The notes beneath the pieces are model-generated. The model was not told where the DNA came from, made no database searches, and saw nothing but the letters and a program-made list of their open reading frames with translations. Positions 1-64,000 of a stretch of 64,000 bases of DNA are shown here, one piece after another. How positions within the stretch are numbered: position 1 is the first letter of the stretch; the number at the start of each line of letters is the position of its first letter. Made by a program: the position numbers and the translations under genes. This stretch comes from Candidatus Omnitrophota bacterium (GTDB taxonomy: Bacteria; Omnitrophota; Gorgyraeia; Tantalellales; Tantalellaceae), in contig DAONGE010000001.1 in NCBI GenBank assembly GCA_035403965.1, positions 11,475-75,474 of the forward strand, in the 5' to 3' direction.

Positions 1-296
1 GAAAAGAAGAAAGAAAGATACGCGCTGAAATAAGAGCCGCCAGGCAGGTCAAGATAGGTCCGCTTGAAACAAAAGTAAAAAATCTTGAAAATATGATCGC
101 GGACGCCGAAAAAGAACATACGACCCTGGCGGAATCGCTTATAAAAAGTTCCGAACAGCAGGACGCATCCGAAATAGCTGTGCTTTCAAAAAAATATAAC
201 GCGATCAAGGTCCAGGTGGACCATTTGTACGAAGAACTGGATCGGGCGATCGCCGCGCTGGAAAAAGCAAAACGGGAAATGGGAGAGGATGTATAA
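1..296 (+). CDS. C-terminal fragment of a coiled-coil protein, possibly the C-terminal domain of an ABC-F family ATPase (5' end outside window)
   Basis: Frame 3 is open from nt 3 with no upstream stop. K/E/A-rich coiled-coil sequence (..ETKVKNLENMIADAEKEH..ELDRAIAALEKAKREM) resembles the ABC-F (Uup/EttA-like) C-terminal coiled coil. Stop at 294-296. Confidence 0.35.
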   Translation, partial: KEERKIRAEIRAARQVKIGPLETKVKNLENMIADAEKEHTTLAESLIKSSEQQDASEIAVLSKKYNAIKVQVDHLYEELDRAIAALEKAKREMGEDV

Positions 297-392
297 GTTT
301 TAGCTTTTACAGTGATAATGTTTTTGTAAATATTGTCTTACAGATATAACGGGTGTAAGCTTTTCTTTTGGAAGGGAACAAAGGAGGAGGTT

Positions 393-1121
393 ATGTACCG
401 CGATACGGAAAGTTTGAAAAACGAGGAAGTAAAAGAATTTTTTGACAAATGGAAAACGTATAAGAAAGCGATGGACCTGGATTATATAGGACATCGTGGC
501 GCGTATGACACCCTCAAAAAATACGTGAATAGCCACTACAAAGCACGACCTTTCAGTATTATTGATTTCGGATGTGGTGACGCTGAATTCATGTCAGAGG
601 TCCTTAAAGAGACCACGATCAAAGGATATAAAGGGATAGACCTTTCTCCTGTAGTGATCAAGATGGCCAAGAAAAACATGGCCGGCATAAAATGTTCCAA
701 AGAATTCAAACAGGCCGATCTTATGGATTGTATAGGTAAAGGAACGCGTGCTGATATAGTATGGACAGGGCTTTCTATCCATCATCTGCCGTTGGAATAT
801 AAAAAGAAATTCATAAAAAAATGCGGGCAGATATTCTCCAAGGAAAAAGGGACGCTGCTTATACACGAACCGTTGCGCAGGGAACGGGAGAGCATGAAGA
901 CGTATCTTAAGAGACTCAAAAACCTGTGTGACAAAGAATGGGACGAACTTACGACCCGGCAGAAAGCAGAATTTTACGGGCATATTGAGGCTACTGATCT
1001 GCCCGAACCGCTTTCGTTCTATCAGAGCATCGGGAAAGAAGCCGGTTTCAGTTCGGTAGATCTTCTTTACATGGATAAACACGACGTGCATGGTGTAGTG
1101 GTTTTTACGATGGGAAGATGA
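393..1121 (+). CDS. class I SAM-dependent methyltransferase
   Basis: Motif I IIDFGCGDAEF (Rossmann SAM-binding), then acidic and hydrophobic strands (ADIVWTGLSIHH). Start moved to ATG 393 because AAAGGAGGAGG lies 5 nt upstream; the track start 333 has no RBS. Confidence 0.7.
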   Translation: MYRDTESLKNEEVKEFFDKWKTYKKAMDLDYIGHRGAYDTLKKYVNSHYKARPFSIIDFGCGDAEFMSEVLKETTIKGYKGIDLSPVVIKMAKKNMAGIKCSKEFKQADLMDCIGKGTRADIVWTGLSIHHLPLEYKKKFIKKCGQIFSKEKGTLLIHEPLRRERESMKTYLKRLKNLCDKEWDELTTRQKAEFYGHIEATDLPEPLSFYQSIGKEAGFSSVDLLYMDKHDVHGVVVFTMGR

Positions 1122-1122
1122 C

Positions 1123-2358
1123 ATGGAAGAAACGGATTATGTGGTTAAGTGGGAAGAAATATCGCGTTATGACGTGACACAAGCCGCGTCGGAATTCGCG
1201 CAACTGTCTCAGGAGGAAGCCAGCCGTGTAGTAGACACATTGGGGATGAACTATATCTCCGAAATAGTGGGACGTGTGGCTACGGATGCCGCGACAGCGA
1301 TGCTTCGCAACATGTCGGACGAAATACGGCAGACTGTTTTAGCCAAAATAGAATCTGAAAAAGCGTCGGATATCAGGGAGTTGCTTTCATATCCGGAAGG
1401 AACGGCCGGGGCCATCATGGCAAAGGAATTTTTGGCCATTCCGGTAGAAGCCACTATTAAAGAAGCGACAAAATATCTGCAGACACTGTCCGGCGGGAAG
1501 AAAGGTAAAGTTTCGTATATTTATGTAGTTGATCGCAACCGCAGACTTGAAGGAGTGATCCAGATAAGGGATCTGATATTTCATTCACCGGATAAACCTA
1601 TACGCGAGATACTTATAAGCCCCGTCGTTCAGGTTGAAACGATGATGTCGCAGCTTGATATCGCGCGGCTTCTGAAACGGCACAGATACCTGGGACTTCC
1701 GGTTGTGGATGCCGAACAGAGGATAGTCGGCGTGATAAGTGCCGATAATGTCCTTCAGGCTGTCGAAGAGGAAGCAGAAGACGATATTGCAAAGATTGTT
1801 GGTACGAGTTCCGAAGAAATAAAAACACATTCTGTTAAAAAAGTAATACGTATGCGCTTGCCATGGCTGTTGATCAGCGTTCTAAGCGGACTTATGTGCG
1901 CGTTGATATCGGGATTATTCAGGAACAGTATTGCCGATATCGCGGTGTTGTTCCTTTTTGTCCCGATAGTTCTCGGTCTTTCGGAAAGCGCCGGCGTGCA
2001 GAGCGCTATAATCGTTGTAAGGAATATTACGGCCGGGATCATAACCTTCAAAAAAACAGGGGCACTTTTTGTGAGAGAATTTTTAGCGGCGATGTTCATA
2101 AGCATAATATGCGGAACCATTGTCGGCGCTTTTGCGTGGATGTTGCATAAACTTTTCGCGATAGGGATCGCGATAGCGGTGTCGATGTTCATCACAATGT
2201 TGATATCTTCTATTATCGGAGTATTTTTACCGTTCGTTTTCAAAAAATTTAAAATTGACCCGGCTTTCGCGGCCGGGCCGATCGTACTGGCGATATGCGA
2301 CATACAGACGATATCGGTCTATTTTACAATATCGGCGTACATCCTTAAATTGCTTTAG
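1123..2358 (+). CDS. mgtE: magnesium transporter MgtE
   Basis: MgtE N-terminal domain, tandem CBS region (VVDRNRRLEGVIQIRDLI.. / VVDAEQRIVGVISADNV) and a C-terminal 5-TM MgtE domain (PIVLGLSESAGVQSA.., GPIVLAICDIQT). The start abuts the stop of the upstream MTase. Confidence 0.85.
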   Translation: MEETDYVVKWEEISRYDVTQAASEFAQLSQEEASRVVDTLGMNYISEIVGRVATDAATAMLRNMSDEIRQTVLAKIESEKASDIRELLSYPEGTAGAIMAKEFLAIPVEATIKEATKYLQTLSGGKKGKVSYIYVVDRNRRLEGVIQIRDLIFHSPDKPIREILISPVVQVETMMSQLDIARLLKRHRYLGLPVVDAEQRIVGVISADNVLQAVEEEAEDDIAKIVGTSSEEIKTHSVKKVIRMRLPWLLISVLSGLMCALISGLFRNSIADIAVLFLFVPIVLGLSESAGVQSAIIVVRNITAGIITFKKTGALFVREFLAAMFISIICGTIVGAFAWMLHKLFAIGIAIAVSMFITMLISSIIGVFLPFVFKKFKIDPAFAAGPIVLAICDIQTISVYFTISAYILKLL

Positions 2359-2359
2359 A

Positions 2360-2638
2360 TCAAATTCCGCCGGATGGGGGAGCCTGGTCGTCGTTTTCCG
2401 GAGAATCGGATTGTTGAGGGTCGGGAGGAATATCGTATTCCTCATTATATGCGTCCTGCGAACTTAACGACGAGCTGCTTCCAGAAGAGGATGAACCATA
2501 GGAACTTTCCATCGGGTCATCATCGTTATTCCCGGAAACGATATCGCCGCTGTCATCAATGCTTTCACTTTCGGCGAAAACAAATCCGGACGTGAACAGT
2601 AAAAAGAAAAGAAGGGACAAGTAACGAAATAATTTCAT
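2360..2638 (-). CDS. small secreted acidic Ser/Asp-rich protein (hypothetical)
   Basis: N-terminal signal peptide MKLFRYLSLLFFLLFTSGFVFA followed by a low-complexity D/S/E-rich tail. GGAGACC RBS lies upstream of ATG 2638. The longer track ORF start lacks an RBS. Confidence 0.4.
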   Translation of the reverse strand: MKLFRYLSLLFFLLFTSGFVFAESESIDDSGDIVSGNNDDDPMESSYGSSSSGSSSSLSSQDAYNEEYDIPPDPQQSDSPENDDQAPPSGGI

Positions 2639-2743
2639 GGCGGTCTCCTTTTTGTTGAATATTAAATAAGTACCACATAACTCGTGTGGAATCAAATCGC
2701 AAGCGACTAATTCGGTCTCCGGCTTTTATCTTTTAAAGGCAAA

Positions 2744-2872
2744 ACAAATAGCTACGGTGGGCATGTCCGATTCGCTTTTTCATTTTTGATCTCCCGGCGT
2801 TTGACTCGCGCTGATGCGTAAATTATTTTTAATCGGATAACGGCAAATCGGACATGCCCACCGTAGCTATTC
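2744..2872. repeat. MITE-like or structured element: two 25-26 bp near-perfect inverted repeats (ATAGCTACGGTGGGCATGTCCGATT) flanking a ~70-bp core
   Basis: 2746-2772 and 2845-2871 are reverse complements (25/26 identical). A third partial copy, TATAGCTACGGCGG, lies at 3092-3105. The unit sits in a 730-bp non-coding gap. Confidence 0.5.
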
Positions 2873-3353
2873 ATGCTTTTTGTATAGTGACAGATGCGAA
2901 AAACATATGCGAGTACACCTTCAGTTGAATTAGTGAAATGAGACGGTATGGTGTGAATACCTTTTTAACGGAGAAGTTTGTGTGCTTTCGTACGTGGCAT
3001 CGTGAGGCCGAGCGGGCACGGATCCGGCGGAGCGACATATTTATTTCATGGATCCCCGCCTTCCACCTCCGCTTTTATATCAAAAACTTATATAGCTACG
3101 GCGGACGCGAAAGCGCGCGGGGATGACATTTTTGGCGACGCCGGAGAGCGAGGCCGAGCGCTGAGCGAAGAAATCCTCGCAGGGGATTTCGAGCGTCCAC
3201 GGTAGAAAGAACACAAACTTCTCCGAAAACGGAAATCGTTTAGGAGCCGTACTCCCCATTCCGCCAATTAACAAAACGAGCGCAAATTATCATTCCTTAT
3301 AAACTGGGGAGCGTCCGGATAATAGGAATATGAGAGGCGGATTCCGGAAAGGT

Positions 3354-3382
3354 GTTGACAAAAGAGAAAAGGCGCGATATAC
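3354..3382 (+). promoter_or_regulatory. sigma70-like promoter for the Rrf2-metY-cysK unit
   Basis: TTGACA (3354-3359), 17-nt spacer, TATACT (3377-3382). AGGAGG RBS at 3412-3417 precedes ATG 3424. Confidence 0.5.
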
Positions 3383-3423
3383 TCTACTATGTTGATAGGG
3401 ATTATAGTGAATAGGAGGCGAAG

Positions 3424-3864
3424 ATGAAGATAACATATAAAGGTGATTACGCGCTGAAGGCGGTTCTTGATCTTTCAGTGAATTATGGGAAGGGCGTTGT
3501 GACCATAAATGACATGGCGAAGCGAATAGATGTGCCCATCAAATTTTTAGAGCAGGTATTGCTTGAACTGAAAAAAGGGGGATTTGTAGATAGTAAACGC
3601 GGGAAGATTGGCGGATACTATTTAGCGAAAGCGCCTCTGAAAATAACGGTCGGCGATGTGATAAAATTCATAGAGGGACCGATCGAACCTATTGCCTGTG
3701 TGAAAGATAATTACGGCGGATGTAAGGATATGTATAAATGCGCGTTTAGGGAAGTATGGCGAAAGGTCTTTCGGGCGACTTCCGAAATAGTGGATAATGT
3801 CACGTTTGAAGAGCTGGTGTACAAGGTAAAACCTGCGGAAGAAATATATTCATACTCTATATAG
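3424..3864 (+). CDS. Rrf2-family transcriptional regulator (IscR/CymR-like)
   Basis: Rrf2 winged-HTH sequence YALKAVLDLS..VTINDMAKRIDVPIKFLEQVLLELKKGGFVDSKRGKIGGYYLAK. It lies immediately upstream of metY and cysK, consistent with a CymR-type cysteine-metabolism regulator. Cys cluster CVKDNYGGCKDMYKC is present. Confidence 0.8.
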   Translation: MKITYKGDYALKAVLDLSVNYGKGVVTINDMAKRIDVPIKFLEQVLLELKKGGFVDSKRGKIGGYYLAKAPLKITVGDVIKFIEGPIEPIACVKDNYGGCKDMYKCAFREVWRKVFRATSEIVDNVTFEELVYKVKPAEEIYSYSI

Positions 3865-3966
3865 GAGAGAGAACAATGATAGGTATAATTTGTATAGATC
3901 GAATGTGATGAAGCATATCAATGATATGCAGAGTAAAGATATTTCTAATAAAAAATGGAGGAAAAA

Positions 3967-5259
3967 ATGAGTAAGATAGATAAAAAACTGAAAACGGAAA
4001 GTATATTGTTACACGGAGGGCAGGAGGCGGATCCTACCACGGGTTCTCGTGCCGTTCCTATATATCAGACTGCGGCTTATCAATTCAAAAATACGGATCA
4101 CGCCGCGAGACTTTTTAATCTGACCGAACCGGGAAATATTTATGTACGGTTAATGAATCCCACAACGGATGTTTTTGAAAAAAGGATGGCTCTTCTCGAA
4201 GGCGGGATAGGCGCTCTTGCCGTGGCGAGCGGACAGTCTGCGATAAGTATATCAATATTAACCCTGGCGCAGTCTGGGGACGAGATAGTTTCCGCGGATA
4301 ATTTATACGGAGGAACATATACGCTGTTTCGCTATACGTTTGCGAAAATGGGGATAAAAGTAAGATTTGTTAAATCCACGGATCTCGCCGCGATTGAAAA
4401 AGCAATAACGCCGAAAACAAAAGCGATATATGCGGAATCCATAGGGAACCCGAAGCTTGATGTGACGGATATTGCAGCGCTCGCGAAGATAGCGCATAAA
4501 AACGGTATTCCGCTGATTCTTGATAACACGGTTTCGCCGTATTTGCTCCGTCCGATCGAGTATGGAGTGGATATAGTGGTTTACTCCGCTACGAAGTTCA
4601 TCGGCGGGCACGGGACATCGCTCGGCGGTGTGATAGTCGATTCCGGAAAATTTGACTGGACTAATGGTAAATTTCCGTTGATATCGGGGCCGGATCAAAG
4701 TTATCACGGTATCGATTTTGTAAAAGCACTTAAATCACAGGGGAACATAGCATACATTACGAAAGCTCGTGTTACAGTATTGAGGGATCTCGGAGCGACC
4801 CTTTCGCCGTTCCATTCTTTTCTGTTTTTGCAGGGGCTCGAGACTTTGCATCTCCGTATGCCGAGGCATGCCGAAAACGCGCTGGCGGTCGCGAAACACC
4901 TGGAAAAACATCCTAAGGTGGCCTGGGTGAATTATCCGGGGCTTGATTCGAGTCCGGAAAAAAAGAAATCGGATAAGTATCTTAAAAAAGGAGCCGGCGC
5001 GATAATAGGTTTTGGGATAAAAGGCGGGCTTAAGGCGGGGAAAAAATTCATTGATTCACTGGAACTGATCTCGCATCTGGCCAATATAGGCGACGCTAAA
5101 ACGTTGGCGATACATCCGGCTACGACCACGCATCAGCAGCTTTCGGATGAGGAGCAGATAGCTAGCGGAGTTACAAAAGATTTTATCAGGTTGTCTATAG
5201 GGATAGAGAATGTAGAGGACATTATAGCGGATATAGATCAGGCGCTTGAGAAAGCATGA
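3967..5259 (+). CDS. metY: O-acetylhomoserine sulfhydrylase (PLP-dependent Cys/Met-metabolism family)
   Basis: Cys/Met-metabolism PLP-enzyme sequence: [29 protein letters not shown], and [12 protein letters not shown] containing the PLP lysine. Start placed at ATG 3967, which follows GGAGG. Confidence 0.85.
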
Positions 5260-5263
5260 TCAA

Positions 5264-5330
5264 AAGTATCATGTGTCATGTGTCAGGGCGGCCGAAAAGG
5301 AACCCTTTTGTATCATGACACATGATACTT
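5264..5330. promoter_or_regulatory. 17-bp perfect inverted repeat (AAGTATCATGTGTCATG .. CATGACACATGATACTT) between metY and cysK; terminator or operator candidate
   Basis: Arms at 5264-5280 and 5314-5330 are exact reverse complements around a 33-nt loop. Positioned between two sulfur-metabolism genes and downstream of an Rrf2 regulator. Confidence 0.4.
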
Positions 5331-5361
5331 GATACATAAAAAAGGTACAAAGGAGGCAGCC

Positions 5362-6297
5362 ATGGCCAGAATATTCGAAGACATAACTAAAACTGTTGGG
5401 AACACTCCATTGGTTCGGATAAATAAATTAGCAAAAGAGTCCGGGGCCAATGTATTGGCCAAACTTGAATATTTTAATCCCTTGTCCAGCATAAAGGACA
5501 GGATAGGTGTCGCGATGATCGAAGCCGCCGAAAAGTCCGGCGATCTGAAAAAAGGATCCGTTATAATAGAACCTACCAGCGGTAATACCGGTATTGCACT
5601 GGCTTTTGTGGCGGCGGCCAGAGGATACAGACTTATTCTTACTATGCCCGAAACAATGAGCATCGAGAGACGGCAGCTTTTAAAAATATTAGGAGCCGAA
5701 ATTATTCTTACCGAAGGATCAAAAGGGATGTCCGGGGCGGTAGAAAAGGCGGAAGAATTGGGTAAGAATATACCAAAAAGTTTTATCCCGCAACAGTTCA
5801 GTAACCCGGTAAATCCCGAAATACACAGGAAAACAACGGCCGAGGAAATATGGAAAGATACCGACGGTAAAGTGGATGTTTTTATAGCGGCGGTCGGAAC
5901 GGGCGGCACGCTTACCGGGGTCGGCGAAGTTTTAAAGAAAAAAAATCCGTCGGTAAAGGTCATAGCGGTTGAACCTGCGGATTCGCCGGTGCTTTCGGGG
6001 GGGAAACCCGGTGCGCACAAAATCCAGGGGATAGGCGCGGGGTTCGTTCCTAAAGTGCTTAACCGGGAAGTTTATGATGAGATCATCAGGGTAAAACACG
6101 AGGATGCAGGTGATATCGCGCGGCGTCTTGCGCGTGAAGAAGGGATCCTGTCCGGGATCTCAAGCGGGGCTAATATCTGGGCTGCGCTCGAAGTCGCAAA
6201 ACGTGAAGAGTCAAAAGGGAAAAGCATAGTCGCTATAATTTGTGATACCGGCGAACGATATCTTTCGACATGGCTTTTTCAGGAATATCTTGCGTAA
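5362..6297 (+). CDS. cysK: cysteine synthase A (O-acetylserine sulfhydrylase)
   Basis: Sequence is diagnostic for CysK: [17 protein letters not shown] (PLP lysine), [26 protein letters not shown] precedes ATG 5362. Confidence 0.9.
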
Positions 6298-6503
6298 AAT
6301 CAGAGGTAAGAGGACGGGATCTAGGAGGGAAATAATACTTTTGGTTCCGAGATGCCGTTCGTAAGCGCGTGAATCTGTCTAATATCCCACAAGATCGGGT
6401 TACTAACCAGTGCCTTGTTCCATATTTTTGAAGTACAGTGTATAATATCATTATTGGTAATATAATATGGAAAAGACGATCAAGTGACCACTTAAACTGA
6501 CCT

Positions 6504-9500
6504 ATGAATATCCAAAATATTATGGACGTTGTTATATGGCAAAAAGATTACATCATGTTTGCCGAGGGATTCTTTTTTCTTTTGATTTCCGTAGTGACAT
6601 GTCTTCTGTATAACTATGAGAAAAGAGAAATAGGGTGGAATTGGTTCTCGGTGTATACGGGCATGCATGCGGTATTGCTTTTTGCCGGGGTTGTAATGAT
6701 CAGCGTTAATGAACCCCCTTGGTGTGCTTTTCTCAGACAGATGTTGAATCTCATTTCGTATTTTTTCCTTATAGAGTTTGCGAGGGTCTCGTACTGCAAA
6801 AAGAACAAGGTGAACAGTGTTCCGTGGATATACCTGGTGATATTTCCGATATTAATAATAGCGGAAAATTTCCGGATAATAGATCTTTGGACCGGAGGCA
6901 CACAGATACTGAAAATAGCGGGTGCCTTTTTTTCCGGATGGACGTTGTGGCGGTTTTCTCTTGGCAAAGACGAGAAGAAACGTCGTGTGCTTCAGCCCAT
7001 AGCGGTGATATTTGTAATATTGGCTTTAATCGAATGGGTAGTGGCGACAAAGCTATATTTTTTACCGCGTAATTCTACCGCAGACGCGCTGGATCCTTTG
7101 AATGTGGTTTTCAGCGTGCTCGCGATAGAGATATTGTTCTCTTCAGCCGCGATGGTCTTATTGTGGAAATATTATTACGTTATCCGAAAAGAAAAATTGC
7201 CGGGTTGCTGGAAAAATATAAACAGAGAAATAAGGGTGATGGTCGGTAGTATAGCCGTGATAATTATTGCCGGTTGGTATTTGGCCCAGCAAAAAGGCGA
7301 ATTGACAGATAACGAAGAAAAAGAACAATTATATTCACATGCCTTGCTGGCGGCCAAAGCGTTTCCAGCCGAAGATATTCTCCGATTGACCGGCACGCTC
7401 CGTGACATGCAGTGGGGAGGATATCATAAAATAAGGCATCAGCTTAAAAGGATTTGTACGGAACTTCCGCGTTGCAGGTTCGCGTATATATTCGGGGAAA
7501 AAGAGAACGATATCATATTTTTGGCGGATTCGGAAAGTCTTACATCATCGGATTTTTCACAGCCCGGACAGGTTTATCTGGAGGCAAGTCAGGCGCTTAA
7601 GGATATCTTTAAGACGGGGAGTGGTATCATAGAGGGCCCGATGGCAGATAGATGGGGCGTGTTCGTAAGCGCCTTGATACCAATACACTACGAGGGAAAA
7701 GTTATAGCGGTTTTCGGTGTGGACGTTGACGCGACCCGATGGCACAAAATAGTTTTTCAGGAGCGCGGGATGAGGATGTTCATAACGGCACTTGCACTCA
7801 TTCTCCTTCTTTCTTTTTTCGTATACCGACAAATGGAGGAAGAAAGTAAAGAACTTCTTAGTATTTCAAAGGATATTCTTGCCAAAAGCGAGGAAAGATT
7901 CCGGTCGCTTGTTTCAAATCTTCCAGGAGCCGTCTATAGGTGTGCTAATGATGGCAAGTGGACAATGTCGTTCTTAAGTAAAACTATCGAAGACCTGACG
8001 GGATATCCTGTTTCGGATTTTATAGGTAATTCTGTCAGAAGTTATGCCGATCTTATTTATCCTGAAGATGAGGAAATGGTAAATAAACTGGTTAGGGAAG
8101 ATGACCGTAATTTCGCACTGGAGTACCGCATCATTCACCGGGACGGGACTATTAGGTGGATATATGAAAGAGGTATCGGCATAAAGGGGACAAGCGGGAC
8201 AATAGAATATCTTGACGGTGTAATGCTGGATATCACAGGTCAGAAAATGGCGGCGGAAGCTTTGGCTCAATCCGAGGCGTTGAAGGCCTCGATACTGGAT
8301 TCCATAGGGCATGCGGTAATAATAGTGGAGAACCGGATAATAAAGTATGCAAATAACGGTTTTAAAAATGTTTTTGGGTGGGAACCGGACGAAGTGATAG
8401 GTAAAAGCGCACAGATATTATATGCTTCCGATGAGATCTATGAAAGCGTCGAGGATAAAATATATAGACCTTTGGCGACAAAAAATAAACATGTGGAGGA
8501 AATGCAGTGCGTGAGAAAAGACGGATGCGGGATAATATGCAGGATCAGCACTTCTAAAATAGGCAACGATTTCACCAATAGAAAAGTGGTCGGGATAATA
8601 GAAGATGTTACGGATATTAAGAACGCGCAGGAAGCGCTTAACAAAGCCCTCCAGGATTATACGACCCTTGTGACCAATGTTCCCGGTATTGTGTATAAGA
8701 TTAAGATGGATATGTATGGAAAATTTAAATTTCTTTACGCCAGCGACGCATTTTCCAAGTTTGGAATAGCCGCGAAAGACCTCGTAGAAGATGCGGATAA
8801 GGCATTTGGAAAAATATATCCGGATGATCTGGTCCGCGTGATAGAAACAAGCAAGATATCCGCGTCGGAAATGTCGTTATGGGAATTAGAATTCCGGATT
8901 GTAGCGGACAAAGGAGAAATAAAATGGCTGTACGGAAAGGCTGTCCCGAATAAAGATGCGAATGGAGAAGTTGTCTGGGACGGTATTCTTATGGATGTGA
9001 CTGAAAGGAAAAAGGTCGAAGAACGGCTGGAAGAAGCCCAGATACTTTTGAAGGCGGCGATAACACAGTCTTCGTTCGGGATAGTCGTTGTGGATGCGAA
9101 GAAGAAAGTCAGTTTTTCAAATGTGGCGGCCGAACAGATAAGAATGGATGTCGGGCTATCTTTTGAGGACGAGACAAGGACAAAAGAATGGAGCGCGTAT
9201 CATCCTGACGGAGAGACGAAATATTTGAAAGAAGAATTGCCTCTGGTGCTTGCGGTAGACAAAGGGATAATTTCCGAAGATATAGAAATCGTGATTAAGC
9301 ATAAAACCAAAGAAGAGCGGTGGTTGTCTGTCAGCGCGGCGCCAATACGAAATAACGAGGGTGTAATTATCGCCGGTATAGCCCTATTTAACGATATCAC
9401 AGACAGAAAGAAAGCTGAAAGGAAACTCAGGAACACGTTGGAAGAGTGGCGGGCGACGTTCAACGCCGTAAGCGATCTTATGTTTGTTCTGGACAAGGAT

Positions 9501-11837
9501 TTTACGATCAATAAAGCCAACAATGCCTGCGAAAAATTCCTTGGTATGAAAATCGGCGAAATTATCGGGCAAAAGTGTCATTTTCTGATGCATAAATTAA
9601 GCAAGGCGTTTGACGGATGTCCGTATGAAAAAATGATGCTGAGCTCAAAACGTGAATCGACCGAACTTTTTATTCCGGAAAAGAACATGTGGGCGCAGAT
9701 CCTAGTTGATCCGATATTCGACGAGAAAGGCAAAGTGGCCGGCGGGGTGCATGTCCTCAGGGATATTACGGCAAGGCGAAAAGCGGAAGAAGGAATGAGG
9801 GAGTCTATACAGCGTTTACGTGATATCATCAACTTTTTACCTGATGCCACGTTTGTTATCGATCTTGAGGGAAAAGTCATCGCGTGGAACAGGGCAATGG
9901 AAAAAATGGTCGGTGTAAAAGAAAAAGAAGTTCTCGGTAAAGGGAATTATGAGTATTCGTTGCCGTTTTATAACGAACGGCGTCCGATACTTATAGATCT
10001 TGTTTTTGAGAATATTGACGTAGTCAAGAAAAAATATTCTTTTGTAAAAAACGACGGATCGGCTTTATACGGAGAGAGTTTCAGTCCGGCTATGGACGGC
10101 GGTGTCGGCGCTTACGTATGGGGGAAAGCCCAGCCGTTATATGATTCCAGCGGAAAAATAGTGGGTGCGATCGAAAGTGTACGTGACGTTACGCATATCA
10201 AAAAAGCCGAAGAGGAGCTTATCCGTGCCAAGAACGCCGCGGAGTTAGCTAACAAAGCCAAAGGTGAATTTTTAGCGAATATGAGCCATGAAGTTCGTAC
10301 ACCGCTGCATGGAATCATTGGTTTTTCAGAGATCATACTTAGCGCCACATCCATGGAAACGGCCAAGGCATCCGCGCACACGATACTTGAGCAATCCCAA
10401 CATCTTTTAGGTCTTGTGAACGCTCTGCTGGATAATGTCAGACTGGCGGCCGGTAGATTAGTTCTGGACCAGAAACCGTTCTCTCTTGTTAAAATGCTGG
10501 ATCTTATAAAGAATATGGCGGAAGTTTCTACCTATAAAAAAGGACTCGCGTTAGAAGTGAAAATAGATCAGAACGTGCCGAATAATATTATCGGCGACGA
10601 GTTAAGGATAAGGCAGGTTATATATAATATCGTCGGGAACGCCATAAAATTCACCGATAAGGGAAGGATAACAATACATGTAACAGGAAAGAAGCTTAAT
10701 GATAAAAAATCATATGTAACTTTTATGATAAAAGATACTGGCATAGGTATCCCGAAGGAAAAACGATCCGTTGTTTTCGAAAAATTCGGGCAGATAGATA
10801 CAAGTAACGCCAGAAAATACGGCGGTGCCGGACTTGGTGTAAGTATTTCCCGGCAGATAGTGGATCTCATGGGAGGGGAGATATATTTTGAGGACAATAC
10901 CGACGGACCGGGGACGACTTTCTATATAAACATACCGTTTATTTCCGGGATAGGGAACGAAGATCTGATGGCCCATGCCCAGCCGAGAAAGCAGAGCAAA
11001 CCCTTTACAGGGAAAAGAAATATTCTTTTGGTCGAGGACTACCCTATAAATCAGATAATCGCCAAGGAACATTTGACCCAGGCCGGATACGACGTCTTGA
11101 TAGCGCAGGACGGGGCAAGCGCGCTTGAAATATGCAGAAAGCAGAAGATCGACCTGATTCTCATGGATATACAGCTTCCGGATAAGGACGGCTTCGAGGT
11201 TACCAGAGAAATAAGAAAAAGCGAAATGTCCTGTTCAAATGTTCCTATATTGGCGATGACCGCCAGCGCGGACGCTGAGTCGCATGAACAGTGTATGCGG
11301 GCCGGGATGAATGATGTTATAACAAAACCGATATTTCGGGATAAATTCATAGGGGTCGTGGATCAATGGATGGAAATTACCAGGCCTGAGGAGGAAGCTA
11401 AACCTGTTGGGACGGATTCTGCTGGCATTGCCCCAGAAAAAGTACAGGAAGATAAGAATAAAACTGACAGCGTTCCTCTGACGTCCGGCGCGGGCGATCC
11501 GATGGATTATCAGAAAGCTCTTGTGGAATTTGCCGGGAACGGGCATCTTTTGAAGAGCGCTATGCACAGTTTTATAAGGAATGTTGAAGATGAGATGGCT
11601 GGACTTAAAGAATCGATAGACAAAAAAGATCTTGAAAAGATAGCCCGCATGATGCATAAAATGCGCGGGGGCGCGGCCAACCTGACGGCGATGAGAATGG
11701 CCGGAGTGGCTGAGAAAATGGAAGACTCCGCGAAAAACGGCAAGCTGGAGGAAGTGAATGGCTGTCTTCCAGCGTTTCAGCAAGAGGTCGATATGCTGAA
11801 GGGATTTATTACGCGTAAACTGGGAGAAATGATATAA
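6504..11837 (+). CDS. hybrid sensor histidine kinase (7TM N-terminal domain, sensor region, ~8 PAS/PAC repeats, HisKA, HATPase_c, receiver, C-terminal HPt)
   Basis: N-terminal multi-TM region. Repeated PAS-like units, each followed by a DITxRKKAEE junction. H-box MSHEVRTPLHGIIGF (~10281), N-box NAIKFT, G1 DTGIGIP, G2 GGAGLGVS. Receiver ILLVEDYPINQ..DLILMDIQLPDKDG. HPt MHKMRGGAANL. Confidence 0.85.
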   Translation: MNIQNIMDVVIWQKDYIMFAEGFFFLLISVVTCLLYNYEKREIGWNWFSVYTGMHAVLLFAGVVMISVNEPPWCAFLRQMLNLISYFFLIEFARVSYCKKNKVNSVPWIYLVIFPILIIAENFRIIDLWTGGTQILKIAGAFFSGWTLWRFSLGKDEKKRRVLQPIAVIFVILALIEWVVATKLYFLPRNSTADALDPLNVVFSVLAIEILFSSAAMVLLWKYYYVIRKEKLPGCWKNINREIRVMVGSIAVIIIAGWYLAQQKGELTDNEEKEQLYSHALLAAKAFPAEDILRLTGTLRDMQWGGYHKIRHQLKRICTELPRCRFAYIFGEKENDIIFLADSESLTSSDFSQPGQVYLEASQALKDIFKTGSGIIEGPMADRWGVFVSALIPIHYEGKVIAVFGVDVDATRWHKIVFQERGMRMFITALALILLLSFFVYRQMEEESKELLSISKDILAKSEERFRSLVSNLPGAVYRCANDGKWTMSFLSKTIEDLTGYPVSDFIGNSVRSYADLIYPEDEEMVNKLVREDDRNFALEYRIIHRDGTIRWIYERGIGIKGTSGTIEYLDGVMLDITGQKMAAEALAQSEALKASILDSIGHAVIIVENRIIKYANNGFKNVFGWEPDEVIGKSAQILYASDEIYESVEDKIYRPLATKNKHVEEMQCVRKDGCGIICRISTSKIGNDFTNRKVVGIIEDVTDIKNAQEALNKALQDYTTLVTNVPGIVYKIKMDMYGKFKFLYASDAFSKFGIAAKDLVEDADKAFGKIYPDDLVRVIETSKISASEMSLWELEFRIVADKGEIKWLYGKAVPNKDANGEVVWDGILMDVTERKKVEERLEEAQILLKAAITQSSFGIVVVDAKKKVSFSNVAAEQIRMDVGLSFEDETRTKEWSAYHPDGETKYLKEELPLVLAVDKGIISEDIEIVIKHKTKEERWLSVSAAPIRNNEGVIIAGIALFNDITDRKKAERKLRNTLEEWRATFNAVSDLMFVLDKDFTINKANNACEKFLGMKIGEIIGQKCHFLMHKLSKAFDGCPYEKMMLSSKRESTELFIPEKNMWAQILVDPIFDEKGKVAGGVHVLRDITARRKAEEGMRESIQRLRDIINFLPDATFVIDLEGKVIAWNRAMEKMVGVKEKEVLGKGNYEYSLPFYNERRPILIDLVFENIDVVKKKYSFVKNDGSALYGESFSPAMDGGVGAYVWGKAQPLYDSSGKIVGAIESVRDVTHIKKAEEELIRAKNAAELANKAKGEFLANMSHEVRTPLHGIIGFSEIILSATSMETAKASAHTILEQSQHLLGLVNALLDNVRLAAGRLVLDQKPFSLVKMLDLIKNMAEVSTYKKGLALEVKIDQNVPNNIIGDELRIRQVIYNIVGNAIKFTDKGRITIHVTGKKLNDKKSYVTFMIKDTGIGIPKEKRSVVFEKFGQIDTSNARKYGGAGLGVSISRQIVDLMGGEIYFEDNTDGPGTTFYINIPFISGIGNEDLMAHAQPRKQSKPFTGKRNILLVEDYPINQIIAKEHLTQAGYDVLIAQDGASALEICRKQKIDLILMDIQLPDKDGFEVTREIRKSEMSCSNVPILAMTASADAESHEQCMRAGMNDVITKPIFRDKFIGVVDQWMEITRPEEEAKPVGTDSAGIAPEKVQEDKNKTDSVPLTSGAGDPMDYQKALVEFAGNGHLLKSAMHSFIRNVEDEMAGLKESIDKKDLEKIARMMHKMRGGAANLTAMRMAGVAEKMEDSAKNGKLEEVNGCLPAFQQEVDMLKGFITRKLGEMI

Positions 11838-11874
11838 TAATTCATGTGTGTATCGTGAAATAAAAGGGGGAACA

Positions 11875-12273
11875 ATGAAGAATATGCGTATATTGATTGT
11901 TGACGATGACTACATTTCCCGGACGAAACTTAAAGGTGTGCTGAGCGCGCACGGTGACTGTGACAGTGCCCCGGACGGGGATATCGCTCTTCAGCTTTTC
12001 GCGAAAGCACATAAAGAAAAAATGCCGTACGATCTTATTACCGTCGATATTGAAATGGAAGGGATGAACGGTCAGGAACTGGTGCATCTTTTAAGGGCCT
12101 GGGAAGAAAAGAACGGTATACAGGATCCGGCTAAGGTAAAGGTAATCATGATCACCGTCAAAAAAGAGATAAAGGAAGTAACGAAATCCTTTTTTGAAGG
12201 ATGCAATGCCTATTGTGCCAAGCCTATTACTCCCGAAGCGATATTAAAGGCCCTGGGAGAAATAAAAAGTTAA
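11875..12273 (+). CDS. stand-alone response regulator receiver domain protein (CheY-like)
   Basis: MRILIVDDD..DLITVDIEMEGMNG..VIMIT..AKP carries the receiver-fold acidic pocket and phospho-acceptor Asp. GGGGGA RBS lies upstream of ATG 11875. Directly downstream of the hybrid kinase. Confidence 0.8.
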   Translation: MKNMRILIVDDDYISRTKLKGVLSAHGDCDSAPDGDIALQLFAKAHKEKMPYDLITVDIEMEGMNGQELVHLLRAWEEKNGIQDPAKVKVIMITVKKEIKEVTKSFFEGCNAYCAKPITPEAILKALGEIKS

Positions 12274-12344
12274 CGGTTCAAATATCATTTTCAGCCTTGT
12301 TTTGCAGACCTATTTGCATTGAAATTAGGCAGAATATTTGCTAT

Positions 12345-12353
12345 AATTCGGCA
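12345..12353 (+). promoter_or_regulatory. extended -10 element (TGcTATAAT) upstream of carB
   Basis: TTTGCTATAATTCGG is visible in the sequence. No good -35 at canonical spacing. Confidence 0.3.
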
Positions 12354-12481
12354 AATAGATCGGCGATAATGGAACCGCATATATGCAATACCATAGAAAT
12401 ACAGTACCCCAAAAGTCTGAGTTTATCAGGTCTTCAGAGTGAAACCGTTTTTATTCTACAATTCCTATCCAAGGAGGAGCT

Positions 12482-15400
12482 ATGCCCAGGCGTGAAGATA
12501 TCCACAAAATAATTATCATCGGATCAGGTCCAATAATAATAGGACAGGCGTGTGAATTCGATTATTCAGGGACTCAGGCCTGTAAAGCCCTGCGTAAAGA
12601 GGGATATCAGATAGTTCTCGTCAATTCTAATCCCGCGACTATTATGACAGATCCTGAAATGGCCGATCGGACGTATATCGAGCCGCTTACAGTGGAAAGC
12701 CTCGAAAGGATAATTGCGAAAGAAAAACCGGACGCGCTTTTGCCGAATCTCGGCGGACAGACCGGGCTTAATCTCGCTTCGGCGCTTAACAAAGCCGGTG
12801 TTCTGAAAAAATACAACGTGGAAGTGATAGGGGTTAAACTAGACGCGATAGAACGGGGAGAAGACAGAGAGGTTTTTAAGGCGACCATGAAACAGCTCGG
12901 TATACCGGTTCCGGCGTCGGAGATAGCTCATTCCGTCGAGGATGCCGAGGCAATAGCGAGTAAATTAAAATACCCTGTGGTCATACGTCCCGCGTACACA
13001 ATGGGCGGCACAGGTGGCGGGATAGTTTATAACGTCGAGGAATTGAGGACGGTAGCTACAAGAGGTCTGGCGCTAAGTCTTGTGCATCAAGTATTGGTTG
13101 AAGAAGCCGTTATCGGCTGGGAAGAACTGGAGCTTGAGGTCGTTCGTGACGCCAAGGGACAGAAGATCACGGTATGCTTCATAGAGAATATCGACGCGAT
13201 GGGAGTTCATACCGGAGACAGTTTTTGCGTGGCGCCTATGCTGACCGTATCTAAGGATCTTCAGAAAAAACTGCAGGAATATTCATATAAAATAGTCGAC
13301 GCTATCGGTGTTATCGGTGGGACCAATGTGCAATTCGCGCATAATAAACAGGACGGGCGTATCGTCGTGATAGAGATAAACCCCAGGACATCGCGGTCTT
13401 CGGCGCTTGCGTCGAAGGCAACCGGTTTTCCGATAGCGATGGTCTCTACCCGCCTTGCCAGCGGCATAACGATGGATGAGATCCCGTACTGGAGAAAAGG
13501 GACGCTTGAGAAGTATGAACCGTGGGGTGATTATGTTGTTATAAAATTCGCACGGTGGGCTTTTGAGAAATTCCCTAAAGCGAAAGATACGCTTGGTACT
13601 CAAATGAAAGCCGTTGGAGAGGTAATGAGTATAGGGAAAAATTTCAAAGAAGCTTTTCAGAAATCCATACGCTCACTTGAAACCGGAAGATACGGTGTCG
13701 GCGGAGCTAAGAATTTCGGGACACTTTTGCTAGACGAATTAAAGATGCGTCTTGCCGCTCCATCCAGCGAGCGGATATTCCTTATGTACGAAGCGCTTCG
13801 TAAAGGCATGTCTCCGGAAGAATTGCATAAAATGACGCATATCGGCGTGTGGTTCATTAAAGAGATGAATGAACTGGTGGGTTTTGAAGAAGAGATAAAA
13901 AAATACCAGTGGAATAAACTGCCGGACGAAAAACTTATCAAAGCCAAAGAGTGGGGTTTTTCGGACAGGTATCTCGCCGGGCTTTTAAAAGTCACCGAAA
14001 AAGAGGTCAGGCAAAAACGTGTTTCGCTCGGGAAAATAGCCAGATATGAGGCCGTTCCAGTCAGCGGCGTAGAGAACGCTGCGTATTATTTTTCGACGTA
14101 TAGTTCCGGTAAAGACGAAGTGCCGGTGTCTAAAAATAAAAAAGTACTGGTTCTTGGCGGCGGGCCGAACCGTATCGGTCAGGGGATAGAATTCGATTAT
14201 ACCTGTGTTCACGCGGCTTTTGCCCTGCGCAAGGAAGGGTATGAATCGATAATGATAAACTGTAATCCCGAGACGGTGTCGACGGATTACGATACGTCTA
14301 ACAAATTATATTTCGAGCCGCTTACGGTAGAAGACGTTCTTGCTATATACGAAAAAGAAAAACCGGAAGGGGTCATCGTTCAGTTTGGCGGTCAGACGCC
14401 TTTGAACATAGCGCAGGAACTTAAAGATAACGGCGTGAAAATTTTGGGAACGACGCCGGAAAGCATAGCCTTCGCGGAGGACAGAGAACTATTTAGACAG
14501 AAAATGATAGAACTGAATATCCCGCAGCCGGAAAGCGGTACGGCGCGGTCTCTTGACGAAGCCGTGAATATAGCAAAAAAGATAGGATATCCTCTTATGG
14601 TGAGACCTTCGTTCGTTCTAGGCGGACGCGGGATGGAGATCATTTACGAGGAAGAGAGACTTAAAAAATACGCGGTTGAGGCGATCAATGTGCGCCCCGA
14701 ATACCCGATGTTGATAGACCGTTTTCTTGAGAACGCGCTGGAAACCGAAGTCGACGCACTGAGTGACGGCGAGAATGCGTATATCGCCGCAATAATGGAG
14801 CATATCGAATACGCCGGGATACATTCCGGAGATTCGGCGTGTGTGCTTCCGTCAAGAACGATAAAACCGGAACACATCGAGATGATAAAAAAATATACCA
14901 GAGCTATCGCTAAAGAACTGAAGGTCATTGGGCTTATGAACATTCAATACGCGATCTGTGATAACAAGGTTTATATCCTTGAGGCTAATCCCAGAGCGTC
15001 GAGAACGGTACCGATAGTGGCGAAGATCACGGGATATTCCATCGCGGCGATAGCGACGCAGCTTATGGTAGGAAAAAAATTCAAAGACTTTCCGTATTTG
15101 AAAGAGATCGATAAACTTCCATATATGGGAGTGAAAGAGGCCATGTTCCCGTTCAATATGTTCCCCGAAGTGGACCCGGTGCTTGGTCCGGAGATGAAGG
15201 CTACGGGAGAGGTTATGGGGCTCGCGTCGACATTTGGCGAAGCGTTCTATAAAGCGCAGGAATCGACGGGGATGCGCCTGCCTCTGAGCGGAAACGCGCT
15301 TCTTACAATAAGCGATCCTTATAAAAAAGAATTATTGCCGGTCGCGAAAAAACTTCAGTCGCTAGGATTCAATATTTTAGCTACCGAGAACACGCTGAAA

Positions 15401-15688
15401 TTCCTTAAAGATAACGGGATCCCTGGAACGTTCATTAATAAGATCCACGAAGGCCGGCCGAACATAACTGACGCAATAAAAAACAAAGAGATAAATCTTA
15501 TCATAAATACTCCGGTCGGGAGAAATAGTAAATTCGATGACAGCTATATTCGCATCATGGCTATACAGCATAAAGTGCCATATATCACCACAATGGCCGC
15601 GGCACGGGCAAGCATTGAAGCGATAGAATGCATGAAGAGCGGGAAAATCGAAGTTCGCGCGTTGCAGGACTATCATCCTAAAAAATAA
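12482..15688 (+). CDS. carB: carbamoyl-phosphate synthase large subunit
   Basis: Canonical CarB N-terminus KIIIIGSGPIIIGQACEFDYSGTQACKALRKEGYQIVLVNSNPATIMTD. Duplicated ATP-grasp halves (second at VLVLGGGPNRIGQGIEFDYTCVHA). MGS-like C-terminal domain. 1,068 aa. Confidence 0.95.
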   Translation: MPRREDIHKIIIIGSGPIIIGQACEFDYSGTQACKALRKEGYQIVLVNSNPATIMTDPEMADRTYIEPLTVESLERIIAKEKPDALLPNLGGQTGLNLASALNKAGVLKKYNVEVIGVKLDAIERGEDREVFKATMKQLGIPVPASEIAHSVEDAEAIASKLKYPVVIRPAYTMGGTGGGIVYNVEELRTVATRGLALSLVHQVLVEEAVIGWEELELEVVRDAKGQKITVCFIENIDAMGVHTGDSFCVAPMLTVSKDLQKKLQEYSYKIVDAIGVIGGTNVQFAHNKQDGRIVVIEINPRTSRSSALASKATGFPIAMVSTRLASGITMDEIPYWRKGTLEKYEPWGDYVVIKFARWAFEKFPKAKDTLGTQMKAVGEVMSIGKNFKEAFQKSIRSLETGRYGVGGAKNFGTLLLDELKMRLAAPSSERIFLMYEALRKGMSPEELHKMTHIGVWFIKEMNELVGFEEEIKKYQWNKLPDEKLIKAKEWGFSDRYLAGLLKVTEKEVRQKRVSLGKIARYEAVPVSGVENAAYYFSTYSSGKDEVPVSKNKKVLVLGGGPNRIGQGIEFDYTCVHAAFALRKEGYESIMINCNPETVSTDYDTSNKLYFEPLTVEDVLAIYEKEKPEGVIVQFGGQTPLNIAQELKDNGVKILGTTPESIAFAEDRELFRQKMIELNIPQPESGTARSLDEAVNIAKKIGYPLMVRPSFVLGGRGMEIIYEEERLKKYAVEAINVRPEYPMLIDRFLENALETEVDALSDGENAYIAAIMEHIEYAGIHSGDSACVLPSRTIKPEHIEMIKKYTRAIAKELKVIGLMNIQYAICDNKVYILEANPRASRTVPIVAKITGYSIAAIATQLMVGKKFKDFPYLKEIDKLPYMGVKEAMFPFNMFPEVDPVLGPEMKATGEVMGLASTFGEAFYKAQESTGMRLPLSGNALLTISDPYKKELLPVAKKLQSLGFNILATENTLKFLKDNGIPGTFINKIHEGRPNITDAIKNKEINLIINTPVGRNSKFDDSYIRIMAIQHKVPYITTMAAARASIEAIECMKSGKIEVRALQDYHPKK

Positions 15689-15699
15689 TGGCAAATCGG

Positions 15700-15860
15700 G
15701 GACGTTTCTAAAAATGATCTTAGAATCGTCCCCGATCCAATCCTAGAGCTGTCCCATTTCCGATCTTAGAGGTGTTCCAGAATCAATCTCAGACCTGTCC
15801 CCTGATAAAACAACAATTCCGTCCTGTGTAATTTTCTCCGGGGCAAAACTTAATCTTAGA
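15700..15860. repeat. tandem ~23-bp degenerate direct repeats (unit ATCYYAGANNYGTYCC), reverse-complement of the linker-coding minisatellite inside giant gene 2
   Basis: Units: ATCTTAGAATCGTCCCC (15728), ATCCTAGAGCTGTCCC (15752), ATCTTAGAGGTGTTCC (15775), ATCTCAGACCTGTCCCC (15798), plus partial units at 15700 and 15850. The reverse complement GGGGACAGGTCTGAGATTGATTCTGG matches 24/26 of GGGGACAGGTCTGGGATTGATTCCGG at 56930-56955. Confidence 0.6.
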
Positions 15861-15903
15861 CATTTATTTTTCGAAGCATCAAATATTATGATAAAATTAT
15901 TTT

Positions 15904-17253
15904 ATGAATCCCGCCAGAATACATATACTAAAGGAAGGCTTTGCGGGTACAGGCCCTGTTGTCTACTGGATGAGCCGTGACCAGAGGCTCAAGGATAATT
16001 GGGCACTTGTTCATGCGCAAGAACTCGCGATAAAGAGAAAAGTTCCCCTCGTTGTTGTGTTTTGTCTTGTAAAAAATTTTCTGGGTGCCACAATACGGCA
16101 ATATGGTTTCATGCTGAAAGGGCTAGAAGAACTCGAAAGATCTTTTAGGGAAAAGAATATTGCTTTTTATGTGCTTACAGGTGATCCGATCGGAGAGATC
16201 CCGCGTTTTTGCGAAAAAACACACGCCGCGATACTCGTAACGGATTTTGACCCGCTTAAAATTAAAAAACACTGGAAAGAAAAAGTATCCAGCAATATAA
16301 GCATTCCTTTTTACGAGGTTGATGCGCATAATATTGTTCCATGTCTTTTCGTTTCGCAAAAATGTGAGTTTTCCGCGCGAACCATCCGCCCAAAAATTAA
16401 AAAAATGCTACCCGAATTTCTTGAAGAATTTCCAGCGGTGAAGAAACATCCGTTCGGAGGGAAGGTGGCGGGGCCTGTTGATTGGAAAAAGATACGGGGA
16501 ACTGTCAGAGAAGATATGTCCGTGAATACCGTGAAGTGGATACTTCCGGGAGAGAGAGCCGCGAGAAAGGTTTTAAAAGATTTTCTAAAAAATAATCTGA
16601 CGGAATATGGGACAAATCGCAACTTTCCGGATAATGACGTACAATCCGGGCTTTCCCCATATCTCCATTTTGGACAGATATCGGCACAGCGAATAGCGCT
16701 GGAGGTTTTGAAAAGCGAAGCCAATGGCGTAGCTAAAGACGTTTTTCTGGAGCAGCTCATAATAAGGCGTGAATTATCGGATAATTATTGTAATTATTGT
16801 GAGGATTATGATAATTCAGCCGGATTCCCGAAGTGGGCGCGTAAAACATTATCCGAACATCGGAAAGACCGACGTACGTACCTTTATTCGTTAAAAGAAT
16901 TTGAAGAGGGACTGACGCACGATGAACTTTGGAACGCGGCTGAACTCGAGATGGTGAAAACCGGGAAAATGCATGGATATATGCGTATGTATTGGTGTAA
17001 AAAAATATTTGAATGGACAAAAACGCCGGAAGATGCCCAACGCTTAGCGATATACCTGAACGATAAATATGAATTGGACGGGCGGGATCCGAACGGATAT
17101 ACCGGAATAGCGTGGTCGATAGGCGGTGTTCATGACCGGGCATGGGCTGAAATGCCGGTGTTCGGGAAGATCAGATATATGAGTTATAACGGGGCGCGAT
17201 CAAAATTCGATATAAAAGCATATATTGCGAAAAACAAGCCAGCAAACCTTTGA
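15904..17253 (+). CDS. phr: deoxyribodipyrimidine photo-lyase, class II (CPD photolyase)
   Basis: N-terminal GPVVYWMSRDQRLKDNWAL. FAD-binding C-terminal domain with GLSPYLHFGQIS, WCKKIFEWT, GYTGIAWSIGGVHDRAW, all class II photolyase sequence. Confidence 0.85.
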   Translation: MNPARIHILKEGFAGTGPVVYWMSRDQRLKDNWALVHAQELAIKRKVPLVVVFCLVKNFLGATIRQYGFMLKGLEELERSFREKNIAFYVLTGDPIGEIPRFCEKTHAAILVTDFDPLKIKKHWKEKVSSNISIPFYEVDAHNIVPCLFVSQKCEFSARTIRPKIKKMLPEFLEEFPAVKKHPFGGKVAGPVDWKKIRGTVREDMSVNTVKWILPGERAARKVLKDFLKNNLTEYGTNRNFPDNDVQSGLSPYLHFGQISAQRIALEVLKSEANGVAKDVFLEQLIIRRELSDNYCNYCEDYDNSAGFPKWARKTLSEHRKDRRTYLYSLKEFEEGLTHDELWNAAELEMVKTGKMHGYMRMYWCKKIFEWTKTPEDAQRLAIYLNDKYELDGRDPNGYTGIAWSIGGVHDRAWAEMPVFGKIRYMSYNGARSKFDIKAYIAKNKPANL

Positions 17254-17264
17254 TCTTGAAGGAA

Positions 17265-18167
17265 TTATTTTTTGAACGCGGAGTAAGCAGAAAATATGTG
17301 CTCTGGGTGGTAAGATAATTTTACTTTTTTGATCTCGATTATTCCGGAGTCGTCCATTACGTTGACGTATTTGCAGTTAAGTTCGCGGCAAAGTGAATTG
17401 AAAATAAATTGTGACAGCCCCTTCACACCGAGGTCTGCAATTTCGTACTGAACGCAAAAAGTGTCCGTGTTCAACATCGTCCCGAATGTGAATGCCTTAA
17501 GTTTTCCGTCGATACGGACTAACCGGCCGATACTGCCCAGATCGGTTGCGTTTTCCAAAAGGCGGTTCAACGCTATAAAGTTATCCTGCATCATGCCGAA
17601 AAAGATCTTTGAATGTTTCTGGTCATTCTTTTCGCGCATCCAAAAGTCATAAAGGGCTAGACATTCGTCCTTGTGTTCGGGGCGGAAAGCAGAATATTCA
17701 TAAGTATTGTTTTTTTCAAAATGGTTTACTAATGCGCGTTTTGCCTTGAATTTATTCCCCGAAAGTGAGGAAAGGCTTTCTCTGAGAGAAACATAATCCG
17801 AAGACATCGGTGCGCATTTGAAACCGAGATCACGGTAAAAGGGAATGTCCTGCTCTTCGATGTTTGCTATTCTGGTGGCGTAAGGAGAATCTTTTGCCGC
17901 GTTTGTTTCAAGCATCATTTCCCAGATATCGTTCAGTTCCGGCGCATCCGGTTTAGAGCCGAGCGGAGGCAGTTGGAGGAACATGCCACTTGTGTCGGTG
18001 AAGAACACATACAGGGTTTTCCCGGACAGGAGAAAATTTATGTCGAAAAGATCTTTCCAGATATAAAGATTACTGAAAGAATATGCCGATAGAGAATGGT
18101 TTTCGACACACAGAAAACTGTCAAAAAGATATTTATCCGAGATCGATAACGGTTTAAGCTCTCTCAT
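17265..18167 (-). CDS. DUF2156-like protein (resembles the C-terminal domain of phosphatidylglycerol lysyltransferase)
   Basis: 300 aa, soluble. N-terminal SAYSFSNLYIWKDLF.. resembles the start of DUF2156. Overlaps the upstream YkgJ-like gene by 4 nt, suggesting an operon. Assignment is from memory of the family consensus and is weak. Confidence 0.35.
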   Translation of the reverse strand: MRELKPLSISDKYLFDSFLCVENHSLSAYSFSNLYIWKDLFDINFLLSGKTLYVFFTDTSGMFLQLPPLGSKPDAPELNDIWEMMLETNAAKDSPYATRIANIEEQDIPFYRDLGFKCAPMSSDYVSLRESLSSLSGNKFKAKRALVNHFEKNNTYEYSAFRPEHKDECLALYDFWMREKNDQKHSKIFFGMMQDNFIALNRLLENATDLGSIGRLVRIDGKLKAFTFGTMLNTDTFCVQYEIADLGVKGLSQFIFNSLCRELNCKYVNVMDDSGIIEIKKVKLSYHPEHIFSAYSAFKK

Positions 18168-18658
18168 TTTAGCGGTATTTGAACAAGGTTGATGACGTTA
18201 TTATAGGAATTCGCAAGATGCATGTTTTTTTTGATGAATTTCACAGTGGCTGGTTCGTTAAGAAAGGCAATGATCCTTTCCGTAAATTTTTTGAACGCCT
18301 TAGACCTCGCATTCTTTTTAACATACGGACAATATGGATCCGCGGCCAGGAATATTTTTTTTCCGTCCAGATTCAAGAGGTATGGGTACAGCCGGCATTC
18401 AAACGGACGAATATCGTACATTTTGCATTTTGAAGTCTCAAAATTAAGGAACCGGCAAAGAAAGATCTCGGCTTCCCTGAGATACGCCGGTTTTATGGTT
18501 TTTCCGTCAAAAAAATCCTCGGGAGCGCCTTTGGCTTTAAGTGCTTTTATCTCGTCCGAAGAAAGGTGGGGTACCCACGCGGAGTTATTCTCAAAGAATT
18601 TACAGCATCCTTTACATTCGAAACAAAATCTACTTGTGACTATCTGAGGTATGTCCAT
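18164..18658 (-). CDS. YkgJ-family (UPF0153) putative Zn/Fe-chelating protein
   Basis: CxxCxxCC signature CFECKGCCKFF near the N-terminus plus downstream Cys residues (CRLYPY, CPYV) characteristic of the YkgJ/FliB-like family. Confidence 0.55.
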   Translation of the reverse strand: MDIPQIVTSRFCFECKGCCKFFENNSAWVPHLSSDEIKALKAKGAPEDFFDGKTIKPAYLREAEIFLCRFLNFETSKCKMYDIRPFECRLYPYLLNLDGKKIFLAADPYCPYVKKNARSKAFKKFTERIIAFLNEPATVKFIKKNMHLANSYNNVINLVQIPLK

Positions 18659-18807
18659 ATGAGATCTAATGTGATTTTAGCACTTGTGCCGGGTTTTGTA
18701 AAGGGCGTGTATACGGTTAGGAAGAACGGGTTCATGTCCAACGTAGCTTTGTATATGGGCTTCCGTTCGGTTGAATGGGCGGAACGAGAAAGTTTGGGTG
18801 GATGCGG

Positions 18808-18856
18808 TTTCCCGGGTTTAGCTTTGTGAGCAAACCGGGGTTAGCTTTGCGTGCGA
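18808..18856. promoter_or_regulatory. adjacent direct repeat GGGTTTAGCTTTGTGAGC / GGGGTTAGCTTTGCGTGC in the divergent promoter region
   Basis: Two 18-bp near-identical units separated by 5 nt, in the gap between the YkgJ-like operon and giant gene 1. Candidate tandem regulator-binding site. Confidence 0.3.
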
Positions 18857-18917
18857 GGGGTTGGAAAGGAAGAACATCCAATAATGTTAGAATATAAAAC
18901 ATTAAGATATTTTAAGA

Positions 18918-18946
18918 TTACAAAAAGCGGTCTGATGTGATATAAT
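18918..18946 (+). promoter_or_regulatory. candidate sigma70 promoter of giant gene 1
   Basis: TTACAA, 17-nt spacer, TGATATAAT (extended -10, 18938-18946), about 50 nt upstream of ATG 18998. Confidence 0.4.
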
Positions 18947-18997
18947 CGAGAAATTGCTAGTTAGCGAAAAGAATATTTAGATAATTTTGAAACCACT

Positions 18998-21900
18998 ATG
19001 CCTAATTATTTAAAAAAGATTATATCAATAGTAATAATCGTGACCTTTGTAGCGGATCCCAACATCGCATTGGCCGCTGATTCTGGCATATTCAACAAAC
19101 AGAATGATTCCAGCACGCTTTCCCCCACACTTAGAATGAAATCGATCGATGTGAACAAAGAAGAAAAAGCCTTGAATACAACCGGGATAGATGAAAAGGA
19201 TAATATATCTGAGGATTTCAGAGCGCAAAGCCGCTTTTTATATGTCGCCGGAGAGATCGGAAAAGCCATAGCGAAAAAAGAACAGTTAAAGTTGCCCATG
19301 GATGATATCCAACGGATCATCATCGAGAAGGTTCCAGACATAGATGCAACGGGATTCAATTACAAAAAAATAGGACTTAAAGAGGGAAGGTATAGTCTTG
19401 ATTATGTTGACAATGACAAGCCGTTGTTGACGCTAAATTATTATTTCGTAAAGGGCGATCTTGCCCAGGGTCAGATCAAAGTTGCCGATGTCAGCGAAAA
19501 AGGGTTGTTGGTCTTTGAATGCAATATGCCGGGCATGGATGGGATCGCGAGCATAAAAGAAAAAGAAACCAGCGAACCTAAAATACAAAACAGTGTACAT
19601 AAGCGTATTAGAATGTCCAAAGATGAAAAACGAGATGTAGGAGAAATAAACGCTCAAAATAATGGTATAGACAGAAAGGCGCTTCGATTTACTAACGTGT
19701 TGGAGAAACGGCTGAATAGGGTTTTCACCGCCGCGGCGGTCAGGCAAAAGACAGGAAGAAAGGTGGAGATCAAGATAACACCGGTTTTGAGGTACGGGAA
19801 CAACGAAGCGGCGGCTTGGACCCGCGGCTTCACAATGCGTGCAACACGTTCAGATATGACCATAATCCATGAGTATAGTATGGTTTTTGACAGGACAGAT
19901 CTTAAGGAATTTCTATTTACCGTGAGGCACGATATTTCCAGGATAGAGGGACTTAATGATATCGCGGATATTCCGGAGTGGGAAGATCTGATGTATGACC
20001 TTGCCCTTCAGCCCAGAACTATGGATGAAGCGACAGTAGTGAATACCGCGCAGATGGAAATAACGAAACGATATTATCGTTTCAATGATCCGGAAAATCT
20101 TTATGTCGAACATCCGGCGCCTGTTATCTTCTTTTCACCAGTAGTGAACTTACTAGATATATTCCCGATAACCGTGATGATGGATATAGATGGTAAGCCT
20201 TTTTATTTTCTGGAAAGAAATCTCGGGCTTGTTGGGCTTACAATGAATTCCGGGGTTCCTCACATGGTAAGGTTCACGCAGTTTGAATATGCCGGGCGTA
20301 TCCGCAACGGTATTGAGATCGTCAGATTCACGGATAACTATGAACCGACAGCCTTTATTCTTAGAGGGTACATCGATCTGGAAAAGGGTTTTCAGATAAT
20401 CCATTATACACGGGAAGAAAACGAGATGAACAAGATACGGCTTCCCGGTATGCGTAACGAGGTATTGGAAATCGAAGCTATGTGTAATCTTTGGCCGAGA
20501 TTATCGGAAGAAATTACTCGTGATAAAACAGAAACAATGACGTCGGAAGAGAATAAGAAAAATAAAAAACCGGAACTTGCTCCGCTATACCGTGATATGG
20601 GCGTTATTCTCGGAACTTTGGTCGGCGCGGGACTTCTTTACGGGCAATTCGGTATCACGGGTATCCCTGTGGCGGCGGCTATTTCGGTGCTGACCTTGCT
20701 GCCGGGCTGGCTTATACATGAAATAGGGCATCTGATCGGCAGGCCATTCGGGAAAGAGGCGGAGATCAGGGCCGGGCCGATAGCGAGTTTGTTGCTTTTC
20801 AGCGCCGCTATCATACCGGCCATAGTGCTGCATTCGTACGGTTTTCCAAGCGTTATAATAGATGTCGCCGCGGCGAATTATTTTGTGCATATATTTGCCG
20901 ACGGCCAGTCGCTGCTCAAGCGATCCGGATTTTTGCATCCGGAAGATGTGAATGATGCAAATATCCCGGAGCGTGAAGATCAGGATGAACTAACTCCCGG
21001 CCAGAAATTAATTAATAAAATCAAGGAAGTTTCCGCAAGAGGATTGGCCGATTATGGTGTCATAAAAACACCGTTGATACCGCTTGATAAAATAAGCGGG
21101 ATGATGAGTTTCAATAGAAAAGAAAGAAAAGTGTTCTTAAAAGACGAGGCCTGGCAAACCGGAGGCTCGTTTAAAGCCCGCGGGGTATCAGTCGAGGTTG
21201 ACGATGCGATCAGGTCAAGGATAGAAGCCATTATAGCGGAGGAACCGCATCTTCAGGAAATAAAAGCTTCTGGGAAAACACCATTAAAAGAGAGACCGTT
21301 CTATATAGTTACGCAAACCACCGGTAATCACGGTATCGCGCTTATAAACGCTGTTAACGTGGCGATAAAAATATATTCCGAGAAATATCCGGAGTATAAG
21401 GAAGCGATAACTAATTTCGAGCCGGTCATATTTACTATAAAAAATCTTCCGGAGATAAAGTTTAAATTGATGACCGAAGCGGTGGAGATATACAGAAAAA
21501 CCAGCGGAAAAACAGAAAGCGAAACAATCAGGAATTATTACGAAAATTACAACAAAGCGCTGACTGCCAGAGAGGAATTTTTACGAGAGCATTCTGAAGA
21601 CGCGGTGTATATGGAACACGGCGGTCTTGCCATAATGGCCGGACACGCGACGGCCGGGATAGAAATAGACGAGCAGCTTACCGAGGAATTCGGGATAGGG
21701 AAAGACAAAAACGTAGTTGTGATAGTGCCTGTCGGTGCCGGCGGTCCTATAGGGATAGGTGCGGGTGTAAAACTTAATGGACGGAATGTGACCTTTATCG
21801 CGGTCGGGACTAAGGAGTATGACGCGATCATTCGAAGCATAGATTCCAGCAAGGTGGAATGGAACAAAGCGAATCCTTCTCCCACGGCGTTTATAAAAGG

Positions 21901-24900
21901 TAAGCCTATCATATATCCTGACGGGATTGCGGTTGATAAATCCGAAAAAAGCGCCGTAGACGTTGCACGTGATTTTGTTGACGAGAAATTTGTGACAAGC
22001 GATAAGAAAGGACTTAACAGGGCCGCGCCGCTTTTATATTCAGACCTTGAAAGTTATTACATGGAACGCGCGAAACCTCTTGCTGTCGGAGGAACGACAG
22101 CCGCTACGCTTGAGGCCCTGATCGAAAATAAAGGTAATGAGATTATGAAAAACGCCGATGTCATAGTGCTTTTCGGCACAGAGGGTAACGTAGACCCTGA
22201 TATAACGGAATACATTTATGGCCTGAATTCCGGCAACGAACCGTTAAAATTCGGCGAAAACGGAGAGCTGACCACTCAGCTGATCGGCAAACTTAAGGGA
22301 TATGACATAGCGGCCAGAGAGAACATACATGGACAGCGGTATAGTCAGGCTGAAGTTTTTATTGAAAAACAGCGATGGGTGCTTAAGAATGCGGCTGCGT
22401 GGGATAAAGAGGCTGTTGATCAGGCCCGGTATGTAATAGGGAATTATCTGAGTTTAGTGAATAGCTATTGTCGGGCCATGAAGAATGAAAACGATCAGAA
22501 AATAAAAACAGACATGATCGAGAGTTGCGAAAAGTTACTGAAAAACACAACCAGCCTGTATGAAAAATTTAAGCGAGAAGGGAAGATCCTCGGGTGTGGT
22601 GCGTACATTATCAGCGCGTACACGAACCTTGCGGGACAATATGGGAATGAGGATTTTTATAAGATCGAAAGACTATTGGATACGGCTAAGGAAATATTGG
22701 ATCAGGGTGCCGCAGACCGATATGGGGATATTACCACAGAAGGGGCGAGAGAGGTCATTCCGCCTATAACAAAACAAGCGGAGTTCATTATAACCGGGTA
22801 TATGAAATTGGCCGGTAAGATGAAGTGGCAGGATGACTTTGCCAATGCTTTGAGAATAGCTGAAAAAGCCAGGGATCTGTTGGCCAAATATAGAGACGCG
22901 CCCGGTGTGGAAAATGTGTTTTACGATGTTGGTATTTTTTATGTTAATTTGGCAGCTATATACAGGGATCGTTTTCGGGATATTGTTTTTTCAATGGCGA
23001 TGCTGATGAAGGCAGAGTCTATCCGCATAGAGTTTGGAGAATATAACAGCGCCCAAAAAGGGCATAGTACAGGGAATAGGGCATTATCAAGTTCGATTAT
23101 AAATGGTTATACGTTAACTGCCAGGAAGTTTTCAGAGAAGAAACAATATGCGGCCGCGGTACATGCCATAAGGAGATCCGGGGTCCTTACCTGGCGTTAC
23201 GGGACCGATGAATATAAAGAAAATCGTGATATCGTTGGTTTGATGGTTCTTGCCAATGCAGTATCTAATATTTTGCGAAGAGATGTTCTTGAGAACAAAC
23301 AGGAGTATCTAAATAACTTGAACGACGCTAAGCGTATTTTATGGATATCCGCGCAAGTGCTAAGGAAATACGACACGCCAAGCGTAAAAGCGCAGGTGGA
23401 ATATTTGGTAAGCGCGTATACGAATCTGTCCTATTCATATAAAACGGTTGGAGAATATGGTTTATGTGGAGATGTTTTGGAGAGGGTCGAGCGTATATTG
23501 CGGTCGTATCCGGATCAGCAAAGCGTGAGAGATCAAGCCGAGTTTGTTGTGAGTAGTTTCGCGAACCTGGCAGGGGCATACAGAGAGGCCGGGGATCTTG
23601 AAACGGCCGAAAAATTTCTAAATAGAGCATATAAAGTATTTTTAAATTTTATCGGAGAGTACAGCGTACAGAGGCAAAAAAAGTTCATGATAGACGATCA
23701 TATGCGTCTCAGCCAGGCTTTTGAAGTGAAAGGCGATCGACAGAAAGCAGTGGAATTGTCCGACAAAGCGTTAAAAATAGCGCAAACGAAGTTAGATGTG
23801 GAGAAACATAAGCGTCTGCGCGCGATGGGACCGATACCTTTCGAGATGTTCATCGTTTTTCTGGCATACGGGAGCATTTACAAACATCGTAAGGAGATTA
23901 TTGATTTTATCCATTCAAAAGGTTATTTGCGCCTGGAAAAAGCCGTACGTTTGTTAATACCGGACTTATCCAAATACCGCGTGACTGAATGGTTGCATGA
24001 AAGTCTTCAGAATATATCCATAGGATTAACGATCAAACCGGTCGCGATAGATCAGGGCATGTGGGATCTTGAGCAAAGAATACCTGAAAGAGGCCAAAGC
24101 GAAGAAGCGAAATTCATAGAGATGTTTGGAGGGCATTCCGAGGAAGTTCTTGAATTTATAACCGAGGAACGAAATTGTTCCGAGATATCCGGGTTTTCTA
24201 TAAAGAACGTAAAACATTTTGAAACGGCCGAAAATGTTTCGCGGAATGTATACCGGATCGAGCTGGTATTGAAAGGCGGTCACAACCATGTGTTCTATGT
24301 TAGGGAATACAGATCGACTGACGGGGAATCCCAGATAGGCGAGCTTGATTGGATAACAGGGCCTATACGACGCATGACCGATAGGGTTGAAAAAGCCGCG
24401 GCGGCAGGAATGGTGGCGCCGTATGCTCGACTGTTTATCGATCGTGGAAGATGCCTATTCGTACAGGACGAGGCCCAGGGGATACCGGTAAAAGAATTTA
24501 TAAAAGACGAGGAAACCGCGCTATTGGCCGCCGAATCGATAGGTTATGCGCTTGGGCGTTTACATGGCTTAGGAATAGAACACGGTGATCTGGAAATAGA
24601 GAGAAAAGGAAGCCCGGAACATAATCATATTTTCATTCATGAAGAGAACGATGGGGTCACGGCGAATTTTATAGATTTTTATGAAAGGCCTTTTTCTTTT
24701 TGGAGAAGAGGCAAGGTTAAAATATTTGGCGAAGAAGATGACCTGCTCAATAAGCTTGAAAAATATGTGTTCGGAAAGATAGGCAGTGAAAATCGGGCGG
24801 AAAATGAAATCGCGGATGTATTTACCAAGGCCTACATAAAGGGCAATGTTTCCGTGGGGGAAAAATACAGGCCAAGTCTTGTCGCCAAGATAAAAATGGC

Positions 24901-27900
24901 TTTAGGGAAATTTAAAGAAAAAGTCGCAGATCGTATGCTAGTGCATAAAATCATGGCGAATTCGGTAGAAGCTATACATGATGAAGAGAGGCTAATTGAA
25001 GCCTCTGGCGGTGAAGCGCGTATTGTGAGGAGCGCAAATCATGGCACGCAGGGTACAGTGCAGACTGGCGAGGCAGATGGAGAAAATATTGTCGCGGCGG
25101 ATAACGAGAAAAATGAGGGAACCGTAACAGCAGTAAATGGGGCCGTTGTTTTGGGATTTTCACAGGCGAATTGTTGGACCCCGCTTGCGTTGTATGCCGG
25201 CCTTTTGATCTACAGTGAATTGTATAAGCACCGGAAAGCTATCATAGACTTCATCCATTCAAAAGGCTATTTGCGCCTGGAAAAAGGCGTACGTATCCTG
25301 CTGCCGGATCTTTCCAAATACCGCGTTACAAGGATGTTCCACAAAAGTTTGATGAATATGTCAATAGGGGGAACGATCAAAGAGACTGATGAATCCAACA
25401 AATACGATCTAGAAATAAGAGCCAGGCTTAGTGAAGTTGATGCATATATCGGCAGTAATGAGCTGGACAGCGCGGAGAAAGCTTTGAAACGGGCACAATC
25501 TATATTGTTCAAATATGTAGGATTATATCCCGATGACGCAAATATCAGATACATCGTCCTGCAATTTATTTCCGCATATGGAAGCCTTGCGGAAAATGCC
25601 ATTAGTGTCGGAGATTCAAGGGAATCATTGGAAATGGCGTTTCGTGCGTATAATGCCCAGTACAGGATATTGTCTTTAAAAGCTGTTCAGGAGGAAGATC
25701 GTAACAAACTGGTTGTACATGCGATGGTGGGTATCGCAAAACTTTGCGGATCATTTTTGGATTTAAGCTCAGGAGCACAGATAGCGCGAGCATGCGCAAT
25801 GGCAGAGAGGGCACAGGAAATATTTACGGAAAACAGGAATATTCAGAAGGTAAAAAAGAGAGCGGCGACTTGCGTAAAGGCCTTTTGTAAAGTGTCCGAA
25901 GCATACAGTAAATCCGAAAAATACGACGATGCATTGTCAATGGTCGACAAAGCCGCGAGGGCGTTAAAGAATAATGAGAAGGAAAAAGGTGTGAGGGGTT
26001 TGATGCGGGAAGTTGTGCGTTTGTATATGTCCGGTCTTGATGAAATGTGCGGGAATGAGGATAAATTAAAAAAACTCATGAATGAATTTAGGGATAGGTT
26101 GAAGTCAGATCCGTCGGATCCGGTAACAGAAATGATATTTGCGTATATGATGCTGATCTCCGGCAATACAAGTAACGCTGTGGCTTATGCTATGGACGGG
26201 ATAACCAATAGTGACAATGTATTATTGGATATCGGCAATCAAATCGTTCGCACAGGGAATATGATAGAGATGATCGGAAAAGTCCAGGATGCGGCGGAAC
26301 TGATCGATCTGAGGATAAGAATAGAAGAAGAGCTTTCTCCGGGGAATTTGAAGGATAGATGTATTAGCGAATGGGATAAGAGAAATGCGCAGCTTGGCGG
26401 ATCAGAATATGTTGCTTTAAATAAACAGGAGCATGTATTGACTGTACCCGGGGATGGGGCAAAAACAGTGTTAAATAGTGTTTCGGTTCAAGAAGGCGAA
26501 AAACGAAATGATTTGCCGAGGCGCGCGTTAATAGAATTGTATAGGCAGATTGATGAGTGCATGAAAGGATTTTATGATGCAGTTTCTCATAATGAAACTG
26601 ATAAGGCTGAAGGCCTGCTTGGCAAAGCTAAAGAGGCACTTGATGAGATCATTGAGGAATACCCGGATGCTCATTATCTGAAAACAAAGTTTCAAACAAT
26701 TTGTATTGGATATATTAAACTTGGCGGAGTTATGGCAGGACAAGACAAATCGATGCAAGACCTATCAAAAGCTTTCCGTGCTTTTAATGCTGAGCATGAA
26801 ATGCTGGTGGATGCGAAATACGCTGCATACAGAGAATTGAAAGACATAGACAATGTATTGATTCGGTTGATGGGGCGATGGAGAAAACTTGGCAGATCAT
26901 TTTTACAATATTCTTCAAAAGAAAGCACGAGTATTGATACAAGCGCAAAAGCGATAGAAAAATCCATAGAAATATTTGACATGTATAAGGCGGGTGGAGG
27001 GTTGCCGATAAGTGCACAGGATTATGTAAACGATCTGTGTGATATTTCTGACGCATATATCTACTCAAAATCTGACAATAAGGCCGAAGAGGCGATGAAA
27101 GCGACAGCCGCAGCCGAAAAACTGGCAATGGACAACAGGTCTGGATACGATTCGATGGAGATGTTATGTAAAGTTATTCGGCAATATCAAAAGTGTATTA
27201 TCATTTCGTGCGATAATATGAAAAATGTAAAGAGGTTGATAAGTGAATTCGGCGGGCGAACAGAAAAGAATAAAATGGATGCGGTAGCGTCAGGCGCGTT
27301 GTCACTGTTATATCTGATATCCGGGGAATCCGCGCAAATGATCGCATGCCTTGACTTGGCTCAGTACAGCATTAATGACCGGATGAAAATACTTGATGAA
27401 GCCGCGAAATTTTTGGACGAGTATTCTAAGCGAAATCCGGATGATAAGACCGCTAATTTTGTGCGCCTCCAAATTTGGGAGCGTTGCAGGGTGCCGGACG
27501 GTTCCACTTTACAGGAAGAAACCGAAGAAGAACATCTAAAAATGTTTCTTAGCCATTTGAACGAACGATATAAACTATTTACGGGATATTGCGAAGTATT
27601 TTTTGATACGAAGAAAGCCGAGTCCCTTGCATGGAAATATATGATCTCTTATACAAGGCTATGCAAATTGTTGCTGGATAAAAATACTGAAGACGGGATC
27701 AAACATGCCGAGGAAGCTGGCACGCTGGCGTTTGAAATATTTGCCAGATACGAGGATAGTATAGAAATCAGCAACCAAAAGAAATATCAAATAGCCAATT
27801 GTCGCAGGCTGTTCAACATATATTTGAAAGGTAATAAACCGGAAGACGCGTTTGTGATGATCGACAGGGAAAGAAGATTGTTCGGACTAGATATGGCTGA

Positions 27901-30900
27901 ACCAGATGTGAGCAGGGAAATAATGACGCAGTATGTCGAAGTAGTTGATAGTGTGAAAGACGATCCCGAAAAGATCAATGACGTTATGGAACGGTTAAAA
28001 GAGATAAGGAAAAACGATGTTTTCGCATCAGCCGTTCTTGCGTATATATGCCTGTGTTTTGGGAAAAATACAGAGCTTAATAGGGAGAACTATATAGATG
28101 ATTTGAGGAAAAGAGGGAACGAATATCTAGCAGAGTTGGCAAGACAAATGACAATTATGCGCGTTCTGATCAAAAAAATTAAGGAAGCGAGTGATATAGG
28201 TGAGATAAATAAGATTGAGAAAGAACGAAAGGAAGAAATATATATTCTGTTTTTACTAAGGATAGGTGAAGAGTGGGAGAAGTTGCAGCGAGAAAAAATG
28301 CGCCGGGGAGAACGACGAAGGGCTGACCAGGACGCTGAATCCGTGGAAAGTCAACAAAAGGTGTCAAAGACGCAAGTAGAAGCGTCCCAAGTGGTGGTGC
28401 CTAGTCAGGAAGAATTACCTGTGACGGTTGTTGCGACTGAAACTCCGAAAAAGAGGGATGAGGTGGGTTTGCCTGTGAAAAGTGCAAACACCCCGAGCAA
28501 ATCCGGACGGAAAACGAAAAAAGAAATAGCTTTTGAAAAAAATAAAGGGAGCAAAGATAAGCGGATCGATGAATTGATGGAAGTGATCGATGCTAAAAAC
28601 CCGGACGAAGTTATACGGTTGGGAAGGATTTTGGAAGAAAAAAGGAAAAAGTCTGTAAGAAAAGGAGATGCAAAGGGCACGGAAAGATTAGAACAGGCTA
28701 TTGTAAAAGGAGAAGGCTTTTTGAAAAGAATTGGATTAGATGGCAGTGCGATCCGCGCACATGCTGTTATGCCTTTTGGGTTTGCTCAGGCAGATTCATG
28801 GGCGCCTCTCTGTCTTTATGCCGGACTTTTAATTTACACCGCGCTGTATAAACACCGCGAAGCTATCATAGATTTCATTCATTCAAAAGGCTATTTGCGT
28901 TTGGAAAAAGGCGTACGTATCATCCTGCCCGACTTTTCCAAATACCGCATTACAAGGGCGTTACATGAAAGTTTACTTAACGCATCGATAGGATTAACGA
29001 TCAAACGGATCAAAAATAAAACCGCAGGTATTTCGTCATCCGAATTGTCTGTTGAAGAAGCAGCCGGGTTGTTGACCGCATGGATAAACACGCCCCCTGA
29101 AGAAAGGATAAAATCAGTGTTTCAGCCTGTATGGAGTCAGGACAACTCTTTGTTGGGAAAATACAACACCAACGGACAAAAGGTAACAGTTACTCCGGCG
29201 GTGTTGTATTTTGATCCTATGCTTGCGATAGCTAAAAGCATAATTACATATAAAGAAAAAGAACCTCAAGAGGCTGAAAGATATGTAATTCAGGCTATGT
29301 CCGGAAAAGCGTTTGAAGAGTTGTGTCAGAAAGATGTTCGAGATGCATTGATAAGCTGCGGATATGATGCCTTTTTTAAGAATGGAACGATAGAACTGGT
29401 GGAAAAAGAGGGAAGAGAAGAACTGTTATATCCAAACGGAACTAATGTGGCGATTTTTCCGGGATCATTGCTTGGATTTGTAACGGCGTTATACTGGGCA
29501 AAAGAAGGCAGGTTTGGGGAAGTAAACATGCTGATTGTTCCTCCGGTAAACGGTCTTTGTTTTGGGGAAAATAATCCCGATAAACTCTATGCGAAACGAG
29601 CAATTTTTATCAATCGGGAAAATCATATTGTAAAGGTAGAGTTTAAAGATCTGCTTCCGATTCACGGTCTTGCCTATGCCGGGATTTATAGTAACCCGGC
29701 GACAATGAATGAGATAATGTCAAAAGATTTTCCGGTTATTAATTTGCCGATTATTATAGAAATGGCACAGGATAAAGAGTTATTCAATACTTTCTTAAAA
29801 AATAACGGTATCTCTGTCCCGGAACAGTTGGCGATCGATATTGATGATACGAGAAACATCAAAAGCCGGATGACGGATTTCATTAAAAACTTAAAAAGAA
29901 AAGATGGAATTGTAGTTAAGCCATTTGCCGCTTCGGGAGGGCAGGATGTGTTGATGTTCCGGAATGATGAAATAGACAAAGCGGCCGGTCATTGTAAAAA
30001 ACTGCTAAAAAAGGGGAACAAAGTTGTTGTGGAGGGGCGTATTGTTAATGAAATATGGATTGATAGCAGCCAGGGCCATATCGATTGGAATTTACGTGTG
30101 CTTGCAACATGGGACAACGGTAATATAGTTATAAGCCCGGATTTGATAGAAGTCAGATACCAGAAATTTAGCGACGGACCGGTTAATAAGTCAAAAGGCG
30201 CCGAAGTAATTACATTGAATAAATTTTTTGATATACAAGGTTATTCAAAAAAACAAAGGGAACAATTTCTTCAGGGGGTAAAAGAATTTATTACCGGTGC
30301 TTCAATGGCGATTGAACGTGTCGCGGAGAATAAAAAAGGAAAAAGAGAATATATTAGTAAAGTATCCGGCCTTATTGGGTGGGATATTATGTTGGGGCGG
30401 GACGGAAAATGGAAAGTGATCGAAGCCAATGCCGGCTCAGTTGGAGGGATATCTACTATAGAAAAGCTCCTTCCGATTGAACAAAAAGGCGGCGCGGTTA
30501 TTCCAGTAGCGCGTTATATGGCACAAAATGCTATAGCATACCGTGAAAGATTGTCGAAAATACCACAGGATAAAGAGGGGGAATCGTTCAATGTGATTGC
30601 GGATCCATTTATGATGAATAACCTTGCATGGACGGCAGTAGAAGAATCCTATCTGCAAATTGCAGGAGAGATTGCATGCTATTTGCTTGGCATGAATGAG
30701 CGCCGAAAAGATAATAGTGCAATAAATTTCGATATTTTAGCTAAAGTTTCCCTGATGAGGAAAGATTATAATCAGGCAAAATATTTTGCAGAACAAGCAA
30801 TCAAAATTGACCCTAATGACATCGATATGCAGAGGCAATATGTGTATTGTTTGGCAATGTTGAATGAAAGTGATGAGGTCATTAAGATATGCAAGAGACT

Positions 30901-33900
30901 TGTAAGAAAATATTTGTCAGATTGGTATATATGGACGATTATGGGAGATTCATATCGGCTTAATATGGATGATAAAAAGGCGATAAAAGCTTATGAAAAG
31001 GCGGTGAAAATATACTGTGATAAGGGTCAGACATATTCGAAAATAGGGGATGCATATTCTAGGTTGAAAAATTATGAAAAAAGTGCGGATGCTTTTAGGA
31101 GAGCTTTAGAAGTAAACCCAAATAATAGATATGTATGGGCAAGATTGAGTGATGAATATGAAACTCTTGGATGCAAGGATTTATCAGATTACATTACGGC
31201 CGAAGTGTTTGATAAGCTGGATGAAGGCGAATCGCCAAAAATAGAGTGGTCAAATATACTTGAGCACTTAAAATCTGGGGAAAGGATTGTTGCAACAAAA
31301 CATAGGGAAATGGCGGGCACACATGCTGTTTTTGCATTCGGGCTTGGTCAGGCGAATTGCTGGACCCCTCTTGCGTTGTATGCCGGACTTTTAATTTACA
31401 CCGCGTTGTATAAACACCGCGAAGCTATCATAGATTTCATTCATTCAAAAGGCTATTTGCGTCTGGAAAAAGTCGCACGTATCCTGCTGCCGGATCTTTC
31501 CAGCCTCAAATTCAAAAAATATTTGAGCGAAAAGATCTCTGATCTAACCGCGGACATGATTAATACCATAACCGGTTCTGTCAAAAACAAAGTTGACGGG
31601 AAAAAGATGCAGATCCCGTCCGACAGATTGCCGCGCAAGGCAAGCACGTTTGAACATAACGCGCAGTATGGGGCTAGGGGCAAAGGTCCCGGAGGCATTG
31701 ATCATGGAACAACGGCCGGCGGGAAAAAAATAGACAGCGGAGTGATCACGGAGCAGCGTGCAAAAGAATTTGTCGACAAAAGCGAGTTAACGTTGAAGGG
31801 CGATGACGGCGAAGAATATTTATTCCTGCTACAAAGTCGCGAAGATATGGCCGAAGGCGCATATACAATATCGGTTATAAATAATAAAAGAGAAAGGGTT
31901 GCCAAGCTGGACGTAGGGAAGAATGTTGTAGAAGAGGGTTTTGAGGGAATGTATGATAACGCGATTGTTGTAAGAGAGGATCTTAAAAGGAGGAATATTG
32001 GGGCCATATTGTTCAAATTAGCGATGTATATCGCTAAGGCAGATGGCTTCGAGAAGTTTTTTGTGAACTGGGTGGATAGCGCCAATGAACCTGAGAATGC
32101 GTTTTATACGGCAATAGGTTTTAAGGAAACATATGAGGGTTCCGGAGATTATTATTTTGACCTAAAAGATCTTGTATCCGGAAATAAGACGGTAGAAAAA
32201 ATATCATTCCCACTTTATGACATACAAGTGACCAGAGATCCTGTAACCGGCAGAATGATCCGAGAAGAAGTTTATGATTATATGCCGCTAGCCGCTACTT
32301 CGGAAAAAAGATATTTATATTCAGTCAGAGTGTATGGTCCGGATAGACTTCTTTCCGAAGCCAGATATTACGACAACTCCGGAAAGCTGATAAAGGTCGC
32401 CGCGAATGATTACGAGTTTTTCTCAGACATGTACAGCCGTTGGATGGATATGAATCCGTTTACGGCCAAGGATGTGTTGATTTCCTATGTAGAGCATGCT
32501 AAAGGGAGGGCTCTCAATAATGACGAAATAAAACAGATCGACCGGTTTGTTGTAGCGGTTTTTGATAGGGATCTTATGGGATTTATAAATTCGTACAGTA
32601 AATCTGAAGAAGGGTATCCATATTTTTGTCATAAAGCGGCAGATGATATCTATGATACGTTGCGATCAAAGGGTATAGCTGTGCGGACCGTATGGTATGG
32701 TATTCACAAGGTAGCCGAAGCCGATGTGGCCGGGATAAGATTTGTGCTGGATGGAGCTGCGGCGCAGTTCGAAAAAATGCGAGATAACGCTATCAGTATT
32801 GTAGCCGACGCATTTAGAGGTACTGGAATAGTGATCATTCCGTCGGATCTGGCGCGTGAAATACCGTTTTGTAACCTGATATACAAGAACGATCTTGGGG
32901 GTGGAGAAGTAGGCAAGATTTACGATCCATTAACCGGACGGGAATTCCTATTAAATGCGATGTTTAATTTTCTTCTAGTGAAACAGGAAGGATCGGAAAT
33001 AACGGTTGATCTCGAAACAGGCGGGCCGGTTGTAGGAGAGATAGACTCTAGGCCGGAAGAGCGTCTTCGCGTGCTTAGGGATTATTATACTCTCTCAGAC
33101 AAGCCGGATGAATTTGATAAGTTGTTAGAACGTAGATCTGTAGCCGATCGTGAGATGCTTGAACGGGCGAAAACAGTCGCCGCGTATAACGCGGAGCGCG
33201 GTGAAAAAAGAATGGATCAGCCCGAGCAAGAGCCGGGAAGGATATTTAAGGAGATTTTCGGCGGATCGGCGGAGGAAGTGCTTTATTTTGCCACACAACG
33301 AAGCGACAGGTCGGGGATACTGTCTTTTGTAAGGACGATTCTTAAACATCAGCCGCTGAGGCAATTTGTTGAAATGAACGAATATAGGAACGAAATAGTT
33401 ATGACAAACGGTGTGAAATATGTGTTTGACACAAAGGAATATTCGTTTGATCATGGCAAGGGAGCGAACATAACGGACATCGTTGACGCTGTCGCGGTGT
33501 CGGTCGATAAGACGAGAATGGCTTTCGGTCTTGGGTTTGCCCCTCAAACGGATATGGTGATATTAGGCGGGAAGCTTGTTGTACTACAGGAACCTGTTAA
33601 AGGGGTTATGTTCAGCGGATATGCACAAAGTCCGGCGGATCTTATAAGATCCGTTGAGGCTATAGGATGCGCTCTTGGACAGATGCATAGAAATGGAATA
33701 CTGCACGGGAATATTGAAATATCCGGGGGAAATAAGGAGGAGAGGGAAAGCGTATATATTGACGAGACTTCAGGGGTTCCGAAGGCCTATTTTATTGATT
33801 TCGGGGGCGAGTTGGTAGTGGGCGCGAAAAAAGAATTTCTGGGAGAAAAGAAAAAACTCATCAGCGATATTTTAAAGTACGCCTCTGACCATTTTCCCCG

Positions 33901-36900
33901 GGAAGGAATGTACGAAGATAGGATCCGGGATATTTTTGATAACGCCTATGATAAAGCGGCTTATTCAGCCGGATACAGGGCAGTGTCGGTATCTGATATC
34001 CGTCTTCCGCGGAAGGCGATGGTATCTGAGGATATGATGATGGCGATATGGTGGGCGGTCTTTTTTATCTCTCCGGTGCTGTCATGGATATTTTTTGAAT
34101 GGCATGACAGAAAAATAGATAAAGGGGAAAAGAAGTTCGAACAGGAAAGATTGGAGCGGTTGAGGCAAAGAAATAAGACTTTGGATCAGACCAAAGGGAA
34201 AGATAAAGAGGAAATTAATGGGGACGCTGATAAGTCTGATAAAGGGCCGTCAAGGCGAGATATATTGAAAATGGGTATTATGTTACCGTTCCTTATGATG
34301 GCTGAACGCGCCGGGGCCGGAGTCACTGAAAAAGATCTCGTTGAAAAGTTCCTGACTGATACTTTATCGAAGTGTGCGGTATCGCTTTTGAGAAAACCCG
34401 GTGATGATCGGGTGTTGCGTGCCGTTGTAAAGAAGATCAGATCTGGCGCGGAAAAGGGGAACGCGGAAATATTGAACGGCATAGCCGATATATTGGAAAC
34501 ATATAACGCGCTTTTGAACGCTGAAAGTCCCGAAGAAGACGAAAAACTAAATGAAAAAGTGAAAGCGCTGACCGTGGAGGTTAACGGTAGATTGTCCGAG
34601 ATAGGTTTATTCACGTTTATTGGGCTTGTCAGAGAGCCGGTTCCGGACGGACAAGGAAGGACAGGTATATATGTTAAATCTTTCAGACTGGAAGAAGCGT
34701 CCGAGTATTTGAAAGAGAAGATAGGAAATGAAAAGTTTTATCTTTTGAAGGGTATAGACACGACCCCGCTTATGGACACAAAAGGTTTTCACGACGAAAA
34801 ACTAGGGTATTCTGCTGTATTTCTTGACTTGGTGGAAAAAGAAGCGGACGCGGTATATGAAGAACTAGGCGGCGAGGATAGAAAAAATAGATCTTCGCTT
34901 GAGAGGGCGTTGGACAAAATACTTAAATGTGAGTTCGCTGGAGTGACGAGGAATGAAATAAAAGAAAAGATATTGAACGCGACGGTTTTGCATGAGTTGG
35001 CGCATATCCCTGATAGAGGGAAACTGGATGAGAACGGAAGCGTTCAGGAGATATACGGTTTACTCGCCGGTGTAACACAGGGAGACGCGCAATATTACGG
35101 GATATATACCCTGGCCAGAATGATAACCCCGGGAGATTTGCCTTTTATCCCGCATGATCTCGCGGCCAGGACTATTTTCGATGGGATGTTGAAGATCCTT
35201 CATTCTGAAGGTAGGGCCGGGGATGTGTCTTTTTCGACTGTGGACGCGGAAGGATTAGACGGGCTTATAAATTATTTATCGGGAATGTCGCGAAAGGACA
35301 TCCTTGATATCGTACAGAAAGTTGAAAACTCCAAAGATAAGGTATTGAGCGGGTCCCGCGTTGTTGCCGGAGCGGCAACAGGCGTAGGAATAACAATAAA
35401 AGACCGGTCAAATGATCCGCTAAAGAATAAAGGCGGGTTGCAGAAAACAGATCCGGGTCTGGAGTTTGATGTTACTTCTTACCAGGTCACGGGTGCGCAG
35501 TATAAAGACAGTATAGTTGTTCTTAGAAATGCCCCGCGGGATAAAAAACAGGTCGTTCCGTTAAAAGTTATACAGCCGTCCAAACTTGATCAGGCCGACA
35601 GACAGAAACTCGCCGGCAATATCCGGAAATGGCTGGAGTATAGAAAAGACATAACTTGGCCGGATGCGGTAGAGAATATCGCGGATCAACTCGAAAGATA
35701 TATAGGCCCTAACATATATTTTGCCGTAACGGATGACATGGAAGTGGAAGGATATATTAAAATCACAACCGTTGGGATGCAACAAATAGAGATAGCTCCG
35801 TGGAACCAGAAAAAACATGGCGATGAGAGAAGATTTTTGGGTGTGGGGAATCAATTGCTGGCGTTTATGGCCGTGAAGTTTTTCAAAGAGCAGGGGCTTG
35901 TGAGGATGTTAGCTCCGAACATGAACACAAAACGAGCTGTCGGAGAAGGGAATATCACTACGATAGATAACCCGCTGGATACCGTGCTTGAACGCGAAGG
36001 GCTTATAAATTTCCTTGATGGGCAGAAAGAGATATTAGAGCGGGTTATCCGGGATTATGCAGCCTCATTCCGGGTTAAAAATGACAATAGACCCCAAAAA
36101 GAGGGATCTTCCGTAAATACCGTGCGAAGTCGTAAAACGGCCGGTTCCGCCGCGCGGTATATATGCGTTCCTACCGTTAAGGAAGGTGAAGAATACCGTT
36201 CATTGACGCCTTTATATGAGATACGATCTGTGTCCGGCGAAAAAACGGAAAAAGAGGGACGGATGGTAAGAAAAGCTGTTCTTATCAGGAAAAGTCCCTA
36301 CCCTGTTTATCAGGAAGAGGTTGAAGGTTTTGTATTCAGAGACAGAGTTTATGCGGAAGAAAAAGTTACAAAATTTCATCGCGATATGCGTTATATGCTT
36401 AACAAAACCCCGGCCAAAATATCGGTTAAAAAAGTCATGGGAATAAGCGAATTGTTCGCGTTGTCAGGACTTCCTATCAGTAAAAATATAGTAAACGGTA
36501 TGATAACAGCCGGATATTTTGTGGATAGGGTCGGTTTTATGAAGGCTTGTAACGAAGAAGGGCTTTCGGCGCAACGTATAGTGAGAGAGGGTATATGCGA
36601 AGAGATGGAAAGAGGGCAGGATCTTGTCTATTCGGAAGTTCTTGCCGGTTTGGTAGATAATGTTCCGTCGGAATCTTCTTTTCTGGTTATGGACAGCGAG
36701 AGCCTGAACAAACCGTTTTCACGTTCGCAATATGGAGTTAGATACAATCTATTTACAAATATTATCATGCGGAATAAACCGGAAACGATAGCGTTCCGGA
36801 ACAAATATTTTGAGATAATGCGGGAACGTGACTATTCAGTTGCGCGGGGGATGGGGTTAGATCTCGCACCGGAAATTTTTACGAAGTATTTGCCTGATCT

Positions 36901-38977
36901 TTATCATGACATGGAAGATTTTTTGATAGATCATGCCCTTCAACCCGAAAAAAGAAAACTGGATAAAGAGATCTTCGCTCTTTTTGAACAAAGTGGTATA
37001 TTCGACGAAAAAGCCCTTGCCGCGGCTGGAAAAGTCGCTTACGAGGCCGATTTGGCGAGAAATAAGGAAGAATATCTAAGGCTTGTAAGGGATCAAAGTC
37101 TCCCGATGCGTAAAAGAGTTCTTGCCTGGTTGCATAACGCGCAAGCGTTCCTTGGGTTTGCTGCGGTAGTTGACGAAGGAATATCTCCGGAAAAATTACG
37201 CGAGCAGCTCCGGCAAACTTTTGGAGAAGGCGCGATTAATTACAATAATATCCCGAAGTCGCTTTTGATCGAAGCTGAGGTGAACGGCGAGAAAAGATAT
37301 TTTCAACTGGTTCTTCCGATAGATGCCAAGTTTGATAAAAAGAAACTAATGTCCGCTATCGGGGCAAAACGTATGACGTTTGTGCAGGGAGAGGACACTG
37401 TGAGAAATATTATAGGATACAAGGTCGGGCTTATACCGCCATTGCCGCTTACTGAAAAACCGATAACCGTTGTTGTTGAAGGATCACTCAGGGAAAAGGT
37501 CCGCTATATTATCATGCCGTACGGAGAACCGGATGAAAGGTTCGCGGTAAATCTGAAAGCGCTTTTGGATTCGATAGAACTTACCGGCATACATAGCGTG
37601 CGTTTCGCGGATTTTATTGTAAGTCCAGACGGATCCGCTGAAGTGATTAACGCTTCTGAAACGGCGGGGTCTGGTGCGAAAGAAGTGCCAAACGCTTCAA
37701 AGGGGATGATGGACGCTGAAATAGACGCGTTATGGACCGGAGCTTTGGTGGAATGTACGCGTAAGAACCACATGGATTCAGAAAATGATGTTGTTGAAAA
37801 AATGAGGGCTTTTGATAAAAGCGCTCACGCGCTTTTCAGATATTTTCTGGCGTTAAGGATAGCCAAAAAAGTATGTAAAATGAAACCTTCGGTATCAAGG
37901 ATATGGCTTTTTGGTGATGTAGGGAATGGTGCGGTTGATAACATGACCCCCGGGGCCGATCTGGATTTTATAGTAGAAGTTGAAAATAAAGGGGAATGCG
38001 ATGGGGTCAAGCGGCTGCTTGACGAAATAAACCGTAAAGTGACCGCAAAATTTAACAGCATGATGTATGGAACAGGGATAAATGTTTCAGAACTCATTGA
38101 GCTCTCAAATGTGGAAAGAGTACTTTCAAAAGAAGCGGTTGATGCGAAGAAAGGGATAGCGATGCTTGTCGGGTCTTATAGTGAGCCCGCCTCGTTGATA
38201 TATGAAAGAGATCCGGACGAGAACGCGATGATACCAGTGCGTGGTGTATTGGATGATAAGGGTGTCGTATCCATTGGAGGTCAAAACGATAGAAATGAGG
38301 TCGAAGAGACAGCTCGAGCACAGAATCTGGCATATACATTGAAGATGTGTGCGGATTCGGAGTATGAGCGTGTTTTAAAGATCCCGGCGGAAAACCGCAA
38401 ACAGAGTTCAGATATACTGATCGCGATCGAGACCGAAGAGATTAACGAAGCCGCGAACACCGGATGGATACCGTTCGAGCAGTTAAACGATATGCAGGGT
38501 TTAACGGTCGCTGTTAAAAGGTTTGTGGAAAAAATGCGCAATGAGAAAATGATAACCAATGTCAGGGTGGTGTATGGGAGTAAAGACACGCTGGCAAGGG
38601 AGATGGAAAAAGCTGTCAAAGAGATGCCGAACCTGTCATATGGTAACATTGTGTTGTTCGGCAGTGAAGGAACGATAAAAGGGGCGGACGCATTTAAAAC
38701 ATATCGGGATAATAACGCTTTTCTCGCGTGCGTGGACCCGTCGGACATTAAGGGCGGAGATAAATACATACGTTATCTTGAGACGCTGGAAGTGGCTCTA
38801 AATCTGGCGTTTAAAAGATATTCAATAGATGAAATGAGAGAAAAGCATAAATTCATTGGTATCGAGCCCATCTCCGGGCGTATTGTGCGTTTTATTCCTC
38901 ACGCGGCGCCTATAGATACCGAGGAGCCGTCCAGGATCTATCAAAATCAGATCAAGCGCCTTGAGATGCAGGCTTGA
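18998..38977 (+). CDS. giant multi-domain mosaic protein 1 (6,659 aa): signal/TM, S2P-like protease motif, PLP fold-II domain, TPR/helical arrays, 2 Kdo/RIO-like kinase folds, ATP-grasp, 2 GNAT, HExxH, YbaK-like, MNT nucleotidyltransferase
   Basis: Single uninterrupted 19,980-nt ORF. N-terminal hydrophobic signal MPNYLKKIISIVIIVTFVADPNIALA. Individual modules are listed below as separate features. Four copies of the separator motif. Confidence 0.8.
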   Translation: MPNYLKKIISIVIIVTFVADPNIALAADSGIFNKQNDSSTLSPTLRMKSIDVNKEEKALNTTGIDEKDNISEDFRAQSRFLYVAGEIGKAIAKKEQLKLPMDDIQRIIIEKVPDIDATGFNYKKIGLKEGRYSLDYVDNDKPLLTLNYYFVKGDLAQGQIKVADVSEKGLLVFECNMPGMDGIASIKEKETSEPKIQNSVHKRIRMSKDEKRDVGEINAQNNGIDRKALRFTNVLEKRLNRVFTAAAVRQKTGRKVEIKITPVLRYGNNEAAAWTRGFTMRATRSDMTIIHEYSMVFDRTDLKEFLFTVRHDISRIEGLNDIADIPEWEDLMYDLALQPRTMDEATVVNTAQMEITKRYYRFNDPENLYVEHPAPVIFFSPVVNLLDIFPITVMMDIDGKPFYFLERNLGLVGLTMNSGVPHMVRFTQFEYAGRIRNGIEIVRFTDNYEPTAFILRGYIDLEKGFQIIHYTREENEMNKIRLPGMRNEVLEIEAMCNLWPRLSEEITRDKTETMTSEENKKNKKPELAPLYRDMGVILGTLVGAGLLYGQFGITGIPVAAAISVLTLLPGWLIHEIGHLIGRPFGKEAEIRAGPIASLLLFSAAIIPAIVLHSYGFPSVIIDVAAANYFVHIFADGQSLLKRSGFLHPEDVNDANIPEREDQDELTPGQKLINKIKEVSARGLADYGVIKTPLIPLDKISGMMSFNRKERKVFLKDEAWQTGGSFKARGVSVEVDDAIRSRIEAIIAEEPHLQEIKASGKTPLKERPFYIVTQTTGNHGIALINAVNVAIKIYSEKYPEYKEAITNFEPVIFTIKNLPEIKFKLMTEAVEIYRKTSGKTESETIRNYYENYNKALTAREEFLREHSEDAVYMEHGGLAIMAGHATAGIEIDEQLTEEFGIGKDKNVVVIVPVGAGGPIGIGAGVKLNGRNVTFIAVGTKEYDAIIRSIDSSKVEWNKANPSPTAFIKGKPIIYPDGIAVDKSEKSAVDVARDFVDEKFVTSDKKGLNRAAPLLYSDLESYYMERAKPLAVGGTTAATLEALIENKGNEIMKNADVIVLFGTEGNVDPDITEYIYGLNSGNEPLKFGENGELTTQLIGKLKGYDIAARENIHGQRYSQAEVFIEKQRWVLKNAAAWDKEAVDQARYVIGNYLSLVNSYCRAMKNENDQKIKTDMIESCEKLLKNTTSLYEKFKREGKILGCGAYIISAYTNLAGQYGNEDFYKIERLLDTAKEILDQGAADRYGDITTEGAREVIPPITKQAEFIITGYMKLAGKMKWQDDFANALRIAEKARDLLAKYRDAPGVENVFYDVGIFYVNLAAIYRDRFRDIVFSMAMLMKAESIRIEFGEYNSAQKGHSTGNRALSSSIINGYTLTARKFSEKKQYAAAVHAIRRSGVLTWRYGTDEYKENRDIVGLMVLANAVSNILRRDVLENKQEYLNNLNDAKRILWISAQVLRKYDTPSVKAQVEYLVSAYTNLSYSYKTVGEYGLCGDVLERVERILRSYPDQQSVRDQAEFVVSSFANLAGAYREAGDLETAEKFLNRAYKVFLNFIGEYSVQRQKKFMIDDHMRLSQAFEVKGDRQKAVELSDKALKIAQTKLDVEKHKRLRAMGPIPFEMFIVFLAYGSIYKHRKEIIDFIHSKGYLRLEKAVRLLIPDLSKYRVTEWLHESLQNISIGLTIKPVAIDQGMWDLEQRIPERGQSEEAKFIEMFGGHSEEVLEFITEERNCSEISGFSIKNVKHFETAENVSRNVYRIELVLKGGHNHVFYVREYRSTDGESQIGELDWITGPIRRMTDRVEKAAAAGMVAPYARLFIDRGRCLFVQDEAQGIPVKEFIKDEETALLAAESIGYALGRLHGLGIEHGDLEIERKGSPEHNHIFIHEENDGVTANFIDFYERPFSFWRRGKVKIFGEEDDLLNKLEKYVFGKIGSENRAENEIADVFTKAYIKGNVSVGEKYRPSLVAKIKMALGKFKEKVADRMLVHKIMANSVEAIHDEERLIEASGGEARIVRSANHGTQGTVQTGEADGENIVAADNEKNEGTVTAVNGAVVLGFSQANCWTPLALYAGLLIYSELYKHRKAIIDFIHSKGYLRLEKGVRILLPDLSKYRVTRMFHKSLMNMSIGGTIKETDESNKYDLEIRARLSEVDAYIGSNELDSAEKALKRAQSILFKYVGLYPDDANIRYIVLQFISAYGSLAENAISVGDSRESLEMAFRAYNAQYRILSLKAVQEEDRNKLVVHAMVGIAKLCGSFLDLSSGAQIARACAMAERAQEIFTENRNIQKVKKRAATCVKAFCKVSEAYSKSEKYDDALSMVDKAARALKNNEKEKGVRGLMREVVRLYMSGLDEMCGNEDKLKKLMNEFRDRLKSDPSDPVTEMIFAYMMLISGNTSNAVAYAMDGITNSDNVLLDIGNQIVRTGNMIEMIGKVQDAAELIDLRIRIEEELSPGNLKDRCISEWDKRNAQLGGSEYVALNKQEHVLTVPGDGAKTVLNSVSVQEGEKRNDLPRRALIELYRQIDECMKGFYDAVSHNETDKAEGLLGKAKEALDEIIEEYPDAHYLKTKFQTICIGYIKLGGVMAGQDKSMQDLSKAFRAFNAEHEMLVDAKYAAYRELKDIDNVLIRLMGRWRKLGRSFLQYSSKESTSIDTSAKAIEKSIEIFDMYKAGGGLPISAQDYVNDLCDISDAYIYSKSDNKAEEAMKATAAAEKLAMDNRSGYDSMEMLCKVIRQYQKCIIISCDNMKNVKRLISEFGGRTEKNKMDAVASGALSLLYLISGESAQMIACLDLAQYSINDRMKILDEAAKFLDEYSKRNPDDKTANFVRLQIWERCRVPDGSTLQEETEEEHLKMFLSHLNERYKLFTGYCEVFFDTKKAESLAWKYMISYTRLCKLLLDKNTEDGIKHAEEAGTLAFEIFARYEDSIEISNQKKYQIANCRRLFNIYLKGNKPEDAFVMIDRERRLFGLDMAEPDVSREIMTQYVEVVDSVKDDPEKINDVMERLKEIRKNDVFASAVLAYICLCFGKNTELNRENYIDDLRKRGNEYLAELARQMTIMRVLIKKIKEASDIGEINKIEKERKEEIYILFLLRIGEEWEKLQREKMRRGERRRADQDAESVESQQKVSKTQVEASQVVVPSQEELPVTVVATETPKKRDEVGLPVKSANTPSKSGRKTKKEIAFEKNKGSKDKRIDELMEVIDAKNPDEVIRLGRILEEKRKKSVRKGDAKGTERLEQAIVKGEGFLKRIGLDGSAIRAHAVMPFGFAQADSWAPLCLYAGLLIYTALYKHREAIIDFIHSKGYLRLEKGVRIILPDFSKYRITRALHESLLNASIGLTIKRIKNKTAGISSSELSVEEAAGLLTAWINTPPEERIKSVFQPVWSQDNSLLGKYNTNGQKVTVTPAVLYFDPMLAIAKSIITYKEKEPQEAERYVIQAMSGKAFEELCQKDVRDALISCGYDAFFKNGTIELVEKEGREELLYPNGTNVAIFPGSLLGFVTALYWAKEGRFGEVNMLIVPPVNGLCFGENNPDKLYAKRAIFINRENHIVKVEFKDLLPIHGLAYAGIYSNPATMNEIMSKDFPVINLPIIIEMAQDKELFNTFLKNNGISVPEQLAIDIDDTRNIKSRMTDFIKNLKRKDGIVVKPFAASGGQDVLMFRNDEIDKAAGHCKKLLKKGNKVVVEGRIVNEIWIDSSQGHIDWNLRVLATWDNGNIVISPDLIEVRYQKFSDGPVNKSKGAEVITLNKFFDIQGYSKKQREQFLQGVKEFITGASMAIERVAENKKGKREYISKVSGLIGWDIMLGRDGKWKVIEANAGSVGGISTIEKLLPIEQKGGAVIPVARYMAQNAIAYRERLSKIPQDKEGESFNVIADPFMMNNLAWTAVEESYLQIAGEIACYLLGMNERRKDNSAINFDILAKVSLMRKDYNQAKYFAEQAIKIDPNDIDMQRQYVYCLAMLNESDEVIKICKRLVRKYLSDWYIWTIMGDSYRLNMDDKKAIKAYEKAVKIYCDKGQTYSKIGDAYSRLKNYEKSADAFRRALEVNPNNRYVWARLSDEYETLGCKDLSDYITAEVFDKLDEGESPKIEWSNILEHLKSGERIVATKHREMAGTHAVFAFGLGQANCWTPLALYAGLLIYTALYKHREAIIDFIHSKGYLRLEKVARILLPDLSSLKFKKYLSEKISDLTADMINTITGSVKNKVDGKKMQIPSDRLPRKASTFEHNAQYGARGKGPGGIDHGTTAGGKKIDSGVITEQRAKEFVDKSELTLKGDDGEEYLFLLQSREDMAEGAYTISVINNKRERVAKLDVGKNVVEEGFEGMYDNAIVVREDLKRRNIGAILFKLAMYIAKADGFEKFFVNWVDSANEPENAFYTAIGFKETYEGSGDYYFDLKDLVSGNKTVEKISFPLYDIQVTRDPVTGRMIREEVYDYMPLAATSEKRYLYSVRVYGPDRLLSEARYYDNSGKLIKVAANDYEFFSDMYSRWMDMNPFTAKDVLISYVEHAKGRALNNDEIKQIDRFVVAVFDRDLMGFINSYSKSEEGYPYFCHKAADDIYDTLRSKGIAVRTVWYGIHKVAEADVAGIRFVLDGAAAQFEKMRDNAISIVADAFRGTGIVIIPSDLAREIPFCNLIYKNDLGGGEVGKIYDPLTGREFLLNAMFNFLLVKQEGSEITVDLETGGPVVGEIDSRPEERLRVLRDYYTLSDKPDEFDKLLERRSVADREMLERAKTVAAYNAERGEKRMDQPEQEPGRIFKEIFGGSAEEVLYFATQRSDRSGILSFVRTILKHQPLRQFVEMNEYRNEIVMTNGVKYVFDTKEYSFDHGKGANITDIVDAVAVSVDKTRMAFGLGFAPQTDMVILGGKLVVLQEPVKGVMFSGYAQSPADLIRSVEAIGCALGQMHRNGILHGNIEISGGNKEERESVYIDETSGVPKAYFIDFGGELVVGAKKEFLGEKKKLISDILKYASDHFPREGMYEDRIRDIFDNAYDKAAYSAGYRAVSVSDIRLPRKAMVSEDMMMAIWWAVFFISPVLSWIFFEWHDRKIDKGEKKFEQERLERLRQRNKTLDQTKGKDKEEINGDADKSDKGPSRRDILKMGIMLPFLMMAERAGAGVTEKDLVEKFLTDTLSKCAVSLLRKPGDDRVLRAVVKKIRSGAEKGNAEILNGIADILETYNALLNAESPEEDEKLNEKVKALTVEVNGRLSEIGLFTFIGLVREPVPDGQGRTGIYVKSFRLEEASEYLKEKIGNEKFYLLKGIDTTPLMDTKGFHDEKLGYSAVFLDLVEKEADAVYEELGGEDRKNRSSLERALDKILKCEFAGVTRNEIKEKILNATVLHELAHIPDRGKLDENGSVQEIYGLLAGVTQGDAQYYGIYTLARMITPGDLPFIPHDLAARTIFDGMLKILHSEGRAGDVSFSTVDAEGLDGLINYLSGMSRKDILDIVQKVENSKDKVLSGSRVVAGAATGVGITIKDRSNDPLKNKGGLQKTDPGLEFDVTSYQVTGAQYKDSIVVLRNAPRDKKQVVPLKVIQPSKLDQADRQKLAGNIRKWLEYRKDITWPDAVENIADQLERYIGPNIYFAVTDDMEVEGYIKITTVGMQQIEIAPWNQKKHGDERRFLGVGNQLLAFMAVKFFKEQGLVRMLAPNMNTKRAVGEGNITTIDNPLDTVLEREGLINFLDGQKEILERVIRDYAASFRVKNDNRPQKEGSSVNTVRSRKTAGSAARYICVPTVKEGEEYRSLTPLYEIRSVSGEKTEKEGRMVRKAVLIRKSPYPVYQEEVEGFVFRDRVYAEEKVTKFHRDMRYMLNKTPAKISVKKVMGISELFALSGLPISKNIVNGMITAGYFVDRVGFMKACNEEGLSAQRIVREGICEEMERGQDLVYSEVLAGLVDNVPSESSFLVMDSESLNKPFSRSQYGVRYNLFTNIIMRNKPETIAFRNKYFEIMRERDYSVARGMGLDLAPEIFTKYLPDLYHDMEDFLIDHALQPEKRKLDKEIFALFEQSGIFDEKALAAAGKVAYEADLARNKEEYLRLVRDQSLPMRKRVLAWLHNAQAFLGFAAVVDEGISPEKLREQLRQTFGEGAINYNNIPKSLLIEAEVNGEKRYFQLVLPIDAKFDKKKLMSAIGAKRMTFVQGEDTVRNIIGYKVGLIPPLPLTEKPITVVVEGSLREKVRYIIMPYGEPDERFAVNLKALLDSIELTGIHSVRFADFIVSPDGSAEVINASETAGSGAKEVPNASKGMMDAEIDALWTGALVECTRKNHMDSENDVVEKMRAFDKSAHALFRYFLALRIAKKVCKMKPSVSRIWLFGDVGNGAVDNMTPGADLDFIVEVENKGECDGVKRLLDEINRKVTAKFNSMMYGTGINVSELIELSNVERVLSKEAVDAKKGIAMLVGSYSEPASLIYERDPDENAMIPVRGVLDDKGVVSIGGQNDRNEVEETARAQNLAYTLKMCADSEYERVLKIPAENRKQSSDILIAIETEEINEAANTGWIPFEQLNDMQGLTVAVKRFVEKMRNEKMITNVRVVYGSKDTLAREMEKAVKEMPNLSYGNIVLFGSEGTIKGADAFKTYRDNNAFLACVDPSDIKGGDKYIRYLETLEVALNLAFKRYSIDEMREKHKFIGIEPISGRIVRFIPHAAPIDTEEPSRIYQNQIKRLEMQA
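20580..20910 (+). other. site-2-protease (M50)-like intramembrane metalloprotease module inside giant gene 1
   Basis: Three hydrophobic helices. HExxH inside a helix (LIHEIGHLIG, 20717-20731). Downstream N-x7-DG motif (AANYFVHIFADG, ~20896) has the same spacing as the S2P NxxPxxxLDG motif. Confidence 0.45.
21090..22110 (+). other. fold-type II PLP-dependent enzyme domain (Trp-synthase beta / Thr dehydratase superfamily)
   Basis: GGSFKARG lysine motif (21161-21184), TGNHGIAL, Gly-rich loop PVGAGGPIGIG. Confidence 0.6.
23826..24040 (+). repeat. separator motif A1 (hydrophobic helix + KHRKEIIDFIHSKGYLRLEK .. GLTIK)
   Basis: MFIVFLAYGSIYKHRKEIIDFIHSKGYLRLEKAVRLLIPDLSKYRVTEWLHESLQNISIGLTIK. Confidence 0.7.
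24240..24720 (+). other. protein-kinase-like fold module 1 (Kdo/RIO/LPS-kinase-like)
   Basis: LGRLHGLGIEHGDLEIE (catalytic HGD) and FIDFYE (DFG-like) at ~24560-24685. Confidence 0.45.
25150..25385 (+). repeat. separator motif A2
   Basis: ANCWTPLALYAGLLIYSELYKHRKAIIDFIHSKGYLRLEKGVRILLPDLSKYRVTR..SIGGTIK. About 88% nt identity to A3 and A4. Confidence 0.7.
28770..29008 (+). repeat. separator motif A3
   Basis: ADSWAPLCLYAGLLIYTALYKHREAIIDFIHSKGYLRLEKGVRIILPDFSKYRITR..SIGLTIK. Confidence 0.7.
29750..30480 (+). other. ATP-grasp domain module (RimK / glutathione-synthetase-like)
   Basis: GIVVKPFAASGGQDVLMF (ATP-binding loop region) .. WKVIEANAGSVGG (Mg/ATP-binding strand). Confidence 0.5.
30640..31170 (+). 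other. TPR repeat array
   Basis: Four or five 34-aa units with W/LG/Y/A/F/A/P positions (KDYNQAKYFAEQAIKIDPND.., DWYIWTIMGDSYRL.., GQTYSKIGDAYSRLKNYEKSADAFRRALEVNPNN). Confidence 0.6.
31335..31500 (+). repeat. separator motif A4 (lacks the KYRxT..GLTIK tail)
   Basis: ANCWTPLALYAGLLIYTALYKHREAIIDFIHSKGYLRLEKVARILLPDLS. Confidence 0.65.
31800..32130 (+). other. GNAT N-acetyltransferase module
   Basis: Acetyl-CoA motif A IVVREDLKRRNIGAILFKLAM .. FYTAIGFKE. Confidence 0.5.
33420..33850 (+). other. protein-kinase-like fold module 2
   Basis: GCALGQMHRNGILHGNIEISGG .. YFIDFGG. The catalytic Asp is replaced by Asn, so it may be a pseudokinase. Confidence 0.4.
34985..35015 (+). other. HExxH zinc-metallopeptidase-like motif (LHELAHIPD)
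   Basis: CATGAGTTGGCGCAT at 34991-35005. Context TVLHELAHIPDRGKLDENG resembles short WLM/M48-like minimal metalloprotease cores. Confidence 0.3.
35740..35950 (+). other. GNAT-like module 2
   Basis: EGYIKITTVG..RRFLGVGNQLLAFMAVKFFKEQGL. Confidence 0.35.
37270..37620 (+). other. YbaK/ProX-like aminoacyl-tRNA deacylase-fold module
   Basis: IGYKVGLIPPLPL matches the GYxxGxIxPxG signature of the YbaK/ProX editing domain. Confidence 0.4.
37900..37985 (+). other. minimal nucleotidyltransferase (Pol-beta-like NTase) module
   Basis: LFGDVGNGAVDNMTPGADLDFIVEV carries the G[SD]x9-13[DE]h[DE]h signature. Confidence 0.5.
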
Positions 38978-39059
38978 TCTAATCCCGCATCGATGTATTA
39001 TTGCATTTTATGTTATGTCAAATCTCTGTTATTTGTGATTTCACGAATTTTTTATTATT

Positions 39060-39147
39060 ATGCCGGATCATATCCACGATATTATTTCGATCGTAGGGCG
39101 GGGTTTCCCCGCCCAGAATACGTCGGGCGCGGAGACCGCGCCCCTAT
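39060..39147 (+). repeat. ~90-bp duplicated fragment of the Y1 transposase gene (HuH-motif codons + REP-like double hairpin)
   Basis: 39060-39147 is ~95% identical to 39502-39590 (ATGCCGGATCATATCCACGRTATTATTTCGATCGTAGGG..CGTCGGGCGCGGAGACCGCGCCCCTA). No RBS precedes it. Confidence 0.6.
39093..39147. repeat. REP-like element copy 1 (two hairpins: GGGCGGGG-TTT-CCCCGCCC and GGGCGCG-GAGAC-CGCGCCC)
   Basis: Perfect 8-bp and 7-bp GC stems read directly from the sequence. Confidence 0.65.
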
Positions 39148-39263
39148 GTTTAAATTGTTTGTGTATTTTTTTGATGCCACCGTCCGCGGGAACGCAAAAT
39201 AAAATTATAAAAATTGAACGAATTTGTCCCCAAAATGTGTCTATAAATATAAGGGGAATTAAT

Positions 39264-39788
39264 ATGGGCGAACCAATATATCCGGCCTTGCGACGGAGGT
39301 ACTCGTTGCGATTGAAGGGGTATGATTATTCTTCAATTGGGACATATTATGTGACCATTTGCGTCAAAGATCGCGAGAATATTTTTGGTGAGATCAGAAG
39401 AGATAAAATTATTCTTAATGAGAATGGGATAATTGTACGTGATTATTGGAACGATCTTAAAAAACATTTTTTAAATATCAAAATTGGTTCTTTTGTTATT
39501 ATGCCGGATCATATCCACGGTATTATTTCGATCGTAGGGGCGGGGTTTCCCCGCCCTGAATACGTCGGGCGCGGAGACCGCGCCCCTACGTTGGGAGATA
39601 TTGTCGCGTATTTTAAATATGGAACGACGAGGGATATAAATTTTAACAAAAAAACACCAGGTATGCACTTATGGCAGCGAAATTATTATGAACATATAAT
39701 TCGTAATGAATCGGAATTAAATGAGGTCCGGGAATACATAATTAATAACCCTCTGAAATCTGAGATTTTTCTCGATAAATTTATGTAA
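39264..39788 (+). CDS. tnpA: IS200-like / REP-associated Y1 (HuH) transposase, with an in-frame REP-encoded insertion
   Basis: YYVTICVKDREN, HuH motif IMPDHIHGII, C-terminal LWQRNYYEHIIRNESEL..YIINNP with the catalytic Tyr. A 17-aa insertion GAGFPRPEYVGRGDRAP sits between the HuH motif and the next helix and is encoded exactly by the REP hairpins. AAGGGGA RBS precedes ATG 39264. Confidence 0.75.
   Translation: MGEPIYPALRRRYSLRLKGYDYSSIGTYYVTICVKDRENIFGEIRRDKIILNENGIIVRDYWNDLKKHFLNIKIGSFVIMPDHIHGIISIVGAGFPRPEYVGRGDRAPTLGDIVAYFKYGTTRDINFNKKTPGMHLWQRNYYEHIIRNESELNEVREYIINNPLKSEIFLDKFM
39534..39590. repeat. REP-like element copy 2, located in-frame inside the transposase CDS
   Basis: GTAGGGGCGGGGTTTCCCCGCCCTGAATACGTCGGGCGCGGAGACCGCGCCCCTACG. 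Confidence 0.65.
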
Positions 39789-39811
39789 TGACGAATATGT
39801 CCTGATTTCCA

Positions 39812-39848
39812 CGCATGTCGGGCGCGGAGACCGCGCCCCTACGCATAG
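39812..39848. repeat. REP-like element copy 3 (second hairpin only), 24 nt downstream of the transposase stop
   Basis: CGCATGTCGGGCGCGGAGACCGCGCCCCTACGCATAG. Confidence 0.6.
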
Positions 39849-40044
39849 ATTTTGGCATATGCGTTCTGTGTTTTTGTCAGCATGTGTTATGCCAACCAAA
39901 TTTTATTTTATGCACAGGAGGGGATAAGCTGTTCCTAAAATCGTAAGCTAATTGTTTATAATGACTTAAAAGCAGGCGGCCATGAGCATTGTTAGTAAAA
40001 TTTAAAGTTAATTATAATATTATATATGGTATAATGTCGGCACC

Positions 40045-43000
40045 ATGTTATTACAATATAATATGAAGCGAAGAAGACCGTTTTTCAGCCTGGTTTCGAT
40101 CGCTGTGATTTTTAGTATGCTCATGTCCGATATCTCGTTCGCGCAAGACGCGATTCGGGATACGCTCGCGCCAAGCCTTGCCACAAAACCGATATGCAAA
40201 GTAGAAAAGAACGACGACGGTACTTTTGATATAACCACGAACAATGATGTTATCGAATATTGGGAAAATAAGACAGAAGATGATCTTGATGCAAAATCCC
40301 CGTTCGCCAGTGCGTTCCGAGAAAAATGGGCCATACGCGATATAGGTATGGTTGTCGCGCAGGCGCTTGGTCTGAATATCCCGAGCGGTACCGTAAAAGA
40401 ATTGATCAAAAAACATTTCAAAAACAGGAACGCGGAAAATCAGCTTATCCTGGAAGGATATGAAATCGACGGTATCAAAGAAAAATATTGCGGTGAAGAA
40501 ATTTCAGAGTATTTTGTACCGGTAAACAGAAACAGAGAATTGGCATTCTATTTAAAATTTTATTTAAATGGAGAAAAGAAGGCCGCGCCGTTCTGTCAGA
40601 CAAAAACTGAAAAAGGCGAAATGAAGAATGTCTACATGGATGTAGTGACGATAGATGAGGTCCAGACATTTTTTGAAGAAAAGAACTCTCCGGATGTACG
40701 TGTCGGCAAGCGGGATATGTTCTTTGTCCCTGATTTTGCGCCGGGCGTAGCTTTAAGGACAGCTATCTCGCGTGATCTGGAGTACAGATGTGGCATGATC
40801 AAAAAGTTCATTGAGATAAACGAAAATATCGGCGGCGAAAATATTAATGCCGAGAAATATAAAGAGATGAGAGATTTTTTAATTACAGGGATCGGTCATA
40901 TACTTAAGGCCGCGGAAAATGAGAACAAAAATGACGAAATGTGGGAACAGGATATTCAACTCGAGTTGAGCGAGTTTAACAAAAATATGACGAATAAATC
41001 CCTGGAGGGATTGTGTCAGGGGATGGAGAAAAAGGTCTCTGATCGTTTGAAAGCGTCGATCCGTGCGCTCAGCATATTGTATAGCGGCTTAGCGGGCGAA
41101 AATCATTCACGTAGCGCCGATATTAAAGAGTTGACGGATGTGATTAAAACGATTGAAATGCCGTCAAGTTTTGTGGATGTGGTCTTAAATGTGGACGCCA
41201 AAGCCAGGAACGTGAATGTTAACGAAGGCGAAATGTTCCGTATACTTGAAAATATTTTTAGGAACGCGCTTGCCGCGCAGTTGGAGAAAGCGGCTAATAT
41301 ACGGGATGACGTGGAACGCGCGGCTTACAGGGCCGTAATAAATATTGACGCGGTGGTGGATAGCGGCGAAGTCGTGATTAAGATAAAGGATAACGGTCCG
41401 GGGTTGCCGGAAGACGCTGAAAAGGCGTTCAGAGAAGGAAAACCGTTCACGACACACACAACAGGCGGCGGGCGCGGTATGCGAGCCGCTAAATATCTTG
41501 TTGAAAAGAACGGGGGAAAGATCGATGTCTTGTCGGAACGGGGTGAAGGTACCACGTTCACTGTTCGCTTGCCTTTGGGAGAAGACCCCAGAGTAAGGGC
41601 CAGATTGTTACATGATTTCGCTAATTTAGTACAGGGGATAGAAGGGGAAACATATATATGTTCTGAAATAACCAAAGATCCGGAGATCTTTGAAAGTGTG
41701 GAAAAGTCTGTAAAGGGATGCCTGACACTGCGTGATCCGAATTTGGACATCAAGAAAACTTTGGAGAATATTTACAGGGGGATGAATGAAGAAGTAATGC
41801 GAAGCATGACTGAATCCATAGGAAAGTATCTAGCGGACAAAAATATTTCTACAAATGATAGAGAAGAACTGAGGCAAAGTTTTGAGAGCCTCATAACGCT
41901 TATAAAGGCTGTTAAAAGGATAGCCGGATTTTATAGCGGGTTAGATACGGGAAAACGTCTTGTCAGATTGAATGAGATCTTATTGAGTTATCCGAAAAGG
42001 AAAAGCGGTCAAAAGCTCACGACCGATCTGAACGCCGGTGACATTGAGATATTCACGGACGAATGCGCGCTCGATCAGGTCGCAACTAATCTTTACAGGA
42101 ATGCCTTACAAGCTTCTGATGCGAATAGGGAAAATCATATTTCGGTCGGGACATCTCTCAGTGGGGACGGGAAATATGTTTATTTTTCCATAGAAGACAC
42201 CGGCATTGGCATCCCGCCTGAAAATTTAAGAAAAATATTCGAAGCGGGTTTTACGACGAAAGAAGATGGACATGGATTTGGTCTGGATATCGTGAAGGAT
42301 CTTGTTGAGACCCGTCTTGGCGGGACGATAAAGATTGAATCCGAGGTGGGGAAAGGTACAAAATTCATGGTTTGTTTACCGCTCGATCAGGAGCAGGAAA
42401 AACCAGGACGTTTTAGCCGGAAAGATGTTGTCATTGATCTTTCGAATAAAGCCGATTCTGAAGAGAGGCTTCAGGCTTTGCGTGCGATGATAGAAGAAAG
42501 GGTTGGGTCAAGGCAAAATAAAATAGTGACCGGACAGGAAGCAGTTCGCGAAGCAGATTGGCTTTCCGGAAGATTATGGGAGATAGCGAATTGCTCGGAC
42601 GAGTGGTTCAAGAAAAGTATGCCTATGCATGCAGTCGATGTCGTGAATATAACAAAACAATCGGACAATAACGCGTCGCCGGAACTTTTGATAGCCTCGA
42701 TGTTCCATGACGCCGACAGGGCTTTTGACGGATATTTTGTTCATCTAAAAGATATGCCGCCGTATGATAGCCCGTTGTATTCCGAATATCTTAAGCCGAT
42801 ACTTCACCCGCGAATGGCGGATGAGGTGATCCGGCCTTTGCTTGATCTTTTGGGGATAGAAAAAAATCTAGCCGATAAAGTGTCCATCCTGATACGGAAC
42901 CATGAGACCGGTATAAATGGAAATTCTTTGGATAAAGATAATCCGCTAGTTACGGAAGAACTTATCACAGATTCGGAAAAGCTTAAAAATGCCGACGCGA

Positions 43001-46000
43001 TAGCCGTATTGACCCCGTTTATGTTGATGGTCAGGTTTAATGAGGCAGATAGACGAGGGAAGATGGAAGAGTTTTATTTTGAAGTGAAACAGAAATATTC
43101 GCGTTGTTCTGATCAAGGGCGCGGCATAATAGATGGCCTTATAGAAGAAGGGAAAAAAGAATACGAGAACGATCCAACGTGGAGCGAAGTGTACGCAATA
43201 TTTTTGCGAGTTAAAGACGAAACCAGAGAAGAGGTTAAATTTGATATAGATAAAGATATCGAGCTATACGCTTTTGATTATGAGGAAACACTCGCCAAAA
43301 CAAAAAGCAAAATGTCGGATGAAATGCTGGCAGAGATTATTAAGAGGCTGGAAGCCGGCAGAAGATTCGCGGTGATAACAGGAGTTAACATATATTTTCT
43401 TCACAAGTATTTTGGGCAATACATTCCGAAAGAAATCAGAAAAAAATACAGAAAACAAATTATTTTTATGGGAGAACTCGGAACCGAGGTTGGCAGATAC
43501 GATGAAAACGGCGAATTATATCTGGACGAAAAGAACAGCGTGTCTTTAAGGCCGGAAATTAAAACCGGGATTGCCGGTGAAGTGTACAAGGCCTTGGAAA
43601 AACACGGCCTTGCAAATATTTCGGGGATATCGACAAGATTTAAAAAAGATACAGATCCTGCCGAATATCCAGCGGGGAAGTCGATAGAGATCGGGCTTGA
43701 AAAATACGGTACCGCCGTTGTGCGTTTTTGGGATAAGACATTACGCGGGCGCATGAAAGACATTGTGGAGGATCTTCGGGATGTGCTCGATAAAATGGGT
43801 TTAAAGGTAGCTGCGTCGAATTCCGCCATAGATATTTCCCCGATGGATAAAGGCGAGGCGCTTGATAAACTACGTGCGATCATCAAAGAGGAATCCGGAA
43901 AGGATATAGCGTACGAAAATATTCTTGTAGGCGGGGACAGTCAGAATGATTACGCGATGCTCGCGAAGCCGGGAGTAAAAGCCGTTTATTTCGGCAATTC
44001 CAAAAAAGCGGAGCTGCCGGAAGAGGTCGCAAAAAATGTATATATGTCCGAAACAAAAGGGCCGGAAGGGCTGGTTGGGTTATTCAGCGTCGGGATTTTT
44101 AATAATGTTAGAGAAGACCGGAAAACGCAAGAAAACTTATCGTTCGATGCAGTGAGGTCTTGGGAATGGGAACGGTTGATGTATGAATTCAGGGAAATGT
44201 TCGCGCAACACCGTGTAAGAGATTTTAACAGAAACCTTTTACGATATAGACAAGCCGTCGAGATGTACAATGCGGAATACGATCAGGGTGTTTACGAGGA
44301 TATGCTTCACAAGGGGAAAGGGCTTCGAGATGATGACAAGGAAATGGAGACAGCGCTTGAGCAAAAATACTTAGAAGATCTCTCTAAACTTCTTTCCTGC
44401 GCATTGCGGCGCGATGATAGCGATAATGTCGCAGAGTATCTTGCTGCTTTGATAAAAAGCGAAAAGGCGTCTTTACTGTCAGACGAGGCCAAGCTGTTCA
44501 TTAGATCGTTTCTTACCATATACTCGATGTCGCCCGAGAGAGGGAAAAAAGTCGGTGTTGTCATATCAATGTTCAACGAACAGAAACGGATGGGAAAAGA
44601 GGATTTCGTCAGAAAAAAGATCGAACAGATGGAAGAATTATTTGCCGTGAATCCGGGGCTTGATTGGGAGATGGTCTTTGTGGAAGACGGTGAGGAAAGA
44701 TCAAACGGTGAAAGTAAGAGCTCGGGTGAAATGGCGCTTGAAATACTTAGAAGTGAATATCAAAACCTGTTGGATTCAGGCAAAGTAAAAGTACTGTTTC
44801 TGAACAAAAAGATCAAAGATAATATCAGGGGAAGAAAAGGAAGTGGCATTATATACGGTCTTCGCAAGGCGCTGGACGACGGCGCGGATTATCTTGTCTA
44901 TACCGACGCTGATATTTCTTCACATCTTGGCCAAACCGGTATTTTGCTTGATCCGCTTGTTAAAGGTGACGCGCAGGTTACGATAGCATCACGGAGGATA
45001 AACGGCGACATAGTATTTAACCGTTCGCGCGGCGAGAAGATCAAAAGTATGGTCTACAATATCTTTGTTCGTTTGATACTTGGATTAAAAATAACAGATT
45101 CACAGACCGGATTCAAGGCTTTTACGCGGGAAGCACTTGAAAAAAGTCTTCCGCTTAAGGTGTTCCCGCCCGAAGGGTCGGACGGAAAAGAGTTTGAGGG
45201 AAATTTTGTTTACAATTTTTCATTCGATACCAATCTTCTTTGCCGTATAGACGATGTATTTTCGGATAGCGAAGAGACTGTTATCGCAGAAGTTCCCATA
45301 GTGTGGATAGGATCAAGGGAAGAAAGTACGGTCAGGCTTAAAGATGTTTTAATTATGCTTAGAGGTCTTTTTGAACAGTGGCGCATAAGGAATAGAACCG
45401 TTCAGATAGTGTCCAGTGATGAAGTGTCCCAGAAAGGCAATTACAAACTTCTGGCTATTTTAAAAGGAGACGAGATCGGGAAGTTGGAATATTCTCCCGA
45501 TATTAATGATGCGAATACCGTATGGCTTGGATGGATAGGGGTGGAGAATAAGAGGCATTCTGTGGGAGAACTGCTGATGCGGCGCTTTTTCGCGGAGTGC
45601 CGGGCAATGAAAAAAAACAAGGTTAAGTTATGGTGTGACAAAAACAATACATCGGCTGTCGTGTTTTATGAAGAAATATCCGAACGGCTTAACATCCCGA
45701 TGGAGATCAACGATGAAATAAGCAACGCCTTTCATCTGATAACTTACACGATTGGGGATGTTTATAAACTGTCCGGCCTTAACTCGGGTGCCGCTACGTC
45801 CGAGGTTCAGAAAGTAGAGGATCAAGGGGACAACGTTTTTAACCGTACGGGAAATGGTCTTATTTTTATCGGTGGCGCAACGTTAGCGGGCAATATTTTT
45901 CTTGGAGTTTTCGCGTATTTATATTTATCTGCACAGAAACAGGCGATAGTGGATTTTCTGTATGAGAAGAGCCGTGTGAAGAAATGGTACGCGAAACCCT

Positions 46001-49000
46001 GTCATTATTTATCCCGCTTTTTTGATATGGTTCTTTTAGATGTGGCCCGCTGTATCGCAATACTTGATAGAAAAGAAACTGTAAGTGTAAAGCTCGATAG
46101 TGCTGTTTCGGACGAACATAAAATGACATTGATGGCTTATTCGGGGAAAGAAAAGGCCGGGACTCTTAAATTTTCTCAGTCGAGTCATGCGCCAAATACA
46201 ATGTCCCTTGAGTGGTTGAACGTGACATATAAAAAGCAGGGTAAAGGCGTCGGAACGGCTCTTATGACGGAGTTTTTTAAAATCTGTTATAAATTGAAAA
46301 AGAAAAGAATAATACTGTGTTGCAAAAAGGATAACACGGGGGCAATAGCGTTTTATTACGAAATGGCCAGGCGATTCAACGCGAGAATTGATAAAAAAGA
46401 CATTACCATTAACGATGAGTACTATTTGATCGAGTATACATTTGATGACAGTAATAGAGCAATGCCTGCTTTTATTTGCCTTGGCGGCGCCATGACTTTT
46501 TGGAGCGATGTTTTTATAGCGGGGCTTGTATATTTATGGTTCTCCGCCCAGAAACAGGCGATAGCGGATTTTCTCTATGAAAAAAGCCGTATGAAGAAAT
46601 GGTACTCAAGTATTGCCCGCCATTTAGCCCGCTTTTTCGACATTGTCCTTTTAGACATGACGCAATACGCCGCTACAAGATACCTCGCCAAATCTTTGCT
46701 TATGGGGCCGGGGCTGACGATAAAGCCAATAGATAATGGAACCGTAGGTGCGCTCTCAATATCAGGAACGCCTGATGACGATATTGTGTATGTGCCGGAA
46801 AAATATAGAGAAAAACTCGCGGAAAAGGATATTTATCCGCAACGATATAGACATGTATTTATGGGGATGATCGATAGATTAAAATTAAATGACAATGAAA
46901 TAAATGAGCTTAAGAGTACGCTGGCGACGGTGGCGGGTAATATGCGCATATATAAAGATCCAATGGGAAGAATAGATATGATAATAGACGTGCTGAAAGA
47001 GAATAATATAGACGCAAATGGGGGAAGTGAACTCAAGAAACAATATCTGATAGTGGTGTATAGCATAGCTAGGCATGGGAAGAAAGGGAAAGTAGCGTTA
47101 GATGGGGTTATAAGATCGTTTAATGGAGCTGGAATAAAATATCAGGATATGACGGAAGAGCTTAAGATACAATATCTAACAGCGGTGTATGAGATAGCGA
47201 TGAAAGGCGAGAAAGGGAAAGAAGCGTTAGACGGTGTTATAAAATCGTTTAAGGGAGAAAGAATCGTTTACAAGGAGTTAACGGAAGAACTCAAGAAAAA
47301 ATATCTGATAGCGGTGTATAAGATAGCGATGAAAGGGGAGGAAGGGGAAAAAGCGTTAGGTGGAGTTATAGAATCGTTTAAGGAAGAGGGAATAGTATAT
47401 AAGGAATTAGAAACGGAAGAACTTAAGAAAACATATCTGATAGCGGTGTATGAGATAGCGAGGAAAGGGAAGGAAGGAAAAGACGCGTTAGACGGGGTTA
47501 TAGGATCGTTTAAGGGAGAAGGAATAGTGTATAAGGAGTTAACTAAAGACCTTAAAAAACAATATCTAACAGCGGTGTATAACATAGCGATGAAAGGGGA
47601 GGGGAATAAAAAGACGAAGGAAGATGGAGAAGAGGAAACAGTGTTAGACGGAGTTATAAAATCGTTTAAAAAGGAAGGTGGAATAGTATATAAGGAATTA
47701 GAAACGGAAGAACTCAAGAAACAATATCTGATAGCGATATATGAGATAGCGAGGAAAGGCCAATACGCGGTTGAGAACGTGGGGACGATAATAGATCTTC
47801 TTCGAGGGGAAGGTATTGAGTATAAAACCATGCGAAGGGATTCCGAGAAAAAAAGATATTTACGCTCTGTATACGTTCAGGCGCTTAAAAAAGGCAAAGA
47901 ATACGATGACGAATTTATCTTATATGTTATGAAAGGTTTTTGGGAATTGTACAGCGCAGAAAGGGAGCCGGCGGTTTTCGAGAGTATTGCAGCCAGTGGT
48001 AAAAAGTGGCGTGAGGTTGTTGATGCAGGAACGCCGAGAAGCATAGCCAAATCCACGGAATGGAAGGAAAGAGTAAAAACTGTATTAAATACCTTATCTG
48101 ATAGAGAGAGGGAGATAGCGGAAGCGTTGATGGAAACGGGATCGGCTGAAGATGCTGCAATAAAAGGATTTGACAGGAAAGAAATAGAAAAGGTAATGGA
48201 AAAACTCAGAGTAGCTTTTGCTGATATGAAAAATAAGCCAACGAGTTCCGCGTCCGCGGTTCTTTTAATGGGTGGTTCAACGTTAGCGGGCAATATTTTT
48301 CTTGGAGTTTTCGCGTATTTATATTTATCCGCCCAAAAACAGGCAATAGTGGATTTTCTGTATGAAAAAAGCCGTATGAAAAAATGGTATGCAGGTGTCG
48401 CCCGCCATTTAGCCCGCTTTTTTGATTTTATTCTTTTAGACATGACACGATACGCCGCTACAAGATACCTCGCTAAATCTTTGCTTATGGGCCCGGGGCT
48501 TACGATAAAAAAAACTGGTTCAGATGGGGACAGGTCTGGGATTGATTCCGGGACAGATCTGAGAGGGGAAACGGGGACAGGTCTGGGATCAGATTTGGAA
48601 ACGTCCCGTGATGTTGTCTTTGGTCTTGGAGAGGTAAGGCTGGCCTCGCTGGATGACGCATGGGTGATAGTGCAGCTTAAGCGCCTAATATCTGAAATGC
48701 CTTACGGTAGAGACTATAGGAGTATTATATATGATATGAGGGAAAGAAGATCGAATGACCGTATTTTTGTGTTTAAGGATAACTCCGGAGAAGTCGTCGG
48801 TTTTATTGAGGGAAGGTTTTTTCTTAATGCAAAGTCATGTTACATAGCAAACCTGGCGGTGCGCGAAGATATGCAGAAACGCGGAATAGGAAGGATTTTG
48901 TTCAATACGTTTCTTGATGAAATGTTGGATCTTGGTATAACTTCGGCTTCCGTGGCCGCGCGAAACGATGCGACCGCAAAGTTTGCGCTTGAGAGAGGTT

Positions 49001-52000
49001 TAAAATGTGAGGAATATTACAAGGGTTCGGATATACAAGGATATTATGTTGGGGATATTAATAAAGGCAATAAAGTCGGACAATATTTTAGTAAATCCCC
49101 GGCTTTTATTTTTGCCGGAGGATCAGCCTTGGCCGTAAATATTTTTAGCGGGGTATTCACATATCTTTATCTATCCGCACAAAAACAGGCGATAGTGGAT
49201 TTTCTTTATGAAAAAAGCCGTATGAAAAAATGGTATGCAGGTGTCGCCCGCCATTTAGCCCGCTTTTTTGATTCTATTCTTTTAGACATGACACGATACG
49301 CCGCCACAAGATACCTGGCCCAATCTTTGCTTATGTCGCCGGGGCTGACGATAAGACAAGTTGGTTCAGATGGGGACAGGTCTGAAAGGGAAATCGGGGA
49401 CAGGTCTGGGATTGATTCCGGGACAGGTCTAAGAGGGAAACCGGGGACAGGTCTGAGATCAGATTTGGAAACGTCCCGTGAGAGTGTTAATTGTGGTAGC
49501 GGATTCTTGGATTATGTTAAGGCGGATAATTTGGAGAGTGTTTTTTCGTACATGGGCGGATTAAAAAGTGCATCGAATATCGGGATAGATAGATTGATGT
49601 CCCGTTTAAGGTCTCCGTTTGCGAATATTAACGGAATTCTTAAAGAATACGCTGTCCAGGATGATCTGGCCGGCTCGCCTGAAGCATTAAAAACCCTTCT
49701 TGAAAAAATAAAGGAGCTGGACGAAATAACAAAAAAAGCGATGGAGGGTGTGTCTCCACACGAAATCAGGGTTAATGCTCAAAATGCTTTTGACGAACAG
49801 ACTGAAAAATATAAACGCATTCTTTATCCCGATACCGGAGAGTTGCCGATCCTTTTAAACGAAATACAGGCAATACTTTCAAAGTTTAATAATGAGCATG
49901 TCAGCGAATTAAAGGGTGAGATAGGGGGTGTACTTGAAAAATATGATGAGGTTTTTGGTGAAGAATCCGGGATATATACTCCGATTTCGGGTGTCATGCA
50001 TATGGAGTGGTGGCAAAAAGTTGCGCCGCATTTGTTACGCGGACAAGAGAATACAATATGGAAAGTCAGGGAAAGTTTTGGGAATGTTGCGGCAAGCGCC
50101 ATACTTGCCGAATTGAAATTGGCAGCGGGGTATAAACACGCAAAATTTACTGACAATGATAACGTTTTTAACATGAAAAATGCCACGCATCCTACAATGC
50201 GGTTTAAATCCGGATTTACCCCGGTCTCTTTTAAGGTCTCGAAATCAAAAAAGGTAACAATTATCAGCGGCTTAAATTCCGGCGGGAAAAGCGTAACCGT
50301 AAAAGCAGCCGGGATTATCGCTTTAATGGTTCAGGCGGGGATGCCCGTTCCGGCGGATGTTGAAATGGATAAAATGTTGTTTGGGGGTTTTAAAAAAGCC
50401 GAAGTAAAAGACGAAGATGTTTCCACAGGGCAGGGATCCAACATGTTGGCGGAGCTGGATGAAACTAAAAAACTTATGAACACGGTAAAACCAAATGAAT
50501 TTATTATTATCGACGATGATATTTTTGGCGGCAGCAGCGAACCGACTGTTGTTGCTTCGTGTTTCAATGCTTTTATGGAAAAGCTTGGTGCCTCGGGCGC
50601 GGTGGTGGTAGGGATAACGCATCATTTAGACGCGTTGCGGGCTTTAAAGAAAGAACATCCGGATGATTTCAATTTTTTATGTGTCAAAACCCGGCCCGGT
50701 AAAGACGGAGAGGAAGAGTCAGAATATGAATTGCAGGAAGGCATAGCCGACTCCAGCCAGGGATTGATCGAGGCGATCAGGATGAAATGGCCCGCTTCTA
50801 AACTTGCCATAAAATATTTCAATAAATTACGCGAGTGGAAAAATGAACCTGCGGTGGTTTGCAACAATATGCCGGCGCTAAAACCGGCGCCTTTAAGGCA
50901 AAGGGGATATTTTTGTTCAAGCGTCGAAAGGGACTTTTTACAACTTACTGATTTTTCCGGAAAATTAAGAAATACAGCCGTTTCTATTATGGGAGAGATA
51001 GCCGGCGATGTCTCCGGAGATTTTGTTGAGGATATTTATGCCAATCCGGAAACGGCTAATAGTAGTGAATGGAGGGAAGCTATAGAACTTTTGCGTACCA
51101 ATCCCGATGTTTTAGATAAGTTTACGTCTTTATTGAAAGAAAATTATAGAAGATGGCCGCAAAACATAAAATTTGAAGAGAGAATCCACAGATATATTAA
51201 TCCCGACAGCGATAAGATGACGCGCGAATTTTTACGATTGATAGCATTTTGCCGCACCAGCGGGATCACGATGCTGGAAAAAAGTGCCGGACGGATCAAC
51301 AGTTTTCTTTATGGTGATTTTAAAAGTGAAATAGTGAAATGGGTAAAAGCATGTGAAGAGATGATCAAATTGACCGAAAAAGAGGTTGGGAAGGAAAATG
51401 TAAAGTTTCGTTTGGGCGTTGATTTTATCGAAATGGTGAACGGGATGAACCGGATTATCGAAAAAGAGGATGAGTTTAATGAGCTTATGACAGGCCTTCT
51501 TTTTGAATATCAGTTTGAGGAAGGATCGGATTTAAATAAGATAAAGAACTTATTTGTTCAATCATTGAAAGAAAATCATGGTAGCGGTTATCTTTTCATG
51601 CAGGCTCGTACAATAAATAATATGATGGAAGAAAAAAACACGGGGCGTAAGTTTATCGAGAAGTTACAGACCAACGGGTTAAATGCGAGATTCCTGAGCA
51701 TCGATAAAGGGTTGATAACCAGAAAAGATGATAGGTCTCAAATAATGGTACAGTTTTGCAGAGATATGTCTGCCATGTGTACCCTGCGTGCGATGGTAGA
51801 TGTAGATGAAAATTGGCCATTCGCGAAAAAAGGCACAGAGGGAGAGATACGGATAAAAGGCGGATGGCATACAAGTCTTGAGGAAGATCCAAACAGGACC
51901 CCGAATAATGTCGATATTTCCGCATACGGCAAAAAGGGATCGCTTTCTATTTACACGGGTTTTAATACGGGAGGAAAAAGCACACTTGCAAAGATGATTG

Positions 52001-55000
52001 CGCAGATTGTGACACACGCTAAAATCGGATGGCCCGTGCCGGCCGAATATGCATCGATTGGAGATTTTTCTGATATACAGGTTGTTTCGGAATTGCTGAC
52101 GGATATAAAGGAAGAACAACGACAACGTAACGGAAAAGATGAGATCGGCGGCGCGCTTGATAGGGCGCTTCATCAAAGTTCGATGATAATACAGAACGCT
52201 ACGCCGAAAAGCCTGATCATTCTTGATGAACCGTTTTCCGGTTCTACCGAGCCTGAAGTGGCTGAGGCTCTTACCGCGGCTTTGGCTCAATCGCTGGTTG
52301 ATAGAGGCGCTACTGTAATACTTATTACGCATCTATTGGACACTATACCGGTTTTGGAAGGGGAAGTGGCAGGGACTCAGGTATTTCGCGCAAAAACTTT
52401 TGAGAAAGATGGGGCGTTATATCCGCGTTTTTCTTTTGAGCCCGGGATTGCGGTGTCGAGTCATGGATTTGAAGTGGCGAGAAAAATAGATTGGCCGGGG
52501 TATTCAAGGGCGCTTGAATATTTTAATGTTTTGAATAAAGAGGAAATGCAAAGAGAACGATCGCCGCGCGATCGGTCCGGTGCGGCAAGGGCGATCTTTC
52601 AGGAGCCTCGGGATTCGAAATATGATGGAATGAAAGGAAGAGAAATAAAAAGCGCGGAAAAGGACAGACGAAAACAGCTCAAGGAAGCAGAAAAAAAACG
52701 GTTATCCTCCGGGGAAGGAAATAAAAACGCCCCGGCGATTTTATATTTTGGCGCATCGACCTTAGAGCTAAATATCTTCACGGGTATTTTTTCATACACA
52801 GGGGCCGTACAACACGCTGAGAAGGTTTCCCATATAGACTTTCGGGACGATTACGGTGAATCATTACGTCGTCTTTGGAATTTTGGACCAAAAGGTGTAC
52901 CAACGGAAGAGTCCGTTTTAAGGCGCTTAGTTGTAAATTTAGCGTATGAGATGATTGTAGAACAGATACGTGCATTTGTGAAGACCAAGTATCCGGGTGC
53001 CGATATTGACAAGTTAGGTGTAAACGTCATGCTTTTTGGCAGCAGCGCTAAAGGATTATCGATAGAGACAAGCGATATTGATTTCGGTCTTTTCATAGAC
53101 GACACCGAGCTCGGAAGTGGCATAAAAGTAGATCCCGGATATAAATCAGCACTCGTGAAGATAGCTGTTTCTGCTTTGAATGAAGTTATAGATAAAAATG
53201 GGTTCAATGTTAAAAGGTTCAGTGTACAGTTAAAGAGGGTCAATGCCAGGGCCAATGATGTTATTATCGCCAGTCATATGCTTTCACGAGAATTTGGACA
53301 CAGAATATTCAGGGATTTAGCGAATATATTCTATATAAACTTTGGACCAATTGAAATCATGAGAAAAAAAGCTTTGCAAATAGTAATGAATTCCGCTAAC
53401 CCCGAAAAGACGTGGGAGAACGTGTGCAAATGGTGGAGTGGATATGCCAAAGTTATTGGCAATAAACACGAGTTAAGGGTTTCTTTAGACGAGATTGTGG
53501 AGGAATCTTTGCTTATATCTTTGCCGGACTTGAAAACAATGTGCAGTATCTACAATATAGAATATAGGTTACCAGCCGTTTCTGTCCAAGAGACTGAGAA
53601 AGGTGATATTTCTATAACTTATCCGGGTAAAGGCCTCAAAGTGCCACCATCGGATAAAGCGCCGGCGGTTCTTCTGATGGGTGGTTCGACGTTGGTGGGA
53701 AATATCTTTCTGGGAGTTTTCGCGTATTTATATTTATCCGCGCAAAAAGACTCGATAGTGGATTTTCTTTATGAAAAAAGCCGTATGAAAAAATGGTATG
53801 CAGGTGTCGCCCGCCATTTAGCCCGCTTTTTCGATTCTATTTTATTAGACATGACGCAATCCGCCGCTACAAGATACCTCGCCAACTCCCTGCTTATGGG
53901 GCCGGGGCTGACGATAAAGCCAATAGATAATGAACCCGTAGAGGCGATCTCAATATCGGGAAAGCCTGATGACGGGAAAGATATTGTATATGTGCCGGAA
54001 AAATATAGAGAAAAACTCGCGGAAAGAGATATCTATCCGCAACGATACAGACAGGTATTTAAGGGAATGATCGATAGATTAAAATTAAATGACAATGAAA
54101 TAAATGAGCTTAAGAGTACACTGGCGACAGTGGCGGGTACTATGTGCATATATAAAGATCCAATGGGAAGAATAGATATGATAATAGACGTATTGAAAGA
54201 GAATAATATCGACGAAAATGGGGGAAGTGAACTCAAGAAAAAATATCTGATAGCGGTGTACATGATAGCGAAGAAAGGGAAGGAAGGAAAAGAAGCGTTA
54301 GATGTGGTTATAGGATCGTTTAATGGAGCTGGAATAAAATATCAGGATATGACGGAAGAGCTTAAGAAACAATATCTGATAGCTGTGTACGAGATAGCGA
54401 TGAAAGGGAAAGAAGCGTTAGACGGTGTTATAAAATCGTTTAGGGGGGAGAGAATAGTGTACAAGGAGTTAACGGAAGAACTCAAGAAACAATATCTGAT
54501 AGCTGTGTACATGATAGCAAGGAAAGGGAAGGAAGGAAAAGACGCGTTAGACGGTGTTATAGAATTGTTTAAGAGAGAGGGAATAGTGTATAAGGAGTTA
54601 ACGGAAGAACTCAAGAAACAATATCTGATAGCGTTGTACGCGATAGCGAGGAAAGGGAAGGAAGGAAAAGACGCGCTAGACGGTGTTATACGATTGTTTA
54701 AGGAAGAGGGAATAGAATATAGCGAATTAACGGAAGACCTTAAGAAACAATATCTAATAGTGGTGTATGAGATCGCGATGAAAGGTCGATATGCGGTTGA
54801 GAATGTAGGAAAGATAATAGAGCTTCTTCGCGGGGAAGGTATTGAGTATAAAAATATGCAAAGGGATGCCGAGAAGAAAAACTATTTACGCGCTGTATAT
54901 GTTCAGGCGCTTAAAAAAGGCAAAGAATACGATGACGAATTTATATTATATATTTCGAAATATTTTTGGGAACTGTCCGGACATGAAAGAAAACCGGAGG

Positions 55001-58000
55001 TTCTCACGAGTGTCACGGAAACTGGTATCAAGTTGTTCAAAATGGTTGCCCCGGAAACTCCCAGAAGCATAGCCGAGTTTATGGAACTGACGGAAAGAGT
55101 TAAAAAGGCATTGGGTGGTTTGTCTGATGAAGAAAGAGAGATAGCGAAAGAATTGATGAACACGGGATCGGCTGAAGATGCTGCAATAAAAGGATTTGAC
55201 AGGAAAGAAATAGAAAAGGTAATGGAAAAACTCAGAGTAGCTTTTGCCGACATGAGAAATGGAACAAGAGGTTCCGCGCCCGCGGTTCTTCTGATAGGTG
55301 GTTCGACGTTGATGAAAGCAGGAGAAGCGCCTGATAAAGAAAAAAGCCTCGTAGGCATTGATCCGACTTGGGATAAAGAAAAGACAATAAAATATTTAGA
55401 ATCCCTGATTCAGAAAACGGAATTAGAAGAAAAAGACATAGAATTTCTAAAGACCTTAACGGAATTTTTACAATGTAAGGATAATAGCCTGATTAGTTTT
55501 ATAAATCAGAATGGACGACTGGACATAGCGGCGAATATTGATTCAATAAACGTTTTAAAATATTTGGTTATAAATTTTGACCCAACTGTTTTTGATGTGT
55601 CGCAGTCTGAAGAAATGTCAAGGCGTTATAAAGAAATAGCCCGACATATGTCTACTGGAGCGTATGAGCATCAGTTGTCACATTGCCAGAGGACTTTTGA
55701 GGTGCTAAAGGAGCTGTGGAGCAGTCTGGAGAAAAAGGGAATAAAAAACACAGAACTTGAAAATCTTGTTGCGGCGGGCAGAAATATCGAAGCAGATTTT
55801 ATGTTGCTTAGACATGCTCTTGGAAATTATGAATATTTCAAAGATGGGATCTTGTCCATATGGATCATAAATCTTGCAAGACGGGAGATTTATAGGATAT
55901 TCAAATTTAATCAGGAGGCTTTAGAATTTTTAAGGAAGTATTTGAACGAAGGAGAACAATACGATGATCGGGATGAGGGGGAGTGGGAAAAATACTTTAT
56001 AAGTTTTGCTGAATTTGGGCTGGGTGAAGCCGCAGGTTTTATTCTAGACATAGATCAGTGGAAGAAACAAGGGTTGGATTCTTATTTAGGGAAAAGTACT
56101 ATAGGAGATCTAGTTAGTTTATTTGAATCCGCTGTAATTAAAAAAGCCGGTCATGATTTTAAATTTTCATCCTATGAGGAAACGGATATCAATGAGCTTG
56201 ATACAGTTGGTATATCTATAACAGACCTGGAATATGTGGCAGAAAATCTTGCTGATAACTCTTGCGGGGCCAAGGACACATCGAGACCATTTAAGATAAA
56301 TTTAAAATTTTCAAATGAGATACGTAATAGACAAAAATATGTTCGCATTGAATTTACAGATACCGGAAAAGGTATGGCACCAGAAGTTTTAGCCAGCGTG
56401 AGATCGGGCGGAGGTTTTACGACAAAAGGTGCTTTTGGACATGGCAAGGGTATTCCTATAGTCTTTGAGATAATAAAGAATGGCGGAGGTTTTTTAGAGA
56501 TCGAATCTGAAGAAGGCAAAGGAACAACTTTTATAATAGGTATCCCGATAACAGTTTCATATGGGACTGTTTTAGGAGAGACAGGAGTAACCGGGACACT
56601 TCCCGCTTCAGATCCGGAAACGTCCCAAGGTGGAAAAACTGCTTCTGCGGTTATTTTTGCGGGTGGGTCGACATTAATCGGAAATATTTTTATCGCTCTT
56701 TACAGCTATTTGTATTTATCCGTTCAAAAAGACGCAATAGTGGATTTTCTTTATGAAAAAAGCCGGATGAAGAAATGGTATTCAGGTCTTGCCCGCCATT
56801 TAGCCCGCTTTTTTGATTTTATTCTTTTAGACATGACGCAATCCGCCGCCACAAGATACCTTGCCAAATCTTTGCTTATGGGCCCGGGGCTTACGATACG
56901 GCCGGTAGAACCAGATGTGGACAGGTCTGAGAGGGAAAACGGGGACAGGTCTGGGATTGATTCCGGGACAGGTCTGGGATCAGATTTGGAAACGTCCCCA
57001 TATGTACCCGGGGCTGTCCCCAAAGTGCCAAGCTTTATGTTAAGCGCGAGAGACATTTTTGAAAGTATTTCGCGGATGAGGGACGATATCACGGATGCCG
57101 CGATGATTGATGAGATCGGAGTAAAAGAAGGCGACAGGATTTTATGCGTTGGGATAGGGTCGTATTGTAATTGTCCGGTTGCCGGGGCGATAAAAGGCGC
57201 CAATGTGGATATTGTTCAGCCGTCTTCATATGAAGGGGTCGAACAGACCCGCGAGCTAATAAAAGCGATAGATATTCTGAGACAGAAGATAATTTCCAAA
57301 TATGGAACGGATCTTATCGGGGAGAGGATCGATACCGAAAGTTATCGAGGCATGGCCGAAGAAGTTGATCTCCATAATAGGACTTATACTGTCGCGATAC
57401 TCCCAAATATTCTGGATGACCCGGCGCGGTCTAAAAATAAGCAAAGCGCAAAATTAAGGGACGTTATATTGAACTCTCTTAGTGACGAAGCCACTATCTT
57501 AATTTCCGTGTTAGGCGGACGGACGGACGAATACGCGTTCGCTTTTGCGGATTACGCCAGAGGTAAAGGATACAAAGTTGAAGTGGGAAGCAAATATACT
57601 TCGGATAATGTTTACAGGGTTCTAAAAGTGACAAGGGTAAATGCGGAATTAGAAAAAGAGAAGGGACCGGAAGTAAGCCTTGAGCGCGAGAGAAAACTAA
57701 AACGCATAACGCGGTTGGTCGAAAATTATTTCGACGATTGGGCAAAGAGTGAATGGCGCGAAATTTTAGATATATTGAATTATTTGGGAGAAAAGGGATC
57801 CATAAGCCCGTCTCAGAAAGAGGAGATATTCGAGAAAATAAAAGTGTTGGTCGAGAATATTTTCAGCCCAAACAAGATTCCGAGAGAATTCTTTGATTAT
57901 GAGGGAGAGGAAAACGTTGCTAAACTTATTGATTTCATGATGAACATAAAAGATGAACATCTCGGAAGCTTAAGATCCTTAAGGGAAGACCTTGTAAAGA

Positions 58001-61000
58001 TCATTCCTCACGATCATATGCTTGTTTCGTCGCTGGACGGATTGATTGAGAAAGTTGAAAAATTATTTAATGAAGTCGAATCCGTGCGTAAGGAAATATT
58101 CTTATCAGGTATGCCTTCCGAAGGGGGACCGTACAATAAAGCCCCGGCTATTTTTTCCCTGGGCGCATCGACCTTAGCGGGAAACATCTTTCTGGGAGTT
58201 TTTACGTACTTATATTTATCCGCCCAGAAACAGGCGATAGTGGATTTTCTGTATGAAAAAAGCCGGATGAAAAAATGGTATTCAGGTCTTGCCCGCCATT
58301 TAGCCCGCTTTTTCGATTCGATTCTTTTAGACATGACACGATACGCTGCCACAAGATACCTTGCGAAATCCCTGCTTAACGGTCCGGCGGATATGATACG
58401 GCCGGTTGACGGGCCGTTATTCCCCGGGTTCCCTGATGGGGAAAAAGGCAGAAATTATCAAGGGATAGATGTAATTGCCCGGTTACAGATCCTTGCCGGA
58501 GGCAATGATAGTGAGGGGCTGGTAAGAGAGTTGAATAAAATCGGGCCTGACAGGGTGCGTAATCTTATGGGTTCCGGGGATACGTCAAGATCCACCGGTT
58601 TTATGATACTTATGGCGCAGATATGTGAGATCTTGGTGAAGAGTGGCGATTTGACTCGGCTGAATAATGAAGTACGGCGTATCGTTGAACAAAAAGAACG
58701 CGACTTCGCAAGGGACGCAATAGTTGTTTCATTAGAAAGAGCGTCGGAAAAGCAATCGGCTACTTATTCGGATCCCCGCCGATCGGCGCGGCGTGACGGC
58801 AAAACCAGTGTGACGCGGCGAACTCAAGGCGAAGGAGAGAGCTCTTCACCGCCTGCGGCACCTCGCGATGACTTGGGATCGGGAGCGTCCCCGGGTGATG
58901 CGGAACGGGAAGAGTTTTTGAGAAAAAATAATTCCGCGTTTTCCCAGATGATGGATGTATTAGATGATTATCACCATGAACGGAGCATAACCAGATATTT
59001 TCTTGCAGGTAGCATGTCCCGCGGGACTTTTGGTGTTCCGCCGAAAGATATGGATATAGCGGTTTCCTTCAGGCTATCCCGTCAGGCGGAAGAAGTGGAT
59101 GTATATCAACGTCTTTACGAAGAAATCGAAACTATCTCGAAAGAGACAGGTATAAGTTTTCATATTATTCCTTTACCGATAGGCCATGTGTTCAATATAA
59201 CGGACAATTCGATAGAACCTACCGGGGAAGTCCTGGGGGGGAGTTATCGTCCGGCTATGGCATCATTGATAAACCCCGTGGATTATAGACTTATTGAAAT
59301 AAGCCGTGCGTACAGAGAAACGGCCGGAGCCGATTTCTTTGCGCAATTATTCTTAAAAATTAAAACATATAATGAAAATGTCCCTCGCGATGACGATCGT
59401 GCCACCCAAGGCGCGGCTGAGAAAAATATCAATGGTTCAGAAACGCTGTTCCCCGGCGCCGGCCCCGGAGCGGCGAGCCTTAACGGCCCGGAATTCACAC
59501 GTAAAATAAAAGTCAGGGCGCCGCGATTTTTGGCGGGGTGGACCAGAGGCCGCGTGGAAAAGGCCATAACTACAGGCCTTACCTATGATGAAGCCGTAGC
59601 GTGGCGTGAATGGAAGTTACGAACGAATAAACGTTTTCCATCGGGGTTCTGGCAATCGAGACAGACAGTTATTAATTACACGCTGGCTACGTTGGATAGT
59701 ATCTCGGGGTTTAAACAGGCAAGGGAGAGCGGCGATATCTCCACAACGGCCAAATTGTTGCGTTCGGAATTAAAAAGATACAATCTTGGTTATAAGAAAT
59801 TTTTCGTAGAGCGTGGGCGGATGAACGCTTTACTGGATAATAATTACGATGGGATACTTTCCGAACCTAATAGGGTATCATCGCTTATCGGACTTGCCGT
59901 GCCGGGACTGATAGATATGAAAAATAAGGACGCGATAAGTCCTGTCGAAGTAGAACCTAATTATTGGGAAAATGAGGAAAACGCCAGATATCATATCCTT
60001 GCGGCTTTGGATAACGGTGTGCCGGGTTTTGCCGATGCCCGCGCCAGACACGATATTAAAGCTATGGCGGGGTTATATCGTGAATATGTTATGGGATATG
60101 GATCAAAAACCGGAAAATATGATGACGGTCAGGTCGCGTTCTTTTGCGAAGTGGGAGAGCTTTTAGGGCTTATAAGCCATGAGAGAAAATATCTGGATAA
60201 AAAGGGAAGCCCGGCGGCTGTTTTACGTTTTGCCATACCGGAGCTTGTTGATCAGAACGATCCCGACGCCATAAGGTTGACTGACGTCGAAAGAAAAGTC
60301 GCGGTAGTGGGTTCTGACAGGAAATATGAAGAAAAATTGATGGAGTATATAATCAAACATTCGGTGGATGGTCGTAGCGGGAAAGAATTATACGAGAATA
60401 ATCCCATGTTAAGTTCCCAGCTTAGTTATGAAGAACGCGCGGATATTTACCGGGCTATACTTTCACGGGATACGCTGAAGCCGTGGGAATGGGCGGCTTG
60501 CGCGTATATATGGTGTTGTGAAGCCAGGGACAGGTTCTTGGCTTCAGACATACTGGAAAACCCGTTAACTATCGAAGAATGTCATGGCGATAAAAAAGTG
60601 AACAAGGTGATACATGATCTTATATTCAACCATAAATTTCGGATAGACTCCGGGAATACTGAGACCCTATTTGGCGTGTTATTCTCCTCGTCTTTAAGAG
60701 TGCATAATATGCCCGAAGGGGTTGGGCCGGACGTCGTATACGCCAATATTCAAAGGGCAAGGGGTTTGGTCCAGGGAGAGAGCGATCATATCATGGATTT
60801 GCGGGCGTATGCCGGATCACATCTATGGTTCACGTCCCCGGCTATGTTGGATCTTTTTTATGGAGCGGATGGGATAGGTGGAGAGGCATATGCGAACGCC
60901 AGGACTATTATCCCCAGAGAGATATTCACCCCTGAGCTTATGGCGCGCTTCAATGAGATATACGCATCGTGTATTTATCGGATCGAAATGCTGAACGGTA

Positions 61001-62208
61001 GCGATCTTAAGGTATTTGATAGATGTGTTGAAAACTACAAATTATCTGGCCGATCTGTTCCGGCTGAACGTAAAAATGTAGCGCAGAAAGCAGATTTGAT
61101 CCCTTCGTCCGCGGATGTGATCCAGGACTCGTCGCCCCAGCTTCCGATCGCACGTAGCTCTAATGAAAAACAAGATTTTGAAAGGACCATCGTATTCAAA
61201 AATCAGCTGGGTCTGCATGTCAGGCCATCGGTTGCGATACTCAATACATCCAAATATATATCAGACCGCTTAAATATAAAGATCAGTCTTAAAAAAGTTA
61301 AAACAGGGGTTGAGGCCCGCCCATTAGGACAAATGGCGCTGTTGGAGCTTGAGCTGTATGATGGGGATGAAGTCATGTTGCGGCTTGAAGGGGGTAACTC
61401 CAGAATGTATAAACAAGTGCTTTATATTATGGAAAAACTTTTAAGGGATGAAGATGCCCTCCAGCATCCGTCAATAGTAGCAGCCGAATATTTTTCTCTG
61501 ATAGATGTTATCGCCGGAGATGTTGTGTACGGGGATGAACAAGGTAAGGATGAAAAAAAGAAAAAAGAAGAGGCGGTAAAAGACATATTCGCCCAAGAGA
61601 AAGAATATGCCGAGCGGGCTTTAGGAGAGGTTAAATACGCGCAGGCCATCGAGTCCCTGAAAATAGCGTATATCGCCGTGGAGACCGAGTGGATAGAAAA
61701 AAGTATCGGTACGCATGAACAGTCGCAGGATATAAATAAACTGATCATAAGGATAAAACATCTTTGCAAAGAGAAAAAGATAGAATTCATTCAAGGCGAC
61801 GCTTGGGAAGTGGCGGGACGAGTGGAAGCCATCAAAAAGTCCTCGCCGAGCGCGCGCGGTATAGTGCTTGCGGAAAAAGGCGCTGTGGACGCGGTCGCGG
61901 CCGCGCTTGAGGCTATGGGGCTACCGAATGATCAAAATACCGTTCTGGCCCAGGTCAAACCTGGAAAATTCGATAGCGGTGCGTATGTAAGGCTTGTAAG
62001 GATGCTGATGGCGAGCCTTGTTCTTTTAAGGGACGATCTGACCGGCCTTTCCGAAGAAGATCGCGAAGAGTTCAGGACAAAATACTCCGACGTGGGGCTG
62101 AACTTTTTGGCGGGTAACCGTGTTATATTCAACTTACCGGCCGCAAAGGCCATGGACTATGACGATCTGCGTCATTTATACGGTGATGCGATCGAAGTAT
62201 TCGCGTAA
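40045..62208 (+). CDS. giant multi-domain mosaic protein 2 (7,387 aa): signal peptide, 3 orphan HATPase_c, HD, HAD, GT2, >=4 GNAT, 2 MutS-domain-V-like ATPases, 3 MNT nucleotidyltransferases, Rossmann module, HPr-like domain
   Basis: Single uninterrupted 22,164-nt ORF. Likely start is ATG 40063 (MKRRRPFFSLVSIAVIFSMLMSDISFAQDA signal peptide). TATAAT-like boxes at 40030 and 40054. Seven full and two degenerate copies of separator motif B. Modules listed as separate features. Confidence 0.8.
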   Translation: MLLQYNMKRRRPFFSLVSIAVIFSMLMSDISFAQDAIRDTLAPSLATKPICKVEKNDDGTFDITTNNDVIEYWENKTEDDLDAKSPFASAFREKWAIRDIGMVVAQALGLNIPSGTVKELIKKHFKNRNAENQLILEGYEIDGIKEKYCGEEISEYFVPVNRNRELAFYLKFYLNGEKKAAPFCQTKTEKGEMKNVYMDVVTIDEVQTFFEEKNSPDVRVGKRDMFFVPDFAPGVALRTAISRDLEYRCGMIKKFIEINENIGGENINAEKYKEMRDFLITGIGHILKAAENENKNDEMWEQDIQLELSEFNKNMTNKSLEGLCQGMEKKVSDRLKASIRALSILYSGLAGENHSRSADIKELTDVIKTIEMPSSFVDVVLNVDAKARNVNVNEGEMFRILENIFRNALAAQLEKAANIRDDVERAAYRAVINIDAVVDSGEVVIKIKDNGPGLPEDAEKAFREGKPFTTHTTGGGRGMRAAKYLVEKNGGKIDVLSERGEGTTFTVRLPLGEDPRVRARLLHDFANLVQGIEGETYICSEITKDPEIFESVEKSVKGCLTLRDPNLDIKKTLENIYRGMNEEVMRSMTESIGKYLADKNISTNDREELRQSFESLITLIKAVKRIAGFYSGLDTGKRLVRLNEILLSYPKRKSGQKLTTDLNAGDIEIFTDECALDQVATNLYRNALQASDANRENHISVGTSLSGDGKYVYFSIEDTGIGIPPENLRKIFEAGFTTKEDGHGFGLDIVKDLVETRLGGTIKIESEVGKGTKFMVCLPLDQEQEKPGRFSRKDVVIDLSNKADSEERLQALRAMIEERVGSRQNKIVTGQEAVREADWLSGRLWEIANCSDEWFKKSMPMHAVDVVNITKQSDNNASPELLIASMFHDADRAFDGYFVHLKDMPPYDSPLYSEYLKPILHPRMADEVIRPLLDLLGIEKNLADKVSILIRNHETGINGNSLDKDNPLVTEELITDSEKLKNADAIAVLTPFMLMVRFNEADRRGKMEEFYFEVKQKYSRCSDQGRGIIDGLIEEGKKEYENDPTWSEVYAIFLRVKDETREEVKFDIDKDIELYAFDYEETLAKTKSKMSDEMLAEIIKRLEAGRRFAVITGVNIYFLHKYFGQYIPKEIRKKYRKQIIFMGELGTEVGRYDENGELYLDEKNSVSLRPEIKTGIAGEVYKALEKHGLANISGISTRFKKDTDPAEYPAGKSIEIGLEKYGTAVVRFWDKTLRGRMKDIVEDLRDVLDKMGLKVAASNSAIDISPMDKGEALDKLRAIIKEESGKDIAYENILVGGDSQNDYAMLAKPGVKAVYFGNSKKAELPEEVAKNVYMSETKGPEGLVGLFSVGIFNNVREDRKTQENLSFDAVRSWEWERLMYEFREMFAQHRVRDFNRNLLRYRQAVEMYNAEYDQGVYEDMLHKGKGLRDDDKEMETALEQKYLEDLSKLLSCALRRDDSDNVAEYLAALIKSEKASLLSDEAKLFIRSFLTIYSMSPERGKKVGVVISMFNEQKRMGKEDFVRKKIEQMEELFAVNPGLDWEMVFVEDGEERSNGESKSSGEMALEILRSEYQNLLDSGKVKVLFLNKKIKDNIRGRKGSGIIYGLRKALDDGADYLVYTDADISSHLGQTGILLDPLVKGDAQVTIASRRINGDIVFNRSRGEKIKSMVYNIFVRLILGLKITDSQTGFKAFTREALEKSLPLKVFPPEGSDGKEFEGNFVYNFSFDTNLLCRIDDVFSDSEETVIAEVPIVWIGSREESTVRLKDVLIMLRGLFEQWRIRNRTVQIVSSDEVSQKGNYKLLAILKGDEIGKLEYSPDINDANTVWLGWIGVENKRHSVGELLMRRFFAECRAMKKNKVKLWCDKNNTSAVVFYEEISERLNIPMEINDEISNAFHLITYTIGDVYKLSGLNSGAATSEVQKVEDQGDNVFNRTGNGLIFIGGATLAGNIFLGVFAYLYLSAQKQAIVDFLYEKSRVKKWYAKPCHYLSRFFDMVLLDVARCIAILDRKETVSVKLDSAVSDEHKMTLMAYSGKEKAGTLKFSQSSHAPNTMSLEWLNVTYKKQGKGVGTALMTEFFKICYKLKKKRIILCCKKDNTGAIAFYYEMARRFNARIDKKDITINDEYYLIEYTFDDSNRAMPAFICLGGAMTFWSDVFIAGLVYLWFSAQKQAIADFLYEKSRMKKWYSSIARHLARFFDIVLLDMTQYAATRYLAKSLLMGPGLTIKPIDNGTVGALSISGTPDDDIVYVPEKYREKLAEKDIYPQRYRHVFMGMIDRLKLNDNEINELKSTLATVAGNMRIYKDPMGRIDMIIDVLKENNIDANGGSELKKQYLIVVYSIARHGKKGKVALDGVIRSFNGAGIKYQDMTEELKIQYLTAVYEIAMKGEKGKEALDGVIKSFKGERIVYKELTEELKKKYLIAVYKIAMKGEEGEKALGGVIESFKEEGIVYKELETEELKKTYLIAVYEIARKGKEGKDALDGVIGSFKGEGIVYKELTKDLKKQYLTAVYNIAMKGEGNKKTKEDGEEETVLDGVIKSFKKEGGIVYKELETEELKKQYLIAIYEIARKGQYAVENVGTIIDLLRGEGIEYKTMRRDSEKKRYLRSVYVQALKKGKEYDDEFILYVMKGFWELYSAEREPAVFESIAASGKKWREVVDAGTPRSIAKSTEWKERVKTVLNTLSDREREIAEALMETGSAEDAAIKGFDRKEIEKVMEKLRVAFADMKNKPTSSASAVLLMGGSTLAGNIFLGVFAYLYLSAQKQAIVDFLYEKSRMKKWYAGVARHLARFFDFILLDMTRYAATRYLAKSLLMGPGLTIKKTGSDGDRSGIDSGTDLRGETGTGLGSDLETSRDVVFGLGEVRLASLDDAWVIVQLKRLISEMPYGRDYRSIIYDMRERRSNDRIFVFKDNSGEVVGFIEGRFFLNAKSCYIANLAVREDMQKRGIGRILFNTFLDEMLDLGITSASVAARNDATAKFALERGLKCEEYYKGSDIQGYYVGDINKGNKVGQYFSKSPAFIFAGGSALAVNIFSGVFTYLYLSAQKQAIVDFLYEKSRMKKWYAGVARHLARFFDSILLDMTRYAATRYLAQSLLMSPGLTIRQVGSDGDRSEREIGDRSGIDSGTGLRGKPGTGLRSDLETSRESVNCGSGFLDYVKADNLESVFSYMGGLKSASNIGIDRLMSRLRSPFANINGILKEYAVQDDLAGSPEALKTLLEKIKELDEITKKAMEGVSPHEIRVNAQNAFDEQTEKYKRILYPDTGELPILLNEIQAILSKFNNEHVSELKGEIGGVLEKYDEVFGEESGIYTPISGVMHMEWWQKVAPHLLRGQENTIWKVRESFGNVAASAILAELKLAAGYKHAKFTDNDNVFNMKNATHPTMRFKSGFTPVSFKVSKSKKVTIISGLNSGGKSVTVKAAGIIALMVQAGMPVPADVEMDKMLFGGFKKAEVKDEDVSTGQGSNMLAELDETKKLMNTVKPNEFIIIDDDIFGGSSEPTVVASCFNAFMEKLGASGAVVVGITHHLDALRALKKEHPDDFNFLCVKTRPGKDGEEESEYELQEGIADSSQGLIEAIRMKWPASKLAIKYFNKLREWKNEPAVVCNNMPALKPAPLRQRGYFCSSVERDFLQLTDFSGKLRNTAVSIMGEIAGDVSGDFVEDIYANPETANSSEWREAIELLRTNPDVLDKFTSLLKENYRRWPQNIKFEERIHRYINPDSDKMTREFLRLIAFCRTSGITMLEKSAGRINSFLYGDFKSEIVKWVKACEEMIKLTEKEVGKENVKFRLGVDFIEMVNGMNRIIEKEDEFNELMTGLLFEYQFEEGSDLNKIKNLFVQSLKENHGSGYLFMQARTINNMMEEKNTGRKFIEKLQTNGLNARFLSIDKGLITRKDDRSQIMVQFCRDMSAMCTLRAMVDVDENWPFAKKGTEGEIRIKGGWHTSLEEDPNRTPNNVDISAYGKKGSLSIYTGFNTGGKSTLAKMIAQIVTHAKIGWPVPAEYASIGDFSDIQVVSELLTDIKEEQRQRNGKDEIGGALDRALHQSSMIIQNATPKSLIILDEPFSGSTEPEVAEALTAALAQSLVDRGATVILITHLLDTIPVLEGEVAGTQVFRAKTFEKDGALYPRFSFEPGIAVSSHGFEVARKIDWPGYSRALEYFNVLNKEEMQRERSPRDRSGAARAIFQEPRDSKYDGMKGREIKSAEKDRRKQLKEAEKKRLSSGEGNKNAPAILYFGASTLELNIFTGIFSYTGAVQHAEKVSHIDFRDDYGESLRRLWNFGPKGVPTEESVLRRLVVNLAYEMIVEQIRAFVKTKYPGADIDKLGVNVMLFGSSAKGLSIETSDIDFGLFIDDTELGSGIKVDPGYKSALVKIAVSALNEVIDKNGFNVKRFSVQLKRVNARANDVIIASHMLSREFGHRIFRDLANIFYINFGPIEIMRKKALQIVMNSANPEKTWENVCKWWSGYAKVIGNKHELRVSLDEIVEESLLISLPDLKTMCSIYNIEYRLPAVSVQETEKGDISITYPGKGLKVPPSDKAPAVLLMGGSTLVGNIFLGVFAYLYLSAQKDSIVDFLYEKSRMKKWYAGVARHLARFFDSILLDMTQSAATRYLANSLLMGPGLTIKPIDNEPVEAISISGKPDDGKDIVYVPEKYREKLAERDIYPQRYRQVFKGMIDRLKLNDNEINELKSTLATVAGTMCIYKDPMGRIDMIIDVLKENNIDENGGSELKKKYLIAVYMIAKKGKEGKEALDVVIGSFNGAGIKYQDMTEELKKQYLIAVYEIAMKGKEALDGVIKSFRGERIVYKELTEELKKQYLIAVYMIARKGKEGKDALDGVIELFKREGIVYKELTEELKKQYLIALYAIARKGKEGKDALDGVIRLFKEEGIEYSELTEDLKKQYLIVVYEIAMKGRYAVENVGKIIELLRGEGIEYKNMQRDAEKKNYLRAVYVQALKKGKEYDDEFILYISKYFWELSGHERKPEVLTSVTETGIKLFKMVAPETPRSIAEFMELTERVKKALGGLSDEEREIAKELMNTGSAEDAAIKGFDRKEIEKVMEKLRVAFADMRNGTRGSAPAVLLIGGSTLMKAGEAPDKEKSLVGIDPTWDKEKTIKYLESLIQKTELEEKDIEFLKTLTEFLQCKDNSLISFINQNGRLDIAANIDSINVLKYLVINFDPTVFDVSQSEEMSRRYKEIARHMSTGAYEHQLSHCQRTFEVLKELWSSLEKKGIKNTELENLVAAGRNIEADFMLLRHALGNYEYFKDGILSIWIINLARREIYRIFKFNQEALEFLRKYLNEGEQYDDRDEGEWEKYFISFAEFGLGEAAGFILDIDQWKKQGLDSYLGKSTIGDLVSLFESAVIKKAGHDFKFSSYEETDINELDTVGISITDLEYVAENLADNSCGAKDTSRPFKINLKFSNEIRNRQKYVRIEFTDTGKGMAPEVLASVRSGGGFTTKGAFGHGKGIPIVFEIIKNGGGFLEIESEEGKGTTFIIGIPITVSYGTVLGETGVTGTLPASDPETSQGGKTASAVIFAGGSTLIGNIFIALYSYLYLSVQKDAIVDFLYEKSRMKKWYSGLARHLARFFDFILLDMTQSAATRYLAKSLLMGPGLTIRPVEPDVDRSERENGDRSGIDSGTGLGSDLETSPYVPGAVPKVPSFMLSARDIFESISRMRDDITDAAMIDEIGVKEGDRILCVGIGSYCNCPVAGAIKGANVDIVQPSSYEGVEQTRELIKAIDILRQKIISKYGTDLIGERIDTESYRGMAEEVDLHNRTYTVAILPNILDDPARSKNKQSAKLRDVILNSLSDEATILISVLGGRTDEYAFAFADYARGKGYKVEVGSKYTSDNVYRVLKVTRVNAELEKEKGPEVSLERERKLKRITRLVENYFDDWAKSEWREILDILNYLGEKGSISPSQKEEIFEKIKVLVENIFSPNKIPREFFDYEGEENVAKLIDFMMNIKDEHLGSLRSLREDLVKIIPHDHMLVSSLDGLIEKVEKLFNEVESVRKEIFLSGMPSEGGPYNKAPAIFSLGASTLAGNIFLGVFTYLYLSAQKQAIVDFLYEKSRMKKWYSGLARHLARFFDSILLDMTRYAATRYLAKSLLNGPADMIRPVDGPLFPGFPDGEKGRNYQGIDVIARLQILAGGNDSEGLVRELNKIGPDRVRNLMGSGDTSRSTGFMILMAQICEILVKSGDLTRLNNEVRRIVEQKERDFARDAIVVSLERASEKQSATYSDPRRSARRDGKTSVTRRTQGEGESSSPPAAPRDDLGSGASPGDAEREEFLRKNNSAFSQMMDVLDDYHHERSITRYFLAGSMSRGTFGVPPKDMDIAVSFRLSRQAEEVDVYQRLYEEIETISKETGISFHIIPLPIGHVFNITDNSIEPTGEVLGGSYRPAMASLINPVDYRLIEISRAYRETAGADFFAQLFLKIKTYNENVPRDDDRATQGAAEKNINGSETLFPGAGPGAASLNGPEFTRKIKVRAPRFLAGWTRGRVEKAITTGLTYDEAVAWREWKLRTNKRFPSGFWQSRQTVINYTLATLDSISGFKQARESGDISTTAKLLRSELKRYNLGYKKFFVERGRMNALLDNNYDGILSEPNRVSSLIGLAVPGLIDMKNKDAISPVEVEPNYWENEENARYHILAALDNGVPGFADARARHDIKAMAGLYREYVMGYGSKTGKYDDGQVAFFCEVGELLGLISHERKYLDKKGSPAAVLRFAIPELVDQNDPDAIRLTDVERKVAVVGSDRKYEEKLMEYIIKHSVDGRSGKELYENNPMLSSQLSYEERADIYRAILSRDTLKPWEWAACAYIWCCEARDRFLASDILENPLTIEECHGDKKVNKVIHDLIFNHKFRIDSGNTETLFGVLFSSSLRVHNMPEGVGPDVVYANIQRARGLVQGESDHIMDLRAYAGSHLWFTSPAMLDLFYGADGIGGEAYANARTIIPREIFTPELMARFNEIYASCIYRIEMLNGSDLKVFDRCVENYKLSGRSVPAERKNVAQKADLIPSSADVIQDSSPQLPIARSSNEKQDFERTIVFKNQLGLHVRPSVAILNTSKYISDRLNIKISLKKVKTGVEARPLGQMALLELELYDGDEVMLRLEGGNSRMYKQVLYIMEKLLRDEDALQHPSIVAAEYFSLIDVIAGDVVYGDEQGKDEKKKKEEAVKDIFAQEKEYAERALGEVKYAQAIESLKIAYIAVETEWIEKSIGTHEQSQDINKLIIRIKHLCKEKKIEFIQGDAWEVAGRVEAIKKSSPSARGIVLAEKGAVDAVAAALEAMGLPNDQNTVLAQVKPGKFDSGAYVRLVRMLMASLVLLRDDLTGLSEEDREEFRTKYSDVGLNFLAGNRVIFNLPAAKAMDYDDLRHLYGDAIEVFA
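41190..41580 (+). other. HATPase_c (GHKL ATPase) module 1, without an adjacent HisKA
   Basis: N-box ENIFRNALAAQ, G1 DNGPGLP, G2 GGGRGMRAAKYLVEKNGGKIDVLSERGEGTTFTVRLPL. Confidence 0.6.
42040..42390 (+). other. HATPase_c module 2
   Basis: ATNLYRNALQAS, DTGIGIPPENLRKIFEAGFTTK, GHGFGLDIVKDLVETRLGGTIKIESEVGKGTKFMVCLPL. Confidence 0.6.
42560..43060 (+). other. HD-domain phosphohydrolase module
   Basis: H..(~40 aa)..LIASMFHDADRAF (HD dyad at ~42706) .. IRNHETG. Confidence 0.5.
43260..44070 (+). other. HAD-superfamily (Cof / IIB-like) hydrolase module
   Basis: Motif I AFDYEETL (DxExT variant), VITGVN, motif IV GGDSQNDYAML. Confidence 0.5.
44540..45330 (+). other. GT2 glycosyltransferase module (DPM1/GtrB-like)
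   Basis: VVISMFNEQ near the start, DxD YTDADIS, Q/RxxRW-like region ..GFKAFTRE. Confidence 0.5.
45430..45730 (+). other. GNAT module
   Basis: WIGVENKRHSVGELLMRRFFAECRA..AVVFYEE. Confidence 0.35.
45862..46070 (+). repeat. separator motif B1
   Basis: IGGATLAGNIFLGVFAYLYLSAQKQAIVDFLYEKSRVKKWYAKPCHYLSRFFDMVLLD. Confidence 0.7.
46100..46440 (+). other. GNAT module
   Basis: LEWLNVTYKKQGKGVGTALMTEFF..GAIAFYYEM. Confidence 0.45.
46475..46725 (+). repeat. separator motif B2
   Basis: LGGAMTFWSDVFIAGLVYLWFSAQKQAIADFLYEKSRMKKWYSSIARHLARFFDIVLLDMTQYAATRYLAKSLLMGPGLTIK. Confidence 0.7.
46990..47800 (+). repeat. tandem array 1 of ~126-nt (42-aa) repeats (ELKKQYLIAVYEIA[RM]KG.EGK.ALDGVI.SFK.EGIVYKELT), ~6 units
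   Basis: Units start at 47029, 47158, 47284, 47413, 47542, 47704 with 80-90% nt identity. Antisense track ORFs here repeat identical peptides, confirming the period. Confidence 0.75.
48259..48510 (+). repeat. separator motif B3
   Basis: MGGSTLAGNIFLGVFAYLYLSAQKQAIVDFLYEKSRMKKWYAGVARHLARFFDFILLDMTRYAATRYLAKSLLMGPGLTIK. Confidence 0.75.
48514..48610 (+). repeat. 23-bp minisatellite linker L1 (encodes GSDGDRSGIDSGTDLRGETGTGLGSDLETS)
   Basis: GGGGACAGGTCTGGGATTGATTCCGGGACAGATCTGAGAGGGGAAACGGGGACAGGTCTGGGATCAGATTTGGAAACGTCCC. Confidence 0.65.
48620..49010 (+). other. GNAT module
   Basis: VVGFIEGRFF..YIANLAVREDMQKRGIGRILFNTF carries the Q/RxxGxG/A CoA-binding motif. Confidence 0.5.
49105..49355 (+). 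repeat. separator motif B4
   Basis: AGGSALAVNIFSGVFTYLYLSAQKQAIVDFLYEKSRMKKWYAGVARHLARFFDSILLDMTRYAATRYLAQSLLMSPGLTIR. Confidence 0.75.
49362..49485 (+). repeat. minisatellite linker L2
   Basis: Encodes GSDGDRSEREIGDRSGIDSGTGLRGKPGTGLRSDLETS. Same 23-bp unit GGRACAGGTCTRRGAT. Confidence 0.65.
50230..50660 (+). other. MutS-domain-V-like ABC ATPase module 1
   Basis: Walker A ISGLNSGGKSV (50268-50294), Walker B FIIIDD, ITHHLD (H-loop/TH motif) at ~50615. Confidence 0.5.
51890..52500 (+). other. MutS-domain-V-like ABC ATPase module 2
   Basis: Walker A YTGFNTGGKST (51961-51987), Walker B + signature LIILDEPFSGST, ILITHLLD. Confidence 0.55.
52728..52900 (+). repeat. separator motif B5 (degenerate)
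   Basis: APAILYFGASTLELNIFTGIFSYTGAVQHAEKVSHIDFRDDYGESLRRLWNF. Confidence 0.45.
53030..53100 (+). other. MNT nucleotidyltransferase module
   Basis: MLFGSSAKGLSIETSDIDFGLFID. Confidence 0.5.
53660..53925 (+). repeat. separator motif B6
   Basis: MGGSTLVGNIFLGVFAYLYLSAQKDSIVDFLYEKSRMKKWYAGVARHLARFFDSILLDMTQSAATRYLANSLLMGPGLTIK. Confidence 0.75.
54226..54790 (+). repeat. tandem array 2 of ~120-126-nt repeats (same family as array 1), ~5 units
   Basis: Units start at 54226, 54355, 54475, 54595, 54715. Part of the second copy of the ~1.8-kb intragenic duplication (53.66-55.32 kb versus 46.47-48.30 kb). Confidence 0.75.
56290..56560 (+). other. HATPase_c module 3
   Basis: FTDTGKGMAPEVL, GGGFTTKGAFGHGKGIPIVFEIIKNGGGFLEIESEEGKGTTFIIGIP. 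Confidence 0.55.
56641..56900 (+). repeat. separator motif B8 (B7 is a truncated GGSTLMK stub at 55276-55320)
   Basis: AGGSTLIGNIFIALYSYLYLSVQKDAIVDFLYEKSRMKKWYSGLARHLARFFDFILLDMTQSAATRYLAKSLLMGPGLTIR. Confidence 0.75.
56905..57000 (+). repeat. minisatellite linker L3
   Basis: Encodes VDRSERENGDRSGIDSGTGLGSDLETSP. Contains GGGGACAGGTCTGGGATTGATTCCGGGACAGGTCTGGGATCAGATTTGGAAACGTCCCC. Confidence 0.65.
58141..58405 (+). repeat. separator motif B9
   Basis: LGASTLAGNIFLGVFTYLYLSAQKQAIVDFLYEKSRMKKWYSGLARHLARFFDSILLDMTRYAATRYLAKSLLNGPADMIRP. Confidence 0.75.
59000..59070 (+). other. MNT nucleotidyltransferase module
   Basis: FLAGSMSRGTFGVPPKDMDIAVSF. Confidence 0.45.
61185..61440 (+). other. HPr-like phosphocarrier domain near the C-terminus of giant protein 2
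   Basis: TIVFKNQLGLHVRPSVAILNTSKYIS..NIKISLKK..VEARPLGQMALLELELYDGDEVMLRLEGGNS parallels HPr: the GLHARPA active-site His loop, then ~70 aa with the regulatory region, ending in a ..G.D.. pattern. Confidence 0.5.
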
Positions 62209-62297
62209 AGTTAATGTATAAAAACTGAATGTTTTACAGATATAGATAGGGAAAAGTTACGCAAATGTTAAATATGAAAAATTCAGCAAAAACGACT

Positions 62298-62326
62298 TGA
62301 TTTTTGCATCGTCCCTTGGGATAATG
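62298..62326 (+). promoter_or_regulatory. candidate promoter for the downstream gene
   Basis: TTGATT, 17-nt spacer, GATAAT. GAGGGA RBS precedes ATG 62383. Confidence 0.35.
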
Positions 62327-62382
62327 TTAATACTTTAAAAAGTAAGTAAAAAATTGACAGATACTAACCAAACGAGGGATCA

Positions 62383-64000
62383 TGAAAAAATTTAAATGGG
62401 CCATTTCGTGTTTTGTTAACGTCGTTTTTTTATTCAATACCGTAATATTTGATACTTCCGCAGCCCCTACGATGATGCCAAGAACCGGCATTGATTATCT
62501 AGCCCCAATATCGCTTTTCAATAATCTTGATGATTCAAATATGGAATTACAGGATCTTTCCCGTATCGAATATATTCTTACGCAGCATTTGTTTTATGCG
62601 AAGGACAATGAGGGGGATCTCGATATAGAAAAGTTTGTTGAAAAAGCGAGTGCATACAGGGATTCCAGCACCGAACATAAAGCGCCGATCCAGTTTTTTA
62701 CACACGAAAAAGAAACGTTTCCCGACGGATTAATTTGCCTGCGATGTAGGATATTTGACGAAAAAAAAGGAGAGCCAAGAACATATTATTCCGTTTTTCC
62801 CAAAAAGGCTGTAGACGGATTTTTCCCTATGCAGGTTTATACGGAAAAAGAATGGGATAAAGTAAGGCCGGAAATATCGGGCACAAAATTTCCAATAAGA
62901 GCCAAAGAAAAACCTGCTCAAGCCGCGGCGCTGGAAAGAAATGTAGCGCATCAGGGGTTTGACAGTGTTTTGCAGTTCGCACATGATCCGCGATCCGGCA
63001 TTACAATTTCATCACCCGAAGAACTGGGGATAGATTACCAACAGATCTTAGAGGATGTACAGGCTAAGCTGGGTGTTACAATAGAAAATCCAAATGATCT
63101 TTTACCGCTTGAGGAAAGGGTATGTAGCATTATTCCCATGGACGGTATATTGAAAGATGCTTTTGAACAGAATCGAATTATTCTTAATGACGTTAAGGGG
63201 AACAAAAAAAGTTTGATCCCGTTCACTCATTTGAGTGATTATTATCAGAACATATTGATGAAGGGAGAAGAAATAGGGGCTCTTAAGAGAAATACACCAG
63301 AGGCAGCCGAGATCAGGGAACGTATTAAGGAAAGTCTCTCACGTGCTATCGCCCATGAGCTTGGTGTGGCTTGTGACCAGCCGATATTATTTTTTGATGA
63401 CAACGATAATCCCATCAATATATTTGACTGCATGTATCAGGATATCGATATGTTACGTGTCCCTGGGGAATACAGGGAGATAAAAAATTCATATGAATTG
63501 AAAGACCTGGATACTAATATTGAAACTCGTGATTTTGCGGGTAGTGATAAACAAAGCCGCTCAGAGTTGAGATACCGTTGTGAAGGAAAGGATGGGGAAA
63601 AGATTGAAGGATGCCCAATAATTACAGATTGTTCTACAAACAATAGAATTGATCCGTTCGGATCCTTCGGAGTTTCTGCATATTATAAATTTGATAAGTA
63701 TGTTATAGGAGAACATGAAAAGAAATATAATAGTAAAACATACATGTTTTATATTTTTGATCTTGAGAAAGGAGAATTTTATGGTTTGTGCGACAAGAAC
63801 GATATAGTGATAGAATCTCTTCCAGACATATTTCAGGTAATGGTCAAAGACGGTGTAATGGTGGTATTATCAAAGGATAATAAAGGCCCTGAGCCATTTT
63901 GCTGGATAACGATACGTGCATATGATTTGTCTACAGGACAGGAGATTTTACATAGTAGAAGATATGACGGATACGAGTACGAGTCTTTTAAATTGTCTGC
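62383..64000 (+). CDS. secreted hypothetical protein (3' end outside window)
   Basis: Frame 1 is open from ATG 62383 to the window end (>=539 codons, no stop, translated by hand). N-terminal signal peptide MKKFKWAISCFVNVVFLFNTVIFDTSAAP. Several Cys pairs. No recognisable catalytic motif. Confidence 0.5.

Follow-up and report, generated by a model that had tools for sequence, protein, structure and literature searches.

The comparative data obtained here make it very likely that the 23–24-bp array found both after carB and inside a giant gene of the 64,000-nt stretch of DNA analysed (the window) is the arm of a non-autonomous repeat family associated with a Y1 (HUH) transposase of the RAYT/TIRYT type, in a system known as a REPtron or TIRtron. 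In other Omnitrophota and Planctomycetota, inverted arms bracket a Y1 gene, and further arms are scattered in the same genome. On this reading, the coding linker and its reversed non-coding twin are both arms of the repeats that accompany a tyrosine transposase (RAYT/TIRYT), and the host gene has captured the linker copies in frame.

The intergenic arm lies in the 215-bp gap between carB and a DNA photolyase gene (Table 1), in a window of 43% G+C. Read on the minus strand, it consists of four 22–24-bp units, the quality of which declines along the array, followed by a terminus: units 1 to 3 are GGGGACAGGTCTGAGATTGATTCT, GGAACACCTCTAAGATCGGAAAT and GGGACAGCTCTAGGATTGGATC, and unit 4, GGGGACGATTCTAAGAT, is fused to the terminal CATTTTTAGAAACGTCCCC. 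The outer terminus is 9 nt downstream of the carB stop codon. Tandem Repeats Finder (TRF) reported a period-23 array at 15717–15801 with 3.7 copies and 67% matches; the consensus, ATCTTAGAGCTGTCCCAGATCCA, corresponds to the coding units read in reverse complement. Stop codons occur in all six frames of this copy. A preliminary description of this DNA had placed a reverse-orientation, degenerate copy of the linker repeat in the gap downstream of carB and had read no clean linker peptide from it; both observations were confirmed, as was the identity of the upstream gene by its Pfam CPSase domains. The terminal GATCAnnTTTnGAAACGTCCC segment did not figure in that description.

Table 1. Repeat arms and associated features of the window (positions counted from its first letter).
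Feature	Position	Strand	Basis or description
carB	12482..15688	+	Pfam CPSase domains; gene upstream of the intergenic arm
Strong imperfect hairpin, carB 3' untranslated region	15696..15735	+	Folding compared with shuffles
Solo degenerate repeat arm, carB–photolyase gap	15698..15802	-	TRF, alignments, foreign-arm HMM
DNA photolyase	15904..17253	+	Gene downstream of the intergenic arm
Other giant ORF	18998..38977		6659 aa
Giant gene 2	40045..62208	+	Uninterrupted 7387-aa ORF that contains coding arms 1–3
Core of the ~260-bp repeated module, giant gene 2	48343..48507	+	AIVDFLYEKSRMKKWY...RYLAKSLLMGPGLTI
Coding arm 1	48526..48607	+	Three units including the terminal module GGGACAGGTCTGGGATCAGATTTGGAAACGTCCC; in frame; peptide ~GDRSGIDSGTDLRGETGTGLGSDLETS
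Coding arm 2	49372..49477	+	Four units including the terminal module; in frame; peptide ~GDRSEREIGDRSGIDSGTGLRGKPGTGLRSDLETS
Coding arm 3	56917..56998	+	Three units including the terminal module; in frame; peptide ~VDRSERENGDRSGIDSGTGLGSDLETS

Three further arms are translated within giant gene 2, the Pfam domains of which include HATPase_c, Glycos_transf_2, Acetyltransf_1 and MutS_V. TRF located arrays of period 23–24 at 48527–48589, 49372–49458 and 56919–56980. The three linkers of this gene had been described as built from a 23-bp unit, and this proved correct: they are in-frame arms, each about 27–35 residues long and rich in Gly, Ser, Asp, Thr and Arg, which translate as ...GSDGDRSGIDSGTDLRGETGTGLGSDLETS... 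plus variants. The open frame used is GGG GAC AGG TCT GGG ATT (G D R S G I), whereas a TGA, within GATTGA, occurs in one other frame of the unit. The three coding arms have in common their frame, their orientation, a GGGATTGATTCC spacer and an identical 21-nt terminus.

Giant gene 2 contains six copies of the ~260-bp module (at 46558, 48343, 49189, 53752, 56734 and 58234), and an arm begins ~18 bp downstream of three of them (48343, 49189 and 56734). The module cores of the arm-bearing copies are 90.3–93.3% identical to each other, compared with 82–91% for the other pairs. Homology among the arm-bearing copies spans both module and arm and ends at the outer terminus of the arm, the sequence beyond being unrelated, and the arm-less copies lose homology about 9 bp ahead of where the arms start. 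A protein search with the module and linker (150 aa) returned no homologues.

Several lines of evidence demonstrate that the gap and coding copies are one element. The three coding segments can be aligned with the reverse complement of 15690–15870 over their full extent, the terminal GATCAnnTTTnGAAACGTCCC included, and the 24 of 26 identity noted earlier between a gap stretch and a coding copy is exact (15802..15777, reverse complement, against 56941–56966). Local alignment of the gap arm with the three coding arms gave scores of 53–66, compared with 14 ± 2.3 (maximum 30) for mononucleotide-shuffled controls. With up to three mismatches allowed, the 15-mer GGACAGGTCTGRGAT matched 14 times in the window against 1.7 expected, a count reached by none of 100 shuffles, and 12 of the 14 matches fell inside the four arrays. 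Furthermore, an HMM for which the 22 arm termini came exclusively from other genomes, with none from the window, matched coding arms 1, 2 and 3 at full length (E 2.9e-9, 3.1e-9 and 5.3e-10, respectively) and the gap arm at 15802–15774 (E 1.9e-6) and 15724–15697 (E 2.7e-4); nothing else in the 64-kb window beyond the four arms was significant.

The other assemblies of the source organism represent the same strain and carry identical arms: the gap array is 100% identical in four independent assemblies (L002–L005) and likewise in the source record (L001), and two other assemblies carry coding arms 1 and 2 without any difference. Identity in independent assemblies excludes an assembly artefact. 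Scans of metagenome contigs with the 21-nt terminus and with a two-unit signature gave no match and are uninformative, as the collection lacks JGI records in which these sequences are present (L134 from 3300025858 and L005 from 3300025867). The carB gene is 76–81% identical to those of Omnitrophota MAGs, which assigns the source to Omnitrophota; in the closest relatives (81%), the carB loci are non-syntenic and have no arm, and a small zinc-finger gene stands 33–42 bp after carB.

The distribution of the repeat was examined by searching for pairs of GGACAGGTCT cores 12–15 nt apart in a collection with a single genome for each prokaryotic species. The scan yielded at least 118 loci, compared with about four by chance according to a uniform-composition estimate, although some of these loci are unrelated tandem repeats, mostly in high-GC genomes. 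Single genomes contained many loci, namely Omnitrophota nzgw316 (at least eight), Zod_Metabat.83 (at least seven) and 'Planctomycetia' binchicken_co334_155 (at least eight). A coherent set shares one architecture, in which GGGGACAGGTCT plus ~12 nt is repeated at a 23–24-bp spacing and the last unit leads into GA(A/C)(A/C)CGTCCC; a complete arm has one to four GGGGACAGGTCT units and is closed by an inverted half-unit (…GAAACGTCCC; ...GAAA(A/C)CGTCCC). Among the loci listed, at least 41 arms end in [AC]CGTCCC, and the module formed by the last unit and the terminus is ~34 nt long in the window and in the foreign loci alike. The hosts of the coherent set are Omnitrophota, 'Planctomycetia' MAGs, a PVC-group MAG, Verrucomicrobiota, Clostridia and an Actinomycetota MAG, and the 11-nt core is conserved across phyla. 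A literature search with the 10-mer returned eukaryotic primer sequences only.

In the relatives, arms of this family occur solo or head-to-head (doublets at L010, L038, L051 and L122), scattered and mostly between genes. In nzgw316, a stretch of at least 2306 codons without a stop contains one arm (L085) after about 146 codons, and in the frame used by giant gene 2 it reads GDRSGIIAGTGLR; GDRSGIIAGTGLRLQPEPS. The family is not private to the giant-gene linker: single genomes of Omnitrophota, Planctomycetota and other phyla carry many copies of it. The preliminary description had considered the linker DNA as a mobile or recombinogenic repeat that had seeded elsewhere. The mobile-repeat part of this proposal is supported in substance, as the family is dispersed in relatives and brackets a RAYT-type Y1 gene; the implied role of the linker as the source runs counter to the comparative data, in which the repeat family appears primary and the linkers appear as captured copies.

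Concerning the transposase, array pairs in opposite orientation led to a 160-aa ORF between two opposed arms at L109. Homologues of this ORF, identified by tblastn, adjoin arrays at L021, L068, L092, L098, L036/L045 and L124, and weaker Y1 homologues stand next to arrays at L063 and L101. The layout runs from GGGACGttt and AGACCTGTCCC units, through ~100–350 bp and the ORF, to GGGACAGGTCT units and gaaaCGTCCC. It is complete, with inverted arms on both sides of the ORF, at L109, L021 (also L130), L068 and L098; at L092, a clear array was found downstream of the ORF only, with just two unit-like sequences upstream, and at L036/L045 an array adjoins the Y1 ORF. Including the weaker cases, array-flanked Y1 genes were found in about 8–9 genomes, whereas ~0.3 would be estimated by chance in 118 eight-kb blocks. 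Among the loci listed, nzgw316, Zod_Metabat.83 and binchicken_co334_155 have a Y1 gene in one block each. One Y1 block against many arm blocks per genome indicates a REPtron-like system rather than an insertion sequence.

The arm-flanked transposases are single ORFs of 152–160 aa that match Pfam Y1_Tnp (E 5e-18). Their top NCBIfam family is REP-associated tyrosine transposase (REP_Tyr_transpos), with 71–76 bits, which is slightly below the 80-bit equivalog cut-off, and their sole match in the PDB is E. coli TnpA-REP (4ER8). The alignment shows invariant H60 and H62 (HUH), the catalytic Y120, and N124 and P125 (Y..NP); its E. coli TnpA-REP row serves as evidence at the core positions only, which were taken from the 4ER8 alignment. 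The motifs of the arm-flanked enzymes are NHVH, WQ, YIEYNP and WSSY (a Ser-Ser tail). A proteobacterial homologue from Methylophilus, 44% identical and with a length typical of subclass 2.1, has a single GGGGTCAG repeat on each side, the two being inverted.

In ~74 kb of the source genome (the window being searched by tblastn), no cognate arm-type Y1 gene was found, and the 10 kb upstream of the window contained no arm units. None of the best 120 homologues of the L109 transposase was traced to the source assembly; candidate P0125 was rejected as the source transposase, being the 'Planctomycetia' gene already present in L021. The only RAYT in the window (39264–39788) is of a different subclass, as it shares 25% identity with the arm-type enzyme; its motifs are PDHIHGI, WQRNYYEH and YIINNP, and it has its own GC-rich, GTAG-tagged REPs. 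Since the cognate transposase of the source is absent from the ~74 kb examined, the arms of the window may be orphans.

The terminus of the gap arm and its mutated neighbouring unit form a strong imperfect hairpin in the carB 3' untranslated region, TCGGGGACG-T-TTCTAA / TTAGAA-T-CGTCCCCGA, with 15 bp and interruptions. Its folding energy was -14.2 kcal/mol as DNA (z -6.1) and -26.6 kcal/mol as RNA (z -6.9). No T-run follows the hairpin, no intrinsic terminator or sigma-70 promoter consensus was found in 15500–16000, and Rfam returned meaningless miRNA-like hairpins or nothing (the gap in E-value mode, four related loci in gathering mode). For the coding arms and for the arms on either side of the L109 ORF, folding was no better than that of shuffles (z -0.8 to +0.9), so that the strong hairpin is a peculiarity of the gap copy among the arms folded. 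As arms other than the gap terminus fold like shuffles, the hairpin recognition mode of classical REPs is not evident here. Retention of the carB hairpin may reflect a function at the 3' end or in mRNA stability, of the sort that has been described for REPs.

Other explanations of the gap array were weighed against the transposase-associated arm. The preliminary description had also raised the possibility of a decayed remnant of a lost paralogous module, that is, of a giant-gene module plus linker on the minus strand. Linker-like peptide fragments in the minus-strand frames of the gap (GDRSEIDSGTPLRSE; GTILRSFLETSP), although broken by stops, would favour it, and MAFFT put GCCCCGGAG opposite the module-end GGCCCGGGG. 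However, the peptide likeness follows automatically from the DNA homology of the arm, and the ~101 bp past the arm (15803–15903) scored 13–19 against the six module ends, which is within the range of the shuffles (14–15 ± 2, maximum 24). In other genomes, the arm is carried mostly in non-coding DNA and flanks transposase genes; the cross-genome similarity is limited to the arm and never extends into the 260-bp module. A larger element was also rejected: neither the module nor its peptide adjoins arms in other genomes. As the cross-genome likeness is confined to the arm and the gap flank is unlike the module, the shared entity is the arm alone, and a lost module appears extremely improbable. 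The third reading offered earlier, an iteron array mimicked by the coding copies, belongs to a broader alternative in which the arrays have nothing to do with transposition and serve the host as regulatory or protein-binding sites (iteron- or operator-like), which the coding copies merely resemble. The regular 23–24-bp spacing and the cross-phylum 11-mer core do suggest a sequence-specific binding protein, but there is no replication gene, initiator or origin context (the neighbours being carB and the photolyase gene), copies occur at unrelated loci genome-wide in relatives, the relatives' carB loci have no array, and the excess of arrays directly flanking Y1 genes is far above the chance estimate. 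We therefore regard this alternative as very improbable. Chance, low-complexity sequence or an assembly artefact, for which the short unit length might speak, is practically negligible in view of the shuffle controls, the HMM matches built on foreign sequences and the identical independent assemblies.

Returning to the transposase-associated arm, the origin of the three coding copies allows two histories. They might be independent insertions at a preferred post-module target, or their termini might act as recombination breakpoints: the homology of the arm-bearing copies ends at the outer terminus with unrelated sequence downstream, and the arm-less modules lose homology shortly before the arm start. 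Against this stand the frame, orientation, spacer and terminus common to the three arms, and the arm-bearing module cores are the most alike, so that this history seems unlikely. One insertion followed by duplication of module and arm is modestly favoured by the sequence comparison, the difference in core identity (90–93% against 82–91%) being modest.

The following history is proposed on this basis. We infer that the arms are mobile and are recognised by the transposase, which probably uses the units as its binding sites. If it acts like E. coli TnpA-REP and the IS200/IS605 enzymes, the transposase would recognise the arm on single-stranded DNA and would cut and rejoin at its terminus, spreading arms in trans. 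One arm would have landed just after carB and later decayed, its terminus and the mutated neighbouring unit now forming the very stable hairpin. Another arm would have entered giant gene 2 in the sole open frame and orientation, right after the ~260-bp module, and was then most likely copied with the module by intragenic duplication, its unit number drifting to 3, 4 and 3.

Several findings in the literature describe a related kind of system. The names TIRYT and TIRtron were introduced for tyrosine-transposase genes that have long inverted repeats at their flanks instead of hairpin REPs (Di Nocera et al. 2013, PMC3733652); many of their repeats share GGGGWSAS, and in some genomes they form moderately abundant dispersed families (PMC3733652). 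The motif GGGG[AT][CG]A[CG] is the TIR motif of these elements (PMC3733652; PMC6006769), and the unit GGGGACAG fits it. TIRYTs are roughly equivalent to TnpA-Y1 subclass 2.1 and to Bertels group 1 (Quentin et al. 2018, PMC6006769; group 1 RAYTs, PMC5581495). The subclass 2.1 motifs are NHVH, W[EQ], YIELNP/Y[IV]HLNP and an SS tail, and a systematic survey found no REP-like structures for this subclass (PMC6006769).

The present family resembles TIRtron/TIRYT elements in having a Y1/HUH gene bracketed by inverted GGGGWSAS repeats, dispersed singles, dimers and clusters, and many host phyla. The NHVH, WQ, YIEYNP and Ser-Ser tail of the arm-flanked enzymes match the subclass 2.1 signature, and the transposase fits this subclass, as assigned by motifs rather than by a tree. 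The differences are that the arms here consist of 1–4 tandem 23–24-bp units plus an inverted terminal half-unit instead of a single TIR, that the Omnitrophota and Planctomycetota enzymes have 152–160 aa compared with a median of 238 aa and lack a C-terminal HTH/DnaA-like domain, and that no transposase partner is present in the window itself.

The classical REP/REPIN–RAYT system of E. coli and Pseudomonas is also close (Nunvar 2010; Bertels & Rainey 2011; Ton-Hoang 2012). It is similar in combining one gene flanked by inverted repeats with many non-autonomous, mostly extragenic copies close behind upstream ORFs, a position reported for REP families (PMC3733652), and in its head-to-head doublets; TnpA-REP is also the only solved relative of the transposase. 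Unlike classical REPs, the window arms are tandem direct repeats, mostly without a stable 20–40-nt palindrome, and have no GTAG tag (none next to any of the four arms). TAG precedes the first unit in several other genomes, which is only suggestive. CGTC-tagged REPs, which combine an 8–9-bp stem and a 4–5-nt loop with an unpaired CGTC tag and lack an associated transposase (Di Nocera 2013, PMC3733652), were considered, as the arm terminus contains CGTC (ACGTCCC), but were rejected on account of the tandem array and the association of the family with a transposase. CRISPR and the template/variable repeat pair of a DGR, as well as a CsrA-sponge RNA and the multi-site ends of DDE transposons (Tn7/Mu/IS21), were considered from the sequence and dropped on the Y1 transposase association.

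The in-frame arms have precedents in other repeats. Rickettsia palindromic elements (RPE), reportedly described by Ogata and colleagues in 2000, are said to be ORF-preserving repeat insertions. REPs located inside genes encode 20–82 extra residues with the ORF kept (PMC3733652). The three linkers and the nzgw316 arm are comparable to intragenic REPs (PMC3733652) and RPE, in which in-frame repeats add 20–80 residues and leave the ORF unbroken. They differ in sequence family and host phylum, so that the behaviour is shared and not the family membership, and in that the host here is a giant multi-domain gene with the insert present three times at one module boundary. A structural analogy can also be drawn to elements in which variable internal tandem units are capped by a distinct terminal module. 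The BOX elements of Streptococcus pneumoniae are modular in this way, with a variable number of internal boxB units; they are not known to have a dedicated transposase, and their sequence is unrelated to the arms.

The kind of family is already known; the present one differs in its multi-unit arm, its short HTH-less transposases, the phyla that host it and its in-frame occurrence in giant genes. The study documents the repeat family in Omnitrophota and Planctomycetota, with a well-defined multi-unit arm and a conserved 11-nt core. Among foreign sequences, the coding arms are most similar to the arm that adjoins the stop codon of the L109 transposase (80% over 82 nt for arm 1). Together with the nzgw316 arm, giant gene 2 provides two independent cases of arms translated in the same frame inside giant ORFs of Omnitrophota, and no mention of translated arms was found in the Omnitrophota giant-gene literature searched. 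For annotation, the linkers should not be taken as a protein family signature, and the arms are likely to break assemblies.

The arm HMM offers a simple probe for the role of such elements as linkers or breakpoints in giant-gene evolution. It is conceivable, although in our estimation unlikely, that the arms are recurrent building material or recombination joints for the giant genes of Omnitrophota and not mere passengers. If this were true, arms would enter the open frame (GDRSGI...), supply flexible linkers between modules, and mark or promote the breakpoints of module duplication and shuffling, and a domesticated transposase system would thereby contribute to the modular growth of giant proteins.

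A RAYT-type Y1 transposase gene is present within the window, and its true ORF likely spans 39264-39788, in place of the 39060-39788 of the gene call. The protein of this ORF scored 68 bits against the NCBIfam model REP_Tyr_transpos and carries the motifs PDHIHGI, WQRNYYEH and YIINNP, which match the signature of subclass 2.4/group 4. The GC-rich, GTAG-tagged REPs that accompany the gene constitute a repeat family distinct from the arms under study, and no further copies of this family were found beyond 39050-39845 in the 64-kb window.

Features of the window and of the retrieved loci (L-numbers) of other genomes
Feature	Location	Strand	Remarks
RAYT-type Y1 transposase gene	window 39264-39788 (likely extent)		between the two giant genes
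GC-rich GTAG-tagged REP doublet	window 39534-39589		within the RAYT gene
Duplicated RAYT gene fragment with REP doublet	window 39050-39150		upstream; 95% identical to 39491-39592
Single REP	window 39816-39845		downstream of the RAYT gene
129-bp tandem repeats	giant gene 2, window 47029-47601 and 54229-54785		~4.4 copies, ~80% identical
Third long ORF	window ~62350-64000	+	>547 codons; shortly after giant gene 2; continues past the window end
High-GC arm variant, Actinomycetota	L013, L018, L025, L079, L103, L105, L112, L115, L120
Shared pre-arm sequence, Zod_Metabat.83	L083 1-121; L096 1-252; L097 (reverse complement) 1-245; L119 6600-7198

Concerning the giant ORFs, the 129-bp repeats of giant gene 2 belong to an internal duplication of ~1.07 kb, the two copies of which (46531-47597 and 53725-54785) share 87% identity. 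In another Omnitrophota genome, nzgw316, the region ~6380-6920 of locus L085 holds an in-frame arm on the minus strand, which reads GDRSGIIAGTGLR. This arm is preceded by ~146 codons of a stop-free stretch, which spans at least 2306 codons and is open at the locus end. This locus is a second case of an arm inside a giant ORF.

Head-to-head arm doublets with ~20 nt between the arms were observed in 'Planctomycetia' binchicken_co334_155 (L010, L038, L051, L122), an arrangement resembling that of REPINs, and the doublets in Clostridium MAGs (L016, L040, L056) have the opposite facing, with the units inward. Actinomycetota MAGs contain a high-GC variant of the form GGAACCGGGGACAGGTCTG..GGAACCGGGGACAGGTCTGTCAGACCTGTCCCTCTCTGTGCTCATCAT, which recurs at many loci and has at its end a perfect 11-bp palindrome of the core. 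The retrieved blocks showed no transposase gene. Exact-match scans of the metagenome contig collection returned zero matches even for sequences contained in the JGI records L134 and L005, and a zero result in this collection does not equal absence.

At least four loci of Omnitrophota Zod_Metabat.83 share, ahead of the arm, a non-coding stretch that is as long as ~350 nt, contains GAGATATTTTCAGTGCGAACATAACGAGGATTATGGCTTAGCT and gave no match in Rfam at gathering thresholds. The recurrence of this sequence together with the arm is suggestive of a structured RNA or of a composite non-autonomous element of larger size.

Follow-up and report, generated by a model that had tools for sequence, protein, structure and literature searches.

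Two adjacent giant genes in the genome of an Omnitrophota bacterium raise the question of whether open reading frames (ORFs) of such length are genuine, how they are built and what their products may do. Giant genes fill a large share of the small Omnitrophota genomes and, to our knowledge, no Omnitrophota giant gene has a demonstrated function. The present pair is a small, tractable case: it is complete, occurs in the same form in several samples, has clear ends and carries recognisable joints between its cassettes. If these joints are exchange points or processing sites, they would help to explain the growth and diversification of giant genes; otherwise, the pair simply adds two members to a known class. 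The window (the whole 64-kb stretch of DNA that was analysed) has a GC content of 43.4%.

Both giant ORFs are confirmed as real coding sequence. No internal stop was found in their 14,046 codons, and the other five frames over the gene 1 and gene 2 spans contained 156–578 stops each. The probability of such a stop-free run by chance, calculated from base composition, was ∼1e-199 for gene 1 and ∼1e-220 for gene 2, in agreement with the preliminary description, in which ORFs of 6,659 and 7,387 codons had been held not to arise by chance. The order GC1 > GC3 > GC2 was kept throughout both genes. Positions 29060–49788, a span that takes in several joint repeats and the 129-nt tandem repeats, were compared with JGI, NCBI and ENA loci from different samples and showed 99.98–100% identity with no indels. 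The exact 6,659-aa protein of gene 1 was present in NCBI, JGI and ENA; two NCBI assemblies encode the gene 2 protein without any change, and a collinear copy on a JGI contig differed at 5 residues. The contig names of the matching assemblies point to at least two different assemblers. Assembler collapse through the internal repeats (230–300 nt) is unlikely because the repeats are only 60–92% identical in DNA. Stops, frameshifts and repeat-collapse chimeras had been named as possible faults; the independent assemblies agree, without indels over the span compared. Exact matches to CarB and to both giant proteins carry the GenBank label 'Candidatus Omnitrophota bacterium' (MAGs), and both giant proteins are already deposited there under trivial names only (Table 1).

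Table 1. Features of the two giant genes and of the island between them (positions in the window; identities and E values as obtained from the comparisons described in the text).
Feature	Position	Strand	Basis or remark
Giant gene 1	18998..38977	+	6,659 aa, 19,980 nt; GenBank HPS19381.1, labelled 'pyridoxal-phosphate dependent enzyme'
Sec-type signal peptide, gene 1	18998..19078	+	MPNYLKK-IISIVIIVTFVA-DPNIALA/AD; judged by eye from sequence
Module without assigned fold	19631..20632	+	35% identity to P0013 internal module aa 1712–2034, E 6e-53
Four-hydrophobic-helix cluster, HEIGH and N-x7-DG	20597..20917	+	sequence motif; S2P/M50-like by motif only
Fold-type II PLP enzyme domain, threonine-dehydratase-like	21050..22222	+	profile and motif (GSFKARG lysine motif)
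Gene 1 joint copy 1, hydrophobic part shortened	23816..24049	+	joint alignment
Bud32/RIO/Kdo-like kinase 1	24386..24886	+	weak profile match; paralogue of kinase 2
Gene 1 joint copy 2	25127..25393	+	repeat and joint alignment
Gene 1 joint copy 3	28751..29017	+	repeat and joint alignment
ATP-grasp domain (ATPgrasp_ST/RimK-like)	29705..30442	+	profile, 9e-9
TPR array, gene 1	30710..31147	+	profile
Gene 1 joint copy 4	31313..31585	+	repeat and joint alignment
GNAT acetyltransferase, gene 1	31859..32137	+	profile
Bud32-like kinase 2 (weak)	33539..33994	+	weak profile match; paralogue of kinase 1
YbaK/aminoacyl-tRNA editing domain	37241..37567	+	profile, tRNA_edit 8e-12
MNT-type nucleotidyltransferase, gene 1 (weak)	37856..38026	+	E 0.014; G-x-G...DLDF motif
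Gene 1 C-terminal tail	38384..38974	+	homologous to gene 2 tail, 25% identity, E 7e-9
Partial duplicate of transposase region	39050–39150		repeat analysis
GC-rich hairpins	∼39125, 39567, 39820		intergenic island
IS200/RAYT-like Y1 transposase gene, 174 aa	39264..39788	+	between genes 1 and 2
Giant gene 2	40045..62208	+	7,387 aa, 22,164 nt; GenBank HPS19383.1, labelled 'GNAT family N-acetyltransferase'
Signal peptide and head, gene 2	40045..40656	+	KRRR-PFFSLVSIAVIFSMLM-SDISFA/QD, by eye; head 38% identical to P0013 head
Two HATPase_c (GHKL), intact N, G1 and G2 boxes, no HisKA	41221..42405	+	profile
HAD-IIB phosphatase domain	43270..44073	+	profile
GT2 glycosyltransferase	44557..45144	+	profile
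Gene 2 joint copy 1	45844..46116	+	repeat and joint alignment
GNAT, RimI-like, gene 2	46099..46368	+	profile
Gene 2 joint copy 2, opens duplicated cassette	46456..46737	+	joint alignment
43-aa (129 nt) tandem repeats, putatively helical	46897..47844	+	repeat analysis; helical character from sequence
Gene 2 joint copy 3	48244..48522	+	repeat and joint alignment
GNAT, gene 2	48706..48996	+	profile
Gene 2 joint copy 4	49090..49368	+	repeat and joint alignment
Two MutS_V/MutS2-like ABC-type ATPase domains	50101..52569	+	profile; Walker A GLNSGGKS / GFNTGGKS
Gene 2 degenerate joint copy 5, hydrophobic half only	52723..52881	+	repeat and joint alignment
MNT nucleotidyltransferase, GSSAKG...DIDF	52954..53112	+	profile, 2.3e-5
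Gene 2 joint copy 6, opens second copy of duplicated cassette	53653..53931	+	joint alignment
Truncated joint 'APAVLLIGGSTL', duplication breakpoint	55267..55308	+	homology of the duplicated cassette ends here
Third HATPase_c	56185..56559	+	profile
Gene 2 joint copy 7	56635..56913	+	repeat and joint alignment
Gene 2 joint copy 8	58135..58413	+	repeat and joint alignment
Second MNT nucleotidyltransferase (weak)	58984..59178	+	E 0.0065
HPr-like domain, GLHVRPS histidine motif	61180..61398	+	profile, 25 bits vs cutoff 23
Gene 2 C-terminal tail, modelled as flavodoxin/CheY-like three-layer alpha/beta	61594..62205	+	37% identical to P0013 tail

Each giant protein is tiled by about 8–10 distinct Pfam families, none of them dominant in copy number. 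With ∼10 recognisable domains per protein, roughly half or more of each chain matches nothing, and the 'dozens' of folds first described were an overstatement. For gene 1, the PLP enzyme (PALP, 3.5e-21 in Pfam; GSFKARG lysine motif intact) and the ATP-grasp, TPR, GNAT and YbaK domains were recovered by profile as described; the two Kdo/RIO-like kinases (1.2e-5 and 0.011; Kdo 0.045) and the MNT domain (0.014) were recovered with weak scores. For gene 2, the three orphan GHKL ATPases were found as HATPase_c domains without HisKA, and the HAD, GT2 and HPr domains, the two MutS-V ATPases and several GNATs (three to four) were likewise matched by profile. Three MNT nucleotidyltransferases had been reported for gene 2; one is clear and one weak (2.3e-5 and 0.0065), and the third had no profile support. 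The HD domain was also without a profile match; like the third MNT, it had been called from motifs only. A sigma-70-like match in gene 2 is weak (ECF model, E 0.0065, under its cutoff).

The S2P-like intramembrane protease segment ascribed to gene 1 was not upheld by profiles. Its HEIGH sequence, an HExxH motif (LLPGWLIHEIGHLIG), stands at the end of the hydrophobic segment 555–577, and ANYFVHIFADG in another hydrophobic helix has N-x7-DG spacing without the M50-type prolines. The segment gave no Pfam match at E up to 5 and no PDB sequence match; a homologue search was empty, as were those with the joint alignment and with the gene 2 tail, and because this type of search also missed the query's own giant proteins, nothing is concluded from it. 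HExxH was not present in gene 2 or in any relative examined. With motifs only, and no profile, PDB or homologue support, an S2P/M50 identity was dropped.

The joint is a module of ∼90 aa, in which an uncharged helix of ∼30 residues, broken at its centre by Gly/polar residues, is followed by conserved helices ending in PGLTI[KR]; across the family, the ending reads PGL[TS]I[KR] and lies at the cassette boundary. Twelve copies were found (four in gene 1, eight in gene 2). The gene 1 and gene 2 versions share 19–34% identity, which bears out the single separator motif reported for both genes. A search of 1.84 billion proteins with a joint profile gave just 10 representative matches, and all matches with a source name are from Omnitrophota; the joint alignment yielded no relative in a contig scan of genomes. 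The only free-standing joint homologue is a 91-aa protein whose gene adjoins an MNT gene within a toxin-antitoxin island.

Codon comparison of the joint copies shows purifying selection on the joint peptide (dN/dS about 0.25–0.3, median 0.25; dS 0.45–0.9). Codon identity at conserved residues was 0.6–0.8 versus 0.37 expected at saturation. RPE/MITE-like in-frame selfish elements were considered as an origin of the joints and rejected because the joints have no terminal inverted repeats and a dN/dS of about 0.25.

By Kyte–Doolittle analysis, gene 2 encodes a signal peptide and 7–8 candidate helices, and gene 1 encodes a four-helix cluster; the gene 1 joints are marginally hydrophobic. Over 19 residues, the joint helix scored 1.65–1.95 in the gene 2 copies and 1.0–1.5 in the gene 1 copies; several relatives carry charged residues inside the hydrophobic segment. 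The joint was modelled by AlphaFold2 as a single long helix of low confidence (pLDDT 66). Because the hydrophobicity varies and the model is of low confidence, the joint stays a candidate for membrane insertion; its orientation was not settled by the flanking charges.

Each gene is, by its predicted Sec-type signal at the start and shared tail at the end, a complete unit. The tail (∼190 aa) is modelled as a flavodoxin-like alpha/beta fold (pLDDT 71, pTM 0.71), and the shared joint and tail sustain the earlier view that the genes are paralogous in design. The heads of genes 1 and 2 have no significant similarity (E 9). In both heads, the signal peptide is followed by TL[AS]P[ST]L. Signal peptides were also recognised by eye in full-length relatives, and ∼1,900 residues of gene 2 lie between the signal peptide and the first joint. 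The two are not one split gene, because the family tail closes gene 1 and a separate signal peptide opens gene 2; the REP/transposase island said to split them does lie between them, but it did not divide a single gene.

In the relative P0013 (3,229 aa), a head and a tail of the gene 2 type occur together with joints of both types and with two modules known from gene 1. Within gene 2, a block is duplicated (aa 2140–2745 and aa 4537–5088), and the homology stops inside the hydrophobic helix of the next joint. Such patterns suggest that cassettes have probably been duplicated and exchanged at the joints, which would thus mediate cassette evolution. Other modifying-enzyme cassettes in relatives include Fic (weak), transglutaminase-like, fructosamine-type kinase and GNAT domains. 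A contig scan with three tail sequences gave a single match, SLID01000046.1, from the Omnitrophota MAG that encodes P0021/P0013. The C-terminus of P0014 was considered as a tail homologue and ruled out (hhalign probability 3.7%).

Giant ORFs are a documented trait of Omnitrophota, and the giant class has been linked to host-cell attachment (PMC10066038; bioRxiv 10.1101/2023.11.21.568195; bioRxiv 10.64898/2026.06.07.730766); these three papers and the GenBank labels bear out the preliminary description's remark on such genes in Omnitrophota-type bacteria. Genes 1 and 2 almost certainly belong to the known Omnitrophota giant multi-enzyme class with signal-peptide/TM signatures. Because giant membrane-associated multi-enzyme ORFs have been published for the phylum, the two genes are additions to a known, functionally unsolved class. 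The claim that they match no characterised system holds for NRPS/PKS (no Pfam match to condensation, adenylation, carrier or ketosynthase domains in either gene), RTX and Rhs, also absent by Pfam; the architecture itself does have a precedent.

The giant ORFs of Seymour et al. 2023 (PMC10066038) come from the same phylum; gene 2 (22,164 nt) lies above their >20-kb line and gene 1 (19,980 nt) is 20 nt short of it, and their adhesin-type domains (discoidin, laminin_G_3, dockerin) are absent from both genes. According to the preprint by Nielsen and Lui 2026 (10.64898/2026.06.07.730766), a 'multi-enzyme' giant class exists, with SP+TM in many members, and a Pfam module comprises HATPase_c, GNAT, HAD, methyltransferase and HD. 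As in its Class 1, genes 1 and 2 place many distinct enzymes on one chain. From module 1, gene 2 has PF02518 three times, PF00583 (in both genes) and HAD-type S6PP/Hydrolase_3, whereas PF08241 methyltransferase and HD have no profile match in either gene. Gene 2 fits the SP+TM class by Kyte–Doolittle, with about one hydrophobic helix per 500–900 residues, and mobile-element genes adjoin the locus as they do in the preprint. Both proteins (6,659 and 7,387 aa) fall below the 10,000 aa at which that catalogue starts, and 13 of its 14 largest giants have secretion/pilus neighbours, of which this 64-kb window has none. A conserved joint, a shared tail and joint-bounded cassette exchange are not described in the accessible part of that preprint (10.64898/2026.06.07.730766). 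The joint module, the complete-unit ends with a shared tail and the cassette duplication and swapping at joints appear to be new.

Archaeovorins (type protein 39,678 aa, Velamenicoccus archaeovorus; West-Roberts et al. 2023, bioRxiv 10.1101/2023.11.21.568195) are likewise membrane-associated mega-proteins of Omnitrophota with mixed enzymes, including a glycosyltransferase, and their N-terminal region is without annotation. They are much larger than the products of genes 1 and 2, in which the SecA_DEAD/preprotein-binding domain had no Pfam match even at E up to 1; C39/S8 peptidase, glycoside hydrolases, NUDIX and methylases were not detected either. GT2 is the only shared domain. MARTX toxins are single huge secreted polypeptides with several unrelated effector enzymes in mosaic cassettes that vary between strains. 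The likeness of genes 1 and 2 to them is one of mechanism only (a multi-effector mosaic); the taxon differs, RTX-type repeats and the cysteine protease domain are absent by Pfam, and it is hydrophobic joints that delimit the cassettes here. Flavivirus-type polyproteins hold internal signal and stop-transfer segments in one chain. They resemble genes 1 and 2 in the recurrent hydrophobic segments between units and in a possible membrane protease, here by motif only, in the same chain; genes 1 and 2 differ in being cellular, and their cleavage is putative.

Taken as a whole, the sequences give about an even chance that these complete, tandem, paralogous genes encode arrays of modifying enzymes that are exported, tethered to the membrane and directed at the host. 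The N-terminal signal peptide would take the giant protein out of the cytoplasm, and the joints would fix its chain to the membrane at many points, in the manner of hairpin or monotopic anchors; these are preferred to alternating spans because cytoplasm-type enzymes flank every joint on both sides. A surface-tethered arsenal of this kind could have its targets within or on the cell, host or prey, to which the host-dependent bacterium attaches, a reading favoured because every recognisable enzyme needs ATP, NTP, acetyl-CoA, PLP, sugar nucleotide or aminoacyl-tRNA. Host direction in itself is proposed tentatively. The neighbours of the giant genes in the window are housekeeping genes, and secretion, pilus and glycoside hydrolase genes were not found there; the lack of secretion/pilus genes counts against host-directed export.

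A self-directed, cytoplasm-facing scaffold is nearly as likely, because HPr, YbaK, the weak sigma-70-like match and the MutS-like ATPases look suited to the bacterium's own cytoplasm. Regulatory and metabolic enzyme arrays would here be tethered to the membrane with only the head outside, or with the signal serving as an anchor. The cytoplasmic cofactors and substrates of all recognised cassettes, the HPr histidine motif beside the sigma-70-like match in gene 2, the housekeeping flanks and the lack of secretion genes nearby all suit such a scaffold, which is nevertheless rather unlikely: the N-termini resemble canonical signal peptides with positive n-regions and should export what follows, the exported part of gene 2 would be the ∼1,900 residues ahead of the first joint, and relatives share this type of N-terminus.

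It is doubtful that the chain is a polyprotein, cut at or beside the joints into membrane-anchored enzymes by the S2P-like segment, signal peptidase or another protease. The joints are conserved far above the needs of a plain anchor and place PGL[TS]I[KR] at the cassette boundary, the only free-standing joint homologue has 91 aa, and HEIGH and N-x7-DG occur in neighbouring hydrophobic helices of gene 1. S2P substrates typically need helix-breaking residues, and the hydrophobic helix of the joint has such GG/N residues. Yet the S2P-like segment is without Pfam, PDB-sequence or homologue support, HExxH is missing from gene 2 and all relatives, and no C39, S8 or other peptidase was matched in Pfam scans of both genes.

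A related idea, that the joint is an undescribed 'cassette connector' combining a DNA homology tract for cassette swaps with a membrane hairpin or processing site in the protein, is a long shot. As DNA, joints might serve Omnitrophota as sites at which cassettes are duplicated, deleted or swapped, both inside one giant gene and from one to another; as protein, PGLTI[KR] might be cut by a protease in the membrane, for which the S2P-like segment of gene 1 is a candidate, and single enzymes would be released or positioned. If true, the genes would be bacterial membrane polyproteins with built-in combinatorial diversification of a host-directed arsenal.

A membrane-woven protein, with each joint a true transmembrane span and the cassettes alternating between cytoplasm and periplasm, is improbable. 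The gene 2 joints exceed the classical Kyte–Doolittle threshold, and DeepTMHMM-based surveys of the giant class score such helices as transmembrane; the gene 1 joints reach just 1.0–1.5, and several relatives have charged residues. Alternation would put ATPases, MNT, HPr and the weak sigma-70-like segment outside and GNAT and MNT inside, so that domain type is not sorted by side, and the truncated joint would invert the topology of everything downstream.

GHKL, MutS-like ATPase and MNT domain types recur in defence systems. An anti-phage defence or other conflict system made of these parts, to which the MNT gene and toxin-antitoxin island beside the free-standing joint homologue might point, is highly improbable: PADLOC models matched nothing in ten chunks of gene 2 (the gene scanned), and the signal peptide, the great length and the membership of an Omnitrophota-specific class speak for a different role. 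An artefact or non-functional sequence (repeat-driven chimeric assembly, decaying pseudogene or selfish in-frame repeat DNA), conceivable from the internal repeats and from metagenome assemblies as the source of all evidence, has a negligible probability in view of the stop-free codons with intact catalytic motifs, the agreement across samples and assemblers, the divergence of the repeats, their lack of inverted termini and the dN/dS of the joint copies.

No tRNA genes or Rfam matches were found in the window, and a metagenome contig scan with the third ORF gave no match. The island between the genes is of the REP/transposase type, as first described, with a 174-aa Y1 transposase and GC-rich hairpins.

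Genes 1 and 2, the two giant ORFs, encode modular proteins in which enzyme cassettes with retained catalytic motifs are bounded by a joint, a separator segment of ~90 aa that is under selection. Both genes are considered real. Stops were expected at 6.6 % of codons from the base composition of the window (43.4 % GC), and under this model the probability of the stop-free run is ~1e-199 for gene 1 and ~1e-220 for gene 2; the other five frames carry 156-578 stops per frame over the same spans. The order GC1 > GC3 > GC2 was uniform over the full length of both giants. carB and the small gene between the giants were also found on JGI, NCBI, ENA and Logan contigs from different samples, and window 29060-49788, which covers several joint repeats and a 129-nt tandem array, was 99.98-100 % identical to six such loci, with no indels. 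The 6,659-aa gene 1 protein is present exactly in NCBI, JGI and ENA; the gene 2 protein was matched exactly in two NCBI assemblies, and a 171-kb JGI contig has a collinear copy that differs at five residues. The stop-free frames, the codon GC pattern and the agreement between assemblies from different samples uphold the preliminary description in its claim of real coding sequence. Its main worry, mis-assembly through the internal repeats, is countered by the indel-free loci and by a DNA identity among these repeats of only 60-92 %.

Coordinates of the giant genes and of neighbouring features in the window
Feature	Position	Strand	Remarks
Stand-alone LPG_synthase_C (MprF C-terminal-like) gene	17265-18167	-	close upstream of gene 1
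Gene 1	18998-38977	+	6,659 codons, no internal stops
IS200/RAYT-like Y1 transposase gene	39264-39788	+	174 aa, between the giants
Gene 2	40045-62208	+	7,387 codons, no internal stops
Third ORF	62382-64000	+	starts 174 nt after gene 2; at least 539 codons, continues past the window end

Domains were assigned by Pfam and NCBIfam scans on overlapping chunks of both proteins. Gene 1 carries a PLP domain of fold II (3.5e-21) that keeps the lysine motif GSFKARG, an ATP-grasp domain (9e-9), a YbaK/tRNA_edit domain (8e-12), TPR arrays, one GNAT, a weak MNT match (0.014) and two weakly supported Bud32/RIO/Kdo-like kinases (1.2e-5 and 0.011; Kdo 0.045), which are paralogous to each other by internal comparison. 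Gene 2 carries three HATPase_c domains, all without HisKA, HAD-IIB and GT2 domains, three to four GNATs, and a pair of MutS_V/MutS2-like ATPases in which Walker A motifs are present. Of its two MNTs one is clear and the other weak, and its HPr domain has the histidine motif GLHVRPS; a sigma-70-like match is weak (ECF model, E 0.0065, under its cutoff). Most domains named in the preliminary description were recovered by these scans; HD, a third MNT of gene 2 and an S2P-like protease gave no profile match, and the last is represented by its motif only. NRPS/PKS, RTX, Rhs, SecA, C39/S8, glycoside hydrolase and dockerin domains were absent from the scans of both proteins, in line with the earlier statement that the architecture is not of NRPS/PKS, RTX or Rhs type. 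About half or more of each giant protein is unannotated. A 43-aa (129-nt) repeat, helical in appearance and with no Pfam match, forms two arrays in gene 2 (window 46897-47844 and 54172-54945).

The S2P-like segment of gene 1 is a four-helix hydrophobic cluster (aa 534-640), with HEIGH ending one helix and N-x7-DG two helices beyond it. Nothing was found for it in Pfam (E up to 5), in PDB sequences or in a word-indexed homologue search, which also missed the giant proteins themselves. This search was empty for three giant-protein segments, including self; the giants were found by exact look-up and by the HMMER search of representative proteins. Word-indexed negatives for very long proteins should not be read as absence, and the S2P-like protease identity is a lead drawn from sequence motifs.

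The joint was found by self-comparison, with four copies in gene 1 and eight in gene 2 (one of them degenerate) together with one truncated remnant, so that the separator motif earlier noticed in both giants is indeed common to them. It consists of ~30 uncharged residues with a central Gly/polar break (e.g. AVLLMGG-STLAGN-IFLGVFAYLYL), a conserved basic helical stretch QKQAIVDFLYEKSR(MKKWY...), which in the gene 1 version is KHRKAIIDFIHSKGYLRLEK, the motif LLxD[LM][ST]xYxxTRYLAxSL, and a family-wide PGL[TS]I[KR] at the edge of the next cassette. The gene 1 and gene 2 versions share 19-34 % identity. A joint profile (HMMER, 1.84 billion representative proteins) gave ten matches, two of which are gene 1 and gene 2; six of the other eight are named, all six from Omnitrophota MAGs, including Candidatus Tantalella remota. 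Since only ten proteins among 1.84 billion were matched and all named ones are Omnitrophota, the joint is rare and lineage-specific. Pfam gave nothing in the joint-containing regions. Hydrophobicity (Kyte-Doolittle) reached 1.65-1.95 in the hydrophobic part of the gene 2 copies and only 1.0-1.5 in that of gene 1, and charged residues occur there in some relatives; the AlphaFold2 model is a single long helix of low confidence.

Three gene 2 joints are followed by Gly/Ser/Asp-rich low-complexity linkers (…SDGDRSGIDSGTGLR…; window 48526-48611, 49396-49481 and 56894-57002), an 86-nt repeat with up to 94 % identity between copies. The sole free-standing joint homologue is P0017, a 91-aa hydrophobic protein, with a 4-nt overlap between its start and the stop of the gene for a 92-aa minimal MNT nucleotidyltransferase; the pair (L012 3625-4175) lies within an island of PhdYeFM/ParE toxin-antitoxin genes. 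The position held by P0017 next to a minimal MNT is usually taken by a HEPN partner. In gene 2, too, a joint adjoins an MNT: the degenerate copy (aa 4227-4279) immediately precedes an MNT domain. P0022/P0015, an Omnitrophota relative of at least 5,023 aa, has one joint copy. A second repeated segment, unrelated to the joint, occurs in it three times and consists of a hydrophobic helix and, after it, a helical stretch that is conserved (…SPWAxLAILxLMLINDIIYExTH…YYQxLLxxHPWLAKV…KGLVY); connectors made of a hydrophobic helix plus a helical module may be a general design, represented by more than one sequence family.

In gene 2, aa 2140-2745 and aa 4537-5088 are two copies of one duplicated block, each with a joint at its start; in the hydrophobic helix of the following joint the homology breaks off abruptly after ~12 residues, and a truncated joint is left. 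Gene 2 joint copies have 60-80 % identical codons at conserved residues, versus 37 % expected at saturation, a dS of 0.45-0.9 and a median dN/dS of 0.25, from which it follows that the copies are fairly young or homogenised and that the peptide is under purifying selection. The complete 3,229-aa relative P0013/P0021 (contig SLID01000046.1) is a mosaic: it starts with the head of gene 2, continues with one joint of the gene 2 type, one of the gene 1 type and two modules that have their homologues in gene 1 (at aa 212-545, E 6e-53, and at aa 4398-4700), and ends in a tail of the gene 2 type. Block duplication, joint codon similarity and this mosaic tie the joints to probable module exchange. The cassettes differ in other joint-bearing relatives, among them GNATs, a kinase of the fructosamine type, glycogen phosphorylase, a transglutaminase-like domain and, as a weak match, Fic. 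A MITE- or RPE-like insertion as the nature of the joint was rejected, as terminal inverted repeats are absent from joint DNA. The duplicated cassette has unequal numbers of the 43-aa repeat in its two copies.

Both giants begin with a putative Sec signal peptide (positive n-region, hydrophobic core and A-x-A-like end, ALA|AD and SFA|QD), and full-length relatives have the same canonical-looking peptides. The C-terminal ~190-aa domains of gene 1 and gene 2 are homologous (25 % identity, E 7e-9), and the same tail is found in P0013/P0021 (37 %). The tail was modelled as a three-layer alpha/beta fold (pLDDT 71, pTM 0.71), with generic matches only (flavodoxin/CheY/Rossmann-like). Since gene 1 ends in the tail and gene 2 has its own signal peptide, the giants are two complete tandem paralogues; a single gene split by the transposase is ruled out.

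The joints would associate with the membrane. Hairpin-like tethers, by which every cassette would stay on the same side, seem to us the likelier arrangement; in a woven topology each joint would be a true span and the cassettes would alternate sides. Against such weaving, ATP-, acetyl-CoA- and NTP-dependent domains flank every joint on both sides, and a truncated joint would invert everything downstream. The putative signal peptides predict export of what follows, which in gene 2 would be ~1,900 residues, with two GHKL ATPases, HAD and GT2 among them. The cassette enzymes would work only where nucleotides and acyl-CoA exist. A surface-tethered enzyme arsenal acting in or on the host is tentatively favoured because of this need and because Omnitrophota giant proteins have been linked to attachment to host cells (PMC10066038). 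Nearly as likely as the host-directed arsenal would be a self-directed scaffold at the cytoplasmic face; it fits the HPr and YbaK domains, the weak sigma-70-like match and the absence of secretion or pilus genes from the 64-kb window. A polyprotein with putative processing at the joints would be compatible with either.

The giants belong to a published class and are already in GenBank under uninformative names (gene 1, HPS19381.1, 'pyridoxal-phosphate dependent enzyme'; gene 2, HPS19383.1, 'GNAT family N-acetyltransferase'). GenBank lists CarB and the two giants, each as the exact protein, under 'Candidatus Omnitrophota bacterium' MAGs. Giant ORFs >20 kb are reported to be common in several Omnitrophota classes (PMC10066038), in keeping with the link to Omnitrophota-type bacteria in the preliminary description; its observation was confirmed and its interpretation largely supported. 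The 'Archaeovorins' of West-Roberts et al. are much larger and have SecA-like and peptidase domains (bioRxiv 10.1101/2023.11.21.568195), which are missing from genes 1 and 2. The 2026 preprint by Nielsen & Lui (bioRxiv 10.64898/2026.06.07.730766) describes a 'multi-enzyme' class and a Pfam module of HATPase_c, GNAT, HAD, methyltransferase and HD, and presents a catalogue in which many proteins have SP+TM topology and transposase genes often lie nearby; gene 2, with its HATPase_c, GNAT and HAD domains, largely fits this description save for size, the catalogue minimum being 10,000 aa. In the sections covered of these publications, no description was found of the conserved joint module and its rarity, of the shared tail, or of direct evidence for cassette duplication or exchange at joints. 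The class is already published; the locus is a compact case, open to testing, of a phenomenon still to be explained.

Upstream lie genes of ordinary kinds, for a methyltransferase, MgtE, MetY-like and CysK-like enzymes, a hybrid histidine kinase of 1,777 aa, CarB, a photolyase, the LPG_synthase_C protein and a CxxCxxCC protein. The third ORF has a signal-peptide-like N-terminus (MKKFKWAISCFVNVVFLFNTVIFDTSAAP); it gave no Pfam match, no significant similarity to genes 1, 2 or their relatives and no match in a metagenome scan. The CxxCxxCC gene separates the LPG_synthase_C gene from gene 1. The substrate of the LPG_synthase_C family is aminoacyl-tRNA, a theme shared with the YbaK-type aminoacyl-tRNA deacylase domain within gene 1, possibly by coincidence. 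The 'REP/transposase island' reported between the giants is present as the Y1 transposase gene and copies of a GC-rich hairpin. The palindromes GGGGTTTCCCCGCCC and GGGCGCGGAGACCGCGCCC lie inside the coding sequence of this gene (window 39491-39592), and ~100 nt of its middle, the palindrome stretch, is duplicated upstream (window 39050-39150); a further copy of the second hairpin downstream (~39820) brings the GC-rich hairpin to three copies in total.

Follow-up and report, generated by a model that had tools for sequence, protein, structure and literature searches.

A conserved four-helix HExGH membrane module in giant Omnitrophota proteins and its resemblance to S2P metalloproteases

A real, conserved and self-contained four-helix membrane domain (hereafter the module), with HExGH invariant in one of its transmembrane helices, was identified in giant gene 1 (g1) of the 64,000-nucleotide stretch of Omnitrophota DNA analysed here (the window). 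It represents a previously undescribed family that is so far found only within very long multi-enzyme proteins of Omnitrophota. The module is read here, with a probability of about 45%, as a minimal S2P-like metal-binding unit and membrane staple, most likely a zinc hydrolase at the cytoplasmic face; that it binds metal, shares an ancestor with M50, is catalytic and takes part in cutting the giant proteins is putative. The literature treats it as an open question if the giant proteins of Omnitrophota function uncut or are divided into pieces, and it proposes their C39 and S8 peptidase domains as agents that would cut the chain into smaller products (10.1101/2023.11.21.568195). These soluble domains are the only cutters proposed so far, and neither the paper cited nor a second one on Omnitrophota giant proteins mentions the module.

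The host gene is also annotated as a single 6659-aa gene in the MAG GCA_964457255.1, and its product is a mosaic of enzyme-type domains comprising PALP (aa 686-1058), TPRs, ATP-grasp, GNAT and tRNA_edit. Two HExxH motifs were observed in g1 against about 0.1 expected per protein from its composition, and a paralogue search found no further copies of the module in the window. An earlier note on this DNA had described three hydrophobic helices with HEIGH inside one of them, followed about 55 residues later by N-x7-DG at the spacing of the M50 zinc-ligand motif. Both motifs are real, and the HEIGH motif is invariant across 23 homologous copies. It does lie within a hydrophobic helix, at the C-terminus of helix 2, but the helices number four rather than three, helix 1 being glycine-rich and falling under a simple hydropathy cut-off. 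The gap measures 49 residues from H578 to N627 and 61 from H574 to D635. The N-x7-DG element (nt 20876-20905) belongs to AAANYFVHIFADG, which contains N627 (nt 20876-20878), H631 (20888-20890), D635 (20900-20902) and G636; its N-to-D distance (N+8) equals that of the S2P motif NxxPxxxxDG, but the motif's Pro is missing and its Gly occurs in few copies. Two elements had been overlooked, namely (A/G)-G-P-x-x-S, invariant at aa 592-597, and His631, likewise invariant (Table 1).

Table 1. Coordinates of the module and associated features in the window
Feature	Window position (nt)	Strand	g1 residues	Remarks and basis
Giant gene 1 (g1), module host	18998..38977	+		single open frame, 6659 aa
Four-helix HExGH membrane module	20564..20956	+	523-653 (~130 aa)	HMM envelope, alignment, AF2
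Juxtamembrane P-x-L-A-P-x-Y	20570..20590	+	P525, L527, Y531	directly before helix 1; alignment
Helix 1	20591..20641	+	532-548	glycine-rich, G535 and G539 conserved; alignment, AF2
Helix 2	20666..20734	+	557-579	conserved face S563/G570/W571/H574/H578; alignment, AF2
HEIGH	20717..20731	+	574-578 (H574, E575, G577, H578)	candidate zinc ligands and general base; alignment
Short basic loop, helix 2 to helix 3	20735..20773	+		13-15 aa; K+R mean 2.87
A-G-P-I-A-S	20771..20788	+	592-597	start of helix 3; alignment
Helix 3	20774..20833	+	593-612	alignment, AF2
Helix 4	20855..20905	+	620-636	N627/H631/D635 on one face (i, i+4, i+8), then G636; alignment
Second HExxH, HELAH	34991..35005	+	5332-5336	non-hydrophobic region

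The module family was defined by an exhaustive phmmer search over 1.84e9 (1.84 billion) proteins, which yielded 19 clusters, 10 of them at E<=1e-10, with 23 copies of the module, P0002, P0003 and P0004 carrying two each. Nearly all the hosts are 890-7316 aa long. All seven source-named members derive from Omnitrophota MAGs, and the 1666-aa fragment L007 is likewise from Omnitrophota; the module is the sole similarity between this fragment and g1 and is therefore a portable cassette. At an overall identity of 27-48%, H574, E575, G577, H578, G593, P594, S597 and H631 are invariant in all 23 copies. D635 is present in 22 of them, the lone substitution being His, and N627 in 19, while the Gly of the "DG" (G636) is not conserved and is present in a minority of the copies; the residue at N+3 varies (V, I, A or others) but is Pro in none of them. 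The juxtamembrane motif retains its P in 20/23, its L in 22/23 and its Y in 20/23 copies.

A word-index protein search with the module segment and with a 22-sequence alignment returned no relatives; the matches listed for one such search (at least 120) were all shorter than 180 aa, and this method may miss long proteins. Two metagenome contig scans for the module gave, respectively, no match and only the P0004 contig, which was already known. The short members P0007 and P0014 both come from contigs of less than 1.3 kb. P0007 was rejected as a free-standing short gene, its sequence being a fragment. An intergenic-like stretch in L009 ends about 20 codons upstream of the P-x-L-A-P-x-Y motif, and the P0014/L009 sequence hints at a gene that begins shortly before the module, on a contig that looks error-prone.

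The AF2 model of the module, built from 22 input sequences, has a pLDDT of 91.1 and a pTM of 0.81 and contains no strand. Insertions and deletions among the copies are confined to the loops 1-2 and 3-4. The numbers of Lys and Arg residues per segment are 1.8 for the N-flank, 0.04 for loop 1-2, 2.9 for loop 2-3, 0.2 for loop 3-4 and 2.6 for the C-flank; together with the alignment, these counts place HExGH, AGPxxS and N-x7-D at the same membrane face, which is predicted to be cytoplasmic. In depth register, H574, H631 and S597 would lie some 4-5 residues, and H578, D635 and G593 some 0-1 residues, away from the ends of the helices on the cytoplasmic side. The domains flanking the module copies are cytoplasm-type enzymes such as adenylate kinase (ADK), PEPCK, PALP, aminotransferase V, methyltransferases, sigma-70 regions and radical SAM, the next domain beginning 13 aa after the module for adenylate kinase and 15 aa for PEPCK. 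Parity of the topology with an N-terminal signal-like leader fails in P0005 and P0012.

The closest known systems belong to the S2P family (MEROPS M50, PF02163; MjS2P 3B4R, RseP 7W6X/7W6Z and SpoIVFB 8VJL), whose signature motifs are HExxH, AGpxxN/S/G and NxxPxxxxDG (10.1101/101204). The first of these, located in the first core transmembrane helix, is matched by HEIGH of the module in 23/23 copies, and the second, located in the second core helix, by A592-G593-P594-I-A-S597, in which G, P and S are invariant. The third motif, on the third core helix, is not reproduced; only the N...D spacing agrees, and an invariant His stands at N+4. In S2P the Asp of this motif is the third zinc ligand, joining two His at a single zinc, while the Glu activates water. 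The order of the motifs and their placement in the helices are those of the S2P triad. The two systems share an HExGH in a transmembrane helix heading to the cytoplasm, an AGPxxS that starts the next helix, an Asn and an Asp eight residues apart on the third core helix, and a three-helix core plus one extra helix with the site at the cytoplasmic face (predicted in the case of the module). They differ in the distance from HExxH to AGP, which is 19 residues in the module and about 40 in S2P, where this stretch of about 40 aa includes the membrane-reentrant β-hairpin with LxPxGG that serves in substrate binding and is absent from the module. The module also lacks the Pro at N+3, the conserved Gly after the Asp and any PDZ or CBS domain, has the additional invariant H631 and, unlike the free-standing S2P enzymes, is an internal cassette of multi-thousand-residue proteins.

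A global HHalign alignment of the module with MjS2P brings HExGH, AGP and the Asp into register with a single gap of about 24-26 residues at the place of the S2P β-hairpin. N627 pairs with the S2P motif Asn when two reference sequences only are used, whereas against a 116-sequence M50 alignment the pairing moves to an upstream Asn; with HExGH held fixed, the global score against these 116 sequences was reached by 4 of 150 shuffles. Local HHalign against M50 aligns the HExGH helix only (21 columns, probability 57%, P 1e-4), and the part of the module from AGP to the Asp, when compared alone with M50, does not rise above shuffles (28 of 200 reach its score). M50 profile similarity, whose absence the earlier note had named as part of a refutation, was not found in Pfam, NCBIfam and PDB sequence searches with g1 and the 23 copies; PF02163, PF13398 and the NCBIfam S2P models gave no match at E<=10 to g1 or to any copy. 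The best weak Pfam matches were to unrelated families, M48 (E 0.17, 2 members) and DUF3267 (E 0.6, 1 member), and a PDB profile search of the module returned HExGH-level matches only (fragilysin 0.07, 3b4r 4.7). Foldseek of the module model against the PDB found nothing below E 1, 3b4r_A appearing at E 4.1 with a TM of 0.30. The description of the segment as S2P-like is partly supported, by motif order, helix placement, conservation and the global alignment, but not by the library searches, the local HHalign or Foldseek, nor by the Pro and the DG.

Other known systems resemble the module in single respects. CPBP/Rce1 proteases are characterised by three motifs on successive helices, EExxxR, FxxxH and H-x-x-x-(N/D), the last of them conserved in the final catalytic helix. 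Like the module, in which H631...D635 resembles the last of these, they (PF02517) are small helical membrane domains; however, EExxxR and FxxxH are missing in the module, HExxH is not known from CPBP, and no module copy has a Pfam match to PF02517. M48 HtpX/Ste24 and the putative zincin peptidase DUF3267 share with the module an HExxH beside or within hydrophobic helices, but their matches are far below cut-off and cover the HExxH stretch only, the AGPxxS and N/H/D helices having no counterpart. The metal centre of ZIP transporters (PF02535) is formed by HNFxDG and HExPHExGD; ZIP has eight helices, with HNxxD(G) on helix 4 and HExPHExGD after it on helix 5, compared to the four helices of the module, in which this order is reversed. 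The C39 and S8 domains of the giants are, like the module, protease-type domains embedded in Omnitrophota giant proteins, but their folds are those of soluble cysteine and serine peptidases, which Pfam recognises, whereas the module is membrane-embedded, of the HExxH type and matched by none of the libraries searched.

On the preferred reading, helices 2-4 would bring a residue set of the S2P zinc-site type, namely H574-E575-x-G-H578 (helix 2), (A)G593-P594-x-x-S597 (helix 3) and N627-x3-H631-x3-D635 (helix 4), to the cytoplasm-facing end of the bundle. The module would staple the polypeptide into the inner membrane, with the enzyme domains on both sides staying cytoplasmic, and, stripped down as it is, would work without the substrate-binding β-hairpin of the classical S2Ps. 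As a zinc enzyme it would most likely hydrolyse a polypeptide segment at the cytoplasmic membrane face, which may belong to its own chain, for example near the P-x-L-A-P-x-Y just upstream of the module, or to another membrane-tethered protein. A catalytic site of the zincin type needs a Glu beside the first His, which a purely structural site does not; the invariant E575 beside H574 and the replacement of D635 by His, also a metal ligand, point to metal chemistry. The module of L009 seemingly starts its gene, where a purely cis-acting cutter of the upstream chain would be pointless. The stronger proposal, that the giants process themselves by means of an S2P-derived miniature intramembrane zinc protease cutting the chain at the cytoplasmic membrane face, for example at or near P-x-L-A-P-x-Y, with a membrane-tethered enzyme set as the product, is considered unlikely.

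The module may instead be a non-catalytic membrane anchor or assembly domain, in which the conserved His, Glu and Asp would keep the small bundle together as a structural metal site or a polar network and whose bundle tethers the adjoining cytoplasmic enzyme cassettes to the inner membrane, perhaps oligomerising them. This is a possible, if somewhat improbable, alternative, in agreement with which the soluble enzymes ADK, PEPCK and PALP begin only 13-33 residues after the module, the L009 module appears to occupy the N-terminal position in a module-PEPCK gene as an anchor would, helix 1 carries GxxxG-type packing motifs in the alignment, the S2P substrate-binding β-hairpin is missing and significant similarity to a peptidase family is lacking. 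An anchor has, however, no need of eight invariant residues including the HE pair, as ordinary hydrophobic helices serve elsewhere in the same proteins, and the invariant Glu next to the first His, together with the Asp-to-His replacement, favours metal chemistry over packing.

A further, quite improbable alternative is a metal-handling or non-peptidase hydrolytic unit that would supply or sense metal for the attached enzymes. It could be a lipid-directed hydrolase, or else a channel or sensor for divalent cations, small and oligomeric, whose HExxH and HxxxD helices are ZIP-like. The transmembrane HExxH and H-x-F-x-D(G) helices do recall the ZIP metal centre, and weak matches to Zip (E 0.17), CbtB (0.031) and MntP (0.071) were obtained; each of these comes from a single member, however, and none is significant. 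In addition, the motifs stand in the opposite order to those of ZIP, no known transporter fold makes do with four helices, and AGPxxS is accounted for by the S2P comparison and not by a metal unit. That HExxH and N-x7-DG arose by chance in ordinary hydrophobic spacer helices devoid of specific function deserves hardly any credence: short motifs are common in long proteins, and neither the "DG" nor the exact S2P motif is conserved, but this reading is refuted by the conservation of the family, in which 23 homologous copies at 27-48% identity keep H, E, G, H, G, P, S and H invariant, and it is further opposed by the confident common fold and by the expectation of only 0.1 HExxH per g1.

The module offers a mutable target (H574, E575, H578, H631 and D635) and a candidate cleavage neighbourhood, which makes the question of the cutting of the giant proteins testable, and it may serve these proteins as a device for either cutting or anchoring. 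If active, the module, with about 125 residues, would be far smaller than any characterised S2P, and activity without the substrate-holding β-hairpin would bear on the minimal requirements of intramembrane metalloproteolysis. Self-processing, if true, would make the giants the first cellular polyprotein cut by an embedded intramembrane metalloprotease. If inactive, the module would still be a novel membrane domain, restricted to one lineage and marking the borders between cassettes in Omnitrophota giants, and it could serve as a handle for finding such proteins in metagenomes.

The suggestion that separator helices are cleaved by the module found no support, the separator repeats occurring only in g1 and g2 and being absent from the other 18 module-bearing proteins; on account of this confinement, they were rejected as co-evolving substrates. 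The second HExxH of g1 is present where the earlier note had placed it, but it lies in a soluble orphan region unrelated to the module, with one marginal relative, in P0017, and an AF2 model too poor to be used (pLDDT 45). Further HExxH-in-helix elements of related giants, at aa 1686 of P0004 and at aa 2425 and 3477 of P0017, belong to no Pfam family, and that at aa 876 of P0016 has an M50 match over 19 residues only, below cut-off; among the elements examined there is thus no example of a canonical M50 domain within such proteins. Within the module family itself, both copies of P0002 read HEYLGH, a one-residue insertion of the kind tolerated by the HEXXGH zinc sites of the DPP III type.

A conserved four-helix membrane module carrying an HExGH motif was recognised in the first (g1) of the two giant genes, g1 and g2, of the window. 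An earlier note had described the segment as three hydrophobic helices with HEIGH and a downstream N-x7-DG; both motifs lie where it had placed them and their coordinates were recovered. The hydrophobic, helical character of the segment holds with four helices rather than three, and the H, E, G and H of HEIGH belong to the conserved residues while "DG" as such does not, an invariant AGPxxS having been missed. Two HExxH motifs are seen in g1 against about 0.1 expected from its composition.

Coordinates of the features discussed (nt, positions in the window; aa, residues of the encoded protein)
Feature	nt	aa	Remarks
g1	18998-38977	6659 aa	Host of the module; PALP, TPRs, ATP-grasp, GNAT, tRNA_edit domain; weak Cas1-like stretch, aa 2281-2394
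g1 leader	18998-19078	1-27	Sec-type, AxA site …NIALA↓ADSG
Module	20564-20956	523-653	Four helices, HExGH
HEIGH	20717-20731	574-578	In g1
AAANYFVHIFADG	20876-20905		Holds N627, H631, D635, G636
HELAH	34991-35005	5332-5336	In g1, within soluble region aa ~5215-5440 (~34640-35320)
Separator repeat, g1	23798-24079, 25124-25417, 28751-29026, 31310-31624		Four copies
g2	40045-62208	7387 aa	Second giant ORF; three HATPase_c, GNAT, two MutS_V, GT2, S6PP, nucleotidyltransferase, HPr
Separator repeat, g2	45841-46146, 46456-46737, 48241-48552, 49087-49398, 53650-53949, 56635-56943, 58132-58410		Seven full copies
ORF between giants	39060-39788 (+)	242 aa	REP-associated tyrosine transposase / IS200 family match
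Multi-PAS histidine kinase	6504-11837 (+)	1777 aa	Upstream of carB

When the 128-aa segment was searched exhaustively with phmmer, 1.84 billion cluster representatives yielded 19 proteins at E<=1e-3, ten of them at E<=1e-10, and all but two of the 19 are 890-7316 aa long. Local HMM searches delineated 23 copies of the module, two each in the proteins P0002, P0003 and P0004, and all seven source-named proteins among ten looked up come from Candidatus Omnitrophota MAGs. Scanning genomes, one for each species, produced one relative, the 5-kb Omnitrophota contig L007, which is a single uninterrupted frame of 1666 aa; its similarity to g1 is confined to aa 510-650 (40% identity; HEIGH and AAANYFVHIFAD are the same in both), and the flanks are unrelated. 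Metagenome contig scans added nothing new, and the window holds no second copy. The family is rare; judged by its sequences, the feature is real, the family new at that level and the module a conserved, portable domain.

Eight residues are invariant across the 23-copy alignment (H574, E575, G577, H578, G593, P594, S597 and H631), D635 is present in 22 copies (the exception, in P0008, is the second His of HIFSHE), N627 in 19, and P525 and Y531 in 20 each; L527, G539, S563, G570 and W571 are at least 90% conserved, the figure for W571 being without L007. The signature runs from P-x-L-A-P-x-Y through helix 1 (G-x3-G) and helix 2, ending G-W-x-x-H-E-x-G-H, to a basic loop of 13-15 residues, (A/G)-G-P-x-(A/F)-S at the start of helix 3, and finally helix 4 ending N-(Y/F)-x-x-H-x-F-A-D, with indels confined to loops 1-2 and 3-4. 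An AlphaFold2 model from a 22-sequence alignment is all-helical and confident (mean pLDDT 91.1, pTM 0.81), DSSP giving its residues 10-65 as a single helix; the first ten residues have a mean pLDDT of 81, with those of P-x-L-A-P-x-Y at fairly high confidence.

The counts of Lys+Arg per segment (N-flank 1.8, loop 1-2 0.04, loop 2-3 2.9, loop 3-4 0.2, C-flank 2.6) predict, by the positive-inside rule, that both flanks and loop 2-3 are cytoplasmic; all the conserved polar residues would then lie at matching depths where helices 2, 3 and 4 end on the cytoplasmic side. Domains next to the module are of cytoplasmic type and agree with this placement: adenylate kinase starts 13 residues past the module in P0008, PEPCK 15 residues past in P0010 and PALP 33 residues past in g1, and other copies adjoin aminotransferase V, 2-hydroxyacid dehydrogenase, SAM methyltransferases, radical SAM/B12 and sigma-70 regions. 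g1 and eight other Omnitrophota module proteins start with a Sec-like leader that has an AxA site, the eight sharing a very similar form ('…F.xQD.xWA↓YP…') followed by a common head region. If the leader exports this head, the N-in topology of the module requires one extra upstream membrane crossing; a segment of this kind is present in g1 (aa 373-395), P0011 and P0017 and absent from P0005 and P0012.

The site-2 protease (S2P, M50) signatures comprise HExxH in core helix 1, AGpxxN/S/G in helix 2 and NxxPxxxxDG in helix 3 (10.1101/101204). As in S2P, HExxH and AGPxxS of the module are invariant on consecutive helices, and in the third motif the N+8 distance from Asn to Asp is kept; unlike S2P, it lacks the Pro and Gly of that motif, and has a loop of 13-15 residues in place of about 40 with the LxPxGG membrane-reentrant β-hairpin. 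The M50 profile similarity expected from the earlier note was not found, neither the segment nor any of the 23 copies matching M50 in Pfam (best noise M48 0.17, DUF3267 0.6) or any NCBIfam model. Profile searches of PDB sequences gave HExGH-level matches only (fragilysin 0.07, MjS2P 3b4r 4.7). A reference alignment was assembled from 114 M50 proteins plus MjS2P and SpoIVFB (116 M50 cores in all); against it, local HHalign aligned 21 columns around HExGH only (probability 57%), and the AGP-to-Asp part did not exceed column-shuffled controls, 28 of 200 shuffles reaching its score. Global HHalign brought HExGH, AGP and Asp into register with S2P with a single gap exactly at the β-hairpin, N627 being paired with the motif Asn in one alignment and displaced to an upstream Asn in another; with HExGH fixed and the remaining columns shuffled, 4 of 150 reached the real score (z 2.8). 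We take the module to function like an S2P core, from which it may descend, M50 membership not being established; the S2P-like reading is the best one available and has partial support only.

What these data establish is a conserved membrane cassette of four helices that bears on its cytoplasmic face a set of residues like that of S2P and is situated between enzyme domains of cytoplasmic type in the long proteins of Omnitrophota. H574, H578 and D635 and/or H631 would be the putative zinc ligands and E575 the general base; the module would anchor the adjoining cassettes to the membrane and hydrolyse a peptide segment reaching its cytoplasmic mouth. The His replacing D635 in P0008 is also a metal ligand, and both P0002 copies carry a one-residue insertion, HEYLGH, which we take to equal HEXXGH, the zinc-binding form of DPP III (M49). 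P-x-L-A-P-x-Y, directly upstream on the same membrane side, is, speculatively, a candidate for a substrate in cis or for a plug. That the module is a protease and that it brings about self-processing are hypotheses.

A contig of 812 nt, L009, bears on the latter: upstream of its module-PEPCK_N unit (1-812) are stops in all three frames, and a GAGGGGG box precedes PQLAPKY by about 70 nt, indicating that a gene boundary can occur naturally shortly before this motif; the module may thus begin the gene, the called start (TTG at 109) removing the conserved PQLAPKY. Such a boundary fits a unit of module plus downstream enzyme and equally a simple anchor at the N-terminus, and this second fit makes a role in cis cleavage alone less likely; this evidence is weak because of a probable frameshift at the 3' end of the contig. 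The earlier note had further suggested that the HExxH segments, if active, could cleave the separator helices of the same or a neighbouring giant. These helices belong to a different repeat, about 100 aa long, in which a conserved amphipathic part comes after a single hydrophobic helix; it reads '...IIDFIHSKGYLRLEK...IGLTIKP' in g1 and '...IVDFLYEKSRMKKWY...GPGLTIK/R P' in g2. None of the 18 further proteins with the module has the repeat; the module therefore shows no specific coupling to these separators, and the suggestion is not supported. There is no HExxH in g2. Cleavage of Omnitrophota giant proteins is an open question for which C39 and S8 domains only have been named (10.1101/2023.11.21.568195); neither that study nor 10.64898/2026.06.07.730766 on Omnitrophota long proteins mentions M50 or an HExxH membrane module, and a text search pairing S2P with polyprotein or giant protein gave no relevant result.

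The second HExxH of the earlier note, HELAH, is present in g1 and is no kin of the membrane module: its surroundings are non-hydrophobic (hydropathy 0.03 over the preceding 18 residues) and the region is an unrelated orphan. Pfam offers a sub-threshold DUF7844 only (E 0.016), and among the giants collected only aa ~1110-1400 of P0017 are related to it (25% identity over ~230 collinear residues including LHELxH). The AF2 model is unusable (pLDDT 45); its predicted pattern, strands and then a helix with HELAH at its end, is compatible with a zincin fold and proves nothing. Further HExxH motifs in or beside hydrophobic helices occur in P0004 (aa ~1686), P0017 (aa ~2425 and ~3477) and P0016 (aa ~876), without sequence kinship to the module, that of P0016 alone touching Pfam M50 (19 residues, sub-cut-off). 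Several membrane HExxH families may go unrecognised in the long proteins of Omnitrophota.

Domain searches resolve both giants into mosaics of cytoplasm-type enzyme domains, which resemble the "multi-enzyme metabolic cluster" class of Omnitrophota long proteins (10.64898/2026.06.07.730766). The window stems from a bacterial MAG (GCA_964457255.1, contig CAYWFL010000001.1), and ordinary chromosomal genes (MgtE, MetY, CarB, photolyase) lie beside the giants. The match of the ORF between the giants (E 7e-19) is under the curated cut-off; on the source contig a response regulator of 132 aa comes after the histidine kinase.
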